IMG/VR virus record: IMGVR_UViG_3300033074_002207 | DNA: 64,000 nucleotides | Direction: 5' to 3' (one strand) | From: a virus | Taxonomy: Duplodnaviria; Heunggongvirae; Uroviricota; Caudoviricetes | In this document: one piece after another, positions 1 to 64,000 of the stretch | How the letters are laid out: each line of letters begins with the position of its first letter | Position numbering within the stretch: the first letter of the stretch is position 1 | Position numbers and translations under genes: made by a program | The notes under the pieces: model-generated | Databases searched by the model: none | Told to the model about the DNA's origin: nothing | What the model saw: only the letters and a program-made list of their open reading frames with translations

Positions 1-435
1 ATGAAAAAATGTTCAGTCTGTCTTGAGTTTAAACACCAAGATGAATTTGAAAAGAAAGGGTTAAAACCCGATGGTTCTCAACGATTCACAAGTCGATGTA
101 AGTTTTGTGCTAAGACTAAACAAAAAGAGTCATATTCGCAAGATTTACACGGAGTAAGAACAAAAAAACGCAATGCTGTCTTGACAAAGTTGCGAGAGTT
201 GAAAAACTACGTTAATGTTCTGAAAAGTAATCCATGCACAGATTGCCACCAATCTTTTGACCCGGTGGCGATGGACTTTGACCATGTAAATGGTCAAGAA
301 AAGTACATGGATGTATCCACGATGTGTGACAAAGGCTTCAGTAAGGAAAAGATTCTGCAAGAGATTGCAAAATGTGAACTAGTCTGTGCTGTTTGTCATA
401 GGATTCGTGAGAAAAACAGACGACTTGATGTGTAG
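1..435 (+). CDS. HNH homing endonuclease (N-terminal CxxC...CxxC zinc finger; C-terminal HNH motif DFDHVNG...CAVCH)
   Basis: ORF 144 aa; the motifs DHVNG..N..C..CH and two CxxC pairs are read directly from the translation. Confidence 0.7.
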   Translation: MKKCSVCLEFKHQDEFEKKGLKPDGSQRFTSRCKFCAKTKQKESYSQDLHGVRTKKRNAVLTKLRELKNYVNVLKSNPCTDCHQSFDPVAMDFDHVNGQEKYMDVSTMCDKGFSKEKILQEIAKCELVCAVCHRIREKNRRLDV

Positions 436-934
436 CCGCAAACAATTTCGGCAGTTTGGTGTCGATAAGATATTCCCTTGAGAAAGGGAGAAAGGGTAAA
501 AACCTGTCTACGGTTCCCGCCGCATTAGCGAAAGCTGGTGCGGTCATCCAAACAAGCCCAGTTCCTGTGAGCTTCACGTGACCAACACGTGGAGATATTA
601 ACAGTAAATGGGGAAGCGAAATGCTTGTGCTGTGTGAGGGTAACACTTTAGCGCAGTTGCAAGCCACGGCCGCAAGCCGTAAAGTTTCCACGCAAACCAT
701 TGGTGTTTAAGAGACTAAGGGTAGTCATAGGGTTCGAGTTTTGCAGACAAGAGCTTTATGGAGTCGGCTTCGGTCGGCTTTAGCATGATGAGAGGAGAGA
801 GCCAGGTGTGGATTTGGCTGGATTCTTGAAATCACGTTGAGTAATCTCGCAAAGATGAAAGGCAGAGAGGTGTGTTGTATTTTGTACGTCAAAAGCGTAT
901 GAAGCAATGGCACACGCACATCTCGGTAGACTTC

Positions 935-1010
935 GCAAATAATAGCTCATTGGTAGAGCGTCTGTATGAAGAACAGAAGGCATTTGGTTCAATTCCGAAT
1001 GTTTGCACTA
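935..1010 (+). pseudogene. tRNA-like element (cloverleaf with GAA anticodon loop) embedded in the non-coding region; 3-nt acceptor/D spacer, 3' CTA instead of CCA
   Basis: acceptor gcaaata/tgtttgc, D stem gctc/gagc, anticodon stem tctgt/acaga with loop atGAAga, T arm tttgg-ttcaatt-ccgaa. Confidence 0.35.
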
Positions 1011-2166
1011 AACGCAAAAGTCGTGTGCTGTATGGAGTGAAAACCGCTTCTTTCCAAGGCGAAAGCGCTTGGAGCGATAAGACTCGCAAGGTCGAATCGT
1101 AGTGTGTGGATGAACGACGGTGGGTTTAGCGACCCTTTGCTGCTCGCAAGGTAGACGGCTATTAAGATATGCACAGTAGCTTCATATGTAGCTCGGGACG
1201 CCTTCCGAGGATAAATAAAGGCAGCGGTGCTATCGTACTATGGGCAACTGTAGTGGATAAGCTGAGAATCTACGCCGCAAGCGTGGAGTAATGCAGTATA
1301 AAGCGATAGCGTAGTTGGTAAATCTAAGCCAGCCTTAACTAGATTTAAACGAGTTGTGTCCAAATGGTACTGGAAACAGTGGACAAGAGTTGTAGTAAGA
1401 ACCAACAAGACTACGCCCCTGAAGGTCGGCGGGAACACAGGCGACGAGACGAATAAAAAGCCTAATCGACCAAATTCGTGGCAGTTCGGAGAGACGAACA
1501 CCTTTTACAAGGGGGAACCAAACCTAGTAGTCGCGCTGCAAAGCCCGACAAGCTAGTGGAAAACCCCTTGTAAGCCAGATTTCGCACATGGATGTGCAAA
1601 ACGAGTTGCGATGAAGAGATAGCCTGATACGAACGCCTAGGCCGTGGTCAAAAGCAGGTAAAGTGGCAACCTCACTCTTCCGTGAATAAAAACACGCAAA
1701 AAACTATGGCGCTCTGGAGAGACAGAGACTAAGATTTAGCATCTTTTGATGCGACAAGAGTTGAAAATGCGTTGATGGCATACGCAACCTCTAGTTGGAG
1801 AGGAGAGCCCGGACTTTGAAATACGAAGTCGAATCACACTGCATGCGGTGTTACTAGCCCAATACCATCATAACAGGTGACAGTTCGGAGAGACGAACGT
1901 TAAGTTTGACGGCAACGTGGGAGGAGGAGTTAACCTCCGTTGTTTGTCAGGGATTGCTGAAGACTCCGTAGGCGTCCCAAGATTTTCCCGTAGAGTCGCA
2001 ACCTCTCGAAAGAGAGAACACAGGAAGTGCTTAGTCCCTGGACGCAGGATAAGGCTAAGGCAAACTAGAGACTCGGCGTCGAGCCTACTATGTGTAGGAC
2101 TGAGCGGCAGTGTGCTATCAGGCGAAAAAAGAACTGCGCAAGACACGTGACTGATATGCGGGATAT

Positions 2167-2198
2167 GGGCGAGAGTAGAAATATTCTCGCCCTTTTTT
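2167..2198 (+). terminator. intrinsic terminator (gggcgaga...tctcgccc + TTTTTT)
   Basis: 8-bp GC-rich stem followed by T6. Confidence 0.7.
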
Positions 2199-2250
2199 GT
2201 TTTAACCCCTTTTATTTATGGTATACTGAATCTTCAGGAGTAAAATCACA

Positions 2251-3204
2251 ATGATTTGGTTATCTATCTTTATGCTGCTGGTGTGCGTAATTGCTTTTAT
2301 TGTCTCATTCGGACTTGAGGATGAAAGCAAAACAATCGCTAAAGTGGTTTCTGGCATCACGTTCGTAATCGCGCTGGTGACTTTTCTGTTCGCTTCTATT
2401 AAGGTAATTGCACCTGGACATGTCGGTGTTCAAGTAACCTTTGGAACAGTAAATTCAAAACCGCTACTGAATGGTGTTCATTTCGTCAATCCGTTTTCAC
2501 GTGTCGAATCTGTAGAGGTTCGAACATTTGAATACACCATGTCTTCAACATCTAATGAAGGAGCACGACAAGGCGACGACTCTGTTCGTCTTTTTTCCAA
2601 GGATGTCCTACCTATGGATGCCGATATTACTATCATGTGGCGTCCAGTTCCTTCAATGGTGCCTTGGCTCTATCAACATATCGGCAATCACAACGATTAT
2701 GTTGAGAAAATTATTCGCCCATCTTCGCGCTCAGCATTTCGCAATGCTGTAGTACAATACACTGCTCAAGAAGCTATTACTTCGGCACGAGAACGATTAT
2801 CGACAGATGTTTCAAAACAAATGGGTGAATCAATTAATAAGATTCTGTCAAATAATGAAAATTACCCCGGTGATTGCTTCGTTATTCCAGATGTTCTGAT
2901 TCGAAATATCGAGCCACCTGAAAAGTTAAAAGATGCGGTGCAGTCTAAGCTAGTTGCTGACCAAGAAGCTCAACGAATGCAGTTTGTGCTTATCAAGGAA
3001 AAGCAGGAAGCTGAGCGAAAGCGCATTGAGGCTCAGGGTATTGCAGACTTCCAGAGAATCGTAACTCAAGGTATTAGCGAACCTTTACTTGAATGGAAGG
3101 GTATTGAAGCTACACTTGAGCTAGCTAAGAGCAGCAATGCTAAGGTGGTTGTGATTGGAAGCGGAAAGAATGGATTGCCCATTATCTTGGGTCAAGAAAA
3201 GTAA
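2251..3204 (+). CDS. SPFH/band-7 (stomatin/prohibitin/HflKC-like) membrane protein
   Basis: N-terminal hydrophobic helices followed by APGHVGVQVTFGTV...VNPFSRVESVEVRT and a coiled-coil-like Q/E/A/K-rich tail; AGGAG RBS and TATACT -10 upstream. Confidence 0.55.
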   Translation: MIWLSIFMLLVCVIAFIVSFGLEDESKTIAKVVSGITFVIALVTFLFASIKVIAPGHVGVQVTFGTVNSKPLLNGVHFVNPFSRVESVEVRTFEYTMSSTSNEGARQGDDSVRLFSKDVLPMDADITIMWRPVPSMVPWLYQHIGNHNDYVEKIIRPSSRSAFRNAVVQYTAQEAITSARERLSTDVSKQMGESINKILSNNENYPGDCFVIPDVLIRNIEPPEKLKDAVQSKLVADQEAQRMQFVLIKEKQEAERKRIEAQGIADFQRIVTQGISEPLLEWKGIEATLELAKSSNAKVVVIGSGKNGLPIILGQEK

Positions 3205-4216
3205 AAATCCCTCAAAATCGCAAACAGTGAAATAGATAAAAAGATTTGTTCGTTGTCATTGTAACGTCCCAAGTCGTTGATATGCTGGCTTGGGGTAGCG
3301 GGTACAAACACACGAGAGAGTAATTACTCAAGTTACGCAAGAGTAAAGCAACATGAGCGTAAGCGAACAATCTACAAAGTTTTGTGGTATAATACTTACA
3401 AGGACTTTGAAAGCTGAATAACGACGATTTGGAGTGTGGCAAAATTCTGTCAATAGGCAGATACCCACTTGCAGGGTAATACCAGCCTCGCAGATAAGAG
3501 GCAAACGCGCAAGGCTCCATTTAGATTTGGTGATAGTGGAAACACCCTTGCTCGTAGGAGTGTTGCGTGGTGGTAAACCAGCCGAAGGAAGGCTCTAAGG
3601 TAGCTACGAGTACATTGTCATGACGTGTAGTGAGACAAAAACGCAACATTGCAGGAAAATAGCCGAATATCCTGTTCACCAAAGATTTCACCACAAGGTG
3701 ACGTTTCTCATTTCGTAAAAATGAGTGGTGGAACGTGGCGCGGATAATCCGTGGCTATCGCCCCTTTTTCGCTGGGCTGCGCGACTGGAGCAGTCACTTC
3801 GGTAAGGCGAAACGTTCTCATACGTAAAATGAGTGGAGCAGAGTTTTCGGTAATCTCGCGCAATAAAACCGACTTTTTCAATTTACTCTTTTGTAAATAT
3901 AAAAATTGTTATATTAACCAAAAGGGGGATGTCAGAATATCCAGAATCTGGCAGGGAGCGCAACCTATATATAAGAGCGCGGGTGGTTTTGCAAGTTTAC
4001 CCATAACCGAACTGCGGGCAGTCAGTCCTTAAGTGACCCTTTTATCCACAGCGGAAGGCTTGAGCAAAAAAAGTTCTGTGGCGTGAGTGGTTGGGTTGCC
4101 CCCCCCGACACAACTTTTGCCTGTGACGAACAACGGGTTTATTTAGTAAATAGGGGCTATTGGATTAATTTAATATAGCCCCGCTAAAACAATAGAAACA
4201 ATAAATGAAAACAATG

Positions 4217-4247
4217 GGCGGGTGTGAAAAGCCCGCCTTCAATTTTT
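4217..4247 (+). terminator. intrinsic terminator (ggcggg-loop-cccgcc + ttcaattttt)
   Basis: 6-bp GC stem plus T-run immediately before the 4246 promoter. Confidence 0.55.
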
Positions 4248-4274
4248 CCTCAAAATGATTTGATGTGCTATAAT
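4246..4274 (+). promoter_or_regulatory. promoter: TTCCTC(-35 position)-17 bp-TATAAT
   Basis: ttcctcaaaatgatttgatgtgc tataat; the ORF starts at 4280. Confidence 0.6.
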
Positions 4275-4279
4275 CAAAT

Positions 4280-4585
4280 ATGCCTAGAATTACAGTCAAT
4301 CAAAAAGAAATCGTCGTTAATTTTCAGCATGGCACTCAGCCGAGCAGCTATAACGGTAAGCGACCACGCCCAGATGCAGATTACACCAAGTGTGTTATTA
4401 TTGCTGGACCAGAGGGTTGTCGTGATGAGCAAAAGGAAGTAGAGGGCGAAGCCACAGTTGTTCGCTATTACCGCGACCCACAGAACCGAAAGGAAGCACG
4501 TCGAAATGCTATTCTCCGCGCTCTTGACCAAAGCACTCTCAATAAGGAAGAGAGGGCTGCGGTATGGCAAACCATTCGAAAGTAA
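4280..4585 (+). CDS. hypothetical protein (basic/acidic, 101 aa)
   Basis: ORF directly downstream of the promoter. Confidence 0.45.
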   Translation: MPRITVNQKEIVVNFQHGTQPSSYNGKRPRPDADYTKCVIIAGPEGCRDEQKEVEGEATVVRYYRDPQNRKEARRNAILRALDQSTLNKEERAAVWQTIRK

Positions 4586-5299
4586 ATGTTTGAGTCTGCT
4601 AAGCTGATAGTGCCAGAGTTTCCGCGTACCGCCCACCTGCCAGTGGAGCCGAACGCAGAGCACGATGACATTATAGCCACAGACTCGGAACTTTTGCTAT
4701 TTCTAAACTCCGAGATTTACGTCGAAGAAAAAATCGACGGCACTAATCTCGGAGTTGCTCTTGTTAATGGAGAACCCATTGTTCGCAATCGCTCCCATGT
4801 GTTGCGAAAGAGTTATAGTAAATGCAAAACTCCCTCTCAAATCCAATATCAGCGCTTTTGGTCATGGTTTTATGACAACACCAATAAATGGCGCAACCTG
4901 AATAAAGAGCTTGGGTTTGAAGCCAGTATCTATGGCGAATGGTTGTATGCTCGACATGTTGTTGCATACGACCGTCTGCCATCCCTCTTTATAGCATACG
5001 ATATTTACAATTCGGCTGAAAGAGAGTTTTTACCACCCAAAGAAAGTCGTGATGCACTTGCTTTTTGTGGATTTGAAATTCCACCATTGCTAGATATTGG
5101 TGTGTTTTCAACAGCAGAGTTAATTGCGCTGCGTGATGGCTCCAGTAAATATTCAACGGGTTCACCACGTGAAGGCATCTTTCTGAAATCATCAAATGGT
5201 CAACAGCGATATAAAATGGTGTCTCCCTGGTTTAAAAGCGACGATAATTGGAATAAACAACCGCTTGTTCGAAATGAGTTGGGTAAAATAACAAAATGA
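4586..5299 (+). CDS. RNA ligase, Rnl2/DraRnl-like nucleotidyltransferase
   Basis: motif I lysine EEKIDGTN plus N-terminal FPRTAHLP; the same pair of motifs recurs in ORF 51722. Confidence 0.6.
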   Translation: MFESAKLIVPEFPRTAHLPVEPNAEHDDIIATDSELLLFLNSEIYVEEKIDGTNLGVALVNGEPIVRNRSHVLRKSYSKCKTPSQIQYQRFWSWFYDNTNKWRNLNKELGFEASIYGEWLYARHVVAYDRLPSLFIAYDIYNSAEREFLPPKESRDALAFCGFEIPPLLDIGVFSTAELIALRDGSSKYSTGSPREGIFLKSSNGQQRYKMVSPWFKSDDNWNKQPLVRNELGKITK

Positions 5300-5487
5300 A
5301 AGTGAAATGCTGGGAATGCGACGGTTTAGGACGTATAAGAATAGAAAGAACCGACCCTGCGTTGCATATCTTTACTATGGGCATATCCTGGATAATGGAG
5401 AAACTAATTGAATCAGACCCATATGATGATAGATTTTGGCAAGATTGCCACATTTGTGACGGATATGGATGCCAAGTTCAAGACTAA
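5296..5487 (+). CDS. small zinc-finger protein with two DnaJ-type CxxCxGxG repeats
   Basis: CWECDGLGR and CHICDGYGC. Confidence 0.45.
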   Translation: MKVKCWECDGLGRIRIERTDPALHIFTMGISWIMEKLIESDPYDDRFWQDCHICDGYGCQVQD

Positions 5488-5493
5488 AGTAAA

Positions 5494-5793
5494 ATGAAAA
5501 AACCAACAAATAAATCGAACGGCTCTAACAAGGGCAACAGAAACAATCGGTCATACAAACCCAAAAAGGTTGATTCCGGCAAAGAGGAAGGAATCGAACT
5601 AGATGGCGTTGTTACAGAAAACCTGTCTAATGGACGCTTCCGCGTGAAACTCGAAAATGACATGGAAATTCTGGGGCATATCAGTGGAAAAATTCGTACT
5701 CACTATATTCGCATCATGATTGGCGATAAAGTGAAAATTGAAATGAGCCCATATGACTTGACAATGGGGCGTATCGTTTTTCGATACCGATAA
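5494..5793 (+). CDS. infA: translation initiation factor IF-1 with Lys/Asn-rich N-terminal extension
   Basis: S1-like OB core ...[52 protein letters not shown] closely parallels bacterial IF-1. Confidence 0.85.
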
Positions 5794-5795
5794 TT

Positions 5796-5857
5796 TTCCT
5801 CAAAATGTATTTTTTGAAAATATGTAGTTGACAATCCTCGTGGTTGTTGGCTAAAAT
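5796..5857 (+). promoter_or_regulatory. promoter: TTCCTCAAAAT upstream element + TTGACA-17/18-TAAAAT
   Basis: ttcctcaaaatg...ttgaca atcctcgtggttgttgg ctaaaat. Confidence 0.5.
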
Positions 5858-5934
5858 AAAATACGGCTATTAAGATTCTTCCTTCTAAAAATTATGGCAA
5901 AAAAACAGAGTCTTAGCTCTCCGTAAACGATTTT

Positions 5935-8100
5935 TTGGCTATGGAAAAGCTTCCTTCTAAAAACTTGACTATCAATCAACCAAACAGCTTTCCGCTCTCC
6001 AAAATAAGAATCATGAATAAACTGAATAACATCTACCTTCGTCGTCGCAACCGATTGGTTCTCGAAGCCAACAACGCATATGATACAACTTCTATGCTCT
6101 ATGTTGCCACTATGGTGAAGAATCTCGAAACGCTTGGATACACGTTTTCTGAGCGATTGATGCGAGAATGCACCCGTTTTACACTTCCAGAGCTTACTGC
6201 TTTTAATGCTTGGATTCTTTCTGCTATCAAGCAAGCTAAGGGCGCACATCGGGTACACAAACCTATGTATCCCAATTTTCCATCACAAGTTATGGAAATG
6301 TCTGAATTGGAGTTGTATGTCAATGCAATTTTCCACTACTGGACAGATGGCAAGTGGACACCACCGTCAGAAGTCAAGGAGCGATTCCCGTTAGTTGACA
6401 TCACTCAGTTCACACAAATCGACCTTGGGTCTGATGTTGACCGATTTAAGCTTTTCACCCAGTTGGCTTCAGCCAACGTTGCCTGGGGCGCTCAGGACAA
6501 AGAGGATGTAGAAGAGTTTGTTGTTGTTTATGGCGACAATCTACTTGCTCACATTCCTTCGAATGTTCCACAAAAGGAAAATGCTGCTGCTTTGTCACAA
6601 ATGCTCCTTGCCATCACAACAAATGCCGCTGATTTGGTGGGCAAATTCTGTCATACAGCCACCGACATTCTTCGGCTTGCTGTTGCTATGAGCGGTGGTG
6701 ATGTATCGCTTGCCGCAAAACCTCGATTTAAGAATTTTAAGAGAGCAGAGCGCGTATTTTTGCTTGAGTTGCTGAATGCTGTCCAAAATCCTGTTGAAGA
6801 TATGCTTCGATGGAAGGGCTACTGGCTGCGCCTTGGCGAAAAGTTACACGTTGGGGAATACGCTAAGCGATTCCCTAATGCTGTAGATGCATTTTCTAAA
6901 CTTCGAAACAACGAAAAGGTTGAAACTTTCAACAGTGTCGTTGAACAAGCTTTGCGTTATCATAACGCAGATACTTTGATGAAGACGCTAACTGGACGTG
7001 CTGGCGATTTTGCGCGACGGCTTGACCATGTTTTGCGCAACAACAAGAGTCAGCAGGAAGCTATCGTGGCTTCTTTCAAGACGGTTGCAAATAAGGTTTC
7101 TACACCCGTTTTATTACAGGTGATGACTCACTTCAAGCATCGAAACACACCGACTCGTTTGCGCACGTTCTTCCCCAAGGGTAATGTTGCTAAAGCGAAG
7201 GCGATTGAAAACAATTTGGCATCTATTCCGCAATCTGTGTGTCAAAGTGTGGTGGCTGTGTGTGAGAACGCTTTGATTGAGCGATTCCGGGCTTTGCCAG
7301 ACCTTGGCAATGTTTATTTGGATGACAAATTGGCAAACTACGGTGTGCCGTTTGCTCTTCGTTCATCTTCTAAGTCGTTGCGCACACTGGTGCGTGGTAG
7401 CCGGGTGCCTTTGGATGAAAAGTGTAAGATTCTTCGTTTCTTCTGTTGGTGGAAGAACGGCGGTGGACGCACTGACATTGACTTGTCAGCTTCGATGTTT
7501 GATGAGAACTTTCAGTTCCAAAGCTCTGTGGCATACTACAACTTGAAAGAATTGGGTGGTTGCCACAGTGGTGACATCACAGACGCTCCCGATGGTGCAA
7601 GCGAATTTATCGACATTGACATTGATAAAGTTCGCGCAAAAGGAACTCGTTACATTGTCATGACTTTAAACAGCTATTCACGTCAGCCGTTTTGCGACTT
7701 ACCCGAGTGTTTTGCAGGATGGATGTCTCGACAACATGCAGACTCTGGAGAAATTTATGAGCCTAAGACTGTTGCTGACAGAGTAGATATCGCCGCCGAT
7801 ACACAAATCGCAATCCCGCTCATTATTGACGTGGTAGACCGAGTTGTTATTTGGTGCGATATGGCTTTGAAGCGACATCCGTCGTTCCAGAACAATGTTC
7901 GTAGCAACCTGAGTGGTATTAACGTAACCCTGGAGTCCTTTGCAACGATGAAGAAGCCAAATCTATATGATTTGCTGAAGCTTCACGCCAAAGCCCGTGG
8001 CAACATTGTGGAATCACTTGAGCAAGCAAACACTGTTTTCTCAGTTGCCAACGACACTCCATACAAACTAGAAGAGATTTCGTCAGAGTATATGGTATAA
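5935..8100 (+). CDS. large hypothetical protein (721 aa) with C-terminal vWA-like MIDAS motif (DxSxS)
   Basis: long helical N-terminal region; TDIDLSASM motif at about residue 520; the true start may be an internal Met. Confidence 0.45.
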   Translation: MAMEKLPSKNLTINQPNSFPLSKIRIMNKLNNIYLRRRNRLVLEANNAYDTTSMLYVATMVKNLETLGYTFSERLMRECTRFTLPELTAFNAWILSAIKQAKGAHRVHKPMYPNFPSQVMEMSELELYVNAIFHYWTDGKWTPPSEVKERFPLVDITQFTQIDLGSDVDRFKLFTQLASANVAWGAQDKEDVEEFVVVYGDNLLAHIPSNVPQKENAAALSQMLLAITTNAADLVGKFCHTATDILRLAVAMSGGDVSLAAKPRFKNFKRAERVFLLELLNAVQNPVEDMLRWKGYWLRLGEKLHVGEYAKRFPNAVDAFSKLRNNEKVETFNSVVEQALRYHNADTLMKTLTGRAGDFARRLDHVLRNNKSQQEAIVASFKTVANKVSTPVLLQVMTHFKHRNTPTRLRTFFPKGNVAKAKAIENNLASIPQSVCQSVVAVCENALIERFRALPDLGNVYLDDKLANYGVPFALRSSSKSLRTLVRGSRVPLDEKCKILRFFCWWKNGGGRTDIDLSASMFDENFQFQSSVAYYNLKELGGCHSGDITDAPDGASEFIDIDIDKVRAKGTRYIVMTLNSYSRQPFCDLPECFAGWMSRQHADSGEIYEPKTVADRVDIAADTQIAIPLIIDVVDRVVIWCDMALKRHPSFQNNVRSNLSGINVTLESFATMKKPNLYDLLKLHAKARGNIVESLEQANTVFSVANDTPYKLEEISSEYMV

Positions 8101-8107
8101 TCCGTAT

Positions 8108-8341
8108 ATGCATTCTGATGAATCCATAGTTACACCGGAGCCCCACACATCTTTAAGTGGGGCTCCCGTTGTTTATATTGAGTCTTTCAGCGCGGAAATT
8201 CACCGAAGACCCGAAACGATGTCTGGAAGAAGGACATATCATTATGCTGACGGAACTTCGCTTACAATTTTATTGGGTAAGCACGAAGAAGACTTTCCTC
8301 AAAATCCAAAAACCACCGATAAACAATCAACAGAGCAATGA
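8108..8341 (+). CDS. small hypothetical protein (77 aa)
   Basis: ORF after TATAAT at 8094; weak. Confidence 0.25.
   Translation: MHSDESIVTPEPHTSLSGAPVVYIESFSAEIHRRPETMSGRRTYHYADGTSLTILLGKHEEDFPQNPKTTDKQSTEQ
8295..8323 (+). promoter_or_regulatory. promoter: TTCCTC-17-GATAAA
   Basis: ttcctc aaaatccaaaaaccacc gataaa; gene start 8338. Confidence 0.55.
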
Positions 8342-9750
8342 AAAACATTTGTGTTTCTTATGGAGACGGCATCGGTCCTGAAATTATGGATGCCACACTA
8401 AGGATTCTTAGAGCAGCAAACTTTCAGTTTAATGCTGATGAAATCCTCTTAGGTGAACAAGCTTATTTGGCTGGCTACCTAAATGGCGTGGAAGATTCGG
8501 CATGGGAAAAGATTTCAAGAAACAAGGTGCTGCTAAAGGCACCACTCACAACCCCAGAAGGGAAGGGTTTTAAGTCAGCTAATGTGACAATTCGTAAAAC
8601 CTATGGGTTGTTTGCAAATGTACGCCCTTGTATGTCGTATGCGCCTTATGTGCATGGAGCAGAAAAGCTGGATACGGTCATTATTCGAGAAAACGAAGAA
8701 GATTTATATTCGGGTATCGAACATCGGCAAACCACAGACGTATATCAATGCCTTAAGATTATGTCTGTTCCTGGGTGCGAGAAAATTGTTCGATTTGCAT
8801 TTGATTTTGCAGTTCGAAATCACAGACATAAAATCACCTGTTTAACCAAGGACAATATTATGAAGATGACTGATGGGTTGTTCCACAACATCTTCAAAGA
8901 AGTCGCACAGGAATACCCACAAATTGAGGCTGAACACCTGATTGTAGACATCGGCACTGCCAGAGTTGCCACTAGACCTGAGCGATTCGACATTGTGCTT
9001 GCTCCAAACCTATATGGTGATATCGTCTCTGATGTGGTGGCAGAAGCCGCTGGAAGCATTGGAATGGCTCCATCGGCAAACTACGGGGAACATTGTGCGA
9101 TGTTTGAAGCCGTGCATGGTTCAGCACCCGACATTGCTGGACGCGGCATTGCAAATCCATCTGCACTGCTCTTATCTTCGGTGATGATGTTGTCCTATCT
9201 TGGTGAAAACGAGATTGCCTCTGAGGTTCATAATGCCTGGTTGAAGGCGATTGAAGACGGCTGCGGCACTGGCGATATTAGCGATGCTAAAATGACTACC
9301 AGTGAATTTGCTGATGCCGTTATTGAACGATTAGGTGCAAGACCTGGCTACTTCCCGATTAAGAAGTATGCTAAGACAGATGGCAGTTTTCAATATCAAT
9401 ATCAAAGAAAGCAGACATCGAAAGAACTTGTTGGAGTTGATATCTTCCTCAATGAAGCTGATTTAAACTCTGAACAAATTGCCGAGAAGCTTAACAGCAT
9501 TTGTGACGATGGTGTTGGGTTGGCTGTTATCACAAACCGGGGTGTGAAAGTTTGGCCAGACCAAAATCCTTTCACTTTCTGTACAGACCACTGGCGATGC
9601 CGATTTATGTTTCAGAATGACGGAGCAAACTTTGCTCACATTTTGGAGCTACTTCAAAGAATCCATGACCAAAATCTGGATGTTATCAAATCTGAGCATT
9701 TGTATCAGTTTGACGGAGTGAATGGGTTTTCACAGGTGCAGGGGCAATAA
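8338..9750 (+). CDS. isocitrate/isopropylmalate dehydrogenase family protein (NAD(P)-dependent beta-decarboxylating dehydrogenase)
   Basis: SYGDGIGPEI nucleotide-binding motif and NLYGDIVSDVVAEAAGSIGMAPSANYG active-site region. Confidence 0.7.
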   Translation: MKNICVSYGDGIGPEIMDATLRILRAANFQFNADEILLGEQAYLAGYLNGVEDSAWEKISRNKVLLKAPLTTPEGKGFKSANVTIRKTYGLFANVRPCMSYAPYVHGAEKLDTVIIRENEEDLYSGIEHRQTTDVYQCLKIMSVPGCEKIVRFAFDFAVRNHRHKITCLTKDNIMKMTDGLFHNIFKEVAQEYPQIEAEHLIVDIGTARVATRPERFDIVLAPNLYGDIVSDVVAEAAGSIGMAPSANYGEHCAMFEAVHGSAPDIAGRGIANPSALLLSSVMMLSYLGENEIASEVHNAWLKAIEDGCGTGDISDAKMTTSEFADAVIERLGARPGYFPIKKYAKTDGSFQYQYQRKQTSKELVGVDIFLNEADLNSEQIAEKLNSICDDGVGLAVITNRGVKVWPDQNPFTFCTDHWRCRFMFQNDGANFAHILELLQRIHDQNLDVIKSEHLYQFDGVNGFSQVQGQ

Positions 9751-10277
9751 TGAACGTATTACGATATGAAAATAGCAAGGCGGAAATCTTAGCCGATATT
9801 CAAGCGCCTAAGATTTTCTTAGCGGGACCGACTGTTCGCGGGAATCAACCACACTTAACTTCTTGGAGATTTGAAGCTATTGAGCTTTTTGAAAAGATGG
9901 GGTTTAAGGGCGAATTGATTGTTCCAGAATTTACAGTTCGAACAGAGTCGGACAAAGGTAAGGACTGGATTCCTATTTGGGAATTCACCGGGCTTCAAGC
10001 CGCTGATGTTATTCTGTTCTGGATTCCTCGCACAAGAGAGTTGATTGGACTCACCACCAACTATGAGTTGGGTTATTGGGTGGCTAGAGAGCGCGAAAAG
10101 GTGATTTATGGTCGTCCTGATGACGCATATCGAATCAGCTATCCTGATATTATGTGGAAGGCAGATGCTAAAGAAGGGGAGTCGGTGGATATCTACAATA
10201 CCCTTGAAGACACGGTAAGGGCTGCAATAGATTTAGCCACCAAGCGTTATATTATACGAACAGTTGATTTCTCATAA
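9750..10277 (+). CDS. nucleoside 2-deoxyribosyltransferase-like protein
   Basis: KIFLAGP...E signature near the N-terminus; size 175 aa. Confidence 0.4.
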   Translation: MNVLRYENSKAEILADIQAPKIFLAGPTVRGNQPHLTSWRFEAIELFEKMGFKGELIVPEFTVRTESDKGKDWIPIWEFTGLQAADVILFWIPRTRELIGLTTNYELGYWVAREREKVIYGRPDDAYRISYPDIMWKADAKEGESVDIYNTLEDTVRAAIDLATKRYIIRTVDFS

Positions 10278-10297
10278 AATGAACATCTTAAATTATC

Positions 10298-11251
10298 ATG
10301 AAAAAGACACAAAACCGAAACTTCTTTTATGATGAGCGCTCACTGAACTATTCATTTGGTGAAAAGCACCCATATAATTCTTTGCGCCTGAAAAACGCTG
10401 TGAACAACATTCAGTCTTACGGATTGGAATGTTGTAATTTTGAAGATGCTTCAGATGAAGACATGCTCTCAATTCACACCAGTCAATATATTGAACACTT
10501 AAAACAATGTTCAACCGGGGTGAAGATGGCATTTAAGTATGGAATTGGCGATAGTGATACACCCTCGTTTGAGGGCATGTATGACGCATGCCGAGCAGTC
10601 GCAGGTGCAACCAAGGCAGCAGCAGATGTTTTGTGTCGAGGCGATAATCTTGCATTCAACATGTCTGGTGGTTTGCATCATGCCCGGACTCATCGCGCCA
10701 GCGGATTTTGTGCTGTTGATGATATTGCGCTCGGAATCAACACTTTGTTGACTCGATTTGACAAAGTGGCATATTTGGATATTGACCTACATCATGGTGA
10801 TGGAGTTGAGGAGCGATATTTTGACAACCCACGTGTGTTAACAGCAAGTGTTCATCAGTTTGGATTCGGTTTTTACCCTGGCACTGGCGGTGATTCTGAA
10901 GATGGAAATTATATTAATGAACCACTGTTCGCCGGGACCAATGGTAAAGATTGGCTTCAGGCAGTATCGAGGCTAATTGATGGCATAAAGGCGTATAACC
11001 CAGAAGTTCTTGTGTTGCAATGTGGTGTAGATGCACATTATTCCGACCCACTTGGTTCATTAAACGTCACTGCAAAAGAATGGTTTGATGCGGTTCAACG
11101 AACAAGAATGCTAGACAAACCCATGTTGGTGTTGGGTGGTGGTGGATATGACCATAGAAATCCCGCGAGAATGTGGGCTGCTGCCGTTTTATCTTTGTGC
11201 GATATGGATTATGATGCCACCTGGCTCGATGATGACAGAAATTCCTCTTAA
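10298..11251 (+). CDS. histone deacetylase-family (HDAC/AcuC/APAH-type) Zn-dependent deacetylase
   Basis: DIDLHHGDGVEE and GGGGY motifs; CGVDAHYSDPLG. Confidence 0.8.
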   Translation: MKKTQNRNFFYDERSLNYSFGEKHPYNSLRLKNAVNNIQSYGLECCNFEDASDEDMLSIHTSQYIEHLKQCSTGVKMAFKYGIGDSDTPSFEGMYDACRAVAGATKAAADVLCRGDNLAFNMSGGLHHARTHRASGFCAVDDIALGINTLLTRFDKVAYLDIDLHHGDGVEERYFDNPRVLTASVHQFGFGFYPGTGGDSEDGNYINEPLFAGTNGKDWLQAVSRLIDGIKAYNPEVLVLQCGVDAHYSDPLGSLNVTAKEWFDAVQRTRMLDKPMLVLGGGGYDHRNPARMWAAAVLSLCDMDYDATWLDDDRNSS

Positions 11252-11267
11252 TCAAGGAAATGAGATT

Positions 11268-11310
11268 TTCCTCAAAATCAGTTGACAAATCATAAAAGGC
11301 TGGAGATAAT
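11268..11310 (+). promoter_or_regulatory. strong sigma70-type promoter: TTCCTCAAAAT upstream box + TTGACA-17-GATAAT, driving tRNA transcript
   Basis: ttcctcaaaatcag ttgaca aatcataaaaggctgga gataat; shares about 75 bp with the promoter at 27459. Confidence 0.7.
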
Positions 11311-11316
11311 AGAAGT

Positions 11317-11412
11317 ACAATGAAACTTGAACGCTGTGAGAGAGCGCTTTAAGAAACCGAATCTCCTTCGGACACGCGCCTCTCTCATTAAAAGAGAATA
11401 TAGCAGATTTAT
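11317..11412 (+). ncRNA. structured 5' leader / small RNA preceding tRNA (conserved start acaatgaaRcttgaacgc, large hairpin with UUCG tetraloop)
   Basis: gagagagcgc...gcgcctctctc stem; tccTTCGgga. Confidence 0.3.
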
Positions 11413-11489
11413 GGCGGCGTAGTGTAACGGTCAGCATACCACCCTCTCAAGGTCGGAGATTGCGGGTTCGAATCCCGTCGTCGCTACCA
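11413..11489 (+). tRNA. tRNA-Glu(CTC) (hand-folded)
   Basis: acceptor ggcggcg/cgtcgct, anticodon stem ccacc/ggtcg with loop ctCTCaa, T arm gcggg-ttcgaat-cccgt, CCA encoded. Confidence 0.6.
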
Positions 11490-11507
11490 AAATCTCAATC
11501 AACACAC

Positions 11508-11583
11508 GGGGCGGTCGTCTAGCGGTATAGGATTTATCCCTTTCAAGGATAAGAGCGGAGTTCGAGTCTCCGTCGCCCTACCA
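11508..11583 (+). tRNA. tRNA-Glu(TTC) (hand-folded)
   Basis: acceptor ggggcgg/tcgccct, anticodon stem tatcc/ggata with loop ctTTCaa, CCA encoded. Confidence 0.6.
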
Positions 11584-11647
11584 AATTGATTTAATCAGAT
11601 ACTTGTAGTTTAAAGGTGAGCACAGTTCTTTTAACGAAAGACTAACC

Positions 11648-12151
11648 ATGCCTATATGCGATAAGTGTCAATGTTCATTTCCAAATCATGTTGTAGTTGA
11701 TGGTGTGCAAAGAAATCTTTGTAAACGTAGATTTTGTCTTGTCTGCTCTCCTTTTGGAAAGCGTAATAGACTTGATTTGACCAAACTCAAAGATGGAAAC
11801 AAAATTTGTAAAACATGTGGTGTGTTTAAACCAGCGGATGAATTTTATGTTTATAAAGGAGGAAACAAATTAAATCCACACTGCAAGGTGTGTATGAAAA
11901 AGAAAGTATTGGAACAACAAAGAGCATTAAAACAAGCGGCATTAGAATATCTTGGCGGTAAATGCGGTAGATGTGGTTATGATAAATACAGTGGTGCTTT
12001 GGTGTTTCACCATCGTGTTGAATCTGAAAAATCATTTGCAATATCTATGAAACGAGGATATTCTTTAACTGGTGAGGTTAAAGCCGAACTTGATAAATGC
12101 GATTTGGTTTGTGCCAACTGCCATGCAGAAATACATGGCGAAATACAATAG
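11648..12151 (+). CDS. HNH homing endonuclease with N-terminal zinc-ribbon
   Basis: GKCGRCGY...FHHR...CDLVCANCHAEIH. Confidence 0.75.
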   Translation: MPICDKCQCSFPNHVVVDGVQRNLCKRRFCLVCSPFGKRNRLDLTKLKDGNKICKTCGVFKPADEFYVYKGGNKLNPHCKVCMKKKVLEQQRALKQAALEYLGGKCGRCGYDKYSGALVFHHRVESEKSFAISMKRGYSLTGEVKAELDKCDLVCANCHAEIHGEIQ

Positions 12152-12156
12152 AATAT

Positions 12157-12232
12157 GGCCCGTTCGTCTAATGGTCAGGACACAACTCTTTCAAGGTTGG
12201 AACGAGGGGTTCAATTCCCCCACGGGTCACCA
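12157..12232 (+). tRNA. tRNA, anticodon TTC (Glu-type) (hand-folded)
   Basis: acceptor ggcccgt/acgggtc, D stem gtct/ggac, anticodon stem caact/ggttg with loop ctTTCaa, CCA encoded. Confidence 0.55.
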
Positions 12233-12239
12233 AATTCAT

Positions 12240-12317
12240 GCTGGTGTCTTCTAATTGGAATAGGAACCCTCCCTTTCAAGGAGTGCAATGCGGGTTCGAG
12301 TCCCGTCATCAGTACCA
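12240..12317 (+). tRNA. tRNA-like, anticodon loop ctTTCaa (Glu-type), weaker anticodon stem
   Basis: acceptor gctggtg/catcagt, T arm gcggg-ttcgagt-cccgt, CCA encoded; anticodon stem has one mismatch. Confidence 0.45.
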
Positions 12318-12392
12318 AAATTTATATGGCTCCATCTTCTAAGGGTAGGAAATAAAGAAGGTGTTACTTGGTTCATTCTTGAATATTATTGT

Positions 12393-13124
12393 ATGAAAAA
12401 AAGAACATCTATTATTTGGGAAGAAAGCACGGATGATTTTGCGAAAAGAGTAGAGTCCTGTGGAACAATCGCTGGCGTACTTCGCTCGTATAATCTGGCG
12501 ATGTCGGGCAACGGATATAAAGTTGTTAACGAAAGAATTGAAGCAGATGGTTTATCTCATTTGATTCAACGTGGGTTGAATAACAGGCTCGGGAAGCCTG
12601 GGGCGAATATTGCTCGTCCATTAAGCGAAGTATTGGTTAAAAACCGACCAACATCATCTCACAATTTGAAAAACAGATTGGTTAAAGAAGGTGTGCTGGC
12701 GTATGAATGTGTGAAATGTGGGAATAACGGTATGTGGATGGGTGAAAAAATATCTCTACACTTAGACCATATAAACGGAGACAGAAACGATAATCAAATA
12801 GAAAATCTAAGGATTTTATGTCCAAATTGTCACAGCCAAACCCCAACACATTCTGGCAAAGACAAAAGGGCAAAGTGCCGTGATTGTTTTAAAATTATTA
12901 CAAGTCATCAACAACAGCGATGTCAAGCTTGTGCCAATAAATTGTTGGTGAAACGCCCGATGAAATTTGATATTTCAAAAAGCGAATTGGAAAAACTTGT
13001 GTGGGAGAAACCCACAGAACAAATTGGAAGAGACTTTGGTGTGTCTGGCAATGCCGTAGCTAAAAGATGTAAAAAACTTGGAGTTGACAAACCACCGCGA
13101 GGATATTGGTCTGGCAGCAAATAA
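12393..13124 (+). CDS. HNH homing endonuclease with C-terminal DNA-binding (HTH-like) region
   Basis: LHLDHINGDRNDNQIENLRILCPNCHSQT; start moved to the internal Met because the ORF-track start overlaps the tRNA. Confidence 0.7.
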   Translation: MKKRTSIIWEESTDDFAKRVESCGTIAGVLRSYNLAMSGNGYKVVNERIEADGLSHLIQRGLNNRLGKPGANIARPLSEVLVKNRPTSSHNLKNRLVKEGVLAYECVKCGNNGMWMGEKISLHLDHINGDRNDNQIENLRILCPNCHSQTPTHSGKDKRAKCRDCFKIITSHQQQRCQACANKLLVKRPMKFDISKSELEKLVWEKPTEQIGRDFGVSGNAVAKRCKKLGVDKPPRGYWSGSK

Positions 13125-13157
13125 TCGTGAGTTCAATTCTCCGTGGAGTCACCAGAA

Positions 13158-13186
13158 ATCCTCAAAATCTTCGGCGCGTGTATAAT
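13158..13186 (+). promoter_or_regulatory. promoter: ATCCTC-17-TATAAT
   Basis: atcctc aaaatcttcggcgcgtg tataat. Confidence 0.5.
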
Positions 13187-13247
13187 ATCAAAGTTGAATA
13201 GTTTTGACCAGATTGTTGGGGTTGCAAACCTAACAAGCCTCGGAAGT

Positions 13248-13340
13248 ACAACGAGAGAGTCAAATGCGGAGCAGTGTAGTTTAATGGTAGAACGCCCCCG
13301 TGTGGGGGGCGGTGCGGGTTCGAATCCCGTCGTTGTTCCA
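13248..13340 (+). pseudogene. non-canonical tRNA-like element (5-nt anticodon loop, G5/C5 stem); possible degenerate or intron-containing tRNA
   Basis: acceptor acaacga/tcgttgt, T arm gcggg-ttcgaat-cccg; ccccc-gtgtg-ggggg in the anticodon position. Confidence 0.3.
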
Positions 13341-13345
13341 ATAAA

Positions 13346-13807
13346 GTGTATAACACTTTTACTATGGAAAATCATATTAAAACTGTTCGACATGCATCGG
13401 TTTCACAGCTTAACAAAGCAAAAAAGAAATTTGAGTCTTCGGGTAAATGGATAGTTATACCAGCAGATGATGCTACTCGTCTATGCAAAGGGTTTGTAGC
13501 CTTCACAGAGGATGATTCGCTGCCAGAAGAGAGTCATTACGCTCCAATGTATGATGGCAATGATGCACCATGCTCTGTTATAGAACATGATACTTTTTAC
13601 AGCTATATACTGTCAAAAAATAACTTTTCAAACCTAGAGGGCACTGTCACAATTCCGTGTGATTGTCCCAGAAAATTGATGCACGGTTTTGTTGTTTATC
13701 CACATCGAGAATGGCATTGCATCGAGCTTAAAAAAATCACCCACTTAGATAGACAGAGTTCGGGTTTTCAACAAATGTTGCTAGAGCGCGAGAATCGCAC
13801 AAAATAA
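13346..13807 (+). CDS. hypothetical protein
   Basis: 153-aa ORF. Confidence 0.45.
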   Translation: MYNTFTMENHIKTVRHASVSQLNKAKKKFESSGKWIVIPADDATRLCKGFVAFTEDDSLPEESHYAPMYDGNDAPCSVIEHDTFYSYILSKNNFSNLEGTVTIPCDCPRKLMHGFVVYPHREWHCIELKKITHLDRQSSGFQQMLLERENRTK

Positions 13808-13826
13808 TCTGGTATACTAATCGCTG

Positions 13827-14069
13827 ATGTTTAGCAACTATTTCAAATGGCGTCTCAAAAAATCATTTGTTCTTGCCTGGGCAAACAACTCGTTTTTTAT
13901 CTGTTTTTTGTTTTTAGGCATGGTGATTGCTGATTTGGTGATGGGGAAATATACCAAAGCAACATTCTTGTCTGGAATGTTGCTTTTTTGGTTTGTTATG
14001 ATAATTGCACTGTCATACGCATTTGTGCCAAGACAATATAGGTATCCAGGAGAAGTAAATGAACGATAA
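13827..14069 (+). CDS. small membrane protein
   Basis: two hydrophobic helices. Confidence 0.4.
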   Translation: MFSNYFKWRLKKSFVLAWANNSFFICFLFLGMVIADLVMGKYTKATFLSGMLLFWFVMIIALSYAFVPRQYRYPGEVNER

Positions 14070-14430
14070 TCTTGTTATTCCCGACGACGCTAATATTGAC
14101 TGGTGGCTTGAGCATCAGTTAAGTATCATGGATGAATCCAGTAAATCTTTGATTAAGGGCTTAAGCAGTCCAAAAGATATGGGTAAATTTCATCATGGGA
14201 CTGGAACCGCAATTCGTAACCATTATGGATTGTGGCATCAAAATGGATTAACCAAGTTCTTTAACGAGGAATTTGGCGTTTATCATGGAGATGATATTAG
14301 TTCAATTTTGTTAGAAGCATTGTGGCACCGCATCCATGATAAAGAATATGACCCACAGCCCACTATTGAGCGTTTTAAGCAGCACTGGGAGCAAATGGGC
14401 TGTGATATGAAAGGAGAAAAAAATGCCTAG
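14059..14430 (+). CDS. hypothetical protein
   Basis: 123-aa ORF overlapping its neighbours by a few nt (operon-like). Confidence 0.45.
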   Translation: MNDNLVIPDDANIDWWLEHQLSIMDESSKSLIKGLSSPKDMGKFHHGTGTAIRNHYGLWHQNGLTKFFNEEFGVYHGDDISSILLEALWHRIHDKEYDPQPTIERFKQHWEQMGCDMKGEKNA

Positions 14431-14695
14431 ACTTGAAATGTGGACTACCATTGATATTAACGGAGAGCTATCCCTTGCAGGTTATGTCTATGACGATGAG
14501 CGCAAAATACCAGAAAGCTCACAATATGCTGACGGGCACCGTCTTGTTACTAGCAAGGTATTAAAACTAGATAGGGAAGTCAAAACAGCACAAACTCGAA
14601 ATACTTTATATAGCTTAGGCGAAGAGCTTAAATCCGATGAAGTGCTTACAGCGGAAAATTTTGATTTATTAATGCCCCGAATCGCAAAAAGTTAA
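14423..14695 (+). CDS. hypothetical protein
   Basis: 90-aa ORF. Confidence 0.4.
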   Translation: MPRLEMWTTIDINGELSLAGYVYDDERKIPESSQYADGHRLVTSKVLKLDREVKTAQTRNTLYSLGEELKSDEVLTAENFDLLMPRIAKS

Positions 14696-14741
14696 AAAAG
14701 ATTCCGCACGAGTCAAGCTATCTTCCGAATATAGTATTGTA

Positions 14742-14927
14742 ATGGAAGAAAACACACAACTTTATCGACGTGCGCTTATATTTGTGGTAAAGCAAATGAC
14801 TGAACAACAGCGAGACGAACTATTGAAAAGATGCCCAGAGTATTTGTTTGGATGTCTTCTTGGAGCAAAAATGGTGGCGAATTTATCCTCAAAATCAATC
14901 ACGCAGAAATATCCAACCAATGGCTAA
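14742..14927 (+). CDS. hypothetical protein
   Basis: 61-aa ORF. Confidence 0.3.
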   Translation: MEENTQLYRRALIFVVKQMTEQQRDELLKRCPEYLFGCLLGAKMVANLSSKSITQKYPTNG

Positions 14928-15279
14928 ATCTGTTGATATCTATGAAATTATCGAATCATGTGCCAAGCATAGTGATATCTTCGGTTTTCATCTAGCCCGC
15001 GTTGTTCCAAAAAACAATCAAAAAATGCCCTATATGGATGCAAGAGAGATTATTGACAACCACGAATGGGGAACACATGGTGAAAGCGGGAAGGAGCCAC
15101 TTACCAAAGTGTTTCTTATTAACTGTGAAACCAATCATCTTAAAAATATCTTGCGAACACAGCCGCAAATCACAGCTTTAACCACATTAGTGATTATGGC
15201 GATTTTAATGGAGCGGGGAGAAATTTCTAAAACTAGCAATGTCATTAAAATTTCCTCAAAATCTAAACAAACGCCATAG
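14920..15279 (+). CDS. hypothetical protein (start at the Met overlapping the upstream stop, ATGGCTAA)
   Basis: in frame with ORF-track entry 14848..15279. Confidence 0.35.
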   Translation: MAKSVDIYEIIESCAKHSDIFGFHLARVVPKNNQKMPYMDAREIIDNHEWGTHGESGKEPLTKVFLINCETNHLKNILRTQPQITALTTLVIMAILMERGEISKTSNVIKISSKSKQTP

Positions 15280-15287
15280 AAGTCATT

Positions 15288-15686
15288 ATGCATAATAGTA
15301 GATTGTTTAGTGACGTTCAATATGACGCTCTTGATGCTTTTACAAAGGGGTTGATGTACGAAATCAACAGAGAGTCTTTGTCACATTCGCTACACACCAT
15401 GCTACAACTAGGGGCAGTAGTGGAGCGCCATGTGCTCAAGGCATTAAGCCATGAATGCCAACTAGAACATTCTGTGCTTTTGGCATATTGTATCAACCAC
15501 CCGCAGCTTTCAAAATGGTATTTGACCACCGACAACAGATATGCCGACTTCTTTATGGAGCAAATACCTATTGAACCACCATATATCGAAAATCCTGAAG
15601 GCTTTGCATGTTTGTGGGGCAACTTGGCATCTCAAATGATTGGCGTCATTATCGGGAACATACGAGAGGAAGGATTAAGTGGTTAA
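15288..15686 (+). CDS. hypothetical protein
   Basis: 132-aa ORF after the TTCCTC promoter at 15252. Confidence 0.45.
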   Translation: MHNSRLFSDVQYDALDAFTKGLMYEINRESLSHSLHTMLQLGAVVERHVLKALSHECQLEHSVLLAYCINHPQLSKWYLTTDNRYADFFMEQIPIEPPYIENPEGFACLWGNLASQMIGVIIGNIREEGLSG

Positions 15687-16254
15687 ATCAGTCGAATTTC
15701 TAAAAGATTGGCGTTGCTTTAAAAAGGGTGACAAAATCGAACTAAAGCCAGGAATTAACCTTTTGACTGGCGACCAGGGTTGTGGCAAATCATCACTACT
15801 TCTCATGTTGAAGAATGATGGTTTCTTGTTAAATGACAAAATAGCTGTTGTTGATGCGCCAAGCGGAACAATATCATTTTATCTAGATTTTGAGAAAGGG
15901 AGTATCCGCACGATGGATATTAACGCAGCAGACCATATGGGTATTTCCACTGGCGCTGTTTTGGTAAATATGTTTTGCTCTCACGGTGAATCGGTGAACA
16001 CTACCCTGAGAAGCATGCCAAAAAAATCTGGCGCGGTAATGCTGAACGATGAACCAGACATGGCTTTGTCCATTCGCAGCATTCGCAAGTTGCACCAACT
16101 ATTTACAAAGCATGTCGAGGAATATCAACAGCAAATCATTGTTTCATGTCATAATCCTTACCTAATGGAATTGGTGGGCGAGGTATGTTCGTTGGAGCAT
16201 CGAAGGACTATGCCATATTTCGAGTTTAAGAATCTAATGGAGGAAGAAAAATAA
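15679..16254 (+). CDS. small P-loop ATPase (ABC/AAA_15-like: Walker A GDQGCGKS, Walker B LNDEPD)
   Basis: motifs in the translation. Confidence 0.55.
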   Translation: MVKSVEFLKDWRCFKKGDKIELKPGINLLTGDQGCGKSSLLLMLKNDGFLLNDKIAVVDAPSGTISFYLDFEKGSIRTMDINAADHMGISTGAVLVNMFCSHGESVNTTLRSMPKKSGAVMLNDEPDMALSIRSIRKLHQLFTKHVEEYQQQIIVSCHNPYLMELVGEVCSLEHRRTMPYFEFKNLMEEEK

Positions 16255-16758
16255 ATGGGAGTAAGTTATCGTTCAGTTGTAGTGGCAGGGGTTCGTTTTA
16301 GAGACTTAAAGCCAGTAACACGCAAAGAAGATGTCACTGTTGTCCGATATGACACAATTACAGGAAAACCATACGATGTTGTGATTGAAAAATGGTACAC
16401 AAAAATTGGCAACATCGAAATCGAGGGCAATTTGCGCGATGTTCTTAAGCGATTTTGTGAAGATTTTGAGTCAGAAGAAGAAATGAAAAATGAATTTGGG
16501 GACTCACTTCCCTCATGCTGGAGTGGCTCTTATGTATCTGATATTAGGTATGACAATGACCTGTTAGACCAAATTGTCATTGGATATCGCGCTTCTAAAG
16601 GACATGCTTCGTCTTGGGACGTTAATCAAATGATTCATGAATTTGAGCATGATGATGTTTTAATGGCAATGACAAGCATAGAAAATTGGCTTGTTGAAAT
16701 TGGCGCAAACGAGCGCATCGTGCCAAGCCTATTTGTTGTTCAGTCTGCGTCTTATTGA
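16255..16758 (+). CDS. hypothetical protein
   Basis: 167-aa ORF. Confidence 0.45.
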   Translation: MGVSYRSVVVAGVRFRDLKPVTRKEDVTVVRYDTITGKPYDVVIEKWYTKIGNIEIEGNLRDVLKRFCEDFESEEEMKNEFGDSLPSCWSGSYVSDIRYDNDLLDQIVIGYRASKGHASSWDVNQMIHEFEHDDVLMAMTSIENWLVEIGANERIVPSLFVVQSASY

Positions 16759-16774
16759 GGTATAATGACATATT

Positions 16775-16933
16775 ATGAAATCTAATCAAGATGTATGTCA
16801 GTGTGAATGTCATCAGGACATGTATATCATACACGATGCTCCATGCTGCGAAAAATGCAAGGGCTGTGGTCAAATGATAAATCTTTTTGTGTGGGATGCA
16901 CACAAAACACGATGCAATAAGGAGAAACAATAA
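16775..16933 (+). CDS. small Cys-rich (zinc-binding) protein, 52 aa
   Basis: CQCECH...CCEKCKGCG; TATAAT at 16761; not in the ORF track (below 60 aa). Confidence 0.35.
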   Translation: MKSNQDVCQCECHQDMYIIHDAPCCEKCKGCGQMINLFVWDAHKTRCNKEKQ

Positions 16934-17223
16934 TGTATTGCATGCACTTAAACGAACCAGTTGTAAAAAATATCAATTGCCGATTTTCAGACGATAAGGC
17001 TTGTGTTATTGTTGCTAAAACAGAAAAAGCTCTAGTAGACTATTTTAAAGAACTCAACTCATTTCGTCAGTTCGGCACTCCTATAGAGACTGATTTTACA
17101 CGACTCGCTGGATATGCCACATGGTGCGGTAAAGTGGCATTAATAGATGACAAGGAAATCTTCATCACCCATGTTTTTTGGGCTGAAGATGGGAAAATCG
17201 AAGAAATTCCTCAAAATACTTGA
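16933..17223 (+). CDS. hypothetical protein
   Basis: 96-aa ORF (TAATG overlap). Confidence 0.4.
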   Translation: MYCMHLNEPVVKNINCRFSDDKACVIVAKTEKALVDYFKELNSFRQFGTPIETDFTRLAGYATWCGKVALIDDKEIFITHVFWAEDGKIEEIPQNT

Positions 17224-17248
17224 CATCCGCTTATAAAGAGGATACAAT
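17207..17248 (+). promoter_or_regulatory. promoter: TTCCTCAAAAT box + TTGACA-17-TACAAT
   Basis: ttcctcaaaatac ttgaca tccgcttataaagagga tacaat. Confidence 0.6.
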
Positions 17249-17254
17249 AGGGAT

Positions 17255-17432
17255 AGGAAAAACCAAACACTATGGAAACCAACGCACGAATCAATATGGA
17301 GAACGCAAACGGCAATGCTATGCTATTGCTTGGTCTCTTGTTACTTCGCGCTGCTGACTGTAGTGTGTAATCGAATGTGTTAGAGAAACCAAACGAGAGC
17401 CCCGGTCAGCAGAAAGTTGACCGGGGTTTTTT
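17255..17432 (+). ncRNA. short transcription unit (possible sRNA or 33-aa peptide METNARINMENANGNAMLLLGLLLLRAADCSV) ending at a strong terminator
   Basis: from the 17207 promoter to the 9-bp stem ccccggtca/tgaccgggg + T6 at 17400-17432. Confidence 0.3.
17400..17432 (+). terminator. intrinsic terminator
   Basis: ccccggtcagcagaaagttgaccggggtttttt. Confidence 0.75.
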
Positions 17433-17474
17433 CTATTTAGAACATTGATAATTGCATAGTGGTGAAAGTAATAC

Positions 17475-17563
17475 GCAGATGTGGCGAAATTGGTAGTACG
17501 CGCTAGTCTCAGAAACTAGTGCCCTAATAAGGCGTGGAGGTTCAAGTCCTCTCATCTGCACCA
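17475..17563 (+). tRNA. tRNA-Leu(CAG), type II long variable arm
   Basis: acceptor gcagatg/catctgc, Leu-type D arm tggcgaaattggtag, anticodon stem ctagt/actag with loop ctCAGaa. Confidence 0.65.
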
Positions 17564-17565
17564 AC

Positions 17566-17651
17566 GGGAATATGGCGAAATTGGTAGCACGCGGCAAGCT
17601 CAAACCTTGCTGGAGAAATCCGTGGGGGTTCAAGTCCCTCTATTCCCACCA
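17566..17651 (+). tRNA. tRNA-Leu(CAA), type II
   Basis: acceptor gggaata/tattccc, anticodon stem gcaag/cttgc with loop ctCAAac. Confidence 0.65.
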
Positions 17652-17658
17652 AGTTTTT

Positions 17659-17742
17659 GCGGGATTGGCGAAATGGTATACGCGCCAGGTTTAGGTTCTG
17701 GTGGAGCAATCCGTGAGAGTTCGAGTCTCTTGTCCCGCACCA
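17659..17742 (+). tRNA. tRNA-Leu(TAG), type II
   Basis: acceptor gcgggat/gtcccgc, anticodon stem ccagg/tctgg with loop ttTAGgt. Confidence 0.55.
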
Positions 17743-17749
17743 AATTTTT

Positions 17750-17837
17750 GGTCTTCTGGCGAAATTGGTAGCACGCGGCATCCTTAAAAGTTGTTGTCAG
17801 AAATGGCGTCTCGGTTCGAGTCCGAGGAAGACCACCA
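17750..17837 (+). tRNA. tRNA-Leu(TAA), type II (one anticodon-stem mismatch)
   Basis: acceptor ggtcttc/gaagacc, loop ctTAAaa. Confidence 0.5.
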
Positions 17838-17845
17838 AATTTAAT

Positions 17846-17934
17846 GCGAACGTGGTGAAATGGAAGCACACGCTAGTCTTAGGAACTAGTCCGTAGCCAA
17901 TCGGGTGAGAGTTCGAGTCTCTCCGTTCGCACCA
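17846..17934 (+). tRNA. tRNA-Leu(TAG), type II
   Basis: acceptor gcgaacg/cgttcgc, anticodon stem ctagt/actag with loop ctTAGga. Confidence 0.6.
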
Positions 17935-17941
17935 AATTTGT

Positions 17942-18018
17942 GCTGCATTGGTCAAAATGGTAAAGGCAACAGGCTCAGACCCTGAAATCTGAGAGTTCGA
18001 ATCTCTCATGCAGCACCA
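17942..18018 (+). tRNA. type-I tRNA with Gln-like D arm and anticodon loop ctCAGac (CAG, a Leu anticodon); non-canonical
   Basis: acceptor gctgcat/atgcagc, D arm gtcaaaatggtaaaggc, 4-bp anticodon stem cagg/cctg, short variable loop. Confidence 0.4.
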
Positions 18019-18020
18019 AT

Positions 18021-18097
18021 GCTCCTCTAGGCCAACTGGTAGAGTCACATAGCTCAAACCTATGCAAGTCTCGGTTCGAATCCGGGGAGGAGCACCA
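18021..18097 (+). tRNA. type-I tRNA with anticodon CAA (a Leu anticodon) in a short-variable-arm scaffold
   Basis: acceptor gctcctc/gaggagc, anticodon stem catag/ctatg with loop ctCAAac. Confidence 0.5.
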
Positions 18098-18100
18098 AAT

Positions 18101-18177
18101 GTCGCGTTAGCCAAATTGGTAAAGGCAACAGGTCGAGAACCTGAAATCTGAGAGTTCGAGTCTCTCACGCGACACCA
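18101..18177 (+). tRNA. type-I tRNA, near-duplicate of 17942 with anticodon loop tcGAGaa (GAG; C at position 33) - non-canonical
   Basis: acceptor gtcgcgt/acgcgac; differs from 17942 mainly in the acceptor and the anticodon loop. Confidence 0.35.
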
Positions 18178-18184
18178 AGTTTTT

Positions 18185-18271
18185 GCGGATGTGGCGAAAT
18201 GGTAGCACGCGCAACGTTGAGGGCGTTGTGGGAGAAATCCCGTGGAGGTTCAAGTCCTCTCATCCGCACCA
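18185..18271 (+). tRNA. tRNA-Leu(GAG), type II
   Basis: acceptor gcggatg/catccgc, anticodon stem caacg/cgttg with loop ttGAGgg. Confidence 0.6.
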
Positions 18272-18343
18272 AATGTCCCGTCAGAGTGTGATATCCACTC
18301 TGCGAAGTCAAAAAACAGATAGGACGCTATCTATTGACCGGAA

Positions 18344-18435
18344 AGCGGGAAGATGACTGTGGCGAAATTGGTAGCCGCTGGCCGTGACGAGCGGTCTGCT
18401 GAGATAAGAACAGCGTGCAGGTTCGAGTCCTGTCG
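18344..18435 (+). tRNA. type-II tRNA-like with non-canonical anticodon loop (tgacgag) and an A1:C72 mismatch; identity unresolved
   Basis: Leu-type D arm, long variable arm, T arm gcagg-ttcgagt-cctgt, CCA encoded. Confidence 0.35.
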
Positions 18436-18446
18436 GTCACACCATT

Positions 18447-18932
18447 GTGTTGTATAATATCACAGATATGAACAAACATTCTATAGAAAATTCGATAAAA
18501 AAGGGTGACATCCTTTTAACGGACAAGGTGTGGTATTATGTGCAGTCAGACCCAGCGGTTGAAAATTCAGGGTATTTCTATGTGCCAAGACCTATAGCAG
18601 AAATCTCCTATGATTATGAAAATTATACTGACGAAGAGATTATGGAATTTTATATAAGAGATACACTGAATGGTCTTCGAAAAGCAGTGGAGAAGAAGTT
18701 AGAAAAATACGCCGACGATATTAGAAAAAAATGGAAGATGGATAGAGAAGAGCTATTAGTGGGAGCAGTTTATAAAACTGGTGATGGAGAATATGTTCAA
18801 ATTGTTCAAAAAGATTCAGATGGTGTAATGTTTCATGAAATGGAAGCCACGCCCACAACCAAATACACAGTGAGAAAGGACGTTCAAAAAAAGTCTAGAT
18901 TTGCTCTAAATATAGTTGAGAGAGTAAAGTAA
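18447..18932 (+). CDS. hypothetical protein
   Basis: 161-aa ORF. Confidence 0.45.
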   Translation: MLYNITDMNKHSIENSIKKGDILLTDKVWYYVQSDPAVENSGYFYVPRPIAEISYDYENYTDEEIMEFYIRDTLNGLRKAVEKKLEKYADDIRKKWKMDREELLVGAVYKTGDGEYVQIVQKDSDGVMFHEMEATPTTKYTVRKDVQKKSRFALNIVERVK

Positions 18933-18980
18933 CCCTGTGTTCAACCCAACTATCCAACTTACAAATAAGAAAATAGTTTT

Positions 18981-19065
18981 GGGAATATGGCGAAATGGTA
19001 GCACGCGCTGGTCTTAAAAATCAGTGGAGAAATCCGTGGAGGTTCGAGTCCACCTATTCCCACCA
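18981..19065 (+). tRNA. tRNA-Leu(TAA), type II
   Basis: acceptor gggaata/tattccc, anticodon stem ctggt/atcag with loop ctTAAaa. Confidence 0.6.
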
Positions 19066-19187
19066 AATGTATGACATCCTCTCACCACTATGGAAAAATC
19101 CTCAAAATCAGCGACAACGCAATAGTTTAGTGTCAGGTAGGGGAACATCCCGGAGCGGAGTCTCCGCCCCCCTGACTCCAAAATATC

Positions 19188-19496
19188 ATGAAAACAAATC
19201 AAGAATCAGTTCTTTCTAAACTCAATCCGAGAGAACAGCAGTTTGTCAAAGACGTGGTAAACGACATGCTATTTGATGCCAACGGTATCAGAATCAAAAT
19301 GAAGGGCGCAAAGCGTATCCGCGCAATCATGGATTCAATAGCATTGTGTATTTACGAATCACAAGGTTCTCACGGAAATCCCGATTTTAACCCGCCTGAT
19401 GCAGATTGGGTGGAGAAAGCCCGAGCAGCACAACTAGCAAAGGAAAAGCCCTACATCATTAAAGACGACGACGATGATGATGATTGGCCTGATTAA
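19188..19496 (+). CDS. hypothetical protein with poly-Asp C-terminus
   Basis: 102-aa ORF. Confidence 0.4.
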   Translation: MKTNQESVLSKLNPREQQFVKDVVNDMLFDANGIRIKMKGAKRIRAIMDSIALCIYESQGSHGNPDFNPPDADWVEKARAAQLAKEKPYIIKDDDDDDDWPD

Positions 19497-19532
19497 TTGA
19501 AGCAAAACGAACGATAATATAATCGAGGAACT

Positions 19533-19733
19533 ATGAAAGTACATTGCTCACAATGCGGCGAAGTTGACATCAACGAGGATATGGGATTCTGGTGTGATGA
19601 ATGCGGTGATAGAATCGAAGAATCAGACATCTTGTCTTCATTAATGGTCGAGTTTAGAATGATACAGCAGCCTGTTCAAGCGCTAGAAGCAAATCGTTCA
19701 TAAAATATTGTGCCCTCTTGTTGGAATGGTAGA
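19533..19733 (+). CDS. small zinc-ribbon protein (CxxC-x14-CxxC); 3' end overlaps the next tRNA so the true stop is uncertain
   Basis: hand translation MKVHCSQCGEVDINEDMGFWCDECGDR...; not present in the supplied ORF track. Confidence 0.25.
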
Positions 19734-19795
19734 CAAGGAGGTCTTAAAAACCTTTGCCGAAAGGCGTCCCAGTTCGAGTCTGGGAGGGGGCACCA
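19713..19795 (+). tRNA. tRNA-Leu(TAA), type II
   Basis: acceptor gccctct/agggggc (two G-U pairs), anticodon stem gaggt/acctt with loop ctTAAaa. Confidence 0.5.
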
Positions 19796-19856
19796 AATTT
19801 AACACACATTGGAATACTTAAAGGTACGTGTCTACCATAAATAGAATAACGAGTAT

Positions 19857-20366
19857 ATGTCACGTTCAAAAACATATACCCCTTCTCAGTTATACGAGGC
19901 TATCCAGGTAAGTACGTCTGTTGCTCAGGTTTTGACTCAACTTGGGTTAAAACCATGTGGTGGAAATTACAAAACAATTAACTCTTATATATCAGAGAAT
20001 CAAATTGACATAAGTCATTTCACTGGTTCGGCTTGGTGTGTGGGGGAAAAGGCAAAATATCTTGCTGATTCAAAACGTCTTTCTATGGAAGATATACTTT
20101 CTGGCAAATGTTCTTATAAATCCACATTCAAATTAAAAAATCGTCTAATAAAAGAAGGTTATTTTGTTCACAAGTGTTATAACTGCGGATTGGAAGAGTG
20201 GCAGGGGCGTCCCATTCCTCTTGAATTAGAGCATAAAAACGGAAACAATGCAGATAATCATATTGATAATCTAACCTTGTTGTGTCCAAATTGTCATGCA
20301 CAAACAAAAACATATCGAGGGCGAAACAAGAAGAAAAAAGATGTTGATGTTTTAGATATGGTATAA
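19857..20366 (+). CDS. HNH homing endonuclease
   Basis: LELEHKNGNNADNHIDNLTLLCPNCHAQT. Confidence 0.75.
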   Translation: MSRSKTYTPSQLYEAIQVSTSVAQVLTQLGLKPCGGNYKTINSYISENQIDISHFTGSAWCVGEKAKYLADSKRLSMEDILSGKCSYKSTFKLKNRLIKEGYFVHKCYNCGLEEWQGRPIPLELEHKNGNNADNHIDNLTLLCPNCHAQTKTYRGRNKKKKDVDVLDMV

Positions 20367-20373
20367 TGTCGAA

Positions 20374-20895
20374 ATGATTGAATACTACAAACTTATTGCA
20401 GAGTTCTGCACCTATCCCAAAGTTCATGGTGATGATGTCACGATGGACTTTTTTTGTTTCTTAGAGCAAAGGTATCCGACAATCTGGGAAAATCTCCAAA
20501 AGTTCTACTCAGATGATTGGGAATACGTGGATGAAGAGGAGTATCGCTTGATGTCTAAGCGCGAAAATCCACGCCCTCAACATCGTTATGGTTGGGATAA
20601 TATTGCTTCTCCAGGACGTTTCCCTGAGTTTTTGAACAGTTTTAAATCAATTTTTCATATTTTGACTGGGGAGAATTATGGCACATGTTTCTATTGTCAA
20701 AAAGAAACAGAACTTGCGGTTGAACATCCCGTTATTGTTTCGTGGGATTTTGCACCTATGGTAAAATACTATGAGGCATATGAAATGGACGGCTCAGTAA
20801 ATATTGAAAAGTTGTGCTGCCGAGAATGTGCAGTCGGAATGTACAAGAAGCTAGTTGATAAAAGCAATCCAGAACGTGTGGAGTGTTGGGGATAA
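20374..20895 (+). CDS. hypothetical protein (Cys-containing)
   Basis: 173-aa ORF. Confidence 0.45.
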   Translation: MIEYYKLIAEFCTYPKVHGDDVTMDFFCFLEQRYPTIWENLQKFYSDDWEYVDEEEYRLMSKRENPRPQHRYGWDNIASPGRFPEFLNSFKSIFHILTGENYGTCFYCQKETELAVEHPVIVSWDFAPMVKYYEAYEMDGSVNIEKLCCRECAVGMYKKLVDKSNPERVECWG

Positions 20896-21381
20896 ATGAA
20901 TTTTTATTTGTATTTTGAACGCTGGGACGAGAATGAAGAAAACATCATTGAGACAAAAGAGCGAATGGCGTTTGAAACCCTTGAAGCATGTCAAGAGTAT
21001 GCATCATCCAGCTATAATATCGTAGATGGTTGGTGGAATCCAACCAAAGATTATATTTGGGTTGCACCTGTTAACAGTGATGGCTGGGCGCTGACTATTG
21101 TTGATGAGTTTAAATCATTGCTCGACTATCACAACAACCCCGGACCAGGTTGGACATGGTATAGCGTTTGTTCGGGGCATAGCCCAAGAGCCGATGGTAC
21201 GTACCATGAAACCGACACTGAGTGTAATAGGTGTATGGCTGGTCGCTGGGTTAATGACAAAGAGCACGAAGAAGATGTGAAACTACACGATGAAGATTAT
21301 GATGCTTGGTATAAAAAGCACAATGCTCCAAACTCCGATTCTCGCAGATTCCTCAAAGCTGTTTTCCCAAACTTAAAATAA
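20896..21381 (+). CDS. hypothetical protein (Trp-rich)
   Basis: 161-aa ORF. Confidence 0.45.
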   Translation: MNFYLYFERWDENEENIIETKERMAFETLEACQEYASSSYNIVDGWWNPTKDYIWVAPVNSDGWALTIVDEFKSLLDYHNNPGPGWTWYSVCSGHSPRADGTYHETDTECNRCMAGRWVNDKEHEEDVKLHDEDYDAWYKKHNAPNSDSRRFLKAVFPNLK

Positions 21382-21383
21382 AC

Positions 21384-21800
21384 ATGAAATACACAACATC
21401 ATTCATCGTATTTCCAAAACACTGTAATCATTTGCGCGAAGTCATTTTTGGCGGACAGTTTATGGCTGAAATGGATTTAGCCGCAGCCCATTGTATTCGA
21501 CGCCTTTTGTTTAAGGCAAATGAAGGAGTAGAGCATGCCGTTACTCATAAAGCCAATTTTGATTTCCAAAAGCCAGCCTATCTTGGCGACTTAATTGAAC
21601 TAGAGGCTGAGGTTAAGTCTCTGGGAGAAAAATCTATTGTTGTTCAGGTTGTGGCTTGGCGCAACCGCAAGAATGTTCGCGCTCGCATGGCTATTGGCGA
21701 TTTTGTTTTTGTGGCTATCGGTGCTGTTGACGACCTTACAGGACACCCGGAATTTTTACCCTACAAAAATCACGGTTTGACAGACGAAGATATTGAATAA
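21384..21800 (+). CDS. hot-dog fold acyl-CoA thioesterase-like protein
   Basis: VFPKHCNHLREVIFGGQFMAEMDLAAAH resembles the YciA/4HBT hot-dog signature. Confidence 0.45.
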   Translation: MKYTTSFIVFPKHCNHLREVIFGGQFMAEMDLAAAHCIRRLLFKANEGVEHAVTHKANFDFQKPAYLGDLIELEAEVKSLGEKSIVVQVVAWRNRKNVRARMAIGDFVFVAIGAVDDLTGHPEFLPYKNHGLTDEDIE

Positions 21801-23157
21801 GATGAGTGACCAGCCCAGTTATTTGATAGACATTCCACCAGCCACCATCAGTGGTGAGTTGCACATGGGGCATATGTTCAGCTATGCCCAAATGGATTTT
21901 GTTGCCCGATATCATCAAATGATGGGTAAAGAATTGATTTACCCATTTTGTTACGATAACAATGGTTTGCCTACCGAAAAACTCGCACACAAAAACCAAG
22001 CATATGGGAAAGATGAAATTTTATCTTTTTCTCAGGATTGGTCGCAAGGATATTTGCAAACCTTCGAATCATTAGGGCTTGCACTATCTCCACAATCTTA
22101 TAATACTTTTGACTCCAATGCCGTTGCTCTGGCACAAATGTCATTTCAAGATTTGAAAGACAAGGGGCTTGTTTACAAAGCTCATACTGAATTTTTCTGG
22201 TGTCCAGTAACTCAGGTTTCGGTTTCGCAATCAGAGTTGACTGATGACATGCGTTATGAACGCTCTGGCGAGAAGGTTGAAATACGCAGTGGCGAAGGGT
22301 ATTTTGTTCGTATGATTGACCATTTGCCCGAGATTCGTCAAGCCATTGAAGAAATTCAGTGGCACCCGGAGCATTTCAAGCATAGACTGCTTCGATGGTT
22401 GGATGATTTGAAATTTGATTGGTCGATAAGCCGCGAAAGAAACTTTGGAATTCCTATTCCTGGAGAAGAGGGATTGGTTTTTGACACATGGTTTACAAGC
22501 AGCCTGTCGCCTCAAATGGCTTATTGTGCAGGTGGAAACACGCCCACATTAGACGTTCCGACTTTTGATGCTAGATTTCAGGCTCATGATATTATCAGAA
22601 CATGGGCTTTGTTTACGATTGTCAAATCGCTATATCACAACAACCGAATTCCTTGGAAGCATATTGTTATTAGCGGGCATGCAGTAGATAAACAAGGCAA
22701 AAAGCTGTCGAAAAGCTCACCAAATTACAAGCCTGCAACTTATTATTTTGAGCAATGGGGCGCTGACCCACTTCGTTTTTGGGCTGCTCAAAATCCAGTA
22801 GGCACAGACACCAAGCTCGATGAATCTGTAATGCTGCACGGGAAGAAGCTAATCAATAAAATTAAAAATGCTCGTAGATTCCTTGGTATGCAGTCAGATG
22901 CTGAAACTTGCGATGAGTGGATGAGTCAATGGATGTCCGTCAAAGCCGAGTTCTGCAACATGATGGAAAGCTTCAACTGGAGTGATGCGCTCAAGTTATT
23001 AACCAAATTTTTCTGGCATACTTATTGTGATATCTTTATTGAAGCCAACAAGCAGCAACCTGCAACTTTAACTTTGTCTTTGATAATGGATGATATGCTT
23101 GATTGCTATTCAATCTTTATGCCTGAAGTTAAACCCATACAATGTGAGATAAAATGA
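21793..23157 (+). CDS. catalytic-core-only class Ia aminoacyl-tRNA synthetase homologue (ValRS/IleRS/LeuRS family); lacks CP1 editing and anticodon-binding domains
   Basis: PPATISGELHMGHMF (HIGH), ARYHQMMGK, FDTWFTSS, GKKLSKS (KMSKS); 454 aa. Confidence 0.7.
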   Translation: MNKMSDQPSYLIDIPPATISGELHMGHMFSYAQMDFVARYHQMMGKELIYPFCYDNNGLPTEKLAHKNQAYGKDEILSFSQDWSQGYLQTFESLGLALSPQSYNTFDSNAVALAQMSFQDLKDKGLVYKAHTEFFWCPVTQVSVSQSELTDDMRYERSGEKVEIRSGEGYFVRMIDHLPEIRQAIEEIQWHPEHFKHRLLRWLDDLKFDWSISRERNFGIPIPGEEGLVFDTWFTSSLSPQMAYCAGGNTPTLDVPTFDARFQAHDIIRTWALFTIVKSLYHNNRIPWKHIVISGHAVDKQGKKLSKSSPNYKPATYYFEQWGADPLRFWAAQNPVGTDTKLDESVMLHGKKLINKIKNARRFLGMQSDAETCDEWMSQWMSVKAEFCNMMESFNWSDALKLLTKFFWHTYCDIFIEANKQQPATLTLSLIMDDMLDCYSIFMPEVKPIQCEIK

Positions 23158-23375
23158 CTATTCAATGTGAGCAATGTAAACAATCTTCAAAGCCAGTCTA
23201 TAAAACAGAAGCACAACTGCCTGTCGATTATGAACATGGTTTCTTTTGCAGTGTGTGTGGTGGAAGATTTTCTACTGATGTTGTGTTGTGGGCGGTAATA
23301 CAAGCCTTGGAAAAAACCAGCCAAGACGCTTCATCCGCGCATGACCCATATTTTCGCGGCGAAATTACCAGATAG
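23154..23375 (+). CDS. small zinc-ribbon protein
   Basis: CEQCKQ...CSVCGG. Confidence 0.4.
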   Translation: MTIQCEQCKQSSKPVYKTEAQLPVDYEHGFFCSVCGGRFSTDVVLWAVIQALEKTSQDASSAHDPYFRGEITR

Positions 23376-23404
23376 CTGTATAATCCACTTGGTGTTGATG
23401 AACA

Positions 23405-23611
23405 ATGACGAAAACATTATTGAATTTGGTTGGTAAAAAGATTGGTGCTGATATTAAGGAGTCAGAACTTCAGGACATGGCGAAACAAGCCGGGTATACT
23501 AAATACCAGTTGAGGGAATCTGGGTACATGTATGATTGTCAATATGACACAAGCAGGTTACAGATTCACCTAGACGCGAATAAAACTATCACCGAACTCC
23601 GAGAAGGATAA
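23405..23611 (+). CDS. hypothetical protein
   Basis: 68-aa ORF. Confidence 0.35.
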   Translation: MTKTLLNLVGKKIGADIKESELQDMAKQAGYTKYQLRESGYMYDCQYDTSRLQIHLDANKTITELREG

Positions 23612-23620
23612 GGTGCGCGA

Positions 23621-23705
23621 GGGGCGGTGGCGTAATCGGTAGCCGCAGCAGTCTCAAAAACTGCCGTCGCAAGACGTGAGGGTTCGAGTCCCTCCTGCCC
23701 CACCA
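23621..23705 (+). tRNA. tRNA-Leu(CAA), type II
   Basis: acceptor ggggcgg/ctgcccc, anticodon stem gcagt/actgc with loop ctCAAaa, CCA encoded. Confidence 0.6.
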
Positions 23706-23721
23706 ATAAATGGAGACAAAA

Positions 23722-24409
23722 ATGAAAAAGAGCATAATTGAAATTCGGGCTGCTGAAGGCGGCGCAGAATCAAAGTTGTTAGTTAAAGACCAGTTTGCTA
23801 TTTACGCAAAGGCATGCACGCTGGAGTGTCTTTGACATCACCATCCTTGAAGAAAGAGATGGGTTTATTTCATTTTTGATAGAGGGTAAAAACACTTCTA
23901 TTTTTAACCGTGAATCGGGAAGCCATGTTTGGCAAAGAATATCCCCTACTGAAAAACGCGGTCGAACTCACACGTCCTTAATCACTGTTGCAGTATTGCC
24001 TGTTCCAGAAGAAAATGACATTGTTTTAAACGATAATGATTTAGAGATATCTAATTATTGTTCTTCTGGTCATGGTGGGCAGCACATTCAAAAGAATCAG
24101 ACGGCTGTGAGGATTGTTCACAAACCGACTGGCATCACAGTTACTTGTCAAAATGAACGCTCTCAGTTTCAGAACAAAAAATTTGCTCTAGATTCATTGA
24201 GAGCCAAGTTGAAAGATGTAAACGACCAAAAACAACAAAAAAATGTCACCGCTATGCGAAAAGACCAAATTGGCATCGGAGAGCGCGGAGGAAAAATTCG
24301 AACAATTCGAGTAAAAGACAATATGGTAATTTGCAATGTGACGAGCAATACCAAATCTTTCAAGGAATATCAAAAAGGAAAGATACGATTCGATAATGGC
24401 AAAGAATAA
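23722..24409 (+). CDS. prfB: peptide chain release factor 2 (compact form) with programmed +1 ribosomal frameshift (frame 0: 23722-23832, then +1 from 23834)
   Basis: ORF0 MKKSIIEIRAAEGGAESKLLVKDQFAIYAKACTLECL ends at CTT TGA C; an internal SD-like GGAG lies 3 nt upstream of CTT; the downstream frame carries the GGQ motif (SSGHGGQHIQKNQTAVRIVHKPTGI). Confidence 0.8.
23830..23836 (+). other. programmed +1 frameshift site CUU UGA C
   Basis: GGAGTGT CTT TGA C parallels E. coli prfB AGGGGGTAT CTT TGA C. Confidence 0.75.
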
Positions 24410-24977
24410 AAAAGTTGCAATATTAGTCGGCAAAACTGGGCGAGGAACCAATATGATGAACCTGGTCCAGTTTTGTAAATCACACCAAATTGATGCTGAA
24501 ATCAGTCTGATTGTTTCGCCAGCCCAAAATGCTGCTACAGAATGGGCGTCAGGGAAAAACATCCCGGTTGTTGTTATAGACAAGCTAAATAATCCGAAAT
24601 ATACGACACAGCTTCTTGATGCTTTGCATGATGTCGATATCATTTGTTTAGCTGGATATCTGTATTTACTACCAAGCGAAATTATCGAGCACTACCCCAA
24701 TCGTATCCTTAATATCCACCCATCTTTGCTTCCTAAGTTCGGCGGCAAGGGAATGTATGGACTCAATGTTCATAAAGCAGTTATTGAAGCTGGCGAGACA
24801 GAAAGTGGCTGTACAGTTCATTTGGTTACGCCAGAATATGACCAGGGAAAAATTGTGTTACAAGTCAAATGTAAGGTTAAAGAAGATGACACTCCTGAAA
24901 CCCTTGCATCCAGAATTTTGCTATTGGAACATGCGGCGTATCCTATTGCGCTAGAGTGGCTTTGTCTACAGTGTTAA
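24396..24977 (+). CDS. purN: phosphoribosylglycinamide formyltransferase (GAR transformylase)
   Basis: NIHPSLLPKFGGKGMYG...ESGCTVHLVTPEYDQGKIVLQ. Confidence 0.75.
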   Translation: MAKNKKVAILVGKTGRGTNMMNLVQFCKSHQIDAEISLIVSPAQNAATEWASGKNIPVVVIDKLNNPKYTTQLLDALHDVDIICLAGYLYLLPSEIIEHYPNRILNIHPSLLPKFGGKGMYGLNVHKAVIEAGETESGCTVHLVTPEYDQGKIVLQVKCKVKEDDTPETLASRILLLEHAAYPIALEWLCLQC

Positions 24978-27156
24978 CTGGGTTTGTATTTGGTTGTGTG
25001 GATTGATTCTGCCCTTTGTCCATAGGTGAAACACCAAAAAACTTCAGATAATTGTCTATGTAGCTGTCTAAGCTCTCACGATTGACAATTCTTTTCAACC
25101 AAATATCTTGCTCAATTAGTGATGGGTTTAGTGTTGCATCGTAGTTAGTGACAAGCCAGTTGATAAAATTATAGTTTGGATTTTCTTGATTAGCACATAT
25201 GTTCGCCATTTCATTTGGCGATACGATTCCTTTGTTTAACAACAGGTTTGCCAGTTCTGTATCCCTGATTGCCATTAAGCTAACATATCTCTTATTAACC
25301 TCTGTTGCACCTTTTTCTTCGATAAGCCATTTTAACACAGGCGTGTGTATTACTTTAGGAGACAGTTCATTAACTGATATTTTGCCGGAATCTATAAACC
25401 ATTCTGCCATATCTTTATCTATTGTGGCAAGATAATGTGTGTTGTCACCCACATCAATATTGTGCTCAAGCGTAAGCCACTTAACAACATTCTGGTATAC
25501 ATTCACCTCATTTTGAGATTTCATGTTTTTAAATACTTCAACTATCTGCGGAATAGAAATCAACCCTCTGCTCACAAAATATTTAAGAGTTGGTAAATCT
25601 CTGAAATACGCTCGGATATTTTTATCAACCTCTGTTGCACCTTTTTCTTCGATAAGCCACCTCATAAGGTCGCCATCGGAATATGGCAATAAATCATCGG
25701 GACTCATAGCTTTACTGTCTAAAACAGCTTCAATTAAATCCATATCTTGACTTTTAGCAACATTGTAAGCTTTTTTAGGAGATGTCGGCACACCCATCTC
25801 TACAACCAACCATTTGAATACATCGTCAGACATAGTATATTGCTGCATCAGTTGTTCTGGTGTAATGATATTTTTACTTACGAGCATTTTTGCAAAATTT
25901 AAATCATAAGACGCAATTCTACTAACTTTTTGTATATCAACCTTTGTCGCGCCCTTTTCTTCGATAAGCCATTTTAACATAGGCGGGATATTGTATGGAT
26001 AGCCAGTTGCCAAGATTTCATTTGCCGTAGCTTTTCCGCTATCAATTAATTCATTAAGCTTGTCATAGTCTGGTTCGTTCGGTAAATCCCAGTTTTCTAT
26101 TTCACGTCCTTCATCATCCTCTTCCCGATGAACTGTGGCGATTGATACGATTTCCTCTAGGCTATCAGCATTTTTGTAAATTTCATCTGTTGCAATTTTT
26201 CTAGCACGTAAATATGTGTTCAACCACTGTGGTTTGTGGCTAATCATTGCTTTTTCATCTGGGTTTAAGGCAACACCGCTGTTTAGATATTGAACAATTA
26301 AATCATTGACATTGTTGTGTATCAAATATGCCAACTGCTCCATCGTCAAACGATGTCCGCGACCAATATACTTGGATTTTTCATCGTAAGTCAGTTGTTT
26401 GAACCAGTTCAACTCCCCATTTGTTCTCCCGAGTTTTTTGCTTTCGAGTCTTTCTTCTTCGGTATAGGGCTTGTTGACAAACTGAGATATATCCACGCCC
26501 TTAGATGCCAAATAATCAAAATAGGGTTTTGTTTCTTTACCAAACTGGTGAATGGTGCCCGTTGTGTTGTTTAAATCTGTCAGCAAGATGCCATTTTTGT
26601 TCATATCTACAACAACTCTTCGCAAAGGGCTGTCGGGTGGTTGAGTTCCATCATAAACAAAATAGAAGGTAGAACCCTGCATATCACGATACGATTGAAA
26701 CATACCTGATTGCTGTTTAGCAATACACCAAGATGTGCCCGCGCCCAATCTGCAAGCATCCTGCAAATTGTCCGCTTTTGTAACTGTGATTTTTCCCTCT
26801 TCAAATTGTGCTTGTGGTTCTGTGTTTTGTTGTTTTTTATTGGGGTTGAGCGCGTGATAAAAACCATCGACAACCTCTGTAAATTTAATCCAATCTACAG
26901 GTGTGTTGTTTAAAACCACGCCTTTGCGAGATGCATGAATGCTTATCGGTTTGCGCTCGTCTATCGCTGAAAGCCGAGAAATGTATTTTTGCACATATTC
27001 GGCATCAATGCTATTTAGAAAATACGCCGTTGCCGTTTGAAACTTAGGTTTGGGTGAAATTCGCAAAACTTCGGGCAGCAGGCTGCTGTCATTCAAAATT
27101 TGAATGATTTCTTTCTTTCCAGACAATATTATTCTTTTTGCCCCGCCATACCACAC
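24943..27156 (-). CDS. large repeat-containing hypothetical protein (737 aa) with at least three tandem copies of a WLIEEKGAT(E/K)V motif
   Basis: protein repeats; the DNA repeat tcaacctctgttgcacctttttcttcgataagccat recurs at about 25290, 25620 and 25935. Confidence 0.5.
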   Translation of the reverse strand: MWYGGAKRIILSGKKEIIQILNDSSLLPEVLRISPKPKFQTATAYFLNSIDAEYVQKYISRLSAIDERKPISIHASRKGVVLNNTPVDWIKFTEVVDGFYHALNPNKKQQNTEPQAQFEEGKITVTKADNLQDACRLGAGTSWCIAKQQSGMFQSYRDMQGSTFYFVYDGTQPPDSPLRRVVVDMNKNGILLTDLNNTTGTIHQFGKETKPYFDYLASKGVDISQFVNKPYTEEERLESKKLGRTNGELNWFKQLTYDEKSKYIGRGHRLTMEQLAYLIHNNVNDLIVQYLNSGVALNPDEKAMISHKPQWLNTYLRARKIATDEIYKNADSLEEIVSIATVHREEDDEGREIENWDLPNEPDYDKLNELIDSGKATANEILATGYPYNIPPMLKWLIEEKGATKVDIQKVSRIASYDLNFAKMLVSKNIITPEQLMQQYTMSDDVFKWLVVEMGVPTSPKKAYNVAKSQDMDLIEAVLDSKAMSPDDLLPYSDGDLMRWLIEEKGATEVDKNIRAYFRDLPTLKYFVSRGLISIPQIVEVFKNMKSQNEVNVYQNVVKWLTLEHNIDVGDNTHYLATIDKDMAEWFIDSGKISVNELSPKVIHTPVLKWLIEEKGATEVNKRYVSLMAIRDTELANLLLNKGIVSPNEMANICANQENPNYNFINWLVTNYDATLNPSLIEQDIWLKRIVNRESLDSYIDNYLKFFGVSPMDKGQNQSTQPNTNPVNTVDKATLAQ

Positions 27157-27207
27157 AATGTAATAATTTGGTTTTTAAAGGCATTTAACCTACCCTGGTG
27201 TATAATG

Positions 27208-27486
27208 AAGTTAATGAAAAGTCTTTTCCATACTGCATGGAACGTTTTGGTTCATTTATTTTGGTCAGTTGTCTTCTACGGACAATTTGTCAAAAGTTTT
27301 GATGGTATTTTGATGCTGTTTGGAACACGCTTGAGCCATGCCTACTCCACTTGGCCTAATTTTTCACTATCTTTAATTTTACTATTTTTTATGTGGCTGT
27401 CCATTTATATGTCGAAAATTGCAGTTAAGTGGTTCAGGCAGCTTGGGAATTCTGATTTTTCCTCAAAATCGGTTGACAAATCATAA
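27208..27486 (+). CDS. small membrane protein (start uncertain)
   Basis: hydrophobic segments; ORF-track entry 27100..27486 trimmed to an internal Met downstream of the divergent gene. Confidence 0.25.
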   Translation, partial: KLMKSLFHTAWNVLVHLFWSVVFYGQFVKSFDGILMLFGTRLSHAYSTWPNFSLSLILLFFMWLSIYMSKIAVKWFRQLGNSDFSSKSVDKS

Positions 27487-27501
27487 AAACCTGGAGATAA
27501 T
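27459..27501 (+). promoter_or_regulatory. strong promoter: TTCCTCAAAAT box + TTGACA-17-GATAAT (paralogue of 11268)
   Basis: about 75-bp near-identity with 11268-11340 including the transcript start acaatgaagttgaacgc. Confidence 0.7.
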
Positions 27502-27507
27502 GAAGAT

Positions 27508-27677
27508 ACAATGAAGTTGAACGCACTGATTCTAGATATGAGCTTTACTAGCCCTTCGGGGCTCTGACACAAGAGAGCAGATTTCTCTTGTAAAGCTTTG
27601 CGTTCGCTTCATCGCATAGACTTCCAGATACCCCGAAGGTGAGACACAGACCAGAAATGGCTGTGTCTTTGTGTTTT
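27508..27677 (+). ncRNA. about 170-nt small RNA candidate between a strong promoter and an intrinsic terminator, upstream of the tRNA cluster
   Basis: UUCG-tetraloop hairpin agcccTTCGgggct; terminator gacacag...ctgtgtc + tttgtgtttt; no ORF. Confidence 0.45.
27643..27677 (+). terminator. intrinsic terminator
   Basis: 7-bp stem gacacag/ctgtgtc + T-rich tail. Confidence 0.65.
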
Positions 27678-27682
27678 AAGAC

Positions 27683-27759
27683 GGGAGTTTGGCAGAGATG
27701 GTCTATGCGTCGGGTTGAAGCCCCGATTTAAGTCGGTTCGAGTCCGATGGCTCCCACCA
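27683..27759 (+). tRNA. tRNA with anticodon GAA (Phe-type), Tyr/Ser-like D arm but short variable loop
   Basis: acceptor gggagtt/ggctccc, anticodon stem tcggg/cccga with loop ttGAAgc. Confidence 0.55.
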
Positions 27760-27769
27760 AGATTTATGT

Positions 27770-27846
27770 GCCTCTTTGGTATAAACTGGTGAGTACGCTA
27801 GCCTGAAGAGCTTGAAGTCGGAGTTTGATTCTCCGGGGAGGCACCA
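27770..27846 (+). tRNA. tRNA, anticodon loop ctGAAga (GAA) with imperfect anticodon stem
   Basis: acceptor gcctctt/gggaggc, T arm cggag-tttgatt-ctccg. Confidence 0.45.
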
Positions 27847-27851
27847 AATAC

Positions 27852-27927
27852 GGGGATGTGGCAGAGTTGGTCAATGCGCTCGGCTGAAAACCGAGTTATC
27901 AGGGTTCGATTCCCTGCTACCCCACCA
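27852..27927 (+). tRNA. tRNA-like, anticodon GAA; two acceptor-stem mismatches (possible pseudo-tRNA)
   Basis: anticodon stem ctcgg/ccgag with loop ctGAAaa, T arm caggg-ttcgatt-ccctg. Confidence 0.4.
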
Positions 27928-27931
27928 ATAC

Positions 27932-28008
27932 CCGGACTTAGCTCACGGTGGTAGAGCGCCTCGCTGAAGACGAGGAGGTACTCGGTTCGACTCCGAGAGT
28001 CCGGGCCA
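27932..28008 (+). tRNA. tRNA-Phe(GAA), canonical
   Basis: acceptor ccggact/agtccgg, D stem gctc/gagc, anticodon stem cctcg/cgagg with loop ctGAAga, CCA encoded; overall very close to a bacterial tRNA-Phe design. Confidence 0.7.
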
Positions 28009-28065
28009 TCTAATTTGATATATTGCTGCAAGGTTAACCATCTAAGCTTGTAGAAATATTATGGG

Positions 28066-28641
28066 ATGAAACAGTGTATTAAATGCGGAGAGTTATTTCC
28101 GTCTACAATAGTGGTTAATGGCAAGAATAGGAATCTTCAAAATAGAACTCTTTGTCTTGACTGTGTTCCCTTCGGAGCAAGAAGTAATTCTACGGCTTTT
28201 CAGGTAAAGAAAGACATGGGTGTGCAACATTGGAGGATTAATGCTGGGGACACGCCCTGTTGTGTACTTTGTGGATGTGAAAAAAAGCGCGGACGCGGTA
28301 ATAGTATTCGTCTTTGCAATGTTTGTTTAAATAAAGCGCGTAGATACTTGTCTAAACAAAAAGCCATTGATATGTTGGGTGGTAAGTGTAAGGAGTGTGG
28401 ATGGACTGGTAATCAAGCTGGTTTTGATTTTCACCACAGAGACCCTAGTCAAAAAGAATTTTCTCTTGGAAATATAGCTCATAAAAGCTGGAGTGTGATT
28501 AAAGAAGAATTAAAAAAATGTGATTTGTTATGTAGAAATTGCCACAGTATTCATCACTCTACTAGATACGGAGATGATTTCTTACAAGAAGTTGCAATTT
28601 TACAAGCAAGAAGTAAAATATATCAAAACCCCAATGGTTGA
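28066..28641 (+). CDS. HNH homing endonuclease with zinc ribbon
   Basis: GKCKECGW...FHHRDP...CDLLCRNCHSIHH. Confidence 0.75.
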   Translation: MKQCIKCGELFPSTIVVNGKNRNLQNRTLCLDCVPFGARSNSTAFQVKKDMGVQHWRINAGDTPCCVLCGCEKKRGRGNSIRLCNVCLNKARRYLSKQKAIDMLGGKCKECGWTGNQAGFDFHHRDPSQKEFSLGNIAHKSWSVIKEELKKCDLLCRNCHSIHHSTRYGDDFLQEVAILQARSKIYQNPNG

Positions 28642-28711
28642 AAAGTGACACTGGTGACACGGCTACCGGGAGGTAGTAAAGTCAGGTTCGATTCCTGTGC
28701 AAACCACCATT

Positions 28712-28740
28712 TTCCTCAAAACCCCAGCATCTTGTATAAT
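28712..28740 (+). promoter_or_regulatory. promoter: TTCCTC-17-TATAAT
   Basis: ttcctc aaaaccccagcatcttg tataat. Confidence 0.55.
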
Positions 28741-28746
28741 CATCTT

Positions 28747-28888
28747 GAGGATAGCTTCCTCTGTTCTTGTCTCGGAGTTAGTGTAGAGATGGGTTAAAGC
28801 TATGCAGTCACCAACAAGGCAAAGCGGGAAAACGAAGCTGGTTTTCTGACAGGGGGCCGCCCAAGTGGAGCAGCCCCCTTTGATTTTT
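28747..28888 (+). ncRNA. about 130-nt small RNA candidate from the 28712 promoter to terminator 28850-28888, antisense-adjacent to the hsp20 3' end
   Basis: no ORF above 15 aa; 7-bp stem agggggc/gccccct + tttgatttttt. Confidence 0.35.
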
Positions 28889-29352
28889 TATCCTTCAGGA
28901 AGAGATTTTCGGTTAATAGGAATCTCCAGCACCGAAGCTTGAGATTCTCTTTCTTTCTTAGGCACGGTGACCGTAATGACACCGTTCTCCACAACCGCAG
29001 CAGCCTGTTCCGCAACAACGTGAGTGGGAAGCCTAAATGAGCGGCTGAATGAGCCATAGCGCATCTCTCGTTTGTAGACCTGTGTGTTTTCATCTACAAT
29101 ATCGCTCTTAGTTTCGCCATGAATTTTCAGCGTATTATTGTCAATAGTTACTCTGACATCTTCGCTGTTTACACCAGGCGCAGACATTTTATATACGACC
29201 GATTGAGCCGTTTCATAAATATCGCACTGTGGTACATGGTCAATCAAAGAGCTTCGCTCAGAACCGAAGAAGTCTTCGAACATTCTTTCGAATGGATTTG
29301 AGGGACGAATAAGATTTAGGGGTTCAAAAACACTTAACGATTTTTTGTTCAT
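28888..29352 (-). CDS. small heat-shock protein (Hsp20/alpha-crystallin family)
   Basis: alpha-crystallin domain ...VRVTIDNNTLKIHGE...GSFSRSFRLP...GVITVTVPK. Confidence 0.8.
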   Translation of the reverse strand: MNKKSLSVFEPLNLIRPSNPFERMFEDFFGSERSSLIDHVPQCDIYETAQSVVYKMSAPGVNSEDVRVTIDNNTLKIHGETKSDIVDENTQVYKREMRYGSFSRSFRLPTHVVAEQAAAVVENGVITVTVPKKERESQASVLEIPINRKSLPEG

Positions 29353-29473
29353 TGTAATTTCTCCTCTTTATCTATTTTGGAGCGAACTCCATATATACAT
29401 GACGAATAATTACCAAAAAACATCTCGCATCTGCGGGCATAATAAAGGATTTTTTTCGTATAATTGTATTGCT

Positions 29474-29779
29474 ATGGAAACAGTTAATACAAATAGTTTT
29501 GAAAAAGAAGTGTTGCAGTCTGGCGTGACGACACTTGTTGATTTTGGCGCATCCTGGTGCTCGCCATGTAAGGCTCTTAAGCCCACGTTGGAGTCTTTTG
29601 CCACTGAGCAAAAGGATTCCTTGAAGGTTGTGTATGTGGATATTGACGAAAATTCGGAGCTTGCCTCACAGTACGGAGTTATGTCAGTGCCAACTCTTGC
29701 CTTGTTTAAAGGTGGCGAGCTTGTTAAACGAATGGTCGGTAATGTGCCAAAGGCAAAATTGCAAGAATTTGTTAGCTGA
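29474..29779 (+). CDS. trxA: thioredoxin
   Basis: WCSPC active site, VPTLALFKGGE; start set at METVNTN inside ORF-track entry 29345..29779. Confidence 0.8.
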   Translation: METVNTNSFEKEVLQSGVTTLVDFGASWCSPCKALKPTLESFATEQKDSLKVVYVDIDENSELASQYGVMSVPTLALFKGGELVKRMVGNVPKAKLQEFVS

Positions 29780-29822
29780 CACACAAAATCCTCAAAGCAT
29801 AATCTATCAGCTATATATAAAC

Positions 29823-30341
29823 ATGGCTGTGGATTATGCTTTTCTATTTACCCAAATCTCTTCGGCTATCGCGGATATGGGTTTTATTGTTCATCCGCGA
29901 TGTGATGTGGTTGACCCAAATACAGGGGAGTTTGATGGGTTGAATATTTGGGTGGAAGAAGACCAGCCCATTGAACAAGCGTTTTATGTATTGCTGCATT
30001 TGTTTGGGCATAGTGTTCAGTGGAATGTAGATGCAGAGTTGCGCGAATTGGGACTAGATGTAAGCCTCGTCAAAACTGAAGAAGAGTTGACTAGAATTTA
30101 TCAATATGAGAAACACGCCTCTGCTTTGGCACTTACATTGTTACATCAAAACGGGATAGACTATCTTGACCAGTGGATTTCAAATTGGTTTTATGCAGAT
30201 TGGATGTGGCTAAAGCATTTGTATCAAACTGGTGATAAAGTAGACTATCTAACCTACTGGAGAGACGATGCAGATTTGTTACAGCCCGAACCCTTGCCAG
30301 AATTTACCCCACAATATTTCATTGCCAGAAACTCTTTTTAG
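29823..30341 (+). CDS. hypothetical protein (Trp-rich)
   Basis: in frame with ORF-track entry 29628..30341; start at MAVDYAF after a TTCCTC-like promoter at about 29779. Confidence 0.4.
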   Translation: MAVDYAFLFTQISSAIADMGFIVHPRCDVVDPNTGEFDGLNIWVEEDQPIEQAFYVLLHLFGHSVQWNVDAELRELGLDVSLVKTEEELTRIYQYEKHASALALTLLHQNGIDYLDQWISNWFYADWMWLKHLYQTGDKVDYLTYWRDDADLLQPEPLPEFTPQYFIARNSF

Positions 30342-30355
30342 GGTATAATGACTAT

Positions 30356-30958
30356 GTGGATTTTTCATCATCACAGGTAGACTTGATACAAGAGCTTGCA
30401 GAATATCTTGCTAAAGGAGCGGGCGTTTATTCTGTAGAAGATTCAAAAAATCAAATTTTGAGTGTAACAGTTTCAACTATTGAAAAGCCAGATTCAGACA
30501 TTCCTGAACAACATTCGTATATTGTTAGCACGAATTATGTAAAGACAGATGAATCGAGAGGCACCGTCGATTATGTCATGGTGCCAGGTAGAGTGGCGCT
30601 GTTGGAGTTTCAACCCCTTGTGATTGAAGAAGGGGAGTCAATTGAAGATAAATTAAAGGAAGTAGCTCAAGATTTAAAGCATCGTGGCGCTTCTATTAAC
30701 TCTGACACCACAAGCATTTGGGCAAACAATTTAGTTTCATATTTATCACTGGGTGTTGGGAACCACGCCCCTAATTTTATGGACTCTGCGATGGGCATGA
30801 CATCGGTTAGGGTTCAGTGGTATTTTCATCCAGACACACATGTGCTCTATAATTTTGGGGGTTCAGAGCAGATTGTTTATTTGTGTCAGGTTATTTATGA
30901 AACTCACGAACCTGTAAAAACCGTTGGTAGTATATTGTTCCGGGTAGTCCCACAGTAA
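30356..30958 (+). CDS. hypothetical protein
   Basis: 200-aa ORF. Confidence 0.45.
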   Translation: MDFSSSQVDLIQELAEYLAKGAGVYSVEDSKNQILSVTVSTIEKPDSDIPEQHSYIVSTNYVKTDESRGTVDYVMVPGRVALLEFQPLVIEEGESIEDKLKEVAQDLKHRGASINSDTTSIWANNLVSYLSLGVGNHAPNFMDSAMGMTSVRVQWYFHPDTHVLYNFGGSEQIVYLCQVIYETHEPVKTVGSILFRVVPQ

Positions 30959-30959
30959 C

Positions 30960-30988
30960 TTCCTCAAAAAGACAAAGGCTCAGATATA
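30960..30988 (+). promoter_or_regulatory. promoter: TTCCTC-17-GATATA
   Basis: ttcctc aaaaagacaaaggctca gatata; ATG at 30995. Confidence 0.5.
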
Positions 30989-30994
30989 CATATT

Positions 30995-31813
30995 ATGACT
31001 CACTGGTTGGTTGAAACAGACGCTTTTGATGAAAATTCGAGTGATAACATCGTCGCCGCTCTTAAGGATGCGGGTATTCCTTTAAAGCGATTCTCCTTAG
31101 AGGATTACTACGAAAAGCGCTATAACCACTTTCCAAAAGGGGAGTCTGTTTATTTTTACGGCTCTGTTCAGGTGGCGAAAGAGATTAGCGAGAGGGCTCT
31201 GTGGAGCCCCGGTGTGATTGGTGACTTTCGCCATTACAAGTGTTCTAGGTTTTATCCAGAATATGGCGATTTGATGCTGAGCGCAGAACACGTTTTTATG
31301 CCTTTTGGCGAACTTGAACGTCAGTGGAATTTTCTTTGTCGATTGTTTGAGAATGACTGTCTGTTTTTACGCCCCGATGGTGCAGACAAGGGTTTCGCGG
31401 GACAGGTGGTTACTGATTTTCAGCGATTCTTTGAAAAAGAATACCCTTATTTGTCTGAATTTAATGATATTAGCACAATGTGCCTAGTCTCAAGTGCGTT
31501 TAATATCGGCGCAGAATATCGTCTCGTGATATCAGATGGTAAATTCGTGACAGGAAGTCGCTATCGGTTAAATAACAGCGTAAGTCGAAGCCCAGAAGTC
31601 CCACTAAATGTTCAAGAGTTTGGTGAAAAACTTGCTGCCATCTATCAACCAGACCCAATATTCATTGTGGATGTGTGTACTTCAAATGACAACTTGTATT
31701 GCCTGGAAATCAACCCAATTAGTAGTGCTGGTCTGTACCTCATTGACCCCGCGAAATATGTTGCTGCAATCAACGAATCAATTGCAAGACATTTCCCGAG
31801 ACTCGCAGTATAA
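30995..31813 (+). CDS. hypothetical protein, possible ATP-grasp-like fold
   Basis: C-terminal IVDVCTSNDNLYCLEINPISSAGLY resembles an ATP-grasp strand-loop; weak. Confidence 0.35.
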   Translation: MTHWLVETDAFDENSSDNIVAALKDAGIPLKRFSLEDYYEKRYNHFPKGESVYFYGSVQVAKEISERALWSPGVIGDFRHYKCSRFYPEYGDLMLSAEHVFMPFGELERQWNFLCRLFENDCLFLRPDGADKGFAGQVVTDFQRFFEKEYPYLSEFNDISTMCLVSSAFNIGAEYRLVISDGKFVTGSRYRLNNSVSRSPEVPLNVQEFGEKLAAIYQPDPIFIVDVCTSNDNLYCLEINPISSAGLYLIDPAKYVAAINESIARHFPRLAV

Positions 31814-31823
31814 TACTAATACC

Positions 31824-31973
31824 ATGAATAACATGCTAAATCTGTCTGAATTGAGAAGTGTTGTTGACGAGGCAAAGGAAAGCGGTAGGCTGATTTGTCT
31901 TTCGCCAGATACCATTGAGTTTCTGCTCAATTTAGCAGAAATGGCATATGGTTCATCTGAAAACGAAAGTTAA
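31824..31973 (+). CDS. small hypothetical protein (49 aa)
   Basis: TATAAT at 31810; in frame with ORF-track entry 31608..31973. Confidence 0.25.
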   Translation: MNNMLNLSELRSVVDEAKESGRLICLSPDTIEFLLNLAEMAYGSSENES

Positions 31974-32014
31974 CAAAAGGTGCGAAAATATCTCGCGTAG
32001 TATATAACTATATT

Positions 32015-32482
32015 ATGCGAGATATTACTGCTGGAGTTAAAGCGGTTTTAAAGACTGCCGCAACATTGGACAAGCATGGGTTTTACGCCTATGCCGATGT
32101 GCTTCATTCTGTATTAAAACGAATGGCGAATGATGAAGAATTCTTTGCTGGTGATTTCGATGAAGGCTGGCGTCCTCCTGATGACAACTATGAAGAACCC
32201 TCTATGGAAGAACTCGAACGCGCAGGTATGGAGTCAGAATTATTTGACCTCATTATGAAGCGCGAGTATTCTCCAGAAGGATTAACAATGGAAGACGCCG
32301 AGCGAATCAGAGAGTTGATGCATTATTTGAAGGGCGGCACCTGGAATAGCTTTAAACAAGAAAATTATGGCAGAACTCCAGAAGATGAGCGATTTAAAAA
32401 TTTGATTTCGAATCCGATGGCAGATGAAATTGATGATATGGCATATAGCGGTCATCCTGATTTTGTAGACTATGATGATTAA
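32015..32482 (+). CDS. acidic hypothetical protein
   Basis: 155-aa ORF followed by a terminator. Confidence 0.45.
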   Translation: MRDITAGVKAVLKTAATLDKHGFYAYADVLHSVLKRMANDEEFFAGDFDEGWRPPDDNYEEPSMEELERAGMESELFDLIMKREYSPEGLTMEDAERIRELMHYLKGGTWNSFKQENYGRTPEDERFKNLISNPMADEIDDMAYSGHPDFVDYDD

Positions 32483-32512
32483 AAAAAGCCCGCTTCAAGC
32501 GGGCTTTTTTCT
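32481..32512 (+). terminator. bidirectional intrinsic terminator (A7-gcccgc-ttcaa-gcgggc-T6)
   Basis: separates convergent genes 32015..32482(+) and 32512..32721(-). Confidence 0.75.
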
Positions 32513-32721
32513 TAGTTATAGAACTCTGACCTAATATTTGTTATTTGCGACTCAGTAAAGTCTGATTTTTGACCACATTGTAATGTGCCATCGTTTAACA
32601 GAACGGCTTTGGCGATTTTTTGTTTATCACCCTCTTGATAGTGAACAACCACGTTGTGAAAGCCAAGTCGGTTGGGTGGAAAATTGCGTAAGTGATTAAT
32701 CCATCGAGTGCTGAGTTGCAT
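32512..32721 (-). CDS. hypothetical protein
   Basis: 69-aa ORF. Confidence 0.35.
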   Translation of the reverse strand: MQLSTRWINHLRNFPPNRLGFHNVVVHYQEGDKQKIAKAVLLNDGTLQCGQKSDFTESQITNIRSEFYN

Positions 32722-32738
32722 GTTTTTTCTCCATTTAC

Positions 32739-33104
32739 CTATAAAGCAGACAGGTCAAACTGGGGCAGCAAAGAATTTACTGGAGTTTGACAATTTGGGC
32801 AAAGCCACAAGTTGCTAAGCAACTCGGGCGGCGTGCCGTCAATGTTTTGTCCAGCTTCTTCGGGTGTGAGTAAACGCACGTTGTTAATGGTTGGATAACC
32901 TTGCTTGTCTTGGACAAGTGGAGCGTCAATGCATTGTGGGCAACCCAAAGGTCGATAACCTTGTGTTAGGTTTTTGTCATTGGGCACGAGCGTCAAGCCT
33001 GTGGACAACACTACCAAATCTTCAACTGTAAATCCAGATGGTATTTGGCGCATCACCTTATTGGCGAAGTCACTGCCGAATGCATTAATGTCGTTTGCGT
33101 TCAT
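32739..33104 (-). CDS. hypothetical protein (CPQC...CPNC)
   Basis: 121-aa ORF. Confidence 0.4.
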   Translation of the reverse strand: MNANDINAFGSDFANKVMRQIPSGFTVEDLVVLSTGLTLVPNDKNLTQGYRPLGCPQCIDAPLVQDKQGYPTINNVRLLTPEEAGQNIDGTPPELLSNLWLCPNCQTPVNSLLPQFDLSAL

Positions 33105-33535
33105 AGCTGCTCGGATTCATCTTCAGTGTCGTTAGCACCGTAGACGATTCGTTTGCCGTCTGTTCTAGGCGACTCATTTTTATTCTGCACAGCCTCGGGA
33201 TTTGCCTCTTGTTTTTGGATTTCTAATTTAGATTCCATCCACATTAATGTGGACTCAATACCTGTTCGCAATCGGTTTAATGATGTTACAAAAATTGAAT
33301 CTGAAACATTCATATTTGAACAAATACCGAGACTTTCCATAATGATATCTGTGGCAGTTAAATGGTCTTCAAGAAATTCGTGCATTTCAGTTGGACTCAT
33401 ATTCAGAATAGCCTGTTTATAAGCCTCAGCTTCTTCTTGACGTTGTTTTTCTTGGGTGGCGAAATGCTCCAAAAGCTCAGACGAAGCTTCTAGAACTTGA
33501 ACTTGATTAGAACCGCTCATATCCTTGTTATACAC
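33101..33535 (-). CDS. hypothetical protein
   Basis: 144-aa ORF. Confidence 0.4.
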   Translation of the reverse strand: MYNKDMSGSNQVQVLEASSELLEHFATQEKQRQEEAEAYKQAILNMSPTEMHEFLEDHLTATDIIMESLGICSNMNVSDSIFVTSLNRLRTGIESTLMWMESKLEIQKQEANPEAVQNKNESPRTDGKRIVYGANDTEDESEQL

Positions 33536-33912
33536 TAGTTTTGTTGGATTAACAAGGATTCTATCGCACTCGTGAGAATTGCTGCTTCCAGTTGGTGAGA
33601 TACTGGCAGGGTGCTTACTGAAACAACATCATCTGCATCTGACAAAATTTCAGTAGGTAAGCCCTTCGAATCACCGAAGTAAAAACTAACTTTGGGTTGC
33701 GAAAGGTAATTTTCGAGCATCGTGCTATCCAGCGGTTTACCGCTGTGATGAATGGCAATTTTTTTAGCACTACCGAGAGGAGGATAGGGGGTGAAATCAC
33801 ATTTGCGCATCAAATTGATGTTCTTAATTGTCTGCGCAATATAGTTTGTGTATTTTCCGCCCCATCCTCTGTGTATCAGGTAAATCATGATTACCTGATT
33901 ATAGCACATCAA
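33535..33912 (-). CDS. rlmH: SPOUT methyltransferase, RlmH-like (23S rRNA m3-pseudouridine methyltransferase family)
   Basis: HSGKPLDS...FYFGDSKGLP...VSVSTLPVSHQLE parallels RlmH LDIPGKPWDT/LLIGGPEGL/LSLSALTLPH. Confidence 0.6.
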   Translation of the reverse strand: MMCYNQVIMIYLIHRGWGGKYTNYIAQTIKNINLMRKCDFTPYPPLGSAKKIAIHHSGKPLDSTMLENYLSQPKVSFYFGDSKGLPTEILSDADDVVSVSTLPVSHQLEAAILTSAIESLLIQQN

Positions 33913-35318
33913 TCTTTGAGAATAACAGCTTTGACCAATCTCAATGGTGCAGCCAGTGAACCAATTCTCAAGCGTACATAATATCTATCGGGGTGAACCA
34001 TCATACCGGGCGGGTAGGCGTTTCCAGCAAGAATATCATTTTCATATACCGTCATCGGGTCGGTGGACAATTTATATGGCGTCCAGTTAGCGCCTGCTGC
34101 GAACTCGACAGTGCCAGCATATGACATGGTTGATGGTGTCCCTTGCTGGTCTGATGTGTTGTCCCAAAGAAATGGTACAGCAACCCAACTGCTTCCATTC
34201 CAATATTCTACCGTCAACGATATACCCGCACCAATATAGTTAGATGCATGTGGGTGAATTAATATACGACTGAATTTTTTCGTTGAGCCAATATACAAGT
34301 TGTCGGTTGTGGCGTTTAAAGCCAAGAATGACAGCGAGTTATTATCTGCGCCCAAACCATAAGGGTTAAAATTCTGAGATGCATCAACTGTGAGGTCTGT
34401 GGCGTTTCCAGCAGATGGTTGTCTCAACACTCTAAAATGAGTGTTTTTAACAATTGGGGTTTCATCAGAATATGGATATTTAAATTCCTGTAATGGCGTG
34501 TATTCAATTTCGAATGTAAACTTACCACCGCTTGGGATTGGACCTGCCATAGAAGCAGCAATGTTAAAACAATCAGAATGAGGCGTGTTTGCCCAGTTAA
34601 TTGCAGGGTTGAACACAACTGTAGCTGACTGTCCAGAAGCGGTTCCGGTTCCTGTACCCTCAACATATGAATCTGCAAGCGATGATGACACTACCCAGGT
34701 AAGTCCAGTGGTACCCATTGTAATAGCAGCACTATTGTTCATAAAATATGTCAGTCCAGCATTTACGGAGCCTGATGTCACCGCTGTAGATAATCCATAG
34801 CGCATTTCAGTGGTAGCAGTATCAGCATCTGTTGCGCGGGTTAAGACATATGCAGAGCCGCCGCTACCAACAGAGGTAACTGTATAAATACCGTTTTGTA
34901 GCGTTGTGACTTGGTTTTTTACTAAAATTCTGTCGCCAACTTGGACATTTACGCCATCAATATTGCCAAGGGTTCCATTTTCTGCTTTTGTTAATGTAGC
35001 ACCCACACCAGCAGCACCATTGGCGTAAATAATAGCTCCATCTGAAGGTAAAGCCTCAGTCGTAGCGACTCTAACCGCCGTGGTTGGAAAGAGGGCTGTT
35101 GGCGCTTTCTTGTGCTTTGCGCCATTGTTTAAAATGTACACAGTTGGGTTGGTGAGCGTACCTGAAGAAAGGGTGACTTTAACCTGGTTGATTTTAGCAC
35201 TGTTTGGGAAATTACCAATGCTAGCATACAAAATTGTTGATGTGCCATCAGCAGCAGGTGTTTGCACCGTTGCTGTGTATACTCTGTTCTGGCGATTGAG
35301 AGATGATACTATACTCAT
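33909..35318 (-). CDS. putative virion structural / tail-fibre-like protein (Gly/Thr/Ser/Ala/Asn-rich beta-type composition)
   Basis: 469 aa, low-complexity T/S/G/N/A-rich, no enzymatic motif. Confidence 0.4.
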   Translation of the reverse strand: MSIVSSLNRQNRVYTATVQTPAADGTSTILYASIGNFPNSAKINQVKVTLSSGTLTNPTVYILNNGAKHKKAPTALFPTTAVRVATTEALPSDGAIIYANGAAGVGATLTKAENGTLGNIDGVNVQVGDRILVKNQVTTLQNGIYTVTSVGSGGSAYVLTRATDADTATTEMRYGLSTAVTSGSVNAGLTYFMNNSAAITMGTTGLTWVVSSSLADSYVEGTGTGTASGQSATVVFNPAINWANTPHSDCFNIAASMAGPIPSGGKFTFEIEYTPLQEFKYPYSDETPIVKNTHFRVLRQPSAGNATDLTVDASQNFNPYGLGADNNSLSFLALNATTDNLYIGSTKKFSRILIHPHASNYIGAGISLTVEYWNGSSWVAVPFLWDNTSDQQGTPSTMSYAGTVEFAAGANWTPYKLSTDPMTVYENDILAGNAYPPGMMVHPDRYYVRLRIGSLAAPLRLVKAVILKD

Positions 35319-35629
35319 TTTTTAATTCCAACCACTTGTGTGTTTCGCTTTTTGTCGTTCAACAACCTGTCTCAACAACCCGGTCTAATAATTTCTTCTA
35401 CATTCTTTGTGTTTTTCCTGTAAAAGAGACGATAAGATAACAGTAGCTCGACAAATGCCGATTTTGGCAGGGAAAATCACGGGATACCAAGAACCATATT
35501 AGGTCTATCTTAATATCAAAAGAGAGCGATGATAACTTCTGCTTTAAAGGCTTCGGGGGCTATGTCATCCTCTCTTTTGCTAATTTAAGGGAGTAATCCT
35601 CAATATCCAAACGGGATGAATAGACAAAT

Positions 35630-36670
35630 ATGAAGAAATCGAACAGACACATTATTGTATCGCACGATGCAGACCTGGACGGAGTGGCATCAGCGGTGTT
35701 GCTCTTCAGATATATCAAGCAATTTTATGCTCCAGCTAGTGTCACCGTCCGATTTTCTAACTATGATGATGTGAAATCAGTAGTAGAAGAATCTGTTCAA
35801 AATTGTGATTTTCTCTGGATTGCCGACCTATCTATCCGCGACTTGTCGCTAGTGGATGTGTTGGCAAAATCAAAGGTTAACACATTTTTCTTTGACCATC
35901 ACGCAGATACATCGTCTTTTGCTTCTCAAATTAAGACTTTTGCAACCGTGTTTTTTGACGACTCTGGCTCAAAATGCGCCGCAGATTTGATTTGGGACTT
36001 TATTTCCCCGGTTTTTGCCGAACACATTAAGGGTCAGGCAAGTGTCGATGAGTTTGAGAGCATGGCTTATTTGGTTCGAGCCACTCACTCACGTGACCTT
36101 TGGGTTAATGATGTGCAAGAAGGCATTGACCTTTCGGCTGTGATTGCGATGATTGGACCGGACAAAAGCCTTGAACTGCTCACCGAGGATATTCACAGGG
36201 TACACAGAGCAAACTTTACAGATTTAATGGAATTTTGCGTAGATTTAGACGAAAGTTTAATGGAGAAGGCAAAAACTGCTGCCAAAGCCACAGCTATCAG
36301 ATATTTCTATTATCCAGATAGCCCCAAGTCTCGTGCAGCAGGAGTTTCTGTGATTGCGGCTGTCACTTCAGGTTGTCAAAGCGATGTTGGACACATGTTT
36401 TTATCGGAACATCCCAGAGCGATTGTTGGATTGATTAACTTGGACAAGGTTGGTATATCTTTTCGAACAAACCAAGAGACGATTGCGCAGCTTGGCTTCG
36501 GAGTCAATGATATAGCACGGACTATCGAGGGCGGTGGCGGTCACCCATTTGCGGCTGGTGCCCCGGCAAGTGAAGAAATTCTTACTGGCGGCAGTAGAGC
36601 TTTGCTCAACTTTATATGCGGCTGTATTGACAAAAAGATATTTGAAACGGAAGGTATTAAAGCAAGATGA
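35630..36670 (+). CDS. DHH-DHHA1 phosphoesterase (NrnA/nanoRNase or RecJ-like)
   Basis: HDADLDGVAS, FFDHHAD (DHH), GGGHPFAAG (DHHA1). Confidence 0.75.
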   Translation: MKKSNRHIIVSHDADLDGVASAVLLFRYIKQFYAPASVTVRFSNYDDVKSVVEESVQNCDFLWIADLSIRDLSLVDVLAKSKVNTFFFDHHADTSSFASQIKTFATVFFDDSGSKCAADLIWDFISPVFAEHIKGQASVDEFESMAYLVRATHSRDLWVNDVQEGIDLSAVIAMIGPDKSLELLTEDIHRVHRANFTDLMEFCVDLDESLMEKAKTAAKATAIRYFYYPDSPKSRAAGVSVIAAVTSGCQSDVGHMFLSEHPRAIVGLINLDKVGISFRTNQETIAQLGFGVNDIARTIEGGGGHPFAAGAPASEEILTGGSRALLNFICGCIDKKIFETEGIKAR

Positions 36671-38073
36671 AAGTAACACACACACCACTCATTCCTACAG
36701 AAGCGGCAAAAGCCGCAGGTAGACCATGTTTTACGCCCGAGCTACTAGCAGCTTCGGGCGCTCGTTATTCGCGCAACAACAGCGGCATCGAAGAAATTTA
36801 TTCGAAGATAGATTTCAACAATTTAGATAAATCTGTCGATGGTATTTTTAAGATGGTTGATTATGGGCATCAATCTATCGCAGATATGACGCCAGTGGCT
36901 ATGTTTATGGATGAAATGTCGCTATACTTGGCATATCATTTATGGAGTATGTGCGCAGTTGTTGGCGGACAAGAATCTTCAACACGCTATATTAAAATCA
37001 GCGTAGATGGCGTAGTTGACCCTGATATTTTGGGCATTCCCAAGGAACATCAGGCTGACTGGAGACAGTTTATTGCCAACTCGTTTGTGGCATATAATGA
37101 CGCTGTTAATTTTTGGGAAAATTTAAGCCGCGAAAATCCATCAATGATGCGTATTCCAGAATCTGTCATCAACGATACTAGCGACAAGGGCGTTAAGGTG
37201 TTGGAGCGAATGAGGCGCAACTATGTCTTTGACCGCGCAAGATATTTTTTGCCGCTGGGCGCAGCAACTAATGTGATGATGGTGATGCCAGCGCGAGAGT
37301 GGGTGAAGCTTATCAATGATTTGTTATCTAGCAGTATTATAGAATTTAATATGCTAGGTGAGGCATTGAGAGTAGAACTTGATTTGTGCGCACCAAGACT
37401 CCTGCGACATGCTATTGCAACAGATTCTACTATTGCTGTTGTTCAGGATGAGTTTGAATGGGCTAGAAAGAATGCCGATTTTGTCTGGAGTCGTTATGAA
37501 GAGCCTGGTAAACCATACCTGAAGGTTTTTCCCCCAAATGATTGCGGTGATTTTATTGGGTGTGATGACAAAGATTATCCGATAGCATTGCAGCACCGAA
37601 CCAATAGATATTCTCGCTTTGGTAGCTCTATTCGAAGAACAGGAGTGCGATTTGGCTGGAATGCTGTCGCAATGGCAGAAATACGTGACTTGAATCGCCA
37701 CAGAACAGGAGAAAAGTTCTGTCCTTTAATTCCGCTGGGTTTTTATGCCGCCTTAGACCAGCTTCCCGAGGGTATAGGCGACAATACCATTAGTGATTTA
37801 GCCACCTGGGGCGCAAATAGAACCACAGAAGCTAGAAACATGCTAGCAAATGACAGTAATCACAGCTATATGTATTACACTCTTTTGGGCTCAGAATTTC
37901 CATTCGAGCACCTAACCACGGCGAACCATTTTCTATATGAAGCGGAGCTACGAACTGGCGTTGGAGCGCATTATAGATATGCAAAGCATCTCAAGGACGT
38001 GTTGCAGTTGTGGTACCAACTTTATCCAGATACCAAGCGTTATATTTTCGAGGGTAGCGCAGAGCCCGAATAA
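36667..38073 (+). CDS. hypothetical protein (468 aa)
   Basis: start overlaps the stop of the upstream gene (ATGA). Confidence 0.45.
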   Translation: MKVTHTPLIPTEAAKAAGRPCFTPELLAASGARYSRNNSGIEEIYSKIDFNNLDKSVDGIFKMVDYGHQSIADMTPVAMFMDEMSLYLAYHLWSMCAVVGGQESSTRYIKISVDGVVDPDILGIPKEHQADWRQFIANSFVAYNDAVNFWENLSRENPSMMRIPESVINDTSDKGVKVLERMRRNYVFDRARYFLPLGAATNVMMVMPAREWVKLINDLLSSSIIEFNMLGEALRVELDLCAPRLLRHAIATDSTIAVVQDEFEWARKNADFVWSRYEEPGKPYLKVFPPNDCGDFIGCDDKDYPIALQHRTNRYSRFGSSIRRTGVRFGWNAVAMAEIRDLNRHRTGEKFCPLIPLGFYAALDQLPEGIGDNTISDLATWGANRTTEARNMLANDSNHSYMYYTLLGSEFPFEHLTTANHFLYEAELRTGVGAHYRYAKHLKDVLQLWYQLYPDTKRYIFEGSAEPE

Positions 38074-38074
38074 A

Positions 38075-38875
38075 CTATCGCTTGCCGTATAAAACGATTT
38101 TATCCTTGCTCTCAAGTTTAATTGTTTTATACGGCTTGCCACAAGCAACCCCAGTATCAGTTAACAGTTGATACACCACTCCATGATTGGCTATTTTTTG
38201 TTGACATTGTTGTAACTCGTCAAAGGTGCAATCCTCCCCAACCACAGCACTCACACAGGCGTCATTGTCAACAATTGATTTTAACCTAAACATATTAGAA
38301 ATCAGCTTATGTTTGTCCGCATCAGCAGACGGATGGATATACACAGGCGATATTGCAGAAGTTTGTTCCAATGCGATGAATGCTATTTCTGGAGTGCAAG
38401 GTTTGCCATCTAGTGCATCAGCAATTTTAAGTCCTAATTGTGCTTCGCTCAAGGGTGCAGATTCGGTAAACGACACTTGCTCTTCGCCAAGTCCGTGCAA
38501 AATATAATGGTCTCGCGTCATCCCCCAGACATTAGACAATTTCGCCATTCCATCGGTTTTTAATTTGCTTTTTATCCAATCAATGTCTTCATTTGATGGG
38601 CAGTCGTGCGCCCACATAAAAATTAAATCCCACCCTGTTGCAAACATCAAGCCCGCTCTCACGCCTAGTATCTCTGGGTTTACTGCCCAATCCAGCGCTT
38701 TTTCAAGCGTAAAGGCATCATCGGTGTGTGTCAGCCAACTCAATTCTTTCGTTGTGGGCTTTTTGCCCAGAAAAATAAAGAGTCTTTTGGAATCATACCG
38801 TCTGTGAATACGGCTTGATGCTATAATAGCATCGTTGATATTCTTGCATAAAACAACCAGTGTGTCGTGCGCCAT
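38075..38875 (-). CDS. hypothetical protein
   Basis: 266-aa ORF. Confidence 0.4.
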   Translation of the reverse strand: MAHDTLVVLCKNINDAIIASSRIHRRYDSKRLFIFLGKKPTTKELSWLTHTDDAFTLEKALDWAVNPEILGVRAGLMFATGWDLIFMWAHDCPSNEDIDWIKSKLKTDGMAKLSNVWGMTRDHYILHGLGEEQVSFTESAPLSEAQLGLKIADALDGKPCTPEIAFIALEQTSAISPVYIHPSADADKHKLISNMFRLKSIVDNDACVSAVVGEDCTFDELQQCQQKIANHGVVYQLLTDTGVACGKPYKTIKLESKDKIVLYGKR

Positions 38876-39026
38876 GTTCTATTTTTACAAAAAAAAGTCG
38901 ATTTGCGATGGTTTGTGTAAAAATGGAGTATAATAGAATACGACAATAGAAGAGGATGCTACAAATCGCTGGGTAACACGGTCACAAGGCGAAGCGCGTA
39001 TCCTCAATCGTCAAAGGAAAAAACTA

Positions 39027-39476
39027 ATGAAGAAACTCGTATTAGCAATCGGACTTATGGTTGCCACTGTGTCTGCTTTCGCGCAGACCAATCGGCTTCC
39101 AGTTGATGCCGGAACTCCTCGGGGTCAGGTGTCTGCACAATCATCTTCGTTCTTTATGGATGAGAAGGGCTTTAACTATCTCTATCTCAACGATGGACAC
39201 GACAATCTTGCGGCTATCAGCTACACTATTGCTCCAATTCGAGGCACCAATGGTCGCCTTCGACTTCAGGCGCTCGGTGCGGCTGACCCCACTGACTTGA
39301 ACAACAAGGCTTATTTGACTATGGGTCTTGGTTACAACCTGTTCAACAGCGCAAGCGGATTTCGACTTGACCTGTTTGCTGGACCCAAGGGCTTCAACGC
39401 CGCTGACGGTTTCAAGTTCCAGAGCGGTCGAAACAGCTTTGTTTTTGGTGTTGGATTCTCAATCCCCCTCAACTAA
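39027..39476 (+). CDS. secreted / outer-membrane beta-barrel-like small protein
   Basis: signal peptide MKKLVLAIGLMVATVSAFAQ; alternating beta-type pattern, C-terminal aromatic. Confidence 0.5.
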   Translation: MKKLVLAIGLMVATVSAFAQTNRLPVDAGTPRGQVSAQSSSFFMDEKGFNYLYLNDGHDNLAAISYTIAPIRGTNGRLRLQALGAADPTDLNNKAYLTMGLGYNLFNSASGFRLDLFAGPKGFNAADGFKFQSGRNSFVFGVGFSIPLN

Positions 39477-39541
39477 CAAGCTGAAAATTCGGTAATAACC
39501 TGTATAGGCAGCGGGGGTGCATTTCTCCCTGCTGCCTATTT

Positions 39542-39570
39542 TTCCTCATAAATACCTGGTGAGAATAATA
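39542..39570 (+). promoter_or_regulatory. promoter: TTCCTC-17-ATAATA
   Basis: ttcctc ataaatacctggtgaga ataata. Confidence 0.45.
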
Positions 39571-39574
39571 ATAT

Positions 39575-40024
39575 ATGGCTACACTACATCGAGCTATAAT
39601 GATTTCAACAATCGCATTCGATGGCGTCTTCGACAAAGGCGGTGTACCCTTCTTTTTGCACCAGGTTAGGGTTTCACTCAAGGGAAAAACCGAGGATGAA
39701 CGAATCGTAGGCATGCTCCATGATTTGGTGGAGGATGTTGATGGGTGGACTTGTGAGCGACTTCTGGAAGAGGGCTTCGCTCCCCACATAGTGCAAGCAG
39801 TTGACAACCTCACACGAAGGAAGGGAGAAACATACGCTGAATTTATCGAGCGGTGTTGTTTAAGCCTGTTGTCTATCAACGTCAAATTGTATGACCTTGA
39901 AGACAACATGGACATCAACCGTCTTATTCTGGTGACAGACCAAGATATGAACCGAATGAAGCGATATCACAAGGCACGACAAACTTTGCTAGAGGCAAAA
40001 GAAAAGTGGCTTACAATCATGTAA
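39575..40024 (+). CDS. small HD-domain hydrolase of the RelA/SpoT (p)ppGpp-hydrolase type (SAH/Mesh1-like)
   Basis: H..R...HDLVEDV motif (LHQVRV...GMLHDLVEDVDGWT) as in the SpoT hydrolase domain. Confidence 0.65.
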   Translation: MATLHRAIMISTIAFDGVFDKGGVPFFLHQVRVSLKGKTEDERIVGMLHDLVEDVDGWTCERLLEEGFAPHIVQAVDNLTRRKGETYAEFIERCCLSLLSINVKLYDLEDNMDINRLILVTDQDMNRMKRYHKARQTLLEAKEKWLTIM

Positions 40025-40034
40025 AATAAACCAA

Positions 40035-40829
40035 ATGATTTATGCAATTTCAGATATACACGGCGACAAAAAGCAGGCAATAAAATTGCTTCAAAAACAC
40101 AACGTCATTGATGGCGAGAATCAATGGATTGCCAAAACCTCTACACTTGTGGTTAATGGTGATTCAACAGACCGTGGGACTGATGGTATAGGTGTACTTC
40201 GCTTTTTTTACAATCTTGCTCAAGAGGCAGAATCACATGGCGGAAGGGTTATTCACACGATGGGGAATCACGATGCTTTAATTTTGTGTATAGCCCTACA
40301 TGCTTACAAGGAAGATTATAACTACGAACACTCATATGTTTTCAGGGGCAATGGCGGAAAGGCACACGAGGCTATATCTCTTTCCAGACTGCATGATTTG
40401 CGAAAATATGTACAGTCTTTTCCATTGATGTGTCGTGTTGATGATGTTTTATTTCAACATGCCGATGGTTTTGAAATTTATGAGTTAGCGTCAAAGGATG
40501 GCACCACGCCAGAAGAAAAGATTAGAGCAGCAAATGATTATTGCCGCTCAAAAGCCAATACTGCTTGGGGTGCATGGAATTTGTTTTATGACTTAACCGA
40601 CGAGCGTTATTGGCGAAATAGTGGCGAGTTGATACCAGAGTATCTGGAGTCTTTCGGTGCGCGTATGGTTGTGCATGGACACACGGGTTTTCATGGCGAT
40701 TCACCTCATTTCTACCTAGATAATCAGGTTGTTAATATTGATGCCATTTTGAGTCGTGGATACCGGGCAGATGAAGACAGAGGATGCGTGCTGGTGATTG
40801 ATAGCCCCGGAACTGATATCGTTGTCTAG
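40035..40829 (+). CDS. calcineurin-like metallophosphoesterase (ApaH/PP-type Ser/Thr phosphatase family)
   Basis: DIHGD, GDSTDRG, GNHD motifs. Confidence 0.8.
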   Translation: MIYAISDIHGDKKQAIKLLQKHNVIDGENQWIAKTSTLVVNGDSTDRGTDGIGVLRFFYNLAQEAESHGGRVIHTMGNHDALILCIALHAYKEDYNYEHSYVFRGNGGKAHEAISLSRLHDLRKYVQSFPLMCRVDDVLFQHADGFEIYELASKDGTTPEEKIRAANDYCRSKANTAWGAWNLFYDLTDERYWRNSGELIPEYLESFGARMVVHGHTGFHGDSPHFYLDNQVVNIDAILSRGYRADEDRGCVLVIDSPGTDIVV

Positions 40830-40830
40830 T

Positions 40831-40859
40831 TTCCTCAAAACGCCTCTAAGCATGATATA
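40831..40859 (+). promoter_or_regulatory. promoter: TTCCTC-17-GATATA, overlapping a 14-bp inverted repeat (cgcctctaagcatg / catgtttagaggcg)
   Basis: sequence. Confidence 0.45.
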
Positions 40860-40864
40860 AAAAC

Positions 40865-41128
40865 ATGTTTAGAGGCGTCAAAACCCCAATTCCAACCTAT
40901 CTCTCGATAGATATTGATTTTTTCGGATATCCATTTCTTGCCAGTTTAGAAGAGTTTGAGTTGTTTTTAGAGGGTGTTGCCAAATTTTCATCTGATAACA
41001 ATATTTTAATTCAAGCTATGGTCAACCACCCACGACTGAAAGTCGTGGGCTTGTTACAAGCGCCGAAGGCGCGAACAATAGGGAGATTGACTGCTCCCCT
41101 AAAGAAGCTATATTCTTACTGGCATTAA
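40865..41128 (+). CDS. hypothetical ORF whose 3' half overlaps the IS right-end hairpin; possibly a 5' remnant of a gene disrupted by the IS
   Basis: SIDIDFFGYPF (SxDxD) motif; the ORF reads into the IS end. Confidence 0.3.
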   Translation: MFRGVKTPIPTYLSIDIDFFGYPFLASLEEFELFLEGVAKFSSDNNILIQAMVNHPRLKVVGLLQAPKARTIGRLTAPLKKLYSYWH

Positions 41129-42262
41129 AGTCAGCATTCTCTGTGTGTCCGCAGGACACACAGAGAAACAAAGATTGACTCTTTCTATTGGCCTTTTCAC
41201 AATGTCCACATTCGCTACACGTCTGCGACGTGTAGCGAGCAGGGATAATAGCTAAAGGCACTCCATAGAGTTCAGCTTTGTAAGCAATGTAGCTTCTGAG
41301 TTGGGCGAACGCCCAACTCATTCTTTGACTTCTATTCACCCGCTTGACCGTTACTCTTTTATTGATATTTGTTAGCTCTTCGAGAGCTAACAAATATCCG
41401 AGTGCCTTTGCTTTTGTTACTAGAAGTTTTGAAATGACGTGATTGACGTCTCTTCTGAATCTGGATTCTTTTTGTCCAGCTTTCTTGACTCTTCTCATTG
41501 CAGAGCGCGTTCCGCGCTTCTGCAATCGTTGGCGATGAGCATGATACTGCTTTCGTTTCTTCTCGATGTGCTCTCCTGAGAACACATCTCCCAAAGAACT
41601 TACGGCAATTTTGTTCACTCCCAAGTCGATGCCTATGACGCCCTTGGCGTCATAGGCTGATGCTGTTGGGATTTCCAAGTTGCAGAGCAAGTAGAACTTG
41701 TTGTTTTGATAGACTAAATCTACTTGTCCTCTTCTAAATTTGAATCTGTCTTTGTCGTAGACTTGGATTGGAATTTCCATTCTCCCATCATTAGTCCAGA
41801 TACTGACAGTCCCTGAATCCCTGAAAGTAATCACTCTGTCGTCGTAGACGACAGCAGAAGTCTTCTTGAAGAAGTTCCTCTGATGTCTATTTCTCTTCAC
41901 TTTATAGGAGTCGCTCACGACTCCTATAGCTCGTACAACGAGCTGGGAAGAGAAGTCGGGCAGCGCTTCGCGCTGCCCTCTATACACCATATGATGTAGC
42001 TGAACTTTTTGATACTCTTTGGCTTCAAATGCTTGATTGGAAATATCGTTGCAAATATCGTTGAAAGTATTCATAGTGCGCAGAAGCGCACTATGTTGAA
42101 TCTCATTTGTATTGAGCTTCACTTTCAAAGTGATATTCACAATAAGGATTTTATGGTAGAAATGCTTTTTGTCCTTGTTGTTTTGAACAAATGTGCTATA
42201 ATTATTTCAGAGGCTCGATTCCTCCCACGATTAAAGTCGTGGGTTTCCTCTCGCAATTATCA
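41000..42262 (-). mobile_element. IS200/IS605-family insertion sequence carrying only tnpB (IS1341-like), with subterminal hairpins at both ends
   Basis: hairpins cccacgac-tgaaa-gtcgtggg at about 41027-41050 and cccacga-ttaaa-gtcgtggg at about 42225-42245; boundaries approximate. Confidence 0.6.
41022..42140 (-). CDS. tnpB: TnpB (OrfB) RuvC-like RNA-guided nuclease / IS605 accessory protein
   Basis: C-terminal RuvC-III plus zinc finger ...ARYTSQTCSECGH...CVSCGHTENADFNASKNI. Confidence 0.8.
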   Translation of the reverse strand: MNITLKVKLNTNEIQHSALLRTMNTFNDICNDISNQAFEAKEYQKVQLHHMVYRGQREALPDFSSQLVVRAIGVVSDSYKVKRNRHQRNFFKKTSAVVYDDRVITFRDSGTVSIWTNDGRMEIPIQVYDKDRFKFRRGQVDLVYQNNKFYLLCNLEIPTASAYDAKGVIGIDLGVNKIAVSSLGDVFSGEHIEKKRKQYHAHRQRLQKRGTRSAMRRVKKAGQKESRFRRDVNHVISKLLVTKAKALGYLLALEELTNINKRVTVKRVNRSQRMSWAFAQLRSYIAYKAELYGVPLAIIPARYTSQTCSECGHCEKANRKSQSLFLCVSCGHTENADFNASKNIASLGEQSISLLFAPSALVTSPRLSVVGG

Positions 42263-42720
42263 TGAATCATCATCAAATGCTCAGGTGTGTTAATCAATCT
42301 CATGCCCGTCGCTTGGTAAATTTAGATGCGCACTCGGATTTGGCTAACAAAGATGTTGATGAACTCAACATTGGAACTTGGATTTCTTATGTGAAGTGGC
42401 GCAAACAGGGGCAGTATATTTGGCTTCGTAACGCAAGTGACCCCTACGGGGGAGAGTGTGGATATAGTTTTACTTATCCACACGCCCGACATACTGATTG
42501 GAGTTCTGTGACAACTCATCATATTGATTATGTTCCAACTCTTCGAGATTTAAACAAAATGTCTGTGGTGGAAATTGGCATGTGCATGTCTCCAGCTTTT
42601 TGCGAGAAAGACCACGAAATGTCTTTCGTTCATTGGCTCAAAGAAAATAAAATTCAATATCGCAAAGGGTATCGAGATGAACACAAATCATATCGAGCAA
42701 TTTCTCCGCCCAAGCGCTAA
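42262..42720 (+). CDS. hypothetical protein (DAHSD motif)
   Basis: 152-aa ORF abutting the IS left end. Confidence 0.35.
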   Translation: MNHHQMLRCVNQSHARRLVNLDAHSDLANKDVDELNIGTWISYVKWRKQGQYIWLRNASDPYGGECGYSFTYPHARHTDWSSVTTHHIDYVPTLRDLNKMSVVEIGMCMSPAFCEKDHEMSFVHWLKENKIQYRKGYRDEHKSYRAISPPKR

Positions 42721-42723
42721 ATA

Positions 42724-42800
42724 AGAGATTCCTCAAAATGATTTGAGGTAAGATAAGAAAGATATGGCAATCATAAAGTCAGCCCTAGACACCGATTTGT
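42724..42800 (+). repeat. direct repeat copy 1: duplicated pncB promoter + first about 15 codons (MAIIKSALDTDLYKS...)
   Basis: gattcctcaaaatgatttgaggtaagataagaaagatatggcaatcataaagtcagc versus the 43510-43586 copy. Confidence 0.65.
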
Positions 42801-42844
42801 ACAAATCTAAAGGTTGATGATACAGATTTGTAGAAATAGTTGTC

Positions 42845-43537
42845 ATGAACATTTTTATCTATGCGCTTCTTGATTTAGACAACAACCCGTTTTACGTTGG
42901 TAAAACCAACAATATAAAAAAAAGACAGCATGGGCATTTGAACATGGCGCGTCGTGGTTTTGTTTCGCCAGTGTATTCTAAAATTAGAAAATTGCAGAGA
43001 CAGGGCTGGTTATTTAATTTTCAAATTTTAGAATATTGTACAGAATTGAACTGCGATGAAAGGGAGCGATTTCATATTGCTCATCTAAAAGCCCAAGGAT
43101 TTAAATTAACAAATTTGGCAGAAGGCGGTGAGGGTGGATGCTCTTCTGAATCAGCAAGAAAAGGTGTGGAGACTCGCAGGAAAAATGGCACATTAGCTCA
43201 CACTGATGAATCTAAACAAAAGCTTTCAAAAGCACACAAGGGCATTTTGAAAACCGAAGAACACAAAGCTTCTCTTCGAAAAGCCTGGAAGCGTACACCG
43301 GAGCAACTTAAACAGCAAGGGCAAAAATCATCGGTTACGAGCAAAGGAAGAATCAACATCAAGCAATATAGGTGCGTAGACCCCAATGGCACAGAGCATA
43401 TAACATCGGAGGGGCTCACAAAATTTTGTGAAGAACACGGGTTGTTACGAGCAAATATGATTAAAGTTGCTAACGGAGAGCGTTCCAATCATAAAGGGTG
43501 GAAATGTGAAAGATTTCCTCAAAATGATTTGGGGTAA
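42845..43537 (+). CDS. GIY-YIG homing endonuclease with NUMOD-like C-terminal repeats
   Basis: IYALLDLDNNPFYVGKTNNIKKR...H...E; repeated ESKQKLSKAHKG / EHKASLRKAWK modules. Confidence 0.8.
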   Translation: MNIFIYALLDLDNNPFYVGKTNNIKKRQHGHLNMARRGFVSPVYSKIRKLQRQGWLFNFQILEYCTELNCDERERFHIAHLKAQGFKLTNLAEGGEGGCSSESARKGVETRRKNGTLAHTDESKQKLSKAHKGILKTEEHKASLRKAWKRTPEQLKQQGQKSSVTSKGRINIKQYRCVDPNGTEHITSEGLTKFCEEHGLLRANMIKVANGERSNHKGWKCERFPQNDLG

Positions 43538-43586
43538 GATAGTGAAATATGGCTATTATTAAATCTGCTGTAGATAATGACACATA
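43510..43586 (+). repeat. direct repeat copy 2 (functional pncB promoter and start)
   Basis: gatttcctcaaaatgatttggggtaagatagtgaaatatggctattattaaatctgc. Confidence 0.65.
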
Positions 43587-44754
43587 TAAATTTTCTATGC
43601 AACAGGCTGTATTGCACAACTACCCCGATGTTCCCGTTCGATACAATTTTGCTTGCCGAAGCAAAGGGGTGGATTTACGACCTTTTCGACAAGAAATTCG
43701 GGATGAAATTGACGCTCTAGAGGGTGTAATTTTTACCGGGCAAGAACTGGATTATCTCTCTGCGTTGCCTTGGGCAAAGCCTAGCTACATTGAATCGCTT
43801 CGCTCTTTCAGGTTTCATCCAGAATATATCAAGCTTGGTGAAAAGAACAATCAACTTACACTCACGTTTTCTGGCAACTGGTATGAGACGATTTTATTCG
43901 AAGTTCCAGTTTTGGCGATTATTGAAGAAGTGTACACACGCAACATGTTTCCTTTTACAATGGAGCGTGAGGTTCAGGCAAACCAGTTGCTTATTGATAA
44001 AATCAACTGGCTTCTAGCTCAGTTGTCTTCAAACAGCTTCCCTAATGCTTGTTCGGACTTTTTGCTGACAGAAATGGGAACGCGCCGACGATATTCGCGG
44101 GTGTGGCAAGAAACTGTAGTGCGACGATTGGCAGAGAAAATGCCGAAGAATTTAGTCGGCACAAGCAATATCTATTTGGCTAAGGAATATGGGTTGAAGC
44201 CCGTTGGCACAATGGCTCACGAATGGCTACAAGCCCATCAAGCACTTGCACCACTGCGAAAGTTTCAGAAAACTGCACTTGAAGTCTGGATGCATGAATA
44301 TCGAGGCTGGCTTGGAATTGCCCTATCCGATGTTGTTGGATTTGCAGCTTTTCTTGTCGATTTCGACATGCTTCTGTCGAAGGCATATGACGGCGCTCGG
44401 CATGACAGTGGCGACCCTGTTGACTGGGGGCATCAGCTTGTCAAGCACTACGAGAAACACTGGATTGACTCGCGCACTAAAACCGCCGTTTTTAGCGATG
44501 GATTGGACTTTGAGAAGGCTTTCGAGCTTTACAAAGAATTCAATGAGTTGTTCAAGATTTTCTTCGGCATTGGAACCTATCTGACAAACGATATGGGCGA
44601 TGATGCGCCGCCGCTTTCTATCGTTATCAAAATGGTAGAATGTTGCGGTGAGCCTGTGGCTAAACTTTCAGACAGTCCCGGTAAAGAGATGTGCGACAAC
44701 AACGTGTATCTCGATTATTTGCGACAATCCACCAGTAGAATTATCAATTCATAA
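43549..44754 (+). CDS. pncB: nicotinate phosphoribosyltransferase
   Basis: N-terminus DNDTYKFSMQQAVLHNYPDVPV parallels the PncB consensus LDTDAYKLHMQQAVFHHY. Confidence 0.75.
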   Translation: MAIIKSAVDNDTYKFSMQQAVLHNYPDVPVRYNFACRSKGVDLRPFRQEIRDEIDALEGVIFTGQELDYLSALPWAKPSYIESLRSFRFHPEYIKLGEKNNQLTLTFSGNWYETILFEVPVLAIIEEVYTRNMFPFTMEREVQANQLLIDKINWLLAQLSSNSFPNACSDFLLTEMGTRRRYSRVWQETVVRRLAEKMPKNLVGTSNIYLAKEYGLKPVGTMAHEWLQAHQALAPLRKFQKTALEVWMHEYRGWLGIALSDVVGFAAFLVDFDMLLSKAYDGARHDSGDPVDWGHQLVKHYEKHWIDSRTKTAVFSDGLDFEKAFELYKEFNELFKIFFGIGTYLTNDMGDDAPPLSIVIKMVECCGEPVAKLSDSPGKEMCDNNVYLDYLRQSTSRIINS

Positions 44755-44932
44755 AAAAGTGTACGATAATATGGAATAGTTTCTGTATATCACAAGTAAC
44801 ATGTGGATTGAAGATTGGGTACCATATCTTTTTATTTGTAGCGTCTTGATAGCTGCAAGTTTTAGTTCTGTTCGTGAAGCGGTGTTATACGTGGTTGTCA
44901 AAATAAAAAGTAAGCGCGGCGGTTTGTTGTAA

Positions 44933-45976
44933 ATGGCACGGTGGTACGAAACCAGAGCTAAGCTATACGAGGAATTTTCAGCAAATTTAGCGTTCCACGA
45001 ACCGCATAATAAGGGGTTGTTTAAATGCCCAATATGTCTTGATTTATTTACACAAGACTATTTAGTGTCAAAGCCTAATCAAAATGCCGTGGTGGTGGCG
45101 CATATTATTCCTAAAAGCTTTCTAAACGCTGGATACACACTATGTTGCATCAAATGTGACAGCAAATTTGGTTCAACCCTGGCTGGCGCAGAGCGTGTTC
45201 TTCGACATAATCTGAGATTGGCAAAATGGCGAAACAAGCCATATATCACACGCACAACATTTGAAACAACGCATGGCTCCGTCACTTTGTTGGCTGAAAT
45301 TACATGGGGAGAAAACGGGGAGCCACTACCCACATTTCGTGTAGATGAAATACCAAAAGGTATTAATCACGAAATGCTACTTGAACAATGCAATGCGTTT
45401 GTAACTCGTTCCCATACTGGTGAGCCGAATGATTTTACGCTCTGGAAGTCATATCTATATAACAGAAAAATCCGTTATGCAAATCTAAATTGGTGGCACA
45501 GTCTTTATCTTTTTATGTTTCATCACTTTGGATACCAATGGGTGTTAAACGACCCACGCGGCGAGTTGATTCGCAATCAACTTAACAATTTGAATGAAAA
45601 TATCATTCCTGAAATTTTCTTAGAGCCCAAGGTTTATCCACTCGTGGCACCATATGAAGCGCCGCCGCACGACCATCTACCACAGCGTCCAAGTTTGCGA
45701 TTTGGCATAGATAAAGATGGAAATGTTATCAACAGCGGTTATTTTATGGTTTTCCCCAAGCTTAATGAGACGATGGATAACATTACGCTATTCCTGCCTT
45801 GGAATTTTGAGACGTGTGTGGAGCGCCCAGAGCCTGTTAGTTTTACAGCAAGGCTAAAATATGGACATTCTGTTATTAAACACCGGATTCCAGATTATAT
45901 ATCGCCTGATGATGTGGTAAAATATCACATTCCCAATCAGGAGCAATCAAATGAATCTGTTTTCATTAATAGCTGA
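44933..45976 (+). CDS. hypothetical protein with Cys/His cluster (CPICLD...AHIIPKS...CIKCD), possible HNH-like fold
   Basis: 347-aa ORF. Confidence 0.35.
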   Translation: MARWYETRAKLYEEFSANLAFHEPHNKGLFKCPICLDLFTQDYLVSKPNQNAVVVAHIIPKSFLNAGYTLCCIKCDSKFGSTLAGAERVLRHNLRLAKWRNKPYITRTTFETTHGSVTLLAEITWGENGEPLPTFRVDEIPKGINHEMLLEQCNAFVTRSHTGEPNDFTLWKSYLYNRKIRYANLNWWHSLYLFMFHHFGYQWVLNDPRGELIRNQLNNLNENIIPEIFLEPKVYPLVAPYEAPPHDHLPQRPSLRFGIDKDGNVINSGYFMVFPKLNETMDNITLFLPWNFETCVERPEPVSFTARLKYGHSVIKHRIPDYISPDDVVKYHIPNQEQSNESVFINS

Positions 45977-46048
45977 ATACCCAATGACCACATTTACCAT
46001 CATCTTGCTTGGAATGGTAATTTACAAACATTTTCGTGAGTCAAAATA

Positions 46049-46077
46049 ATCCTCATTTGCCTGGGTGTTGTGATATA
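46049..46077 (+). promoter_or_regulatory. promoter: ATCCTC-17-GATATA
   Basis: atcctc atttgcctgggtgttgt gatata. Confidence 0.45.
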
Positions 46078-46082
46078 TTACT

Positions 46083-47753
46083 ATGGTTGTTCAGGAACTA
46101 GAAACACTCATTGAAGCCACAATCTTGCAGATTTATGGCATTAATTGCACGACAAAACTTGTCGTGCCTAAAAATCTCTTTGGTGGACAGCGATTTTATG
46201 CATCAAATGTATCCTTTCGCCTATCAGAGCAACTGAAAAAGTCACCAGCAGATATTAGTTGTGAAATCGCATCTGCATTGCCTCAACACCGATATATTGA
46301 TGCTGTAGAGGCTGTTAACGGGTATATCAACATTCTGCTCAGCAAAGTAGCTATTGCTGACATCGTTTGCCGACTTCATGATACCGACAATTTAGCATCA
46401 TCTGATGTGAATGCCGGAAAAGCAATCGCCCTTGAATTTGTGAGCGCGAACCCCACTGGACCACTTAGTGTAGTCAACGGTCGTGCTGCCGCGATTGGAA
46501 GTAGCCTAGCTAATATTCTGGAAACCACTGGCGCGTCAGTAACAACGCGGTATTACATAAACGACAATCCCGAGTCTGGTCAGTTGGTAGCACTTAAAAA
46601 CACATTGGATTATTACGACAAGGTAAACCAAGGTGAGCAAGTTGAGTTTCCAGAGGATGGTTATAAGGGCGAGTTTATCAAGAGTGTGTGGAAAAAATAT
46701 CATGCATTTCACGCGGTTGGAGATATCGCTTTTGGTGCGGTTGCTGTTAATTACATCATTCAGTGCCAACAGGCTGACCTAGACGCATTAGGTGTTTATT
46801 TTGATTCATTTGACCGGGAATCTGTCTATATGAAGGGACGGACTTTAGACCGTTTGTTCAGCGGCTTCGGTGTGAATTTATCTGATTTCACCTATATCCA
46901 GGATGGTGCTACATGGTTGAAAACATCTGAATATGGAGATAGTAAAGACAGGGTTATAATTCGAGCAGATGGACGACCCACTTATTTCCATAATGACATC
47001 ATTTACCATGCCGTCAAATATTATCGCAGTCGAAACGCTGATTCGAATGTACAGCTAATTAATATTTTTGGAGCAGACCATCACGGTTATGTTGACCGAT
47101 TAAATGCTGTCATGCGAATGTGGGGATTGCCAGATATCACTGTGCTTTTAACTCAAATGGTGAGCCTGGAAACAACCGATGAGAACGGTGTCACCAGTGC
47201 ATATATTGGAAGCAAGCGAGAAGGGCAATATTTGCATCTTAAAGAGGATTTTATCGACCGTGTGGGTTGTGACGCAGCGCGATGGTATTTTCTGTCTGAG
47301 ACATTGACTGCACATTTGAAGATTAATGTCGATAAGGCGACAGAGCAGAATATGTCCAATCCGGTGTTTTATGTGCAATATGCACATGCGCGATTTGCTC
47401 AAATTCTTTCAAAGGCATCAACCTTGGGAATAACACTCGACGGTCATTTTGCGAATCTATATTTGTTAAATGAATCCGAGGCGGCTGTTCAGCTTATTCT
47501 CAAATTGAACGAATATGAGTCTGTAGTGGCTAGTGCCGCTGAGAAGTTGTCGCCACATGTCATCAAAACATACCTGTATGAGTTGGCACAACTGACGCAT
47601 AAATATTATGCCAGCGGACGACTTATCGAACAAGCATATGAAGAGTGCTTAGCGGGATTGTATTTGGTCACCACCACGAACAAAGTTTTAAAGCACGGAC
47701 TTGGCTTATTGGGAATCAGTGCGCCGTTGGCTATGGTGGCTTTAGACGAGTAA
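46083..47753 (+). CDS. arginyl-tRNA synthetase-like protein; HIGH-equivalent position appears degenerate (SVVNGRAA in place of HVGHLRS)
   Basis: SANPTGPLSVVNGRAAAIGSSLANIL and GADHHGYVDRL align by eye to ArgRS [22 protein letters not shown] / GADQHGY. Confidence 0.55.
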   Translation: MVVQELETLIEATILQIYGINCTTKLVVPKNLFGGQRFYASNVSFRLSEQLKKSPADISCEIASALPQHRYIDAVEAVNGYINILLSKVAIADIVCRLHDTDNLASSDVNAGKAIALEFVSANPTGPLSVVNGRAAAIGSSLANILETTGASVTTRYYINDNPESGQLVALKNTLDYYDKVNQGEQVEFPEDGYKGEFIKSVWKKYHAFHAVGDIAFGAVAVNYIIQCQQADLDALGVYFDSFDRESVYMKGRTLDRLFSGFGVNLSDFTYIQDGATWLKTSEYGDSKDRVIIRADGRPTYFHNDIIYHAVKYYRSRNADSNVQLINIFGADHHGYVDRLNAVMRMWGLPDITVLLTQMVSLETTDENGVTSAYIGSKREGQYLHLKEDFIDRVGCDAARWYFLSETLTAHLKINVDKATEQNMSNPVFYVQYAHARFAQILSKASTLGITLDGHFANLYLLNESEAAVQLILKLNEYESVVASAAEKLSPHVIKTYLYELAQLTHKYYASGRLIEQAYEECLAGLYLVTTTNKVLKHGLGLLGISAPLAMVALDE

Positions 47754-47755
47754 TT

Positions 47756-47784
47756 TTCCTCAAAACGAGTCTTATGGAGATATA
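47756..47784 (+). promoter_or_regulatory. promoter: TTCCTC-17-GATATA
   Basis: ttcctc aaaacgagtcttatgga gatata. Confidence 0.5.
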
Positions 47785-47789
47785 AAGTT

Positions 47790-48470
47790 ATGCCAGATTT
47801 ATCACCGCACACAAAAAGCTACGTCTTTGTATTTGACGACACGCCCATTACTATTGCAGTAACTAATCAAAGTCTTTTGGATATTGAGGGCGTAGAAGCA
47901 ATTGTCAATGCTGCTAACACAGGAATGCGTGGCGGTGGTGGCATTGATGGCGCGATTCATAAGGCGGCTGGAAGCGAACTTCTCGAAAGTCTTCAAAAAG
48001 AGGCTCCAAACGGATGCCCAACCGGAGAAGTTGTAGTTACCCCCGGTTTTAAAACTGGCTTCAAATACATTTTCCACACACCTGGTCCGCGATGGGAAGA
48101 TGGTAAAAGCGGAGAGAAAGAATATCTCATTTCATGCTATTGGAATTGCATGAATGAAGCCAATCTCCTCAAGGTTCCATCCATTGGTTTTTGCTCGATT
48201 TCTACAGGAATCTACCGATACCCGCTTGATGATGCTGCCTTCACCGCAGTAGAAACGGTGCTACGATATTTACGAAGCGCGATTGAAGATATCGGTGTAT
48301 CCCACACCACCAAGGTGGTATTTGCCATGTACACCAAGCCAGAGTATGACATGTATCTCGGTGTATTGGATGCATTATACGACCAGCATTTGGCAATGGA
48401 AAAGACAGCATCGCGTGGCGGTTTCTGGTATCGGCTTTCACAAAAGTTCTCAGGATGGTTGGTTAGATGA
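47790..48470 (+). CDS. macro domain protein (ADP-ribose / O-acetyl-ADP-ribose binding or hydrolysing)
   Basis: IVNAANTGMRGGGGIDGAIHKAAG. Confidence 0.85.
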   Translation: MPDLSPHTKSYVFVFDDTPITIAVTNQSLLDIEGVEAIVNAANTGMRGGGGIDGAIHKAAGSELLESLQKEAPNGCPTGEVVVTPGFKTGFKYIFHTPGPRWEDGKSGEKEYLISCYWNCMNEANLLKVPSIGFCSISTGIYRYPLDDAAFTAVETVLRYLRSAIEDIGVSHTTKVVFAMYTKPEYDMYLGVLDALYDQHLAMEKTASRGGFWYRLSQKFSGWLVR

Positions 48471-48775
48471 AGAAATATTGCAACACAACGTTTTACAATG
48501 TGATTTTACCAGTCACACTTATGGTGTTAATGGTAACTGCTGCGGTTCTGTGGATGATTACACGGGTGGATTTTTGGATTTGGCTCTGTCTTATTATCTG
48601 CGTTTCTTTTAAATTTATCCATCACAAACTGGAAAGGCTTTCAATTCAACAGCGAGAGGACTACGGTCTTGTGGATAGTGAGGGAAGGCTTTACCCCGGT
48701 AGCCTGTCTGATGCTGATGAGCGCGAAATCTTGCGCATCAAAGAGGGATGGGATGACAATAAGGGGGTAAAATAA
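48467..48775 (+). CDS. small membrane protein
   Basis: two TM helices. Confidence 0.4.
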   Translation: MKKYCNTTFYNVILPVTLMVLMVTAAVLWMITRVDFWIWLCLIICVSFKFIHHKLERLSIQQREDYGLVDSEGRLYPGSLSDADEREILRIKEGWDDNKGVK

Positions 48776-48924
48776 TGTCCATGTCTGAATCTATCTTTGA
48801 TACAATATTTGGAATTATCATTGGCTTGTTTTTTCTTGCCATGTTATGGAACTACGTAATTGGCGAAGAAATCAAAACTTTCTTCGCGGATGTGTTGTCG
48901 CTCTTTAAGAAAAAGGGAGAGTAA
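48775..48924 (+). CDS. small membrane protein (49 aa)
   Basis: TAATG overlap; single TM; not in the ORF track (below 60 aa). Confidence 0.3.
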   Translation: MSMSESIFDTIFGIIIGLFFLAMLWNYVIGEEIKTFFADVLSLFKKKGE

Positions 48925-48926
48925 AA

Positions 48927-49418
48927 ATGCATGAAGTTTTTATCTGGACAGCGTTCAGGCATGTTTCTGTAAAAGAACCCTTTCAACAGTTTTATGCTAA
49001 TTATATAACAGAAATTTGGGACAACTTATCACGAGGCACACAGCAATGTATTGTGCGCGATGTGGAAGACATGGTGAGAAACCCTCACTGGTATCAAGAT
49101 GGCGCGATTGACAATTGGGGATTCATTCTTAATCTGCCACTTAATGCAGACACTAGAGGCGAGGGGCAAGTCAAACCAAATGAAATGTTTATGCTTTTTG
49201 CAGTTAAGTATGCTGCTGGGCGCATGACCTATGTTGTCAGTTGGGTGGTTGATGAGCTTCGCAAAGTCTGGGATGGATTGCAGTATGAAACCAAATTTGA
49301 AATCCAAAGCTATCTATCTTTGCGAATGGACAGAGAGGGTGCGCTCGGGATGGATTGTGACAAGAAGCAATGGCTGGATGTAATTAGCTGGAAACTAGAA
49401 GAACCAGCAAATTCATAA
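48927..49418 (+). CDS. hypothetical protein (Trp-rich)
   Basis: 163-aa ORF. Confidence 0.45.
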   Translation: MHEVFIWTAFRHVSVKEPFQQFYANYITEIWDNLSRGTQQCIVRDVEDMVRNPHWYQDGAIDNWGFILNLPLNADTRGEGQVKPNEMFMLFAVKYAAGRMTYVVSWVVDELRKVWDGLQYETKFEIQSYLSLRMDREGALGMDCDKKQWLDVISWKLEEPANS

Positions 49419-49424
49419 TCAACT

Positions 49425-49453
49425 TTCCTCAAAACTGAAAATCGGGATATAAT
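49425..49453 (+). promoter_or_regulatory. promoter: TTCCTC-17-TATAAT
   Basis: ttcctc aaaactgaaaatcggga tataat. Confidence 0.6.
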
Positions 49454-49458
49454 AAACC

Positions 49459-50631
49459 ATGCAAAAGATTAATGGAATCCCGGTTTTCGGACATCCTGTC
49501 GATGAACAGGCTTTAGCGCAGATTCAGAACTGCATGCCAGAGGCATGCGGCGCGGCTCTTATGGGCGACCATCACCTTGGTTATTCTGTGCCCATTGGCG
49601 GCGTGGTCGTTTACGATGGAATGATTTCTCCAAGCGGCGTGGGATATGACATCGCATGTGGAAACAAGGCTGTCCGACTGGACATGGACGGAGACGAAGC
49701 TCGAAAGAACATCAAGACCATCATGGATGATGTTTGGAAGAGCATCGAATTTGGAATTGGACGCAAGAACCAAGAGGTAGTAGACCACGAGTTGTTCGAC
49801 AGTGACGCTTGGCGTTTCGGTGTGGCGTCAGATTTCAAGGACAAGGCGCGTGAACAGCTTGGAACTGTCGGAAGCGGAAACCACTATGTGGACATTTTCG
49901 TTGACGAAAAGAACCGGGTTTGGGTTGGCGTCCACTTTGGAAGCCGTGGACTTGGACATACTTTAGCAAGCCACTTCATTAAGTTGGGTGGTGGAAGCGA
50001 CGGTATGCATGTAAAGCCCGTGGTATTCGATGTCAATTCCAACCTTGGCGCAGATTATATCGAGTGCATGAATCTTGCTGGCGAATACGCTTATGCAGGA
50101 CGTGACTGGGTGTGTTCGCGTGTGGCGCAAATTCTTGGGGCACCGATTGTTGAAGAAATTCACAATCACCACAACTTTGCGTGGAAGGAAACTCACAACG
50201 GTCGAGACTATTGGGTTGTCCGCAAGGGCGCAACCCCGGCATTTCCTGGTCAAAAGGGATTTGTTGGCGGTTCAATGGGTGACCGTTCTGTGATTCTGGA
50301 AGGCTTGGAGTCAGATGCGTCTCGTGAAGCGTTTTATTCCACTGTGCATGGTGCTGGTCGTATTATGTCTCGTACAGAGGCGACTGGACTGAGCAAGTGG
50401 GGTAAGCGACGTGTGCGCGAACCTGGCGTTAAGCAAGAAGACATGGACGCTTGGGTGAAGAAGGTTGGTGTAGAACTTCGTGGCGCGGGTGTTGACGAAT
50501 CCCCGCAGGTGTACAAGCGCATCAATGATGTTCTTGAACATCACGAAGGAACCATCAAGATTCTACATACGCTTACGCCAATCGGCGTGGCTATGGCTGG
50601 AAGCGACACCTTCGACCCGTACAAGGATTAG
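49459..50631 (+). CDS. rtcB: RtcB-family RNA ligase (3'-phosphate/5'-OH)
   Basis: GVGYDIACGN, GSGNHYVD, HNHHNF, VHGAGR. Confidence 0.8.
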   Translation: MQKINGIPVFGHPVDEQALAQIQNCMPEACGAALMGDHHLGYSVPIGGVVVYDGMISPSGVGYDIACGNKAVRLDMDGDEARKNIKTIMDDVWKSIEFGIGRKNQEVVDHELFDSDAWRFGVASDFKDKAREQLGTVGSGNHYVDIFVDEKNRVWVGVHFGSRGLGHTLASHFIKLGGGSDGMHVKPVVFDVNSNLGADYIECMNLAGEYAYAGRDWVCSRVAQILGAPIVEEIHNHHNFAWKETHNGRDYWVVRKGATPAFPGQKGFVGGSMGDRSVILEGLESDASREAFYSTVHGAGRIMSRTEATGLSKWGKRRVREPGVKQEDMDAWVKKVGVELRGAGVDESPQVYKRINDVLEHHEGTIKILHTLTPIGVAMAGSDTFDPYKD

Positions 50632-50641
50632 TCCTTAAATT

Positions 50642-50671
50642 CGGAGTTGTTATATAGTGTAACAACTCCGA
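50642..50671 (+). other. perfect 12-bp hairpin (tcggagttgtta-tatagtg-taacaactccga) immediately after the rtcB stop; processing or termination signal without a T-run
   Basis: sequence. Confidence 0.4.
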
Positions 50672-50707
50672 ATCCTCAAAAGCGGATAAGCTCGGGTATA
50701 ATAAGAC

Positions 50708-51685
50708 ATGACTAAACAGACTCCAAACGGCGACATTAAGATTTTCAGCGGCAACGCTCATCGTGACTTGGCATTACGGGTTTGTAACTACTTAAATGTA
50801 GAACTTGGGCACATGACTTGTACAAGGTTCGCAGACGGTGAAGTTCGTGTAAAAGTCGATGAATCTGCGCGTGGAAACAATGTTTACATCATTCAGCCCA
50901 CATGTGCCCCAACAAATGACAACTTGATGGAGTTGCTTATTATGTTAGACGCCTTCCGACGAGCATCTGTCAAGGAAATCAATGTCATTATCCCATATTT
51001 TGGTTATGCGCGTCAGGACAAAAAGGTAAAGCCAAGGGAGCCTATTTCATCTGCTCTTGTTGCCAAGTTGATTGAAACTGCTGGCGCTGCTCATGTAACA
51101 GTTTGTGATATTCACGCTGAGCAAATTCAAGGATTTTTTGATATTCCAGTAGACCATCTTTATGCTGGACCGATTATCACCAGATTTTATGAAGAGCAAG
51201 GATATGCTAATCAAGACGATGTTTGTGTGGTTAGCCCAGACGTTTCTGGTGTTGCCCGAGCGCGAAATTTAGCTGAGTCTCTCAAGGCACCTATTGCTAT
51301 CGTTGCAAAGCGACGACCAGATGCTAATGTGGTAGACATTTTAGAAGTTATTGGTGATGTTGCTGGAAAACGTTGCATCATGATTGATGACATGCTCGAC
51401 ACAGGTGGTACCATTATTGCTGGCGCAGAAGCATTAGTTCGACGCGGTGCTGTTAGTGTTGAAGCGGCGACAACGCATTTGGTGTTAAGCGCCAATGCAT
51501 CCCAACGGCTTCAAGATTCAGATTCTATTACAAGAGTGGTGGGGCTGGATACAGTTCCTATTGCCAGTGAAAAGTTATTCCCCAAGCTAAGCGTCTTGCC
51601 CGTTGCACCGCTCATTGGTGAAGCTATTAAGCGATTCCACGCAAATCAATCAGTGAGCGAACTGTTTGAAAAATGGAGACATTAG
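50708..51685 (+). CDS. prs: ribose-phosphate pyrophosphokinase (PRPP synthetase)
   Basis: near full-length collinearity with bacterial Prs (FSGNAH..., DGEVRVKV, IIQPTCAPTNDNLMELLIM..., IPYFGYARQDKK, HAEQIQGFFDIPVD, DDMLDTGGT). Confidence 0.9.
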   Translation: MTKQTPNGDIKIFSGNAHRDLALRVCNYLNVELGHMTCTRFADGEVRVKVDESARGNNVYIIQPTCAPTNDNLMELLIMLDAFRRASVKEINVIIPYFGYARQDKKVKPREPISSALVAKLIETAGAAHVTVCDIHAEQIQGFFDIPVDHLYAGPIITRFYEEQGYANQDDVCVVSPDVSGVARARNLAESLKAPIAIVAKRRPDANVVDILEVIGDVAGKRCIMIDDMLDTGGTIIAGAEALVRRGAVSVEAATTHLVLSANASQRLQDSDSITRVVGLDTVPIASEKLFPKLSVLPVAPLIGEAIKRFHANQSVSELFEKWRH

Positions 51686-51686
51686 T

Positions 51687-51715
51687 TTCCTCATAGTTGA
51701 AAGTTTGACTATAAT
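51687..51715 (+). promoter_or_regulatory. promoter: TTCCTC-17-TATAAT
   Basis: ttcctc atagttgaaagtttgac tataat. Confidence 0.6.
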
Positions 51716-51721
51716 AAACAC

Positions 51722-52783
51722 ATGGGACGGCTTTTAACTAGAACAGAATTTAGGGAAGGAGTGCTGGAGCGCGACGGACATCGTTGTGTGATTTGTGGTA
51801 TCTCTGGTGTCAAGTTAGACGCCCATCATATTGTTGAACGAAGACTTTGGACAGCCGAACACGAGTTTGGCGGATATTTTCTCGACAATGGAGCATCCGT
51901 TTGCGAAACCCATCATATCATGGCTGAACAGACTGTTTTGTCATGTGATGATGTGCGTCGTGCTGCTGGAATCACCAAGGTGATTCTTCCAGAGCAATAT
52001 TACGATGACGTTGTGATTGACAAGTGGGGTAACTACATTCAATCAAACGGCACCAGGCTTCGCGGGGAGTTGTTTTATGATGAATCTGTTCAAAAAATTC
52101 TAAAAGAAGGTGGTGTTTTATCCGATTTTGTGGATTATGTTAAATATCCACGGACTTATCATTTAGATTTTAGCAATCCACCTAAAGATGATAAGGTTCT
52201 CAAAAATTACGACTTTATTCGTGACAAAGAAGTTGTAGTCACCGAAAAAATGGACGGCGAAAACACAACGATGTATCGTGATTATATCCATGCGCGGTCG
52301 CTTGAATATCTAACAGGAGAAGACCGTGGCTGGGTAAAAGCGTTGCATGCTAGAATTTGCTACGATATACCAGAAGGATGGCGTATTTGCGGTGAAAATC
52401 TGTATGCTAAGCACTCTATCACATATGTTGATTTAGAATCTTATTTCAACGTGTTTTCCATTTGGAATGAAAAGAATGAATGTTTGTCGTGGGATGACAC
52501 CGTTGAATGGTGCAACTTGCTGGGATTAAATCATGTTCCAGTCTTGGCTCGCGGACTTTTTGATAGAGAAGAGCTTCTTAGAATTACGCAAATGTTAGAT
52601 TTAACAGTTCAAGAGGGCTTTGTTGTGCGCCCAACTCAACAGTTTTCTTATTCAGATTTCAAATATGCAGTTATGAAATTTGTTAGACCCAACCATGTCA
52701 CCACCAGTAATCACTGGCGACATCAGCGTATCGTGCCAAATGGTTTGAAGAGAACAGACGCCTTGGAAAACATTGTGGTATAA
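51722..52783 (+). CDS. fusion protein: N-terminal HNH-like zinc/His domain + Rnl-type RNA ligase
   Basis: DGHRCVICG...DAHHIVER (HNH-like), then KYPRTYHLD and motif I EKMDGEN. Confidence 0.6.
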   Translation: MGRLLTRTEFREGVLERDGHRCVICGISGVKLDAHHIVERRLWTAEHEFGGYFLDNGASVCETHHIMAEQTVLSCDDVRRAAGITKVILPEQYYDDVVIDKWGNYIQSNGTRLRGELFYDESVQKILKEGGVLSDFVDYVKYPRTYHLDFSNPPKDDKVLKNYDFIRDKEVVVTEKMDGENTTMYRDYIHARSLEYLTGEDRGWVKALHARICYDIPEGWRICGENLYAKHSITYVDLESYFNVFSIWNEKNECLSWDDTVEWCNLLGLNHVPVLARGLFDREELLRITQMLDLTVQEGFVVRPTQQFSYSDFKYAVMKFVRPNHVTTSNHWRHQRIVPNGLKRTDALENIVV

Positions 52784-52804
52784 TCACTGGGCAAGCTAAT
52801 CATT

Positions 52805-52835
52805 TTCCTCAAAACTTAACACGCCACGGTATATA
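52805..52835 (+). promoter_or_regulatory. promoter: TTCCTC-17/19-TATATA
   Basis: sequence. Confidence 0.45.
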
Positions 52836-52838
52836 AAC

Positions 52839-53747
52839 ATGAGCATTCGAACCGATTTACACACTCAAGAGGGCATCCAGACATATGCGGCTGGTATGAA
52901 TGCCTCGGTTTCTGACAAAGCAAAGATTTTGCCCTATATTAAGCCAGGAAACATTTTGGAAATCGGGTGCGGAAACGGCACTGTTCTTGAGTTGATTTCG
53001 GAAGCTTTCCCCACTAGCAATGTATATGGCGTGGACATGTCTGCGCAGTTGCTTGGTCTTGCTGCGCAAAGAAAGTATGATGGACCGGTGCAGTTATACT
53101 GCTGTGATGCTAAAAAGCTGCACACCATTGACGGGGCACCGCGAAAATTCTCTACCATCATCTTTTGCTCAGTTCTGCACGAGATTTTCTCTGGATATCT
53201 TGCGCGTTCCGTAGAAGACAACCCTATTGAAGACGCTTTTAGGGACACAATGGATTTTGTCGCCCACTTCTGCGAAGAATATCTAGAAGAGGGTGGACGG
53301 CTTATCATCCGCGACGGTGTGCGCCCCAAGCCCGAAATGATTTATGTGGAAATTGACACCCCGGAACAGCGTGATACATTCTTCCGATTTGTGGATGATT
53401 TTACGCCGTTTAAGATTGAATTTAGCTACTCGTCGGTAACTAATAAAATCAAGATGCCATCTACGCATTTGTTTGAATTTCTTACCAAATATTTCTACGA
53501 GAAGAACTGGAACATTGAAGTAACAGAACAGTTCGGATGGGCTGACCCTGACTCGATTGCTGAGTATCTTCAAGACTACTTCGAAGGTGATGCAGAAATG
53601 ACGATGCAAACAGTAGAAGGGTGGTCTTATACGCTCGAATTCTTGCGAAACAAGTGGACTGGTGACTTTACTCTCACCGATATGGATGGTCAAGAGTATA
53701 CTCCAAAGTCTACAATGATGTACATTGCGGAAAAGGTGAGTTTATGA
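52839..53747 (+). CDS. class I SAM-dependent methyltransferase (possible Hen1-like RNA 3'-end 2'-O-methyltransferase given neighbourhood)
   Basis: motif I ILEIGCGNGTVLE, motif II VYGVDMS; adjacent to the RNA ligase. Confidence 0.6.
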   Translation: MSIRTDLHTQEGIQTYAAGMNASVSDKAKILPYIKPGNILEIGCGNGTVLELISEAFPTSNVYGVDMSAQLLGLAAQRKYDGPVQLYCCDAKKLHTIDGAPRKFSTIIFCSVLHEIFSGYLARSVEDNPIEDAFRDTMDFVAHFCEEYLEEGGRLIIRDGVRPKPEMIYVEIDTPEQRDTFFRFVDDFTPFKIEFSYSSVTNKIKMPSTHLFEFLTKYFYEKNWNIEVTEQFGWADPDSIAEYLQDYFEGDAEMTMQTVEGWSYTLEFLRNKWTGDFTLTDMDGQEYTPKSTMMYIAEKVSL

Positions 53748-54202
53748 GCCGAAAATCCCCCTGGTCTGACAAGGAGTTTTTAAGTGCGGTGATTCGTCAA
53801 CTGGCTGTTGATAATGGTACGCCCAATATCATGCCCACCTATGATGATATGTCGGCATACCCCGGCTTGTCTTCTTGGGTTAAGACCAAAGAGGGCGGTA
53901 CAAAGCGACTTTCTGACAAACTCAAAATGGTGATGAAGCCCAATATTATGCCAAATTCTAACAACAATCCGTTTTATCAACACAGTGTCATGAAGGGAGC
54001 AACTGTGTTGGTTCACAATCTCAACAACATTACACCAGCAATCGTCATTGATAAGAATGGCAAGCCTGGTGGTTTAAAAGTTATGGTGTTGAACACAAAA
54101 ATGGCTATCAAAAATGTCCAATATGGGAAAACTCCATCCAGACATTTTCAATGGTGCTATGTATCCGATTTGCCCAAGGGCGCTGTAACGATTGAAGTCT
54201 AG
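53744..54202 (+). CDS. hypothetical protein
   Basis: 152-aa ORF. Confidence 0.4.
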   Translation: MSRKSPWSDKEFLSAVIRQLAVDNGTPNIMPTYDDMSAYPGLSSWVKTKEGGTKRLSDKLKMVMKPNIMPNSNNNPFYQHSVMKGATVLVHNLNNITPAIVIDKNGKPGGLKVMVLNTKMAIKNVQYGKTPSRHFQWCYVSDLPKGAVTIEV

Positions 54203-54209
54203 AGCAATT

Positions 54210-54238
54210 TTCCTCATACACCGGGCGGACTCCATATA
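54210..54238 (+). promoter_or_regulatory. promoter: TTCCTC-17-CATATA
   Basis: sequence. Confidence 0.4.
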
Positions 54239-54243
54239 GAAGT

Positions 54244-55275
54244 ATGGTAACACAGAATCTATATCGTCCTAAGTCGCTCAATGAGATTGTTGGACAAGAT
54301 GAAGTTCGAGAATATTTGCGCATCAAGGTAAGTGCAGCAAAAAATTCTGGCGCTCCTATTGGTCACACTCTTTTTCTGGGTTCTTCGGGTGCTGGTAAGA
54401 CCACCTTTGCACATGCAGTGGCTCTCGAAATGGGCGTTGATTGTGTAGAGTTGTTTGCACCAACGATTCCAAGCAAGGATGTTCTGATTCAGACACTCGC
54501 AAAACTGAAGCCAAATAGCATTGTGTTTGTGGACGAAATTCATGCGCTTTCTCCCAAGGTGCAGGAAGTTTTATACACTGCCCTTGAAGACGGTGAAATT
54601 CACGGAATCAACAAGTTCACTAAGGCTCAATACATTATCAAGGTTCCGCCCTTTACGATGATTGGTGCAACGACTCACGAGGGACGTTTGAACGAACCGT
54701 TGCGAAAGCGATTTCCAAACGCTGTTCGTCTGCGCCCTTACAATCTTGCAGAAATGACCAGAATCATTGTTTCGGCTGCTAAGAATCAGTTCCAGATTTT
54801 GCTGGACGAGAATACAGCAAAGCGCATCGCCTGTGTGTCTCAGGGCACTCCGCGTGTTGCACGGAACTTGCTAAAAGCCGCATATGAAGTGGCTCAGGCA
54901 TACAACTCGGATGTGTCAGTTGCGGTGGTAAACAAGACGTTGTTGTTCGAAGAGTTAGACCCGATTATTGGTCTGAATCGCGCTCAACGGCGCTACTTGA
55001 TGGCTCTCGCTACTGAGGGACAAATGGGTGCCAAGGGACTTGCGGTGCTTTTGGATGAACAGATTGAAACTATTGAGTTTGCAATCGAACCATTCTTGAT
55101 GCAAGAAGTGGAGCTTCCGCATCCAGACAACAACACACAATACGAATCTGGTATAATGGTAAAGCGAACAACCAAGGGTCGTCAAATCACCCCGTTTGGA
55201 TTGCGATACCTTCAGGTGTGCGCCAAGCTACAACAGCATGGTTGGTTGCAGGGCGAAAGTGTAAAGGTGGGTTAA
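54244..55275 (+). CDS. ruvB: RuvB-like AAA+ Holliday-junction branch-migration ATPase
   Basis: LYRPKSLNEIVGQDEVREYL...LGSSGAGKTTFAHAVALEMG...VFVDEIHALSP...PPFTMIGATT collinear with RuvB. Confidence 0.8.
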   Translation: MVTQNLYRPKSLNEIVGQDEVREYLRIKVSAAKNSGAPIGHTLFLGSSGAGKTTFAHAVALEMGVDCVELFAPTIPSKDVLIQTLAKLKPNSIVFVDEIHALSPKVQEVLYTALEDGEIHGINKFTKAQYIIKVPPFTMIGATTHEGRLNEPLRKRFPNAVRLRPYNLAEMTRIIVSAAKNQFQILLDENTAKRIACVSQGTPRVARNLLKAAYEVAQAYNSDVSVAVVNKTLLFEELDPIIGLNRAQRRYLMALATEGQMGAKGLAVLLDEQIETIEFAIEPFLMQEVELPHPDNNTQYESGIMVKRTTKGRQITPFGLRYLQVCAKLQQHGWLQGESVKVG

Positions 55276-55988
55276 TGAGACAATACTCTTCTTCTGAAAA
55301 AGAACTTAGACAGTCATGGGCGAAAGACATCTTTCACCCTGACTGTGAAGAGTATCGCGTACATTATGCGCTCACAGATTATCATGCCAATCAAAGCTTT
55401 GATTGGTTAATGTCTCAATATCAGGAAACTCACAGGTATTACCACAACCTTAACCACCTGTTTCACCTGTTTAACACTCCTTTTGAAAGAACCGACTATG
55501 GCTCTTCGCTGGTGAGAACACTATTCTTCTTCTTTCACGATTGTATTTACAACATCCCATCCTCTACCAACGAAGAGGATAGCGCAACTGAGTGTGAGGC
55601 TCGGTTGAGTTCTATGGGGTTTGTTAAATCCGAATCTGTGTTTAACAGACATAAAGGTGGGGAAACCAGAGATTTTGTATGTGAGACGATTCTGTTAAGC
55701 AAACACACACAACCCACAAACAACACCTTTCAACAAGAACTCTTAGATGCAGACCTTTGTATTCTGGGCGGAAATCCTCAAGAATACAAAGAGTATGTTA
55801 CTAATATAAGAACCGAATACGGAGTCGTCCCACAAAACGTATGGAATGAAAAGCGCGGCGAATTTTTAGAGTTTATGCTGACAAAGCCACGAATATTTCA
55901 ATCACCGCTTTTTTACGGACTCTACGAAGAACAAGCAAGACAAAACATGTCTGAAGAATTAAGCAAATACACACGAGAACAAATATGA
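55275..55988 (+). CDS. hypothetical protein, possible HD-type phosphohydrolase (H...HD)
   Basis: YHNLNHLFHLF...FFFFHDCIYN; start at the Met overlapping the ruvB stop. Confidence 0.3.
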   Translation: MRQYSSSEKELRQSWAKDIFHPDCEEYRVHYALTDYHANQSFDWLMSQYQETHRYYHNLNHLFHLFNTPFERTDYGSSLVRTLFFFFHDCIYNIPSSTNEEDSATECEARLSSMGFVKSESVFNRHKGGETRDFVCETILLSKHTQPTNNTFQQELLDADLCILGGNPQEYKEYVTNIRTEYGVVPQNVWNEKRGEFLEFMLTKPRIFQSPLFYGLYEEQARQNMSEELSKYTREQI

Positions 55989-57199
55989 AACAACTGACAC
56001 TCAGCACTCTTTTAGGCGATGCCTCTCCAACGAAGCGAGGCGAAATGTCCATCGTCTTTTCCACAGAAGTTTTTTGGGCACCCAAGAACGAAAATGTGAG
56101 CGCCGCAAAGGGCAACAAGAAGTTTTGGCAAGGTCACGTAGCCACTGATGGTATTGATTGGTACACCCTCACCACTTTCTGGCAAGAAACCTCTGATGGC
56201 TCAGAATCTAAGCGACAAACCAGCGCACCGACCAAAATGACGCAGAAGAATGTCGGAAAGGCTAATGAAACGAGCTTGGAACAACAGGCATATTCTGAGC
56301 TAAACTCAATGATTAACAAACAGCGAGACAAAAAGTATCGTCTAGAAGGCGAAACTGTCGCCGCTGATTCCGCTCTTAGCTTGCCACTTCCAATGTTGGC
56401 TCACAAGTGGAAGGAAAAGAAGCACAAGATTCAGTTCCCGGTTTGGGCTCAACCCAAGTTTGATGGCGTCAGGATGCTCCAAGACGGCGAAAGAATGTGG
56501 TCACGAAAGGGTAAGCTGATGATTCCTGAGTGTATTGAGCACCTGCTTATTGATACACAAGGCTATAACATGGATGGAGAGCTTATTCTTCCGCCGCCCT
56601 ACGCCTTTCAAGACACAATGCAAGCAGTGAAGAAATACTATCCGCATCTGTCACCGAATTTGTTGCATCGTGTGTATGACATTATGATTCCTGATATCAA
56701 GTTTTCTGAAAGGTTGGCTTTTCTCAAGGATGTCGTGCAAAAATCAGGCGCGTCGAATATCGTTTTATCTGAAACCGTTCAACTTCACAGTGAACAAGAA
56801 CTAGAACAATATCATGAAGCCAAGGTCGCTGAGGGTTGGGAAGGCGTTATCGTTCGTGCAGATATCGGCGGATATGAAATCAATAAAAGAGCCAACCAGT
56901 TGCTCAAATATAAGTCTTTTGACGACGATGAGTTTGAAGTTGTCGGTGTCGTCACCGGAGAGGGTAAGTTTGAAGGCTTGGGAATTTTGGAGTGTATTAC
57001 CAAGCATGGTGTGACATTCCGCGCCACACCAAAGGGCACGGTGGAGTATCGAAGACGACTATACGAACACCCAGAGGAAGTTATTGGACAAATGTGGAAA
57101 ATCCAATACTTCGGGTGGACTACAAACCCAGACCCGACACAGGTCAAGCCAAGGCATGCTATTGCCGTTGGTGAGCGGGACTCTGATATCGAGGGATAA
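55985..57199 (+). CDS. ATP-dependent DNA ligase (phage/T7-like)
   Basis: motif I AQPKFDGVR, central adenylation region, C-terminal OB-like region. Confidence 0.7.
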   Translation: MKQLTLSTLLGDASPTKRGEMSIVFSTEVFWAPKNENVSAAKGNKKFWQGHVATDGIDWYTLTTFWQETSDGSESKRQTSAPTKMTQKNVGKANETSLEQQAYSELNSMINKQRDKKYRLEGETVAADSALSLPLPMLAHKWKEKKHKIQFPVWAQPKFDGVRMLQDGERMWSRKGKLMIPECIEHLLIDTQGYNMDGELILPPPYAFQDTMQAVKKYYPHLSPNLLHRVYDIMIPDIKFSERLAFLKDVVQKSGASNIVLSETVQLHSEQELEQYHEAKVAEGWEGVIVRADIGGYEINKRANQLLKYKSFDDDEFEVVGVVTGEGKFEGLGILECITKHGVTFRATPKGTVEYRRRLYEHPEEVIGQMWKIQYFGWTTNPDPTQVKPRHAIAVGERDSDIEG

Positions 57200-57394
57200 A
57201 TGGAATTTTTCGTTGGAGCTACAGTTGTTGATTCTGCCTATTTCGGAAAAATAGGCAGAATCACACACATTGATGATTACGATTCATGTCACGTAATTCA
57301 TGTATTATGGCATGACGGGACGCAATCTGACTTTATGCCGGATGAAGGCACAAAGATTGTTGACGATGAAATACCGATTTTAGTAAAAAAATAG
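57200..57394 (+). CDS. hypothetical protein
   Basis: 64-aa ORF. Confidence 0.3.
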   Translation: MEFFVGATVVDSAYFGKIGRITHIDDYDSCHVIHVLWHDGTQSDFMPDEGTKIVDDEIPILVKK

Positions 57395-57431
57395 CCCTAC
57401 GGGTGAAAAACCTTGGTATAATAACGTTGAT

Positions 57432-57731
57432 ATGTCGAACGTTATTCAACCACTAAGTGATAAAATTGCTATTTTGGCAGATGTCGAAAATAGAACATTG
57501 GCATCTGGTATTCAACTACCCTCCGAAGCTCGCAAAACGTCCACACAAACTGGAATTGTGCAAGCTGTCGGACCAGGCTTTCTCCTCGAAAGCGGCAACC
57601 GAGTTCCGCCAAGCGTAGCTGTTGGTGACCGTGTTGCTTTCAGTATTCATGCAGGTGCCGACGTAGAAGTTGACGGCAAGACGTATATATTGATTAACGA
57701 AGAGCAAATCTTGGCGATTTTGAAGAAGTAA
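57432..57731 (+). CDS. groES: co-chaperonin GroES
   Basis: classic 99-aa Cpn10 (PL.D.I...GI..P......TGIV.AVGPG...V.VGD.V.F......V..DG..Y.I). Confidence 0.85.
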   Translation: MSNVIQPLSDKIAILADVENRTLASGIQLPSEARKTSTQTGIVQAVGPGFLLESGNRVPPSVAVGDRVAFSIHAGADVEVDGKTYILINEEQILAILKK

Positions 57732-59390
<1,659 letters not shown>

Positions 59391-59412
59391 TGTCTTGTTG
59401 ATGGAGAGTAGG

Positions 59413-59443
59413 CAAGCCCCCAAAATTGGGGGCTTGTTTTTTT
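59413..59443 (+). terminator. intrinsic terminator (caagccccc-aaaatt-gggggcttg + T7) overlapping the next promoter
   Basis: sequence. Confidence 0.75.
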
Positions 59444-59470
59444 CCTCAATACCACAATGCGCTGTATAAT
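59442..59470 (+). promoter_or_regulatory. promoter: TTCCTC-17-TATAAT
   Basis: ttcctc aataccacaatgcgctg tataat. Confidence 0.6.
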
Positions 59471-59476
59471 AAAGAC

Positions 59477-60409
59477 ATGCAGAAAACCTATGTGGTGGTG
59501 TTGGCTTATTTTCAGAACATCAATTTAACCCAAAAAGACAAAGATTATCTATATTCTCTGAAGCCTGAAAACGGAGACATGATTGCAATTTTAGACGTGA
59601 AGCGTGGTGCATGCACCGCCGAGCAACCTTTGCGTCCAAATCAGCGGCAGGACATTTTACGTGGACACAAGAAGCTTTTCAACGCTGGTGTCGCAGAACA
59701 CGTTCATATCAAGGATAATGAACGATGGTCGCTCATTCTCGATGAAACAATCGACCGTAATATGACTACTGGCACGACACATATTGTGTTTTATGCCGCG
59801 AAATCACTTGCTGATAAATATTGCGGTAAATATCAAGTTGAGGTCATGGAAGATATTCCTGGTCTAACAGATGTTTCAGCCGCTGTAGGCGTTAAGCCAC
59901 ACACCAGTAATGATTTTCGTCAAGGCATTATGTATGCCGAACAACGACGTTTCCCGATGGTGTATTCAACAGTGGATATTGCTATTGTTGACCCAACGGC
60001 TCAATATGTACTGCTTGGACGCAAGAAGGATGAAAAGCTGTGGCGCTTCCCCGGTGGCTTTGTTGACCCTACCGATGTTAGCAAAGAAGCCGCTTGGTGC
60101 CGAGAACTTAGCGAAGAAGTTCCCTTTGGAGTGGAAAGGTATCTCTCTGATATCGAGTATATCTGTTCAAATATCGTCCCAGATTGTCGATATACCGGAC
60201 GCGATAAGATTATGACCACGATGTTTGGTGCAGTGGTGGAATTTAAGATAGATGAACTCGAAGCTGGAGATGACTTGGCAGAAGTTCAACTGTTTAAAAT
60301 TGATGAAAGTCTGTTCGATAAGATGACAGACGACCATCACCCGGCGCTAAAGTCATTCTTGGCTTGGGCAACAAAAACCCGCAAAAATCTAAGTGGCATT
60401 ACATACTAG
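59477..60409 (+). CDS. Nudix hydrolase domain protein (C-terminal Nudix box; N-terminal domain unassigned)
   Basis: GGFVDPTDVSKEAAWCRELSEEVPFG fits GX5EX7REUXEEXGU; start set at MQKTY after the promoter. Confidence 0.65.
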   Translation: MQKTYVVVLAYFQNINLTQKDKDYLYSLKPENGDMIAILDVKRGACTAEQPLRPNQRQDILRGHKKLFNAGVAEHVHIKDNERWSLILDETIDRNMTTGTTHIVFYAAKSLADKYCGKYQVEVMEDIPGLTDVSAAVGVKPHTSNDFRQGIMYAEQRRFPMVYSTVDIAIVDPTAQYVLLGRKKDEKLWRFPGGFVDPTDVSKEAAWCRELSEEVPFGVERYLSDIEYICSNIVPDCRYTGRDKIMTTMFGAVVEFKIDELEAGDDLAEVQLFKIDESLFDKMTDDHHPALKSFLAWATKTRKNLSGITY

Positions 60410-60488
60410 AAGCTTTGCTGGCTGGGTATAATACTGGCAGAGAATAGTTCCACTAATGTGGAACTATTCTTTACGTAAGGAGCCTTCT

Positions 60489-61343
60489 ATGAATAAAAAC
60501 AAAGCATTTACACTAATTGAACTTCTCGTCGTTATTGCGATTATCGCTATTTTAGCCGCCATTCTTTTCCCCGTTTTCTCTCAAGCCAAATTAGCGGCTA
60601 AAAAGACTGCTGGTTTGAATCAGGTCAAGCAGATTGGAACATCTATGCACCTGTATCTTCAAGATTTTGATGATGTGTTTTTCCCCTATCGCACTTCTGA
60701 CCCCAATCCTGATTATGTAGCCTGTGTAGCTTCTGGAAACCCAAACTGCAACACATGGTTTGGTAGCAGCACACGAACTCGCACATTCTTTAATCAACTG
60801 CTTCGACCCTATACAAAGTCAAGTGGGCTATGGGTTGCGCCAACACAAACGCAAGCGTGGGAAGGCACCGATAAATTTGGAACTTCTAGCCCTAACTTCC
60901 GAAGTTACGGTGGTCAAAACAGCTATGGTGTAAACAACTATGCATTTCTCCAGAATGGCATGGGCGCATCGGCTATTGCTGAGCCTAGTAATACGCTGAT
61001 TATGGTGGATGCAAGTTATTACAACGTGCTTCCACGATATGTTGGACGCTTGGACGGAGCACCTGCTGGTGGACTGGATGTATGTTCTTCTTCATATCCT
61101 AAGTATTGGAAGAATTTAGGAAACTCCTACCTGTTCAAGTGGAATGGAACAGCAGAAGTGGAGCCGACTGATGCAGAAGCGTTAAAGCTGATTGACGCAC
61201 GTTACAGCGGAATGTTGAACATTGTACGAGCAGATACGAGCGCCAAGGCTTATAAATCCAACTTCCTGTTGAACGAATTCCGAGACAAGGGTGCTGAATC
61301 CATGTGGAATCCGTACAAATCCACTGTTACAGCCTGTCCGTAA
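60489..61343 (+). CDS. prepilin-type N-terminal cleavage/methylation-domain protein of the DUF1559 type (abundant in Planctomycetes/Verrucomicrobia)
   Basis: [56 protein letters not shown]; AAGGAG RBS; 5'-UTR perfect inverted repeat agaatagttccac/gtggaactattct. Confidence 0.65.
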
Positions 61344-61360
61344 TCAACCAATAAATTAAA

Positions 61361-61396
61361 CAAATCCCTTGATTTTCCTCAAAATCAAGGGATTTG
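61361..61396 (+). promoter_or_regulatory. 16-bp perfect palindrome (caaatcccttgatttt|CCTC|aaaatcaagggatttg) centred on the TTCCTC box; terminator/operator overlapping the promoter (-10 TATATA at 61398)
   Basis: sequence. Confidence 0.5.
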
Positions 61397-61686
61397 TTAT
61401 ATAGAATCATGTGAGGTAGCGCCTCACTCGGGAACGACGGAAACAGGACGTTGGAGAGTGAAGAACACAACGACCTTGAATCGAAGGATGGCGGAAATAA
61501 TCGACCGCCGAACGACTGTGAAAGTCGTTCCTTAAAAAACAGGACAAACGCCACGAAATGTGGTATAATAAATACATACGGGGTCGTAAGGGTTCGACAG
61601 TGGACATATGGCTTCGGTTGCAAGGCGTGGATGTATCCTTGGCCACGGCGAAAGGTCTTTCTTTGAAAATTGAATAAATAAGATGT

Positions 61687-62115
61687 ATGCAAACATCTAT
61701 GAAAGTATGTACAGTCTGTAAAGAGCCCAAAGACAGAAGTGAATTTCATTTCCGTAAGAAAGGCGAACCGTATTTACAAAGCTGGTGTAAAGCGTGTAAG
61801 TCAAAGGTTAATTCAACATATGATAAAAAATCTGCGAGAAAGAATCTTCTGAAAAGAAGAAATCTATCGAGCGAAGAATATTCTAATTTGTTGATTAAAC
61901 AAAATGAAGCTTGTGCGATTTGCGGCTCCTCTGTTGGACACCAAACCAATAGAGGTAAAAAAGCCAGCTTAGCAATCGACCATGACCATTCAACTGGTGC
62001 GGTGCGAGGCTTGTTGTGCAATAAGTGTAATCGAGCACTTGGGTACTTTCAGGATGACGTTGATATAATGCGACGAGCTATTTCTTATTTGCTCAATTTT
62101 GAAAGAAAGACCTAG
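61687..62115 (+). CDS. HNH homing endonuclease
   Basis: CAICGSS...DHDHSTGAVRGLLCNKCN. Confidence 0.7.
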   Translation: MQTSMKVCTVCKEPKDRSEFHFRKKGEPYLQSWCKACKSKVNSTYDKKSARKNLLKRRNLSSEEYSNLLIKQNEACAICGSSVGHQTNRGKKASLAIDHDHSTGAVRGLLCNKCNRALGYFQDDVDIMRRAISYLLNFERKT

Positions 62116-62419
62116 AGCGAAAAATGGATGCAAAAAACAAATGGCGTAACAAACTTCGCCTTCGCTGCCTAATAACCAGCGACATGAAGCAGTAGCGAGT
62201 CAGTAGCGACTGTGGAGTGCAGATGAATCTGAATAAGCTTAAAGGCTTCTGTTCGTAGCCAATAAGACGAAAAAGAATCGAACTGGCAACGGAACGGGTT
62301 GGTCTCTTCCAAAGTCCGTTGTAAGAAAAAATAGAGAAGAACCTTGTGGTAGCCAAAGTGCTGGTTGCATTGGATGCGGTTTCGATACCGCCGACTCCAC
62401 CAGTTTTGCATCGCCTCCA

Positions 62420-63031
62420 TTATTTGGAGGCGATGGCTTTACAAAACTCCTGCATTTCTTCATTAGAGAAATCGCTTTTTGCAAAATTTGCCATGACGCA
62501 AACAATTTGTATATTCCCTAAAATATAACCTTTAGATGAATCTATTCTATCTAAGCTGGCTGTATTGGGTTTCTTTTTTTCAGTTGATTTAGGAAGCTCC
62601 ATCTTCCACCCAGTATATGGGCATATTCCATCTTGAGCCGTCCACAATTCTTTGAGTTGTTCAATGGTTATGTCTAGTTCTCGCCCCTTGCTTTTTACAC
62701 TTTTTCTGGCGCGTCGTAAAAATTCTTTGAATGGCTCAGCGTTTTGTGTTCGCAATGTGCGCAAATTGGCGAGATGCTTCTTGTTGGAATCTCCATTTGC
62801 CCATTCTTGTAAATGTTGAACAAATTCTTTACCATTTTGCTTCATAAATATCTTGCCACAGTTTCTAGAACAAAACCGACGATACCCACGAGACTCACAC
62901 CTTTTATGCTCTGCTAACGACTTTGAATACGCAACACCACATTGTTCACATGTCAATTCAATTGTTTTTCCCATAGTAAGTTGTTCTACGTATAATTTCT
63001 CTTCACATCCACATTTTTCCCCCAACTCCAT
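62420..63031 (-). CDS. HNH endonuclease (HNH_3 / zinc-finger type)
   Basis: CEQCGVAY...C...C; SLDRIDSSKGYILGNIQIVCVMAN. Confidence 0.65.
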   Translation of the reverse strand: MELGEKCGCEEKLYVEQLTMGKTIELTCEQCGVAYSKSLAEHKRCESRGYRRFCSRNCGKIFMKQNGKEFVQHLQEWANGDSNKKHLANLRTLRTQNAEPFKEFLRRARKSVKSKGRELDITIEQLKELWTAQDGICPYTGWKMELPKSTEKKKPNTASLDRIDSSKGYILGNIQIVCVMANFAKSDFSNEEMQEFCKAIASK

Positions 63032-63036
63032 TCCAC

Positions 63037-63065
63037 TTCCTCAAAATATAAAAGCATACGATAAT
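63037..63065 (+). promoter_or_regulatory. promoter: TTCCTC-17-GATAAT
   Basis: ttcctc aaaatataaaagcatac gataat. Confidence 0.55.
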
Positions 63066-63071
63066 ACAAGT

Positions 63072-63722
63072 ATGAGTGAGACGTTGGATTGGATTAAACC
63101 AGGAGCGCTTTGCAACTGTAACGGTGATGGAACTGACACCCTTATTATTCGCACAGTCGAAAAGGATAGGGTTTCTGTTGCGCGTTTTGATGACGAGGCT
63201 GAAAAGTCGCTGTCTGTTGCAAAGAAGCTCTGGCAAGAGGGCTTTTTCTGCTGGGAGAGCTTGCACAAGATTCATAGGGAGTTTATTGAACCAGCAAGGC
63301 GCGAGTTCAACTTGTGTGATACTCATGGCGCGAAACTGACTTCACCCATTAACAGAAGGTGGAAAGCGAAACCTATGCCGTGCCCTGACGATATTCAAGA
63401 AATGCTGTTTGAATATTTCAAGATTCAAGAGGAAGAGTATTTGGACGCTGGACACGGATATCATTTAGGTGCCTATCTTGCAGAAAAGATGCTTAAAGCT
63501 GAGCGACCACTGGCGTTGGCTATCGGTCGGATTATCAATCAGATTTACATGCATGGGCTTGAAGATGCGCTGAATGGATATCAAGCATCTTCTAATGAAA
63601 GAATTTCTATGCTAATCAAGTCTATGGGAATTCGCACAGAACAGGCAGATTATTTTGCTAAAACTATTGGTATATGGGGCGACGAAATGTATCGTCAGTA
63701 TATCAAAAAAGCTCTGGGGTAA
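63072..63722 (+). CDS. hypothetical protein
   Basis: start at MSETLDW downstream of the promoter (ORF-track entry 62853..63722 trimmed). Confidence 0.45.
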   Translation: MSETLDWIKPGALCNCNGDGTDTLIIRTVEKDRVSVARFDDEAEKSLSVAKKLWQEGFFCWESLHKIHREFIEPARREFNLCDTHGAKLTSPINRRWKAKPMPCPDDIQEMLFEYFKIQEEEYLDAGHGYHLGAYLAEKMLKAERPLALAIGRIINQIYMHGLEDALNGYQASSNERISMLIKSMGIRTEQADYFAKTIGIWGDEMYRQYIKKALG

Positions 63723-63768
63723 CAAGGAGTTTTATTCCTCATCCTTTTGTGCGGTATAATACATAGAT

Positions 63769-63942
63769 ATGAACACCCATTGTACGGTTTGTGGAACGTC
63801 CATTTATGATAGCGTATATGATGTATGCTGTGATTGTGAGCACAAAGAGAATCCTTCAGTGAGTCCCAATTGGGATTGGCGATATCAAATGCACAAAGAA
63901 ATGGCGGAAGCAAATCGTCAACGACTAAAGGATGGGGATTAA
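63769..63942 (+). CDS. small zinc-finger protein (57 aa)
   Basis: CTVCG...CCDCEH; TATAAT at 63755; not in the ORF track (below 60 aa). Confidence 0.3.
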   Translation: MNTHCTVCGTSIYDSVYDVCCDCEHKENPSVSPNWDWRYQMHKEMAEANRQRLKDGD

Positions 63943-64000
63943 ATGTACGGAGCCATTGTAGGCGATATTGTCGGAAGTGTGTATGAGCGGCACAATACTT
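63943..64000 (+). CDS. 5' fragment of an ORF continuing beyond the window
   Basis: ATG overlapping the preceding stop (TAAATG). Confidence 0.2.
   Translation, partial: MYGAIVGDIVGSVYERHNT

Follow-up and report, generated by a model that had tools for sequence, protein, structure and literature searches.

What occupies the 1.8 kb that separate an HNH endonuclease gene from a strong terminator in the window, the 64,000-nucleotide stretch of phage DNA analysed here? The initial annotation had described this block (440-2200) as free of ORFs and full of hairpins, and had offered as candidates a large structured non-coding RNA, the 3' portion of a group I intron, a packaging or replication-origin region and a decayed tRNA island. 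The first of these was borne out. A conserved non-coding unit extends over positions 445-2198 of the + strand and originates from a large phage. With a probability of roughly 0.78 it is the body of one transcription unit, which consists of a GOLLD RNA and a structured 3' tail of modular build that falls outside the classified families. The GOLLD family, and a tRNA in its linker, were known; the modular tail with its shared hairpin is the new variant. The features on which this reading is based are collected in Table 1.

Table 1. Features of the non-coding unit and its surroundings (window coordinates).
Feature	Position	Strand	Evidence
Sigma-70 promoter TTGACA-17-TATAAT	outside the window, ~160-190 nt upstream of position 1	+	perfect consensus match
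HNH endonuclease ORF	1-435	+	PHROG 2255, E 1.5e-27
Downstream copy (AATTTCGGCAG) of 11-nt duplicated sequence	444-454	+	marks conserved 5' boundary of the RNA
GOLLD 5' domain (variable)	445-866, 422 nt	+	20-mer in common with env-38; covariation
GOLLD 3' domain (universally conserved)	867-1331	+	Rfam RF02032, 148.9 bits, E 9.8e-41
tRNA-like cloverleaf, anticodon GAA	935-1008	+	ARAGORN tRNA-Phe(GAA); Rfam tRNA (RF00005) 44.3 bits versus cut-off 29
Module A	1332-1499	+	terminal hairpin UGGCA-GUUCG-GAGAGA-CGAAC (1479-1499)
Module B	1500-1727	+	long hairpin 1500-1574; loop GCCUAGGC 1635-1642; terminal hairpin UGGCG-CUCUG-GAGAGA-CAGAG (1707-1727)
Module C	1728-1898	+	terminal hairpin UGACA-GUUCG-GAGAGA-CGAAC (1878-1898)
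Terminal domain D	1899-2166	+	unlike modules A-C; GNRA-type hairpin at 2001-2017
Intrinsic terminator closing the unit	2167-2198	+	11-bp stem (2167-2192), 6 GC pairs, then TTTTTTGTTT (T run)

All elements that had been read from the sequence at the outset were found again at the positions given. The HNH gene, the terminator and the cloverleaf with its GAA anticodon are present, and the ORFs that reach into 440-2200, on whichever strand, are at most 120 aa long; the one of 120 aa (338-700, minus strand) also covers the end of the HNH gene. The region is GC-richer than its flanks (0.45-0.51 versus 0.37-0.43). Its wealth of hairpins is supported as real structure by covariation in relatives, but not by folding z-scores of the single sequence, which failed to separate the strands (-3.4 on + and -2.95 on -). 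Similarity to six relatives starts sharply at 445 and conservation is unbroken from there to ~1740 in all relatives, with a nucleotide identity of 76-96% in the GOLLD part and 63-99% in 1332-1740; for the neighbouring SPFH gene the figure is 67-83%. Two further loci, L001 and L002, supply no variation because they are identical to the window. When 436-2210 was compared by blastn with 50,697 phage records the sole match was 57 nt of the embedded tRNA (query 508-564, window 943-999), to a tRNA-Phe of a Rhodococcus phage. The IMG/VR relatives of the SPFH protein were just 36-40% identical and had no GOLLD.

Transcription would begin at the consensus sigma-70 promoter, which is kept in seven phages (alignment A7), pass through the leader and end at the terminator, the position of which is conserved in L037, L038 and L046. 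In the window phage the leader carries an inserted HNH homing-endonuclease cassette. On the + strand of 1-5000 no promoter-like site was found, and ahead of the strong terminator there are two weak terminator-like sites only, with 5-bp stems. The co-transcription, the processing and the RNA ends of 445-2166 are inferred from the sequence.

To our knowledge, GOLLD RNAs are among the largest structured RNAs of bacteria or phages and have no known function. The block 445-1331 (~890 nt) is a GOLLD RNA, its 5' domain variable and its 3' domain conserved. The Rfam/Infernal scan that the initial annotation had proposed identified the 3' domain over the full RF02032 model (positions 1-416 of 416) and gave no intron match. 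The score lies 1.1 bits below the gathering threshold of 150 bits, which is a curated cut-off rather than a biological feature, and the RNA is missed in gathering mode. All six orthologues are matched by RF02032 at 133-154 bits, L045 above the threshold (154.3 bits) and the others at 133-149 bits. In the 5' domain, compensatory changes were found in 33 of 118 predicted pairs (six sequences), and an exact 20-mer (TGTGAGGGTAACACTTTAGC, 633-652) equals residues 133-152 of GOLLD env-38, an RNA studied by cryo-EM, the sequence of which was taken from the supplement of PMC12286853. A 19-mer of the 5' domain occurred in one IMG/VR contig only; of 49 metagenome matches to an invariant 18-mer from the 3' domain, three were real.

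The architecture of GOLLD includes an inward-pointing linker that is able to hold tRNAs (PMC12286853, PMC12990946), and the solved structures are RNA-only cages of 12 to 14 copies with this internal linker facing inwards. The env-38 RNA (833 nt) forms a 14-mer cage (PDB 9MEE) and that of Streptococcus agalactiae a 12-mer. The window RNA resembles them in its ~420-nt variable 5' domain, its conserved 3' domain of ~410 nt, which has a variable linker inside, and its location in a phage amid tRNA genes, 23 of which lie in the window. It differs from the known GOLLDs (about 700-830 nt) in that it continues into a conserved, structured tail of 835 nt before the terminator is reached, and in that its leader contains an HNH gene. 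In L036, a typical GOLLD closely related to env-38, the terminator follows right after the 3' domain. By analogy, the RNA of 445-1331 would be expected to form a cage on its own, with the tRNA-like element tethered inside. The analogy is drawn from ~800-nt homologues without a 3' tail, and the 835-nt tail could hinder or alter the assembly.

The tRNA-like element is situated in the unpaired internal linker of the GOLLD model alignment. In all orthologues its D and T arms are canonical and its Rfam tRNA score is 44-58 bits. Its body is conserved, and the anticodons of nine orthologues read GAA, GAA, UCA, GUG, UUU, UUU, CAU, UCA and UCU. The anticodon identity is therefore not stable across the orthologues, nor is it accompanied by matching identity elements. 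The cloverleaf encodes no CCA, which is encoded by 21 of the 22 other tRNAs in the window. Moreover, mismatches occur at the top of the acceptor stem in L041, L043, L045 and L046, and position 33 in L041 is a C instead of a U. Because the body is conserved, the anticodon loop is free to vary and CCA is not encoded, the element appears to behave as a structural tRNA-like domain and not as a dedicated decoder. That the anticodon loop changes between near-identical relatives speaks against the insert being simply a stored decoder. As it is a single tRNA-like element, located in a GOLLD linker where tRNAs are known, the idea of a decayed tRNA island was abandoned.

It is rather unlikely that the cloverleaf nevertheless serves as a tRNA after being excised and charged, its anticodon switches being genuine and tuning the decoding by the phage, with an opal suppressor among them. 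The scores and the canonical arms would fit such a tRNA, and so would the equipment of the phage, which has 22 more tRNAs, an ArgRS and a class-I synthetase fragment. Bacterial tRNA-His is expected to carry G-1 and C73, but the GUG version has neither; the body of the element does not change when the anticodon does, and the missing CCA, the mismatched acceptor tops and the C at position 33 also speak against a working tRNA. In its favour, tRNAs in GOLLD linkers have been discussed as stored tRNAs (PMC12990946). A GOLLD of Mycolicibacterium holds a tRNA-Phe in its linker J13/15 (Morgado et al., 2020, cited in PMC12990946). As far as the Mycolicibacterium RNA is described there, the window RNA shares with it a tRNA-Phe-like cloverleaf, located in both within one and the same single-stranded linker in the 3' domain. 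It differs from that description in that the insert of the window lineage has six anticodons over nine phages, encodes no CCA and has a partly degenerate acceptor stem in some relatives. No report of such anticodon variation was found in the GOLLD literature consulted.

The 3' tail (1332-2166, 835 nt) is a structured RNA as well. It is composed of three paralogous modules (A, B and C) and a different terminal domain, D. Each paralogous module has several stems, is closed by a GUUG/UGRC helix and ends with UGRC-R-[5 bp]-GARAGA-[5 bp]. The tail modules show strong covariation and no codon periodicity. Compensatory changes were found in 10 of 36 pairs in A, 11 of 24 in B, 14 of 25 in C and 17 of 39 in D. 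The fraction of paired cells in the alignments was 94-95% against 27-47% in slid controls (A, 95% versus 29-36%; B, 94% versus 27-45%; C, 95% versus 38-46%; D, 94% versus 34-47%), a contrast that is inflated since the same alignments, of 5-7 related sequences, had also been used to predict the structures. When 1332-2166 was compared with all of Rfam 15 no family matched; lax filters gave only a chance match of 12.4 bits (E 9.7). A covariance model built from module C (R1) found module A with an E-value of 0.0015 and, in relatives, modules A and B with E-values of 1.8e-6 to 1.7e-2. It also matched shorter elements in unrelated IMG/VR phages. A third match of R1 in the window (28605-28668) was dropped, being weak and unpaired at stem positions. 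The modules and the GOLLD 5' domain both contain GACAAGAG...GAGAGGAGAG, but a duplication of that domain was rejected as their origin, as nhmmer profiles of the modules gave no significant match in 445-1331.

This 835-base tail of repeated folded modules is previously undescribed. It is a lineage-specific array of independently folding modules, which would be transcribed together. Module A is deleted in L046 and module B in L041, and domain D is absent in L046 and has no aligned counterpart in L045. Relatives differ in the modules they have gained or lost, and other phages carry small versions in the absence of GOLLD; we therefore infer that the modules are autonomous units and not integral parts of the cage. 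It is unlikely that 445-2166 constitutes a single, integrated giant variant of GOLLD, in which the attached tail forms an extra shell or contacts between cage particles. There is no terminator between the 3' end of GOLLD and the tail, and the conservation that runs unbroken to ~1740 would suit one continuous RNA. In addition, the self-complementary 8-nt loop of module B remains a palindrome in 10 of 10 loci, through four variants, a signature also borne by the symmetric kissing loops of GOLLD and OLE multimers, which keep these assemblies together (PMC12286853). However, this palindrome is equally well explained by a 2-bp stem that closes a CUAG tetraloop. Modules A, B and D are each absent from close relatives that retain GOLLD, L038 tolerates an insertion of 52 nt where the tail joins the 3' end of GOLLD, and the same type of module is present in phages without GOLLD. 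The conserved tail lifts the predicted transcript to about 1.7 kb and shows which end of a cage-forming RNA tolerates large additions. Such a natural appendage bears on the function of GOLLD and on the engineering of RNA cages.

Like ROOL and other large ornate phage RNAs, the unit is a large, highly structured non-coding RNA near tRNA genes. ROOL and similar RNAs are multimers joined by kissing loops and A-minor contacts. The tail matched no ROOL model, lax filters included, and in contrast to ROOL it consists of tandem paralogous modules instead of one intertwined fold. The tRNA cluster of T4, with its extra stable RNAs, is a polycistronic operon of phage tRNAs and stable RNAs, and in operons of this kind AU-rich spacers are cut by host nucleases. 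The unit is similar to phage tRNA operons in having small structured RNAs, separated by short AU-rich spacers, between one promoter and one terminator. It is dissimilar in that the modules are not tRNAs but multi-stem elements of 170-270 nt with a conserved terminal GARAGA hairpin. The modules may be freed by cleavage at AG|AUUU junctions, which are conserved and similar to RNase E sites. The sequence AGATTT occurs four times at the module junctions (near 1341, 1577, 1732 and 1980), in 0.83 kb, and 55 times on the + strand of the 64 kb; because it is so common in the genome its enrichment at the junctions is only suggestive. A scan of IMG/VR for the junction GGARAGACNNNNANTAAGATTT gave 76 matches, none of which was a hairpin.

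The direct repeat pointed out by the initial annotation is the terminal GARAGA hairpin of the modules. Two copies of the repeat GTG[GA]CAGTTCGGAGAGACGAAC (1478-1499 and 1877-1898) are identical at 21 of 22 positions, and a third copy (1707-1727) shows compensatory changes in the stem. The pattern TGRCRNNNNGGARAGAC has three matches in the 64 kb, all in this region, against 0.00 in 100 shuffles. Its stem covaries through ten variants. The exact 18-mer of the hairpin was found in 30 IMG/VR contigs, preceded in 30 of 30 by the extra prefix TGR. Bacterial genomes yielded 19 matches, about 17 being expected by our own estimate, and one of these 19 had the prefix. The hairpin is viral and occurs in bacterial genomes at chance level only. 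It was also found upstream of the capsid gene in the cultured T7-like cyanophages S-CBP1 and NATL1A-7, which open it to genetics and RNA-seq. The UGRC-R-stem-GARAGA hairpin thereby ties the window RNA to tRNA arrays of jumbo phages and to the leaders of cyanophage capsid genes. In a scan of metagenomes, no two exact copies of the hairpin lay 366-396 nt apart, and no paper with the motif sequence turned up in a full-text search of the literature.

Several known elements were considered for this hairpin and rejected by comparing its sequence with their usual consensus. As a sigma-70 promoter it lacks a -10 element at the right distance by the usual consensus, and it does not match the common sigma-54 consensus; a T7- or SP6-type promoter would leave the covariation of the stem unexplained. 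The boxB of lambda has a pentaloop and a boxA ahead of it, and the hairpin has neither the pentaloop nor a preceding boxA. It differs in register from the sarcin-ricin loop and has no GAGA tetraloop closed by C-G, it lacks the core nucleotides of hammerhead and HDV-like ribozymes and has no Rfam match, and the motif is too short for a mimic of a CRISPR repeat. It could possibly be a CsrA site.

A more far-reaching proposal, which we consider improbable, combines the cloverleaf with the modules. The GOLLD cage would be a multivalent decoy, the 12-14 tethered tRNA-like domains of which sponge or block whichever anticodon nuclease or tRNA-targeting defence is present in the local host; for this reason the anticodon loop would be under diversifying selection. 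The GARAGA modules would represent a class of phage RNA that is new, autonomous and widespread and that has been fused to GOLLD in this lineage. The decoy proposal places these modules in the tRNA arrays of jumbo phages and in cyanopodovirus capsid leaders. A tethered domain with a variable anticodon makes hypotheses of this sort, such as a decoy for tRNA-targeting defences, testable.

It is very improbable that the region acts as DNA, i.e. as a replication origin or packaging site in which the three 22-nt repeats are protein-binding iterons. Three similar repeats within 420 bp, adjoining an HNH endonuclease gene, could suggest such a site, but their spacing is irregular (228 and 171 nt) and all copies are on one strand. 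Their stems covary with the loop fixed, which fits a folded single strand and not a duplex binding site. Compensatory pairs are present throughout the block, no break in GC skew was seen across the region, and five relatives keep the region yet have no HNH gene. The suggestion of an origin or packaging region is not supported.

The HNH gene is a mobile cassette of ~490 nt that was inserted in the leader between the promoter and the body of the RNA. Its ORF had no match in Pfam. The cassette is flanked by an 11-nt duplication (ATTTCGGCNG) and was found only in the window phage and in L037, where it is inserted after ...GATTTCGGCGG; this upstream copy of the duplication corresponds to L001 7694-7704. 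In five relatives without the cassette the junction is intact. Upstream of the window, where the 5' half of an intron or a split gene had been thought conceivable, the promoter and the leader with this insertion were found. Two further readings, a protein-coding region with an alternative start or code and a group I intron with the HNH gene inside it and its 3' half in this region, can be dismissed for practical purposes: intron-encoded endonucleases are typically found as an HNH ORF in this upstream position, but the insertion site is defined and lies in a non-coding leader instead of a split host gene, no group I or group II intron matched at E<=10 (Intron_gpI, RF00028, in 1-5500; in locus L005 the same type of search detects a true intron, with 62.7 bits), there is no long ORF, numerous 1- and 2-nt indels separate the relatives in the RNA block, and substitutions by codon position lack 3-periodicity there (e.g. 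23/28/31), against a clear periodicity in the SPFH gene (32/9/124). Elsewhere, the window contains a second unclassified structured RNA of ~840 nt, and its RNA-repair genes include RtcB and an RNA ligase.

The stretch described as ORF-free in the initial annotation was indeed found to be so: in the interval that separates the ORF at 1-435 from the nearest credible gene downstream (2251-3204, encoding an SPFH/Band_7 protein) the longest ORF comprises 120 aa, lies on the minus strand and overlaps the end of the first gene. The impression of a GC-richer region was likewise correct (0.45-0.51 inside vs 0.37-0.43 in the flanks), and the terminator noted earlier is strong and intrinsic (2167-2192, followed by a T run). 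One explanation put forward for this region was a large structured ncRNA. In E-value mode the Rfam model of the giant phage RNA GOLLD (RF02032) covered 867-1331 with all 416 model positions (148.9 bits, E 9.8e-41). This score is 1.1 bits below the curated Rfam cut-off of 150, and in gathering mode tRNAs were the sole matches reported. By cryo-EM, GOLLD consists of a less conserved 5' region (~420 nt) and a universally conserved 3' region (~410 nt) with a disordered linker that is directed into the cage interior and sometimes bears a tRNA (PMC12286853). Residues 133-152 of the 5' domain of env-38, a GOLLD of known cryo-EM structure whose sequence was taken from the supplement of PMC12286853, are identical to window 633-652. 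Taken together, the Rfam match, the published layout and the env-38 identity indicate that 445-866 corresponds to the GOLLD 5' domain, in which compensatory changes were observed in 33/118 pairs, and 867-1331 to the 3' domain. Judged by sequence, most of the gene-free region is GOLLD RNA, and this homology together with the covariation-supported structure bears out the ncRNA proposal.

Close relatives were found neither among cultured phages nor in IMG/VR. Related contigs (L037, L038, L041/L042, L043, L045, L046 and L047) were obtained through homologues of the SPFH protein, and a final metagenome scan yielded the additional loci L155, L173 and L189. The non-coding block is syntenic in all related contigs, the alignment starting at window 445, and 6/6 relatives scanned showed a GOLLD match that scored 133-154 bits and contained an embedded tRNA. 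At the nucleotide level the relatives shared 76-96% identity with the window over 445-1331, 63-99% over 1332-1740 and 67-83% over the SPFH coding sequence. Substitutions in the block were even over the three phases (e.g. 23/28/31), whereas the SPFH gene had a coding pattern (32/9/124). From these identity values and phase-even substitutions it follows that the block is conserved and evolves unlike coding sequence. In relatives, the RNA terminator is separated from the SPFH gene by a gene of 373-409 aa (L037 4842-5966, L038 4869-5990, L041 4841-5989, L045 4737-5966) that is absent from the window phage; weak or faint methyltransferase-family matches were seen in L037, L038 and L041.

Alignment of the upstream regions revealed a perfect TTGACA-17-TATAAT promoter in 7/7 phages. 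In the window phage it is located at 7561-7589 of L001, an identical contig that reaches further upstream, at a distance of 162-190 nt from the start of the window. The conserved RNA begins with AGATTTCGGCGGTTTGG, ~100-130 nt past the promoter. On the plus strand no promoter-like site was found between this promoter and the 2167 terminator, and the two terminator-like sites in that interval are both weak, with 5-bp stems. The whole unit would be co-transcribed. The ORF at 1-435 was identified as the HNH endonuclease gene it had been taken for by PHROG 2255 (E 1.5e-27); a Pfam search of this ORF gave no match. It forms, with two hairpins, a ~490-nt cassette directly after CGGCGG in the window phage and L037, and at the end of this cassette the flanking sequence recurs (AATTTCGGCAG, window 444-454). 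The insertion site is uninterrupted in five relatives. The cassette in two phages and the intact site in five relatives indicate that the RNA gene carries the HNH gene as a mobile insertion in its leader. A group I intron hosting this gene, also suggested at the outset, is not supported: the insertion lies in the leader, and the group I intron model had no match at E<=10 in 1-5500, whereas the same type of search detected an intron in an unrelated locus.

The tRNA-like cloverleaf was recognized at 935-1008 by both ARAGORN and Rfam (Phe, GAA; 44.3 bits). It sits within the long unpaired linker of the RF02032 model, and a tRNA-Phe is known in the same linker of Mycolicibacterium GOLLD (PMC12990946). 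Among orthologues the D arm, the T arm and most of the acceptor stem are kept, and the anticodon varies: GAA (window, L037, L189), UCA (L155, L045), GUG (L038), UUU (L041, L173), CAU (L043) and UCU (L046). Overall identity between the window and L037 is 96%, and within the tRNA the two differ at two positions only, both in the anticodon loop. The top acceptor pairs are mismatched in four orthologues, position 33 is C in L041, and in the GUG version position 73 is A and G-1 is missing. CCA is not encoded in the embedded element; 21/22 free-standing tRNAs of the window encode it. The element might be a working tRNA that switches its anticodon. In view of the varying anticodon, the acceptor mismatches, C33, A73 without G-1 and the missing CCA, we interpret it as a structural domain in the shape of a tRNA, whose loop is unconstrained or diversifying. 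The tRNA set of the window (11413-28008) is oddly skewed, with 23 genes (13 Leu, 4 Glu and 5 Phe, the embedded copy included). The long variable arm is missing from three 77-nt 'Leu' tRNAs (17942-18177), and 27683-28008 is a tandem array of four Phe(GAA) genes.

In an env-38-like GOLLD (L036, an IMG/VR contig) the terminator is immediately 3' of the 3' domain, whereas the window GOLLD continues into a tail (1332-2166). As L036 terminates at this point, the tail is lineage-specific. L036 also encodes a tmRNA (1840-2225; ARAGORN) and 19 tRNA genes, 16 of which are clustered just downstream of GOLLD. An Rfam scan of 1332-2166, lax filters included, gave no family match. A seven-way alignment split the tail into units, each starting with AGAUUU, a small hairpin and an (A/C)RAGUUG element and ending with UGRC-R-(5 bp)-GARAGA-(5 bp).

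Units of the 3' tail and their covariation
Unit	Position	Strand	Compensatory pairs	Cells paired	Slid controls	Shuffles reaching score
Module A	1332-1499	+	10/36	95%	29-36%	0/500
Module B	1500-1727	+	11/24	94%	27-45%	0/500
Module C	1728-1898	+	14/25	95%	38-46%	0/500
Domain D	1899-2166	+	17/39	94%	34-47%	0/500

Domain D, directly before the terminator, is unlike the modules. R1, a covariance model built from module C, matched module B (L045, E 1.8e-6; L046, E 9.5e-5) and module A (L041, L038, window and L043; E 5e-4 to 2e-2), which indicates that the three modules are paralogues. Deletions have removed module A from L046 and module B from L041, and L041 has an extra module; domain D is absent from L046 and none was aligned in L045. 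The loop of module B contains a palindrome, GCCUAGGC at 1635-1642 and GUCUAGAC, CGCUAGCG or CUCUAGAG in other loci, which is self-complementary in 10/10 loci. It would fit a symmetric kissing loop as well as a CUAG loop closed by a 2-bp stem.

By analogy with established GOLLD structures, the GOLLD part would assemble into a multimeric cage that encloses the tRNA-like domain. The modules might be released at the AG|AUUU junctions, which resemble the RN|WUU preference of RNase E; this step is tentative, since AGATTT is a common sequence in the phage genome. Both the GOLLD part and a tRNA within its linker are known. Against the Rfam library and the literature searched, three features appear to be new: the 835-nt tail, conserved and modular; the UGRC-R-stem-GARAGA hairpin, specific to viruses; and the anticodon variability of the embedded domain.

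The 22-nt direct repeat of the initial annotation (1478-1499 and 1877-1898) turned out to be the terminal hairpin of modules A and C; that of module B has a fully compensated stem (CUCUG/CAGAG). Three copies of the pattern were found in the window, all within the block and on the plus strand (expected 0.00). Across relatives ten stem forms were found, with GAGAGA, GAAAGA or GACAGA as the loop. The exact 18-mer CAGTTCGGAGAGACGAAC is present in 30 IMG/VR contigs, with an extra 5' TGR in 30/30, and several contigs have another hairpin close by, with a different, complementary stem. Bacterial genomes (596 Gb) gave 19 matches vs ~17 calculated for chance, and the TGR prefix in 1/19, on a 2-kb MAG contig where it adjoins the apparent start of a tRNA. 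The hairpin occurs in varied contexts: in large-phage tRNA arrays (L009, L035), at 3-22 nt before small ORFs and, in T7-like cyanophages, in the 5' leader of the major capsid gene; in this leader the cultured S-CBP1 and NATL1A-7 have the stem GGUGG/CCAC with loops GAGAGA or GAUAGA. R1 aligned short versions in which a GUUG/UGAC closing helix immediately precedes the hairpin. No literature on the motif was found.

Upstream of the major capsid gene, cultured T7-like cyanophages contain a ~110-nt structured element (Synechococcus phage S-CBP1, L194, NC_025456.1, ~20950-21060; cyanophage NATL1A-7, L195, NC_016658.1, ~3420-3480, minus strand). It comprises a hairpin whose loop, CACCUCAGNGUCGGA, is conserved, a middle hairpin that covaries and a terminal GARAGA hairpin. 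In NATL1A-7 the segment that starts with the middle hairpin comes straight after a tRNA-Gly. An Rfam search of the IMG/VR members of this group gave no match. Directly 3' of the GARAGA hairpin in a jumbo-phage tRNA array, L035 4447-4512 resembles the L11-binding GTPase-associated centre of 23S rRNA (GGGCUUAGAAGCAGCCAUCCUUUAAAGAG; Rfam LSU_rRNA_archaea, 26.7 bits, E 7e-4).

A second ORF-poor block of ~840 nt is located at 3380-4238 on the plus strand, with a TATAAT box (3388-3393) and a strong terminator (4216-4238). Rfam gave no match here, lax filters included. Parts are kept at 74-80% in relatives, compensatory changes were seen in 19/63 predicted pairs of 3380-3700, and AGAUUU-plus-hairpin junctions were also assigned to this block (3242, 3523, 3683). 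It is probably another unclassified structured RNA. The virus is a large phage rich in genes for translation and RNA repair: those listed for 21793-23157, 46083-47753, 49459-50631 and 57744-59390 are an arginyl-tRNA synthetase, a 454-aa class-I synthetase-like protein, an RtcB RNA ligase and a Cpn60 chaperonin, and genes for an RNA ligase, an eIF-1A-like protein and a SpoU methylase also lie near the RNA gene.

Follow-up and report, generated by a model that had tools for sequence, protein, structure and literature searches.

A conserved 10-base box appears to mark about thirty transcription starts in the stretch of DNA that was analysed here (64,000 nucleotides, the window), which comes from an uncultured giant phage. 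The box-bearing promoters are a real class, apparently one that is undescribed so far, and the box is very probably the upstream recognition element of a sigma70-type promoter class specific to this phage clade, in which it substitutes for the -35 element. It would lie at about -34 to -25, in the place of the -35 hexamer and 17 bp from a TATAAT-like -10, with a transcription start that coincides with the A of the ATG or is displaced from it by no more than 1-2 nt. A transcript that starts at the ATG would be leaderless and have no need of a Shine-Dalgarno (SD) sequence.

Sequence and distribution of the box

The exact box TTCCTCAAAA occurs 17 times in the window, always on the plus strand, against 0.41 copies expected from dinucleotide shuffles (maximum 3), and there are 31 matches with at most one mismatch where 9.9 are expected. 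When degenerate copies are included, about 31 box sites can be listed (Table 1), which confirms the many copies at the -35 position proposed in a first-pass annotation of this DNA, of which all listed coordinates were correct. Alignment on the box gives the consensus tTTCCTCAAAA-N13-nATAta-N5/6-ATG, with tTTCCTCAAAA as the full form of the box, TCCTCA as its core and an information content of about 16.7 bits. Motif discovery on upstream regions, by unbiased enrichment of 7-mers, ranked the box words TTTCCTC, TTCCTCA and TCCTCAA first (13-18x). Each of the 17 exact copies is intergenic or falls within the final 47 nt (or fewer) of the ORF before it, and none lies deep within a gene.

Table 1 Box sites in the window, with one box-less site for comparison; all are on the plus strand, and ATG offsets (nt) count from the box start
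Position	Arrangement	ATG	Gene or unit	Remarks
3208-3235	degenerate box TCCCTCAAAA		opens 1-kb ORF-free stretch	
4246-4282	TTCCTCAAAA-N13-TATAAT-N5-ATG		101-aa ORF, then RNA ligase	leaderless; terminator hairpin 4216-4238 directly 5'; box and -10 kept, spacer diverged in L122 and L123 orthologues
5796-5857	box, 22 nt, TTGACA-18-TAAAAT		TerD-like gene	layout kept in L122, L123
8092-8110	TGGTATAAT-N6-ATG			box-less
8295-8340	box, GATAAA	+43	isocitrate dehydrogenase	leader ~8 nt
11268-11310	box, 4 nt, TTGACA-17-GATAAT		tRNA-Glu array	layout shared with L122 (13733)
13158-13185	ATCCTCAAAA-N13-TATAAT		tRNA-Thr (13270-13339) downstream	no ORF behind
14885-14922	ATCCTCAAAA, weak -10	+35		
15252-15290	box	+36		box within 3' end of upstream ORF
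17207-17248	box, 3 nt, TTGACA-17-TACAAT		tRNA-Leu array	layout shared with L122 (19052)
19098-19125	ATCCTCAAAA, weak -10		ORF at 19188	after tRNA-Leu; leader ~55 nt
21349-21386	TTCCTCAAAG	+35	thioesterase	
27459-27501	box, 4 nt, TTGACA-17-GATAAT		tRNA-Phe array	paralogue of 11268
28712-28889	TTCCTCAAAA-N13-TATAAT		~140 nt without ORF	G+C-rich terminator hairpin 28853-28889
29788-29825	ATCCTCAAAG	+35		
30960-30997	box, GATATA	+35	ATP-grasp	
35596-35632	ATCCTCAATA	+34	DHH phosphoesterase	absent from first-pass list
39542-39577	TTCCTCATAA	+33		terminator hairpin (-25 kcal/mol) directly 5'
40831-40867	box, GATATA	+34		
42729-42766	relic of NAPRTase promoter and first codons			displaced by insertion of GIY-YIG endonuclease gene
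43515-43551	box	+34	NAPRTase	box within 3' end of GIY-YIG ORF
46049-46085	ATCCTCATTT, GATATA	+34	arginyl-tRNA synthetase	
47756-47792	box	+34	Macro-domain gene	
49425-49461	box, TATAAT	+34	RtcB	TCCTCA core retained at L335, L337 orthologues
50672-50710	ATCCTCAAAA with GGTATAAT	+36	PRPP synthetase	terminator hairpin 5'
51687-51724	TTCCTCATAG, TATAAT	+35	RNA ligase	
52805-52841	box	+34	methyltransferase	core retained in L335, L337
54210-54246	TTCCTCATAC	+34	RuvB-like AAA	core retained in L335, L337
59442-59479	TTCCTCAATA, TGTATAAT	+35	Nudix	after GroEL terminator; terminator-box-gene order also in L335, L337
61375-61403	box, then TATATA		ORF-free region downstream	inside loop of hairpin ending pilin-like gene
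63037-63074	box, GATAAT	+35		
63735-63771	TTCCTCATCC	+34		GGTATAAT 3 nt nearer the box

Boxes are also present in front of tRNA genes and of ORF-free units, one of which (28712) is a candidate small RNA unit, and in many cases a strong terminator hairpin lies just before the box, as at 4246, 39542, 50672 and 59442; thus, the box acts on transcription and not on translation. That the box acts as RNA within read-through polycistronic transcripts, whether by enhancing translation, as a processing site or as an anti-SD-like element, is hardly credible, even though UUCCUC resembles the anti-SD, its reverse complement GAGGAA is the SD of the divergent ORF 62420-63031, and a downstream GAGGA-like segment can pair with the box at four sites. 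The terminators leave little read-through RNA that contains the box, pairing partners occur at too few sites to be a general feature (4 of 31, with 2 expected), and the partner element is the exact -10 consensus at -10 spacing.

Geometry and predicted leaderless starts

At 21 sites a spacer of 13 nt separates the box from a TATAAT-like hexamer, and another 5-6 nt lead to an ATG that opens a real ORF as its first start codon. No SD is found at these sites, whereas about 21 internal genes have one of the GGAG type. The distance from box start to ATG is 33-36 nt at these 21 sites (34 or 35 nt in 16 of the 19 tabulated), and the base before the ATG is T or C, which gives Y-1/R+1 at the ATG. The 17-bp spacing to the -10 hexamer holds as first described, when counted from TTCCTC, with 63735 as the one exception. 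This geometry matches that of a sigma70-type promoter firing leaderless mRNA, the leaderless start being predicted solely from the geometry. The promoter and leaderless readings of the first-pass annotation are consistent with all of this, as well as with the boxes at tRNA genes and ORF-free units, the terminators on the 5' side and the conservation in five relatives described below.

The box is missing, and TGGTATAAT is present, at at least ten starts of the leaderless type (Table 1, 8092; further sites at 13812, 16760, 18452, 20361, 30343, 57416 (GroES), 60426 and, on the minus strand, 33533). These box-less promoters are of the '-10 adjacent to ORF' kind of Deinococcus-Thermus. Experiments in Deinococcus have shown that a -10 directly before an ORF yields leaderless mRNAs (PMC12340547), and extended -10 promoters without need of a -35 are also described (PMC12340547, PMC4124052). 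Promoters of Deinococcus-Thermus and of the Thermus phages phiYS40 and P23-45 share with the present ones a TAnnnT -10 at 5-8 nt from the start codon and the lack of an SD, but they have no conserved box at the -35 position, and a gp39-like factor was not identified here.

Since the box-less promoters show that -10-only promoters occur in this genome, and a well-placed -10 suffices in Deinococcus (PMC12340547), the box could be a phage repressor operator at -30 that switches off or times promoters of this type. A site overlapping the -35 position is the classic place of a repressor, and a box just 5' of a strong TTGACA promoter could be a shut-off site. Nevertheless, this explanation is unlikely. 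The box is asymmetric and single-copy, unlike dimeric operators, and its spacing to the -10 is as rigid as that between -35 and -10 elements, for which an operator has no need. Furthermore, the -10 of most box promoters is imperfect (15 of 21), lacks the TG/G extension and would be weak on its own. The -10 hexamers of box promoters have on average 4.8 of 6 matches, with G at -13 in 5 of 21, versus 5.6 of 6 matches and G at -13 in 8 of 10 for the box-less promoters, a comparison with some circularity, given that the box-less promoters were selected for their -10. A weaker -10 in box promoters is the trade-off that is expected of a positive -35-type element.

Conservation in relatives and the probable host

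In five diverged relatives (L122, L123, L224, L335 and L337; 45-78% protein identity), the TCCTCA core has kept its distance from orthologous ATGs, with box and -10 kept and spacers diverged; where genes of the relatives lie on the minus strand, the box is on the minus strand too, at the same offset. L335, the most distant of these relatives, has box-ATG distances of 36-40 nt and some poor -10s. The composite motif occurs 31.8 times per 100 kb in the phage clade, as compared to 3.2 in other TerD phages (687 kb), 2.3 in other bacteria (1.3 Mb) and 1.8 in Armatimonadota-like DNA (225 kb), where it is about 18 times rarer than in the clade. On these counts, the motif is phage-clade-specific.

The host is probably a member of the Armatimonadota, as judged solely from TerD and GroEL similarity (53-59%). 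Genes in Armatimonadota-like loci are SD-led and not leaderless, so the leaderless habit appears to be the phage's own, and the absence of the box from such DNA fits a phage-specified factor. It is improbable, both on these grounds and on others, that a host alternative sigma or activator reads the box and the phage borrows an existing regulon signal: the composite motif is no commoner in Armatimonadota-like loci than in unrelated bacteria, and a -10 of the TATAAT type speaks for a group-1/2 sigma instead of a typical alternative sigma. In favour of a host factor, no phage-encoded factor was found in about 82 kb, candidate-host DNA was sampled over only some 225 kb, and the host identity is itself deduced.

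Known systems and the hypothetical factor that would read the box

In the middle promoters of phage T4, a MotA box at -30, with the sequence (a/t)(a/t)(a/t)TGCTTtA, is combined with a sigma70 -10 in sigma appropriation by AsiA and MotA. The promoters described here resemble these in having a phage-specific, asymmetric box of 9-10 bp that is centred near -30, replaces the -35 element and is separated by about 12-13 bp from a TAnnnT -10 of host type, in a genome that also carries host-type -35/-10 promoters, including some upstream of tRNA genes. They differ in that TTCCTCAAAA is unrelated in sequence to the MotA box, that no MotA/AsiA homologue was detected in the scanned ORFs, that the transcripts are predicted to be leaderless, and that the box is also present directly 5' of intact TTGACA hexamers. 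The likeness to T4 is thus only an analogy. In Bacillus phage SPO1, promoters recognized by gp28 have the consensus AGGAGA-N17-TTTnTTT. As with such phage alternative sigma factors, there would be a phage-specific -35 element, a 17-bp spacing and a temporal gene class defined by them; unlike in the gp28 class, the -10 is the housekeeping TATAAT and not a new hexamer, and unlike in alternative-sigma systems, some 82 kb of examined DNA yielded no sigma gene. The role of AsiA has been summarised (PMC4124052), and huge phages with translation genes are known that specify a sigma70 and AsiA-like proteins of their own (PMC7162821).

We infer that a dedicated, monomeric, phage-specified factor would read the box, whereas the host housekeeping sigma would serve the TTGACA promoters of the phage and not the box. 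The reading that we tentatively favour is that this factor may be a phage alternative sigma-like protein whose region 4 has a new specificity. Our second choice, only slightly less probable, is an appropriator in the manner of MotA/AsiA that binds at -30; a phage-encoded sigma suits the evidence as well as that analogy does. The MotA/AsiA-like or sigma-like phage factor sought after the first-pass annotation was not found: neither the window ORFs that were scanned nor the precomputed Pfam tables of flanks and relatives gave a match to a sigma, MotA, AsiA or RNA polymerase (RNAP) family, and a gene for the box-reading factor was not found in the approximately 82 kb examined. The factor is therefore hypothetical.

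Jumbo phages often carry genes for RNAPs of their own, which use idiosyncratic promoters (PMC5312081, PMC8244752), and the analysed 82 kb is a minor part of the genome. Still, it is very improbable that the box belongs to the promoter of such an enzyme, whether single-subunit or multisubunit of the phiKZ/AR9 type. Two blocks, an unconserved 13-nt spacer and a textbook TATAAT -10 (often G/TG-extended) are the signature of a sigma70-family holoenzyme, unlike the contiguous promoters typical of phage RNAPs, and no RNAP domain was present among the scanned ORFs.

Boxes beside canonical promoters and promoter classes

The statement that the box stands before nearly all gene and operon starts of the plus strand was too strong. 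Only 19-21 of about 85 gene starts in the window carry it, and there are also the box-less class and four canonical TTGACA-17-TAnAAT promoters. In the first description the box sat about 8 bp before TTGACA. At 11268, 17207 and 27459 it stands 3-4 nt 5' of a TTGACA-17-GATAAT/TACAAT promoter, and at 5796 the two are 22 nt apart, not about 8. Beside TTGACA, the distance from box to start exceeds that of the leaderless class by 14-15 bp, or about 1.4 helical turns. Tandem overlapping promoters explain this shift no worse than one activator acting at two positions, along the lines of the UP/activator site that was first proposed. In the simplest view, a box that stands before a tRNA array or the TerD-like gene would be part of a second, overlapping promoter that keeps the unit on after a switch from host-type promoters; at 11268, CATAAA is found at the box's own -10 position. 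The TTGACA-17-TAnAAT promoters, the box promoters and those with only TGGTATAAT are probably temporal or regulatory classes, and the promoter class is conserved gene by gene among the relatives.

A promoter element at the -35 position

The box TTCCTCAAAA (core TCCTCA, full form tTTCCTCAAAA) is a genuine promoter element that has overwhelming statistical support and has been conserved in evolution. It is present in 17 exact copies, all on the plus strand (mean 0.41 in shuffled sequences), and in 31 copies when one mismatch is allowed, versus 9.9 expected; box words are also the top-ranked upstream 7-mers in an unbiased k-mer test. When occurrence inside genes was examined, all exact copies were found to be intergenic or to lie inside the preceding ORF within 47 nt of its end. 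The first-pass annotation had described a genome-wide arrangement with the box at -35, a 17-bp spacer and a TATAAT-like -10 element. Every one of its box coordinates proved correct on checking, and sites at 14885, 21349, 29788, 35596 and 50672 (box starts, as throughout) can be added. Its statement that almost every plus-strand gene or operon start carries a box is too strong, since two further promoter classes occur in the window; the box is found at about half of the apparent transcription-unit starts.

The distance from the box start to the first ATG of a real ORF is 33-36 nt at 21 sites, and 34 or 35 nt at 16 of the 19 tabulated ones. Alignment on the box yields the consensus tTTCCTCAAAA-N13-nATAta-N5/6-ATG, in which the box holds about 16.7 bits of information and the 13-nt spacer none, with T or C at position -1. 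The nATAta or TATAAT hexamer begins 13 nt past the box, and the -35 position lacks TTGACA. The TTCCTC-17-TATAAT-like spacing is almost invariant and agrees with the 17 +/- 1 bp of the phage alternative-sigma promoter class. Oriented, asymmetric and conserved, the box takes up the -35 position relative to sigma70-type -10 elements.

Spread of a repeat or duplicated cassette as the source of the boxes is ruled out by the variation of the spacers among sites, the only true duplicates being 11268/27459 and 42729/43515. At the latter pair (region 42729-43586) a GIY-YIG homing-endonuclease gene (42845-43537) is inserted directly after the start of the NAPRTase gene, and the box promoter and first codons (MAIIKSA...) are duplicated on both sides of the insertion. 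About 1.7 kb beyond the window end, in the right-hand extension of the same phage (L211, 2032-2084), two tandem boxes lie 16 nt apart (TTCCTCAAAT...TTCCTCAATA), of which the second alone has the canonical +34 position relative to the ATG of a 490-aa ORF. The reverse complement of box 63037 (TTTTGAGGAA; 63031-63046) forms a GAGGA Shine-Dalgarno sequence for the divergent ORF 62420-63031 on the minus strand, 7 nt ahead of its ATG, a single case that is probably incidental.

Predicted leaderless starts

If offsets 23-28 from the box start are taken as the -10 hexamer (-12 to -7), +1 falls at offset 34-35, which is the A of the ATG. A Shine-Dalgarno sequence is absent at box sites with an ATG at 33-36 nt, and some 21 operon-internal genes have GGAG-type sites 6-10 nt upstream of the ATG. 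The mark of leaderless sigma70 promoters, a TAnnnT hexamer that ends 5-8 nt ahead of the start codon in the absence of a Shine-Dalgarno sequence, was found at these 21 sites and at 10 or more sites without a box. Transcription should thus start at the ATG, where the Y-1/R+1 context alone points to a primary 5' end. The earlier interpretation of the boxes as promoters of leaderless genes is supported by the -10 geometry, the Y-1/R+1 context of the ATG, the missing Shine-Dalgarno sequences and the conservation in relatives.

A box with a -10 element also lies upstream of tRNA-Thr (13158), and a box with an additional TTGACA promoter upstream of the tRNA-Glu, tRNA-Leu and tRNA-Phe arrays. Downstream of box 28712 lie about 140 ORF-free nucleotides and then a terminator hairpin, and at 4246, 39542, 50672 and 59442 strong terminator hairpins (-16 to -25 kcal/mol) finish exactly at the box. 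A role of the box as a translation signal is ruled out because boxes stand ahead of tRNAs and ORF-free units and behind terminators. A hairpin or N4-like structured promoter would require the box to pair with downstream sequence, which was found at 4 of 31 sites versus about 2 expected, and this explanation is likewise ruled out. An archaeal-type BRE/TATA promoter with a proximal element would fit the geometry (box at -34 to -25, A/T at -10, leaderless start), but it is rejected because the same genome has textbook TTGACA-17-TAnAAT and TGGTATAAT promoters and because the acquired genes are nearest to those of bacterial Armatimonadota.

Other promoter classes

A box-less class consists of (T)GGTATAAT, a perfect extended -10 element located 6-9 nt upstream of the ATG; G-TATAAT-type words number 30 on the plus strand and 9 on the minus strand. 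The other class comprises near-perfect TTGACA promoters.

Positions of box-less extended -10 elements and of TTGACA promoters in the window
Feature	Position	Strand	Remark
Box-less extended -10	8095	+	
Box-less extended -10	13812	+	
Box-less extended -10	16760	+	
Box-less extended -10	18452	+	
Box-less extended -10	20361	+	
Box-less extended -10	30343	+	
Box-less extended -10	57416	+	GroES
Box-less extended -10	33533	-	
TTGACA-17/18-TAnAAT	5828		Box ahead
TTGACA-17/18-TAnAAT	11282		Box ahead
TTGACA-17/18-TAnAAT	17220		Box ahead
TTGACA-17/18-TAnAAT	27473		Box ahead

The -10 elements of box promoters match the consensus at 4.8 of 6 positions versus 5.6 of 6 in the box-less class, and a G at -13 is found in 5 of 21 versus 8 of 10, both comparisons being partly circular as the box-less class was picked by its -10. 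A positive -35-type element would permit the weaker -10 of the box promoters.

At 11268, 17207 and 27459 a gap of 3-4 nt separates the box from the TTGACA downstream of it, and at the TerD-like gene the gap is 22 nt. Boxes next to TTGACA promoters are located 14-15 bp farther upstream than in the leaderless class, or about 1.4 helical turns, and have an ATA-containing hexamer (CATAAA, CTTATA) at their own -10 position (+24-26). On the basis of this displacement and the hexamer, the arrangement may be read as tandem overlapping promoters, through which tRNAs and TerD could stay expressed across a switch. UP elements and class I-II activator sites act in fixed helical phase upstream of the -35 and stimulate a complete -35/-10 promoter, and it is possible that the box serves here as an upstream activator or repressor site.

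Conservation and specificity of the box

Syntenic relatives were obtained via the TerD and GroEL genes. Two of these (L122 and L123) share 31-76% identity with the window phage over common proteins, and in two others GroEL identity is 75% (L337, G+C 39%) and 63% (L335, G+C 51%). A fifth, L224, is part of a 177.7-kb IMG/VR contig and was found by DNA pattern, as the one real relative in a scan of IMG/VR for the box with TTGACAA. A scan for box-N13-TATAAT gave chance singletons among the matches listed, and an IMG/VR scan with ArgRS gave no match. Contigs belonging to the clade include IMGVR_UViG_3300049830_000285 (177.7 kb), ENA ERZ27257313 k141_1887087 (143.7 kb) and the Logan contigs SRR20627849_413312 (74 kb) and SRR23617308_655111 (70 kb).

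The box is present in the same geometry in all five relatives, also on the minus strand ahead of minus-strand genes (L122 9606, L123 2009). In orthologous promoters of the 101-aa gene, RtcB, the methyltransferase, the RuvB-like and the Nudix gene, TCCTCA and the -10 are kept and the spacers have diverged. GroES/GroEL in the relatives retain the box-less extended -10, and the order GroEL terminator, box, Nudix is conserved, with different hairpin sequences. The layout of a box, 3-5 nt and TTGACA also occurs in L122 and L224, and that of a box, about 22 nt and TTGACA ahead of TerD in L122 and L123. The conserved core can be limited to TCCTCA since L335 has lost the A-run; its ATG lies 36-40 nt from the box.

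Scored as the composite motif TCCTCA-N14-19-NAnnnW-N3-9-ATG, the promoter has a density per 100 kb of 31.8 in the clade (151 kb), 1.8 in Armatimonadota-like DNA (225 kb), 3.2 in other TerD-carrying phage contigs (687 kb) and 2.3 in other bacteria (1.3 Mb). Other phages with a TerD gene (36 IMG/VR loci) do not carry the box, and the genes at host-like loci are led by Shine-Dalgarno sequences. A literature search with the motif string gave unrelated matches only, and no paper on promoters of Armatimonadota phages was found.

Which factor may read the box

We infer that the phage clade specifies a monomeric factor dedicated to reading the box, since the box is missing from host-like DNA, the preference of the housekeeping sigma can be seen from the TTGACA promoters of the phage itself, and the box is far more information-rich than a normal -35 element. 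Pfam and PHROGs searches of about 70 window ORFs and 10 ORFs of L224 revealed no sigma factor, MotA, AsiA, RNA polymerase or obvious HTH regulator. Precomputed tables of the flanks and relatives, which cover partial genomes and would let divergent analogues escape, contain no sigma (Sigma70_r2/r4), MotA, AsiA or RNA polymerase either.

The system works most like T4 middle promoters or the phage-sigma promoter class, combined with the leaderless design in which the -10 is next to the ORF. In T4, the activator MotA, acting with the anti-sigma factor AsiA, recognizes a box with consensus (a/t)(a/t)(a/t)TGCTTtA centred at -30. Both systems have a sigma70-type -10 (13 nt past the box here, about 12 bp in T4) and no -35 hexamer, but TTCCTCAAAA, also near -30, is unrelated in sequence to the MotA box. 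Because of this difference and of the lack of a MotA or AsiA gene in the ORFs scanned, the box system is, on present evidence, not a member of the MotA family; sigma appropriation, the analogy drawn in the first-pass annotation, is a plausible candidate mechanism. The SPO1 gp28-like sigma class is alike in its 17-bp element spacing and differs in that the -10 is here housekeeping-like rather than novel. The leaderless design is documented in Deinococcus-Thermus (PMC12340547), and the late promoters of Thermus phages offer a parallel for the extended -10 (PMC4124052).

It is quite possible, if short of probable, that the reader is a phage sigma-like protein with a normal region 2 and a new region-4 specificity. 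Appropriation of the host sigma in the manner of MotA/AsiA is a slightly less likely candidate. Huge phages do encode sigma70 and AsiA-like proteins (PMC7162821). Rather unlikely, in our estimation, is that a clade of Armatimonadota giant phages redirects host RNA polymerase by a factor unrelated to MotA, AsiA or recognisable sigma families, which reads the 10-bp box in place of a -35 and is coupled to phage-wide leaderless mRNAs that the host does not use. The phage IF1, RF-domain protein, formyltransferase, tRNAs and aminoacyl-tRNA synthetases might support such a leaderless strategy.

If the box is indeed a promoter element read by a phage-specified factor, it maps one promoter class, probably corresponding to one temporal class, and hence operons, in a lineage of uncultured giant phages whose host phylum has hardly been studied. 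It would also predict a specificity factor open to phylogenetic profiling, as a protein shared by all box-bearing genomes and missing from TerD phages without the box, such as IMGVR_UViG_3300032116_000001. Moreover, it would be a natural case of large-scale leaderless expression adopted by a phage and not by its host, which bears on the take-over of gene expression by giant phages with translation genes of their own. Once the factor is identified, the 10-bp box with its strict spacing would be a compact orthogonal promoter part, and the value of the finding rises if the factor is of a new type.

Gene content and probable host

The window has a G+C content of 42-45%, and its plus strand holds nearly all genes. 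The tRNA arrays, many auxiliary genes and a tail-fibre domain in one minus-strand ORF point to a large tailed phage as its source. Apart from 23 tRNA genes arranged in arrays, there are genes for translation (arginyl-tRNA synthetase, a class-I synthetase fragment, IF1, RF-domain protein, formyltransferase), RNA and DNA repair (RtcB, two RNA ligases, ATP-dependent DNA ligase, RuvB-like ATPase), metabolism (PRPP synthetase, NAPRTase, isocitrate dehydrogenase) and chaperones (GroES/GroEL, Hsp20), as well as homing endonucleases and one TnpB. No DNA-level relatives exist among 50,697 deposited phage genomes, and protein searches for close relatives gave only distant tail-fibre domain and RuvB-like matches. 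The same phage was found in Logan assemblies SRR32380200 and SRR32380201, which add 7.7 kb of sequence on the left flank (L125) and 9.7 kb on the right flank (L211).

The best named bacterial relatives of the TerD-like protein (5941-8100) are from Chthonomonadaceae, Capsulimonas and Armatimonas (53-58% identity), and those of GroEL from Fimbriimonadaceae and other Armatimonadota (56-59%). Both genes were probably acquired, and their affinities point to a host among the Armatimonadota.

The IF1, RF-1-domain, formyltransferase and Macro-domain proteins are encoded at 5494-5793, 23795-24409, 24396-24977 and 47790-48470, and an ADP-ribosylglycohydrolase just past the window end (L211 1222-2028); together they may be relevant to translation take-over and ADP-ribosylation conflicts. 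The TnpB/IS605-type gene on the minus strand (41022-42074) has 76% protein identity to positions 6332-7387 of L299, a 379-kb IMG/VR contig otherwise unrelated to the window phage, which suggests exchange of the element between phages with a common habitat or host.

RNA genes and candidate non-coding RNAs

The tRNA arrays (11413-12317, 17475-19795, 23621-23705, 27683-28008) are mostly of few identities (Leu x13, Phe(GAA) x5, Glu x4) and include a 92-nt tRNA-Arg. Bacterial tRNA-Leu is expected to have a long variable arm, which three 77-nt tRNAs with a 'Leu' anticodon (17942-18177) lack. Since RtcB, RNA ligases and phosphoesterases are encoded nearby, the arrays suggest tRNA replacement or repair against host anticodon nucleases. 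HNH homing-endonuclease ORFs lie inside the tRNA-Glu array (11648-12151) and directly after the tRNA-Phe array (28066-28641), the latter followed by an uncalled tRNA-like 3' end (GGTTCGATTCCTG...ACCACCA; 28675-28711) that adjoins box 28712.

A tmRNA-like gene at 61561-62450 appears to be split by an Endonuclease VII ORF (61687-62115). It starts with GGGGTCGTAAGGGTTCGAC, about 10 nt past the extended -10 GTGGTATAAT, and has sub-threshold Rfam tmRNA matches at 61580-61700 (model 1-104, E 0.002) and 62088-342 (model 56-308, 20.8 bits versus a 47-bit threshold); ARAGORN called no tmRNA there. The 1.04-kb region 3205-4245, which starts at a degenerate box (3208), has an extended -10 GTGGTATAAT at about 3385, no convincing ORF and no Rfam match, and may hold one or more novel non-coding RNAs. 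Ahead of the TerD-like gene is a conserved leader, about 100 nt long (5858-5940; around 9860-10000 in L122/L123 and 9960 in L299), with the sequences ACGGCTA and CTTCCTTCTAAAA; in the relatives CTTCCTTCTAAAA is repeated. As this leader is also found in L299, a huge-phage contig without the box, it may be a cis-regulatory RNA.

Follow-up and report, generated by a model that had tools for sequence, protein, structure and literature searches.

Clustered leucine-type tRNA genes in a large phage, three of them without the long extra arm

The region analysed here, from a large uncultured phage, is probably the leucine section of a tRNA island, with nine ordinary and three genuine type-I (short-arm) tRNA-Leu genes. 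ARAGORN calls thirteen leucine-tRNA-type genes in one cluster, and three of these are without the long extra arm (Table 1). Bacterial tRNA-Leu is described in textbooks, and in the single experimental paper on the topic, as class II almost without exception. Below, "the window" is the whole stretch of DNA that was analysed (64 kb), genes are named by their first position, and relatives carry locus numbers (L021, L035 and so on).

Table 1. Features of the leucine section and its surroundings. R1 is a covariance model built from the short-arm genes of unrelated phages (see text).
Feature	Position	Strand	RF00005 (bits)	R1 (bits)	Called by; remarks
Intrinsic-terminator-like hairpin	17395..17431	+			16-pair stem, 8 G-C pairs, then TTTTT
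tRNA-Leu(CAG), type II, CCA	17475..17563	+	57.6		ARAGORN; A73, A15:U48
tRNA-Leu(CAA), type II	17566..17651	+	52.7		ARAGORN
tRNA-Leu(TAG), type II	17659..17742	+	46.0		ARAGORN
tRNA-Leu(TAA), type II	17750..17837	+	47.1		ARAGORN
tRNA-Leu(TAG), type II	17846..17934	+	54.2		ARAGORN
tRNA-Leu(CAG), type I	17942..18018	+	58.6	72.6	ARAGORN
tRNA-Leu(CAA), type I	18021..18097	+	46.5	78.1	ARAGORN
tRNA-Leu(GAG), type I	18101..18177	+	61.7	72.9	ARAGORN
tRNA-Leu(GAG), type II	18185..18271	+	50.3		ARAGORN; canonical loop UUGAGGG
Aberrant Leu-bodied long-arm tRNA-like gene	18353..18444	+	25.6		ARAGORN
tRNA-Leu(TAA), type II	18981..19065	+			ARAGORN
tRNA-Leu(TAA), type II, divergent	19712..19795	+		41.7	ARAGORN only
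4HBT thioesterase gene	21384-21800				Directly upstream of synthetase
Class-Ia aminoacyl-tRNA synthetase	21793..23157	+			454 aa, ValRS descent; Pfam tRNA-synt_1, Anticodon_1
tRNA-Leu(CAA), type II	23621..23705	+	53.4		ARAGORN

The leucine tRNA array

Nine of the genes are long-arm tRNA-Leu, with the anticodons CAG, CAA (two), TAG (two), TAA (three) and GAG (ARAGORN and Rfam). A complete and redundant set of tRNA-Leu isoacceptors had been described in the first-pass annotation, and this is borne out by both programs. All nine have the class II long arm, and the CCA end is encoded in all long-arm and short-arm genes (ARAGORN). The Rfam model RF00005 has its gathering threshold at 29 bits; eleven of the thirteen genes, the three short-arm ones included, score 46.0–61.7 bits, and 18353 and 19712 are below the threshold. 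A73 is present in all 13.

The tRNA island is sorted by isotype, and Glu (four), Thr and Phe (five) tRNA genes lie alongside the leucine section. The upstream operon is ended by a hairpin immediately ahead of the array, and no consensus sigma-70 promoter was called from this hairpin to 17475. The tight spacing (2–8 nt) of the genes at 17475–18271 and their encoded CCA suggest a single precursor. These nine adjacent genes would then be released by RNase P and 3' processing of the host. The region provides each Leu anticodon repeatedly, and the tRNA bodies that carry them are of many kinds.

Mixed type-I/type-II Leu arrays are kept in the relatives L021 and L031–L035, and a neighbouring protein in L021 is 68% identical. 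The tRNA-Leu(TAG) at 17659 has an ortholog in L021 (6744–6828, 79% identical). In the near-identical strain L035, the counterpart of the other tRNA-Leu(TAG), 17846, is placed on the opposite flank of the three type-I genes. Within the window, the acceptor stem of 18981 is identical to that of 17566, the two genes being 84% identical. The tRNA-Leu(CAA) at 23621 is an outlying copy directly 3' of the mini synthetase gene, and is kept in L035 at 6824–6908.

The first-pass annotation also listed a non-canonical long-arm member at 18344. Its odd anticodon loop and A1·C72 were confirmed, but the position is corrected to 18353–18444. The gene has ACG (Arg) at the anticodon position according to ARAGORN, together with G33, A1·C72, A73 and CCA, on a body that is Leu-type in its A73, A15:U48, D arm and long arm; its RF00005 score is under the threshold. 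L035 has a counterpart at 2113–2204 with two substitutions. ARAGORN called none in the more distant arrays L021 and L031–L034, and blastn-short gave no match outside the window among the loci compared. The gene is most likely a decaying copy or pseudo-tRNA, or a non-decoding tRNA-like RNA. In pairing a Leu-type body with an Arg anticodon it resembles the nematode nev-tRNAs, which are long-arm and Leu-bodied with non-Leu anticodons (PMC3333845). Unlike these, it has G33, the A1·C72 mismatch and a sub-threshold tRNA score, and is confined to one strain cluster; the functional cloverleaf with a canonical 7-nt U33 anticodon loop that would mark a nev-tRNA-like gene is not present. It would carry Leu, because LeuRS ignores the anticodon, and in a phage with many CGN codons a functional copy would do damage.

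The short-arm genes and their lineage

The first-pass annotation noted three short-arm tRNAs of 77 nt with the Leu anticodons CAG, CAA and GAG, and these are real according to ARAGORN and Rfam. Each has a variable loop of 5 nt in both the ARAGORN call and the RF00005 alignment, rather than the class II arm of >10 nt; in 17942 the loop is AAUCU, accompanied by A73, U8:A14 and A15:U48. Covariance-model folding might have placed the anticodons elsewhere and given a conventional mixed set of isotypes. It did not, because the RF00005 alignment gives the same 7-nt loops and anticodons as ARAGORN for all three. Nothing in 17942 or 18021 departs from the canonical form. In the remaining gene, 18101, position 33 is a non-canonical C (loop UCGAGAA), a feature absent from the earlier description. 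Its orthologs in L021 and in L032/L035 keep this loop despite compensated changes in the stems, and a base other than U33 is found in 9 of 218 distinct tRNAs examined. Most of the CUN-reading type-I members have A37. Both C33 in 18101 and A37 in the CUN readers are unusual for efficient decoders.

The near-identity reported for 17942 and 18101 amounts to 84%. Their variable loops and anticodon stems are the same, as is almost the entire T arm, and the differences are in the anticodon loop and at three acceptor pairs, where they are compensated. The CAG gene 17942 arose by a recent duplication in the 18101 (GAG) lineage, and its anticodon has changed within the Leu boxes. Of the suggestion that a paralogous scaffold had been re-targeted, this duplication inside the Leu boxes stands, but not the starting point in a Gln-like scaffold (discussed below). 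LeuRS ignores the anticodon, so that duplicates can drift among Leu anticodons with their identity unchanged; 17942 and 18101 would be an example.

On sequence grounds, the three genes belong to a recurrent phage lineage of type-I tRNA-Leu, found in Pseudomonas, Cellulophaga and Streptomyces phages, in many uncultured viral contigs and in relatives of this phage. The D arm of 18021 (UAGGCCAACUGGUAGAGUCA) recurs in a 74-nt tRNA-Leu of phiPsa374, a Pseudomonas phage, and on many IMG/VR contigs. Two scaffold-only searches, blind to the anticodon, were run with the D-arm 20-mer and with a stem/variable-loop pattern having nine free loop bases. The 20-mer matched 15 IMG/VR contigs, 14 of them in 75–77-nt tRNAs with GAG, TAG, TAA or CAA; the fifteenth match is not a tRNA. 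In GTDB (185,579 species representatives) there were 7 matches at 6 loci, all in MAGs and four on short contigs. Six of these matches are inside tRNAs, all six with Leu anticodons, and the lineage is thus almost absent from the cellular genomes of GTDB. The stem/variable-loop pattern matched 6 metagenome contigs. All of its matches inside called tRNAs are CAG or GAG, and one match is at a contig edge, where no tRNA was called. The lineage is limited to Leu anticodons, of which it has five.

Across the type-I members 98.1% of cells are paired, and all 20 stem pairs have changes on both sides. None of 500 shuffles reaches the observed level, and slid controls give 33–43%. The covariance model R1 was built from the members in unrelated phages, excluding the window and its relatives; the three short-arm genes are its best matches in the window (Table 1), all other tRNAs scoring at most 55.0 bits. 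In L005, L008 (phiPsa374) and L013, the Leu tRNAs are all type I, in clusters covering most amino acids, and the Ser tRNAs of the same clusters retain the long arm.

Charging and decoding

Leucine identity in E. coli is described in the literature as A73 together with the tertiary pairs U8-A14, A15-U48, G18-U55 and G19-C56. All 21 distinct type-I members first tabulated have A73, U8:A14, A15:U48 and a 5-nt variable loop, and A73, U8:A14 and A15:U48 are likewise present in all 15 long-arm Leu tRNAs compared. G18, G19, T54, T55, C56 and A58 are invariant in the type-I members, which by these positions keep the identity set of E. coli LeuRS. The variable arm of Aquifex tRNA-Leu is reported to be reducible or dispensable for aminoacylation, its removal mainly reducing affinity (PMC2377443), and one bacterial type-I tRNA-Leu, from Streptomyces, is leucylated (PMC6614811). 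On the basis of these observations, the three short-arm tRNAs are most likely genuine tRNA-Leu charged by the host LeuRS. They would have retained the features read by a bacterial LeuRS (A73, U8:A14, A15:U48 and the elbow of G18G19 and T loop) and dropped the long variable arm, which the enzyme may not strictly need. The host LeuRS would leucylate the tRNAs of the array, and CUN and UUR would then be read as Leu. Absence of the arm, and loop variants of the C33 type, probably serve to evade host toxins directed at tRNAs, or to suit the enzymes of different hosts.

Acceptance by the host LeuRS cannot be assumed, because the type-I tRNA-Leu(CAA) of S. coelicolor was charged neither by E. coli LeuRS nor by one Streptomyces LeuRS (Fan et al. 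2019, PMC6614811). ScoLeuRS, the single enzyme found able to charge the short-arm form, is described there as the one known prokaryotic LeuRS that takes both tRNA-Leu types (PMC6614811). However, C48 sets the S. coelicolor tRNA apart from the phage lineage, with its A15:U48 as in E. coli.

The three genes had been described as having a Gln-like D arm, and this likeness is superficial: the stem is of 3 bp and the loop of 11 nt, as in the long-arm Leu genes, and the phage tRNA-Gln examined mostly have a 4-bp D stem and a 7–8-nt loop. Among 11 phage tRNA-Gln, U1:A72 is found in 9 and G73 in 8. Identification as tRNA-Gln, defined by U1:A72, G73, a central U35 (YUG anticodon) and a 4-bp D stem, was rejected for 17942, 18021 and 18101, which have G1:C72, A73, A35 and a 3-bp D stem. 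In leave-one-out isotype profiles Gln ranks 8–17 of 18 classes, with one exception, and for the three window genes it ranks 12th–15th. The type-I body fits every isotype profile poorly, that of long-arm Leu included, so that descent from a long-arm tRNA-Leu is conjectural. A Gln-like scaffold re-targeted to Leu codons is not supported, given a lineage that occurs only with Leu anticodons, keeps the LeuRS identity elements and has a low Gln profile. The further idea that these are tRNA mimics is likewise not supported, in view of the conservation of the lineage, the same identity elements, and its providing the sole Leu tRNAs of several phage clusters.

It had also been proposed that the type-I species might recode Leu codons, through charging by some synthetase that is not LeuRS and insertion of another residue. 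Such a role could account for an architecture that is atypical of bacterial tRNA-Leu, for a body matching no isotype profile, and for the failure of E. coli LeuRS on the one bacterial type-I tRNA-Leu assayed with it, but we consider it hardly credible. The acceptor sequences lack the G3:U70 of AlaRS. Other bacterial synthetases that accept A73 tRNAs need anticodon bases that NAG and YAA lack. Recoding would only add noise, because long-arm tRNA-Leu in the same array supply the same anticodons. The lineage is moreover confined to its five Leu anticodons, and in small phages without a synthetase gene its members are the only Leu tRNAs. The phage uses all six Leu codons, each at 10–28%. In its IDH, GroEL and PRPP synthetase, compared with cellular homologues, these codons stand opposite Leu in 45–67% of cases and opposite L, I, V, M or F in 74–92%, all six aligning with Leu or hydrophobic residues. 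The three proteins give no sign of a change in the genetic code at Leu codons, and recoding is not supported.

Charging might instead be private to the phage, with its own editing-less synthetase giving the type-I tRNAs Leu or Val independently of the host LeuRS. The mini synthetase gene lies between the Leu array and 23621, the same place as in L021 (where the thioesterase neighbour is also kept) and probably in L035, judged by the conserved downstream tRNA-Leu(CAA). The enzyme has no CP1 editing domain, its alignment with PDB 1gax skipping ValRS residues ~240–347, and ARAGORN finds no tRNA-Val in the 64-kb window. Homologues of ~450 aa form a large family, conserved on very large phage-like contigs of up to 673 kb. 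We nevertheless regard private charging as very unlikely. The enzyme is clearly ValRS-descended, its best NCBIfam match being ValRS (358 bits, under the cut-off of 738) against 91 bits for LeuRS models. A homologue in L022 has no tRNA inside 10 kb, and the type-I lineage thrives in phages of 57–98 kb that have no synthetase in the regions annotated or scanned. A GluRS-like fragment adjoins the Glu array of L021, but the window has no GluRS-like gene beside its own, so that adjacency of synthetase and tRNA is not a rule.

Some members may not decode at all. The gene 18353, and perhaps the C33 tRNA 18101, could act as decoys or sponges that divert nucleases or nucleotidyltransferases with which the host targets tRNAs, or be other tRNA-like RNAs. 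The G33, A1·C72 and low Rfam score of 18353 are in keeping with this, as are the rarity of non-U33 loops and the retention of C33 in three lineages through compensatory stem changes. The T5 tRNA cluster has annotated tRNA-like stable RNAs of unknown function, and the genes for RtcB and an RNA ligase in the window are compatible with a conflict over tRNA integrity. It is an unlikely explanation, given that 17942 and 18021 are fully canonical, that the wider lineage has U33 and occupies the Leu slot of small phage tRNA sets, and that an 18353-like gene is uncalled in more distant relatives, as fits a young pseudogene.

A counter-defence role within genuine tRNA-Leu is conceivable, if rather doubtful: loss of the variable arm, together with conserved loop variants of the C33 type, would be the adaptation. 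The long variable loop is a determinant for nucleotidyltransferases of the AbiEii/MenT type, and some anticodon nucleases require U33. Few synthetases besides LeuRS leave both the anticodon and, strictly speaking, the extra arm unread, so that phages could strip off class II features recognised by toxins and still deliver leucine. In this reading the mixed array of type I and type II, with 13 different bodies, may be a bet-hedging panel against toxins; in a bolder version, the editing-less ValRS-like enzyme may charge some of the tRNAs in the Leu region.

Relation to known systems and significance

The type-I tRNA-Leu(CAA) of S. coelicolor also has a 5-nt variable loop and a Leu anticodon, and coexists with long-arm tRNA-Leu in one compartment (PMC6614811). 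It is leucylated by the resident LeuRS (PMC6614811), and the phage genes resemble it in architecture. The S. coelicolor gene is single and chromosomal, with one anticodon, and A73 does not count among its identity elements (PMC6614811), whereas the lineage described here is phage-borne, has five anticodons, comes from hosts of at least three phyla, and has A73 and A15:U48 without exception. Mitochondrial type-I tRNA-Leu likewise combine a short variable loop with Leu anticodons and are charged by a bacterial-type LeuRS (PMC6614811). They have degenerate D and T loops and a dedicated LeuRS, in contrast to the canonical elbow of the phage type-I tRNAs, with its invariant G18G19 and T54–C56.

Phage tRNA sets, such as the T5 cluster, replace or outlast host tRNAs under attack, and anticodon-loop variants of mycobacteriophage tRNAs reportedly evade anticodon nucleases (literature of 2023–2024). 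The present array resembles such sets in its clustered CCA-encoding genes with an HNH endonuclease and small ORFs in between, its redundant copies with altered loops, and its co-encoded tRNA repair genes (RtcB and RNA ligase). It differs in that a whole structural domain, the variable arm, would have been lost, and in devoting 13 genes to one amino acid. Huge phages rich in translation genes were reportedly described by Al-Shayeb and co-workers in 2020. Like these, the phage has many tRNAs, aminoacyl-tRNA synthetases, a release-factor-like protein, a chaperonin and NAD salvage genes, and homologues of its mini synthetase are found on contigs of 500–673 kb.

Taken from sequence and covariation, the short-arm tRNA-Leu form a coherent lineage with strong covariation, widespread in phages, among them members of a clade of very large ones, and so far unstudied. 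It offers compact tRNA scaffolds whose identity is independent of the anticodon, and culturable systems carry it, for example phiPsa374 on Pseudomonas syringae. If the host LeuRS charges these tRNAs, the recognition rules for proteobacterial LeuRS need revision; if it does not, something else does, and either answer would be informative. The lineage also bears on whether phages remodel tRNA architecture against tRNA-targeting immunity.

tRNA genes of the window and the leucine array

ARAGORN, run on the whole window, finds 23 tRNA genes, all on the + strand and grouped by amino acid; 21 of the 23 reach the gathering score (29 bits) of the Rfam tRNA model RF00005. The largest group is a leucine array, in which the first nine genes are separated by only 2-8 nt and CCA is encoded in every gene. 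Nine of its members are ordinary long-arm tRNA-Leu (CAG, two CAA, two TAG, three TAA and GAG). Three others, at 17942 (CAG), 18021 (CAA) and 18101 (GAG), are each 77 nt long including CCA, with a variable loop of 5 nt, and are here called type-I. Short-arm tRNAs with Leu anticodons beside long-arm ones had been noticed in the first-pass annotation, and ARAGORN and Rfam bear this out, with small corrections: for the three short genes, the 7-nt loops and anticodons of the Rfam alignment agree with those of ARAGORN. A different anticodon assignment by a covariance model would have refuted the first-pass observation, and none is seen. The remaining member is an aberrant long-arm gene, which does have the A1.C72 mismatch and odd anticodon loop ascribed to it, but starts at 18353 and not at 18344. 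The nine adjacent Leu genes would be co-transcribed as one precursor.

Table. Coordinates of features in the window
Feature	Position	Strand	Remarks
tRNA-Phe	935	+	ARAGORN
tRNA-Glu x4 (CTC, TTC x3)	11413-12317	+	ARAGORN; tandem array
tRNA-Thr(TGT), 70 nt	13270-13339	+	ARAGORN; G33, loop CGUGUGG
Strong terminator-like hairpin	17395-17431		upstream of Leu array
Leu-type tRNA genes x13	17475-23705	+	ARAGORN
Aberrant Leu-bodied long-arm gene	18353-18444	+	ACG at anticodon position, G33, A1.C72 mismatch, RF00005 25.6 bits
4HBT thioesterase	21384-21800		
Mini synthetase	21793-23157		
RF-1 (GGQ) domain protein, 204 aa	23795-24409		only the end of the PCRF domain; conserved in L021
Formyltransferase, 193 aa	24396-24977		directly after RF-1-domain gene; conserved in L021
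tRNA-Phe(GAA) x4	27683-28008	+	ARAGORN; tandem array
TnpB/Cas12f-like gene (OrfB_IS605 + TNB domain)	41022-42140	-	opposite strand to most window genes
NAD/PRPP genes	43549-44754, 50708-51685		
ArgRS	46083-47753		
RtcB	49459-50631		
RNA ligase (PF09414)	51722-52783		
GroEL	57744-59390		

Four copies with one anticodon and differing bodies are unusual in phage. Tandem single-amino-acid arrays are also found in a relative (contig L021, 1205-1887 and 16502-16748), where the order Glu, Leu, Phe is kept. The tRNA-Thr is the third window tRNA to lack the near-universal U33. Just past the Phe array, the type-I Leu model scores 28636-28706 weakly as tRNA-like (19.2 bits); neither ARAGORN nor Rfam calls it.

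Identity and distribution of the short-arm tRNAs

Identity elements were tabulated for 170 distinct tRNAs from the collected loci, including 21 distinct type-I Leu and 15 long-arm Leu. All 21 type-I members have A73, U8:A14, the A15:U48 Levitt pair and a variable loop of exactly 5 nt. The first three features are also common to the 15 long-arm Leu, and no other isotype among the 170 is uniform in them. G18, G19 and the T loop are likewise invariant in type-I members. E. coli LeuRS is described as recognising A73, U8-A14, A15-U48, G18-U55 and G19-C56, and this is the set of invariant type-I features. LeuRS is established not to read the anticodon (stated also in PMC11028032), and for Aquifex LeuRS removal of the variable arm chiefly lowers affinity (PMC2377443). 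The type-I tRNAs would be leucylated by the host LeuRS and would take part in decoding. The main caveat on leucylation by the host is that the type-I tRNA-Leu(CAA) of Streptomyces coelicolor was not charged when E. coli LeuRS was used (Fan et al., PMC6614811).

In an alignment of the 21 distinct members, 98.1% of stem cells are paired and both-side changes are found in 20/20 pairs. The observed pairing is reached by none of 500 shuffles, and sliding the partner reduces it to 33-43%. This covariation indicates that the type-I genes are under selection as tRNAs. A covariance model of the lineage (R1), trained solely on members from unrelated phages with the window and its relatives left out, scores 18021 at 78.1 bits, 18101 at 72.9 bits and 17942 at 72.6 bits; the best of the other window tRNAs is the long-arm Leu at 23621 (55.0 bits), and the best Phe reaches 51.3 bits.

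The first-pass annotation took the type-I body for a Gln-like scaffold that might recode Leu codons, and neither idea is supported. The tRNA-Gln of the same phages differ in the 1:72 pair, N73 and D arm: they have U1:A72 (9/11), G73 (8/11) and a D arm that usually combines a 4-bp stem with a loop of 7-8 nt. Type-I Leu have G1:C72 or G1:U72 (20/21), and their D arm, like that of long-arm Leu, has a 3-bp stem and a loop of 10-12 nt. D-arm edit distances show no clear nearest isotype, and with an anticodon-masked position-specific profile (63% leave-one-out accuracy) type-I scores are mostly negative in every class. Descent from long-arm Leu is therefore not claimed; the sole claim made about the origin of the body is that Gln is a poor fit. 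Intermediates with a 7- to 11-nt variable region on a type-I-like D arm (L021 6564 and 7212, and L033 1419, on contigs of relatives; R1 38.6-59.9 bits) are suggestive, without being proof.

As for recoding, all six Leu codons are in use in the phage, each accounting for 10-28%. Three of its proteins (isocitrate dehydrogenase, GroEL and PRPP synthetase) were compared with solved cellular homologues at 95 Leu codons. Depending on the codon, the homologue has Leu at 45-67% of the aligned positions and one of L/I/V/M/F at 74-92%, so that there is no sign of recoding at these 95 codons in the three proteins, and Leu codons keep their standard meaning. Three phage tRNA clusters covering most amino acids (L005, phiPsa374 and L013) have no long-arm Leu at all, and their tRNA-Ser are long-armed. 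The Leu tRNAs of L005 are TAG, TAA and GAG, all of 77 nt, and those of phiPsa374 (within the 31 kb scanned) are CAA and TAG. The simplest reading of these gene sets is that the type-I tRNAs are these phages' leucine tRNAs. T5 was considered as a classical short-arm example and rejected, its tRNA-Leu being long-armed.

A near-identity search of INPHARED with the window region gave only a single short tRNA match, and the phage is therefore absent from this isolate collection. In a distant BLAST search of isolate phages, the region matched 74-nt genes that are annotated as tRNA-Leu, in Cellulophaga phage phi19:1 and in Pseudomonas phage phiPsa374. Further searches found type-I tRNA-Leu in 26 Pseudomonas phage records (hosts P. 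syringae, P. putida and P. poae), as well as in Cellulophaga phi19:1 and Streptomyces phages, among them Wofford with two adjoining 76-nt tRNA-Leu(TAG) genes. The D-arm 20-mer of 18021, used alone as query, matched 15 IMG/VR contigs. Fourteen have a 75-77-nt tRNA at the match site, in every case with a Leu anticodon (GAG, TAG, TAA or CAA); the fifteenth match is not a tRNA. A slightly degenerate D-arm pattern, run on 185,579 bacterial and archaeal species with one genome each, gave seven matches at six loci, all in metagenome-assembled genomes and four on short contigs; six of the seven fall in tRNAs, all with Leu anticodons. A second pattern was derived from 17942/18101; it fixes stem and variable-loop sequence and leaves nine bases free across the anticodon loop. 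It found six metagenome contigs, all being Leu arrays of relatives, and within called tRNAs the anticodon is always CAG or GAG. A 'Family-A' pattern found only Cellulophaga phi19:1 in one IMG/VR search and nothing in another.

The type-I tRNAs are thus a real phage short-arm tRNA-Leu lineage, standing here next to long-arm ones in a 13-gene array. No description of such a lineage was found in the literature searched, and as far as this shows it is apparently undescribed.

Two side observations come from these loci. A 151-kb contig assigned to Candidatus Saccharibacteria (L029) has a 77-nt type-I tRNA-Leu(CAA) at 5365-5441, adjoining tRNA-Ile, tRNA-Met and a long-arm tRNA-Leu(TAA); possible readings are a cellular copy, a prophage and a binning error. 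Three IMG/VR phage clusters with type-I tRNA-Leu also have a 78-nt tRNA with anticodon CTA, of amber-suppressor type and labelled Pyl by ARAGORN (L005 4949-5026, L012 2825-2902, L015 6318-6395).

Array turnover and unusual anticodon loops

Relatives sought in IMG/VR through the mini synthetase gave none; they were reached through a protein database with contig look-up, and through a metagenome DNA pattern. The 70-kb contig L021, whose mini synthetase is 68% identical, has the same order as the window: Glu x4, Leu x8 (three short), thioesterase, synthetase, RF-1-domain protein, formyltransferase and Phe x2. There are few clear orthologs, namely 18101 with 7293 (84%) and 17659 with 6744 (79%). 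In a near-identical strain (L035), the long-arm TAG gene lies on the opposite side of the type-I trio, and there is an additional type-I TAA gene. The arrays therefore turn over fast, yet retain both architectures. Gene 17942 (CAG) is paralogous to the 18101 (GAG) line, the pair representing an anticodon switch within the Leu boxes.

The loop of 18101, UCGAGAA, has C33. It is retained in L021 and L032/L035, although the acceptor, anticodon and T stems have undergone compensated changes; in the L031/L034 ortholog the loop is the canonical UUGAGGG. U33 is missing in just 9/218 distinct tRNAs, three of these being the 18101 family and two the ACG gene. Since the loop is kept across relatives and non-U33 is rare, C33 in 18101 is real and maintained. 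Long-arm tRNA-Leu with anticodon AAG, rare in bacteria, is present in L031 (1876-1959) and L034 (12667-12750), and L032 has a 71-nt tRNA-like gene (5550-5620) read as AAG, with G33.

With its Leu body and Arg anticodon, the aberrant gene 18353 would, if working, place Leu at CGU/CGC/CGA. Nematode nev-tRNAs, similarly Leu-bodied with a non-Leu anticodon, place Leu at other codons (PMC3333845); the anticodon of 18353 is ACG. No match to 18353 or its upstream spacer was found outside the window by blastn-short among the loci collected up to then. The gene is kept in L035 with two substitutions, one of which changes U6.G67 to C6-G67. We argue that it is probably either a pseudogene of recent origin or a tRNA-like RNA that does not decode, on the basis of G33, the 1:72 mismatch, the weak model score and the lack of such a gene in more distant relatives. 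The heavy use of CGN codons by the phage points the same way, and the annotated tRNA-like stable RNAs of the T5 tRNA cluster provide a precedent.

Genomic context and possible loss of the variable arm

Inside the Leu region lies the mini synthetase (454 aa), a class-Ia enzyme that descends from ValRS and lacks the CP1 editing domain. The thioesterase gene directly upstream is conserved in L021. Proteins of ~450 aa make up the large family to which the mini synthetase belongs, some homologues being on 500-673 kb contigs. Its location among Leu genes is treated as no more than a lead: one homologue (contig L022) has no tRNAs nearby, and the small phages with type-I tRNA-Leu have no synthetase in the regions examined. 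A rule that each array lies beside its cognate synthetase was rejected, since the window Glu array has no GluRS-like gene and the L022 synthetase has no tRNAs.

The window forms an island of translation and RNA-repair genes. Genes for ArgRS, a Macro-domain protein, RtcB, PRPP synthetase, RNA ligase, a methyltransferase and a metallophosphoesterase are grouped at 40035-40829, 46083-47753 and 49459-53747. In phiPsa374, likewise type-I-bearing, NAMPT, PRPP synthetase and RNA ligase adjoin the tRNA cluster, resembling the similar genes of the window. An ORF at 12288-13124 has weak HNH-nuclease-type matches (ZorE, IscB) and overlaps the last tRNA-Glu gene by 30 nt; the corresponding place in L021 (2064-2762) has a 232-aa GluRS/GlnRS catalytic-domain fragment. 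At 8338-11251 are genes for isocitrate dehydrogenase (bacterial-type, 367.8 bits to PDB 2d1c), a nucleoside deoxyribosyltransferase-like protein and a histone-deacetylase-domain protein, all of them unusual in phage.

Among class II tRNAs, those for Leu could dispense with the arm, since it is no strict requirement of LeuRS. SerRS recognises the long arm of tRNA-Ser, and this arm is kept in every phage set examined. For DUF1814 nucleotidyltransferase toxins the long variable loop is a determinant, as shown for MenT3 and suggested for the abortive-infection toxin AbiEii. It is a plausible hypothesis that the arm was lost because toxins such as these use the long variable loop. Bacterial tRNA-Tyr is normally long-armed, and one viral contig with type-I tRNA-Leu (L018) has a 72-nt tRNA-Tyr(GTA) with a short variable loop at 4003-4074; arm loss may therefore extend beyond Leu.
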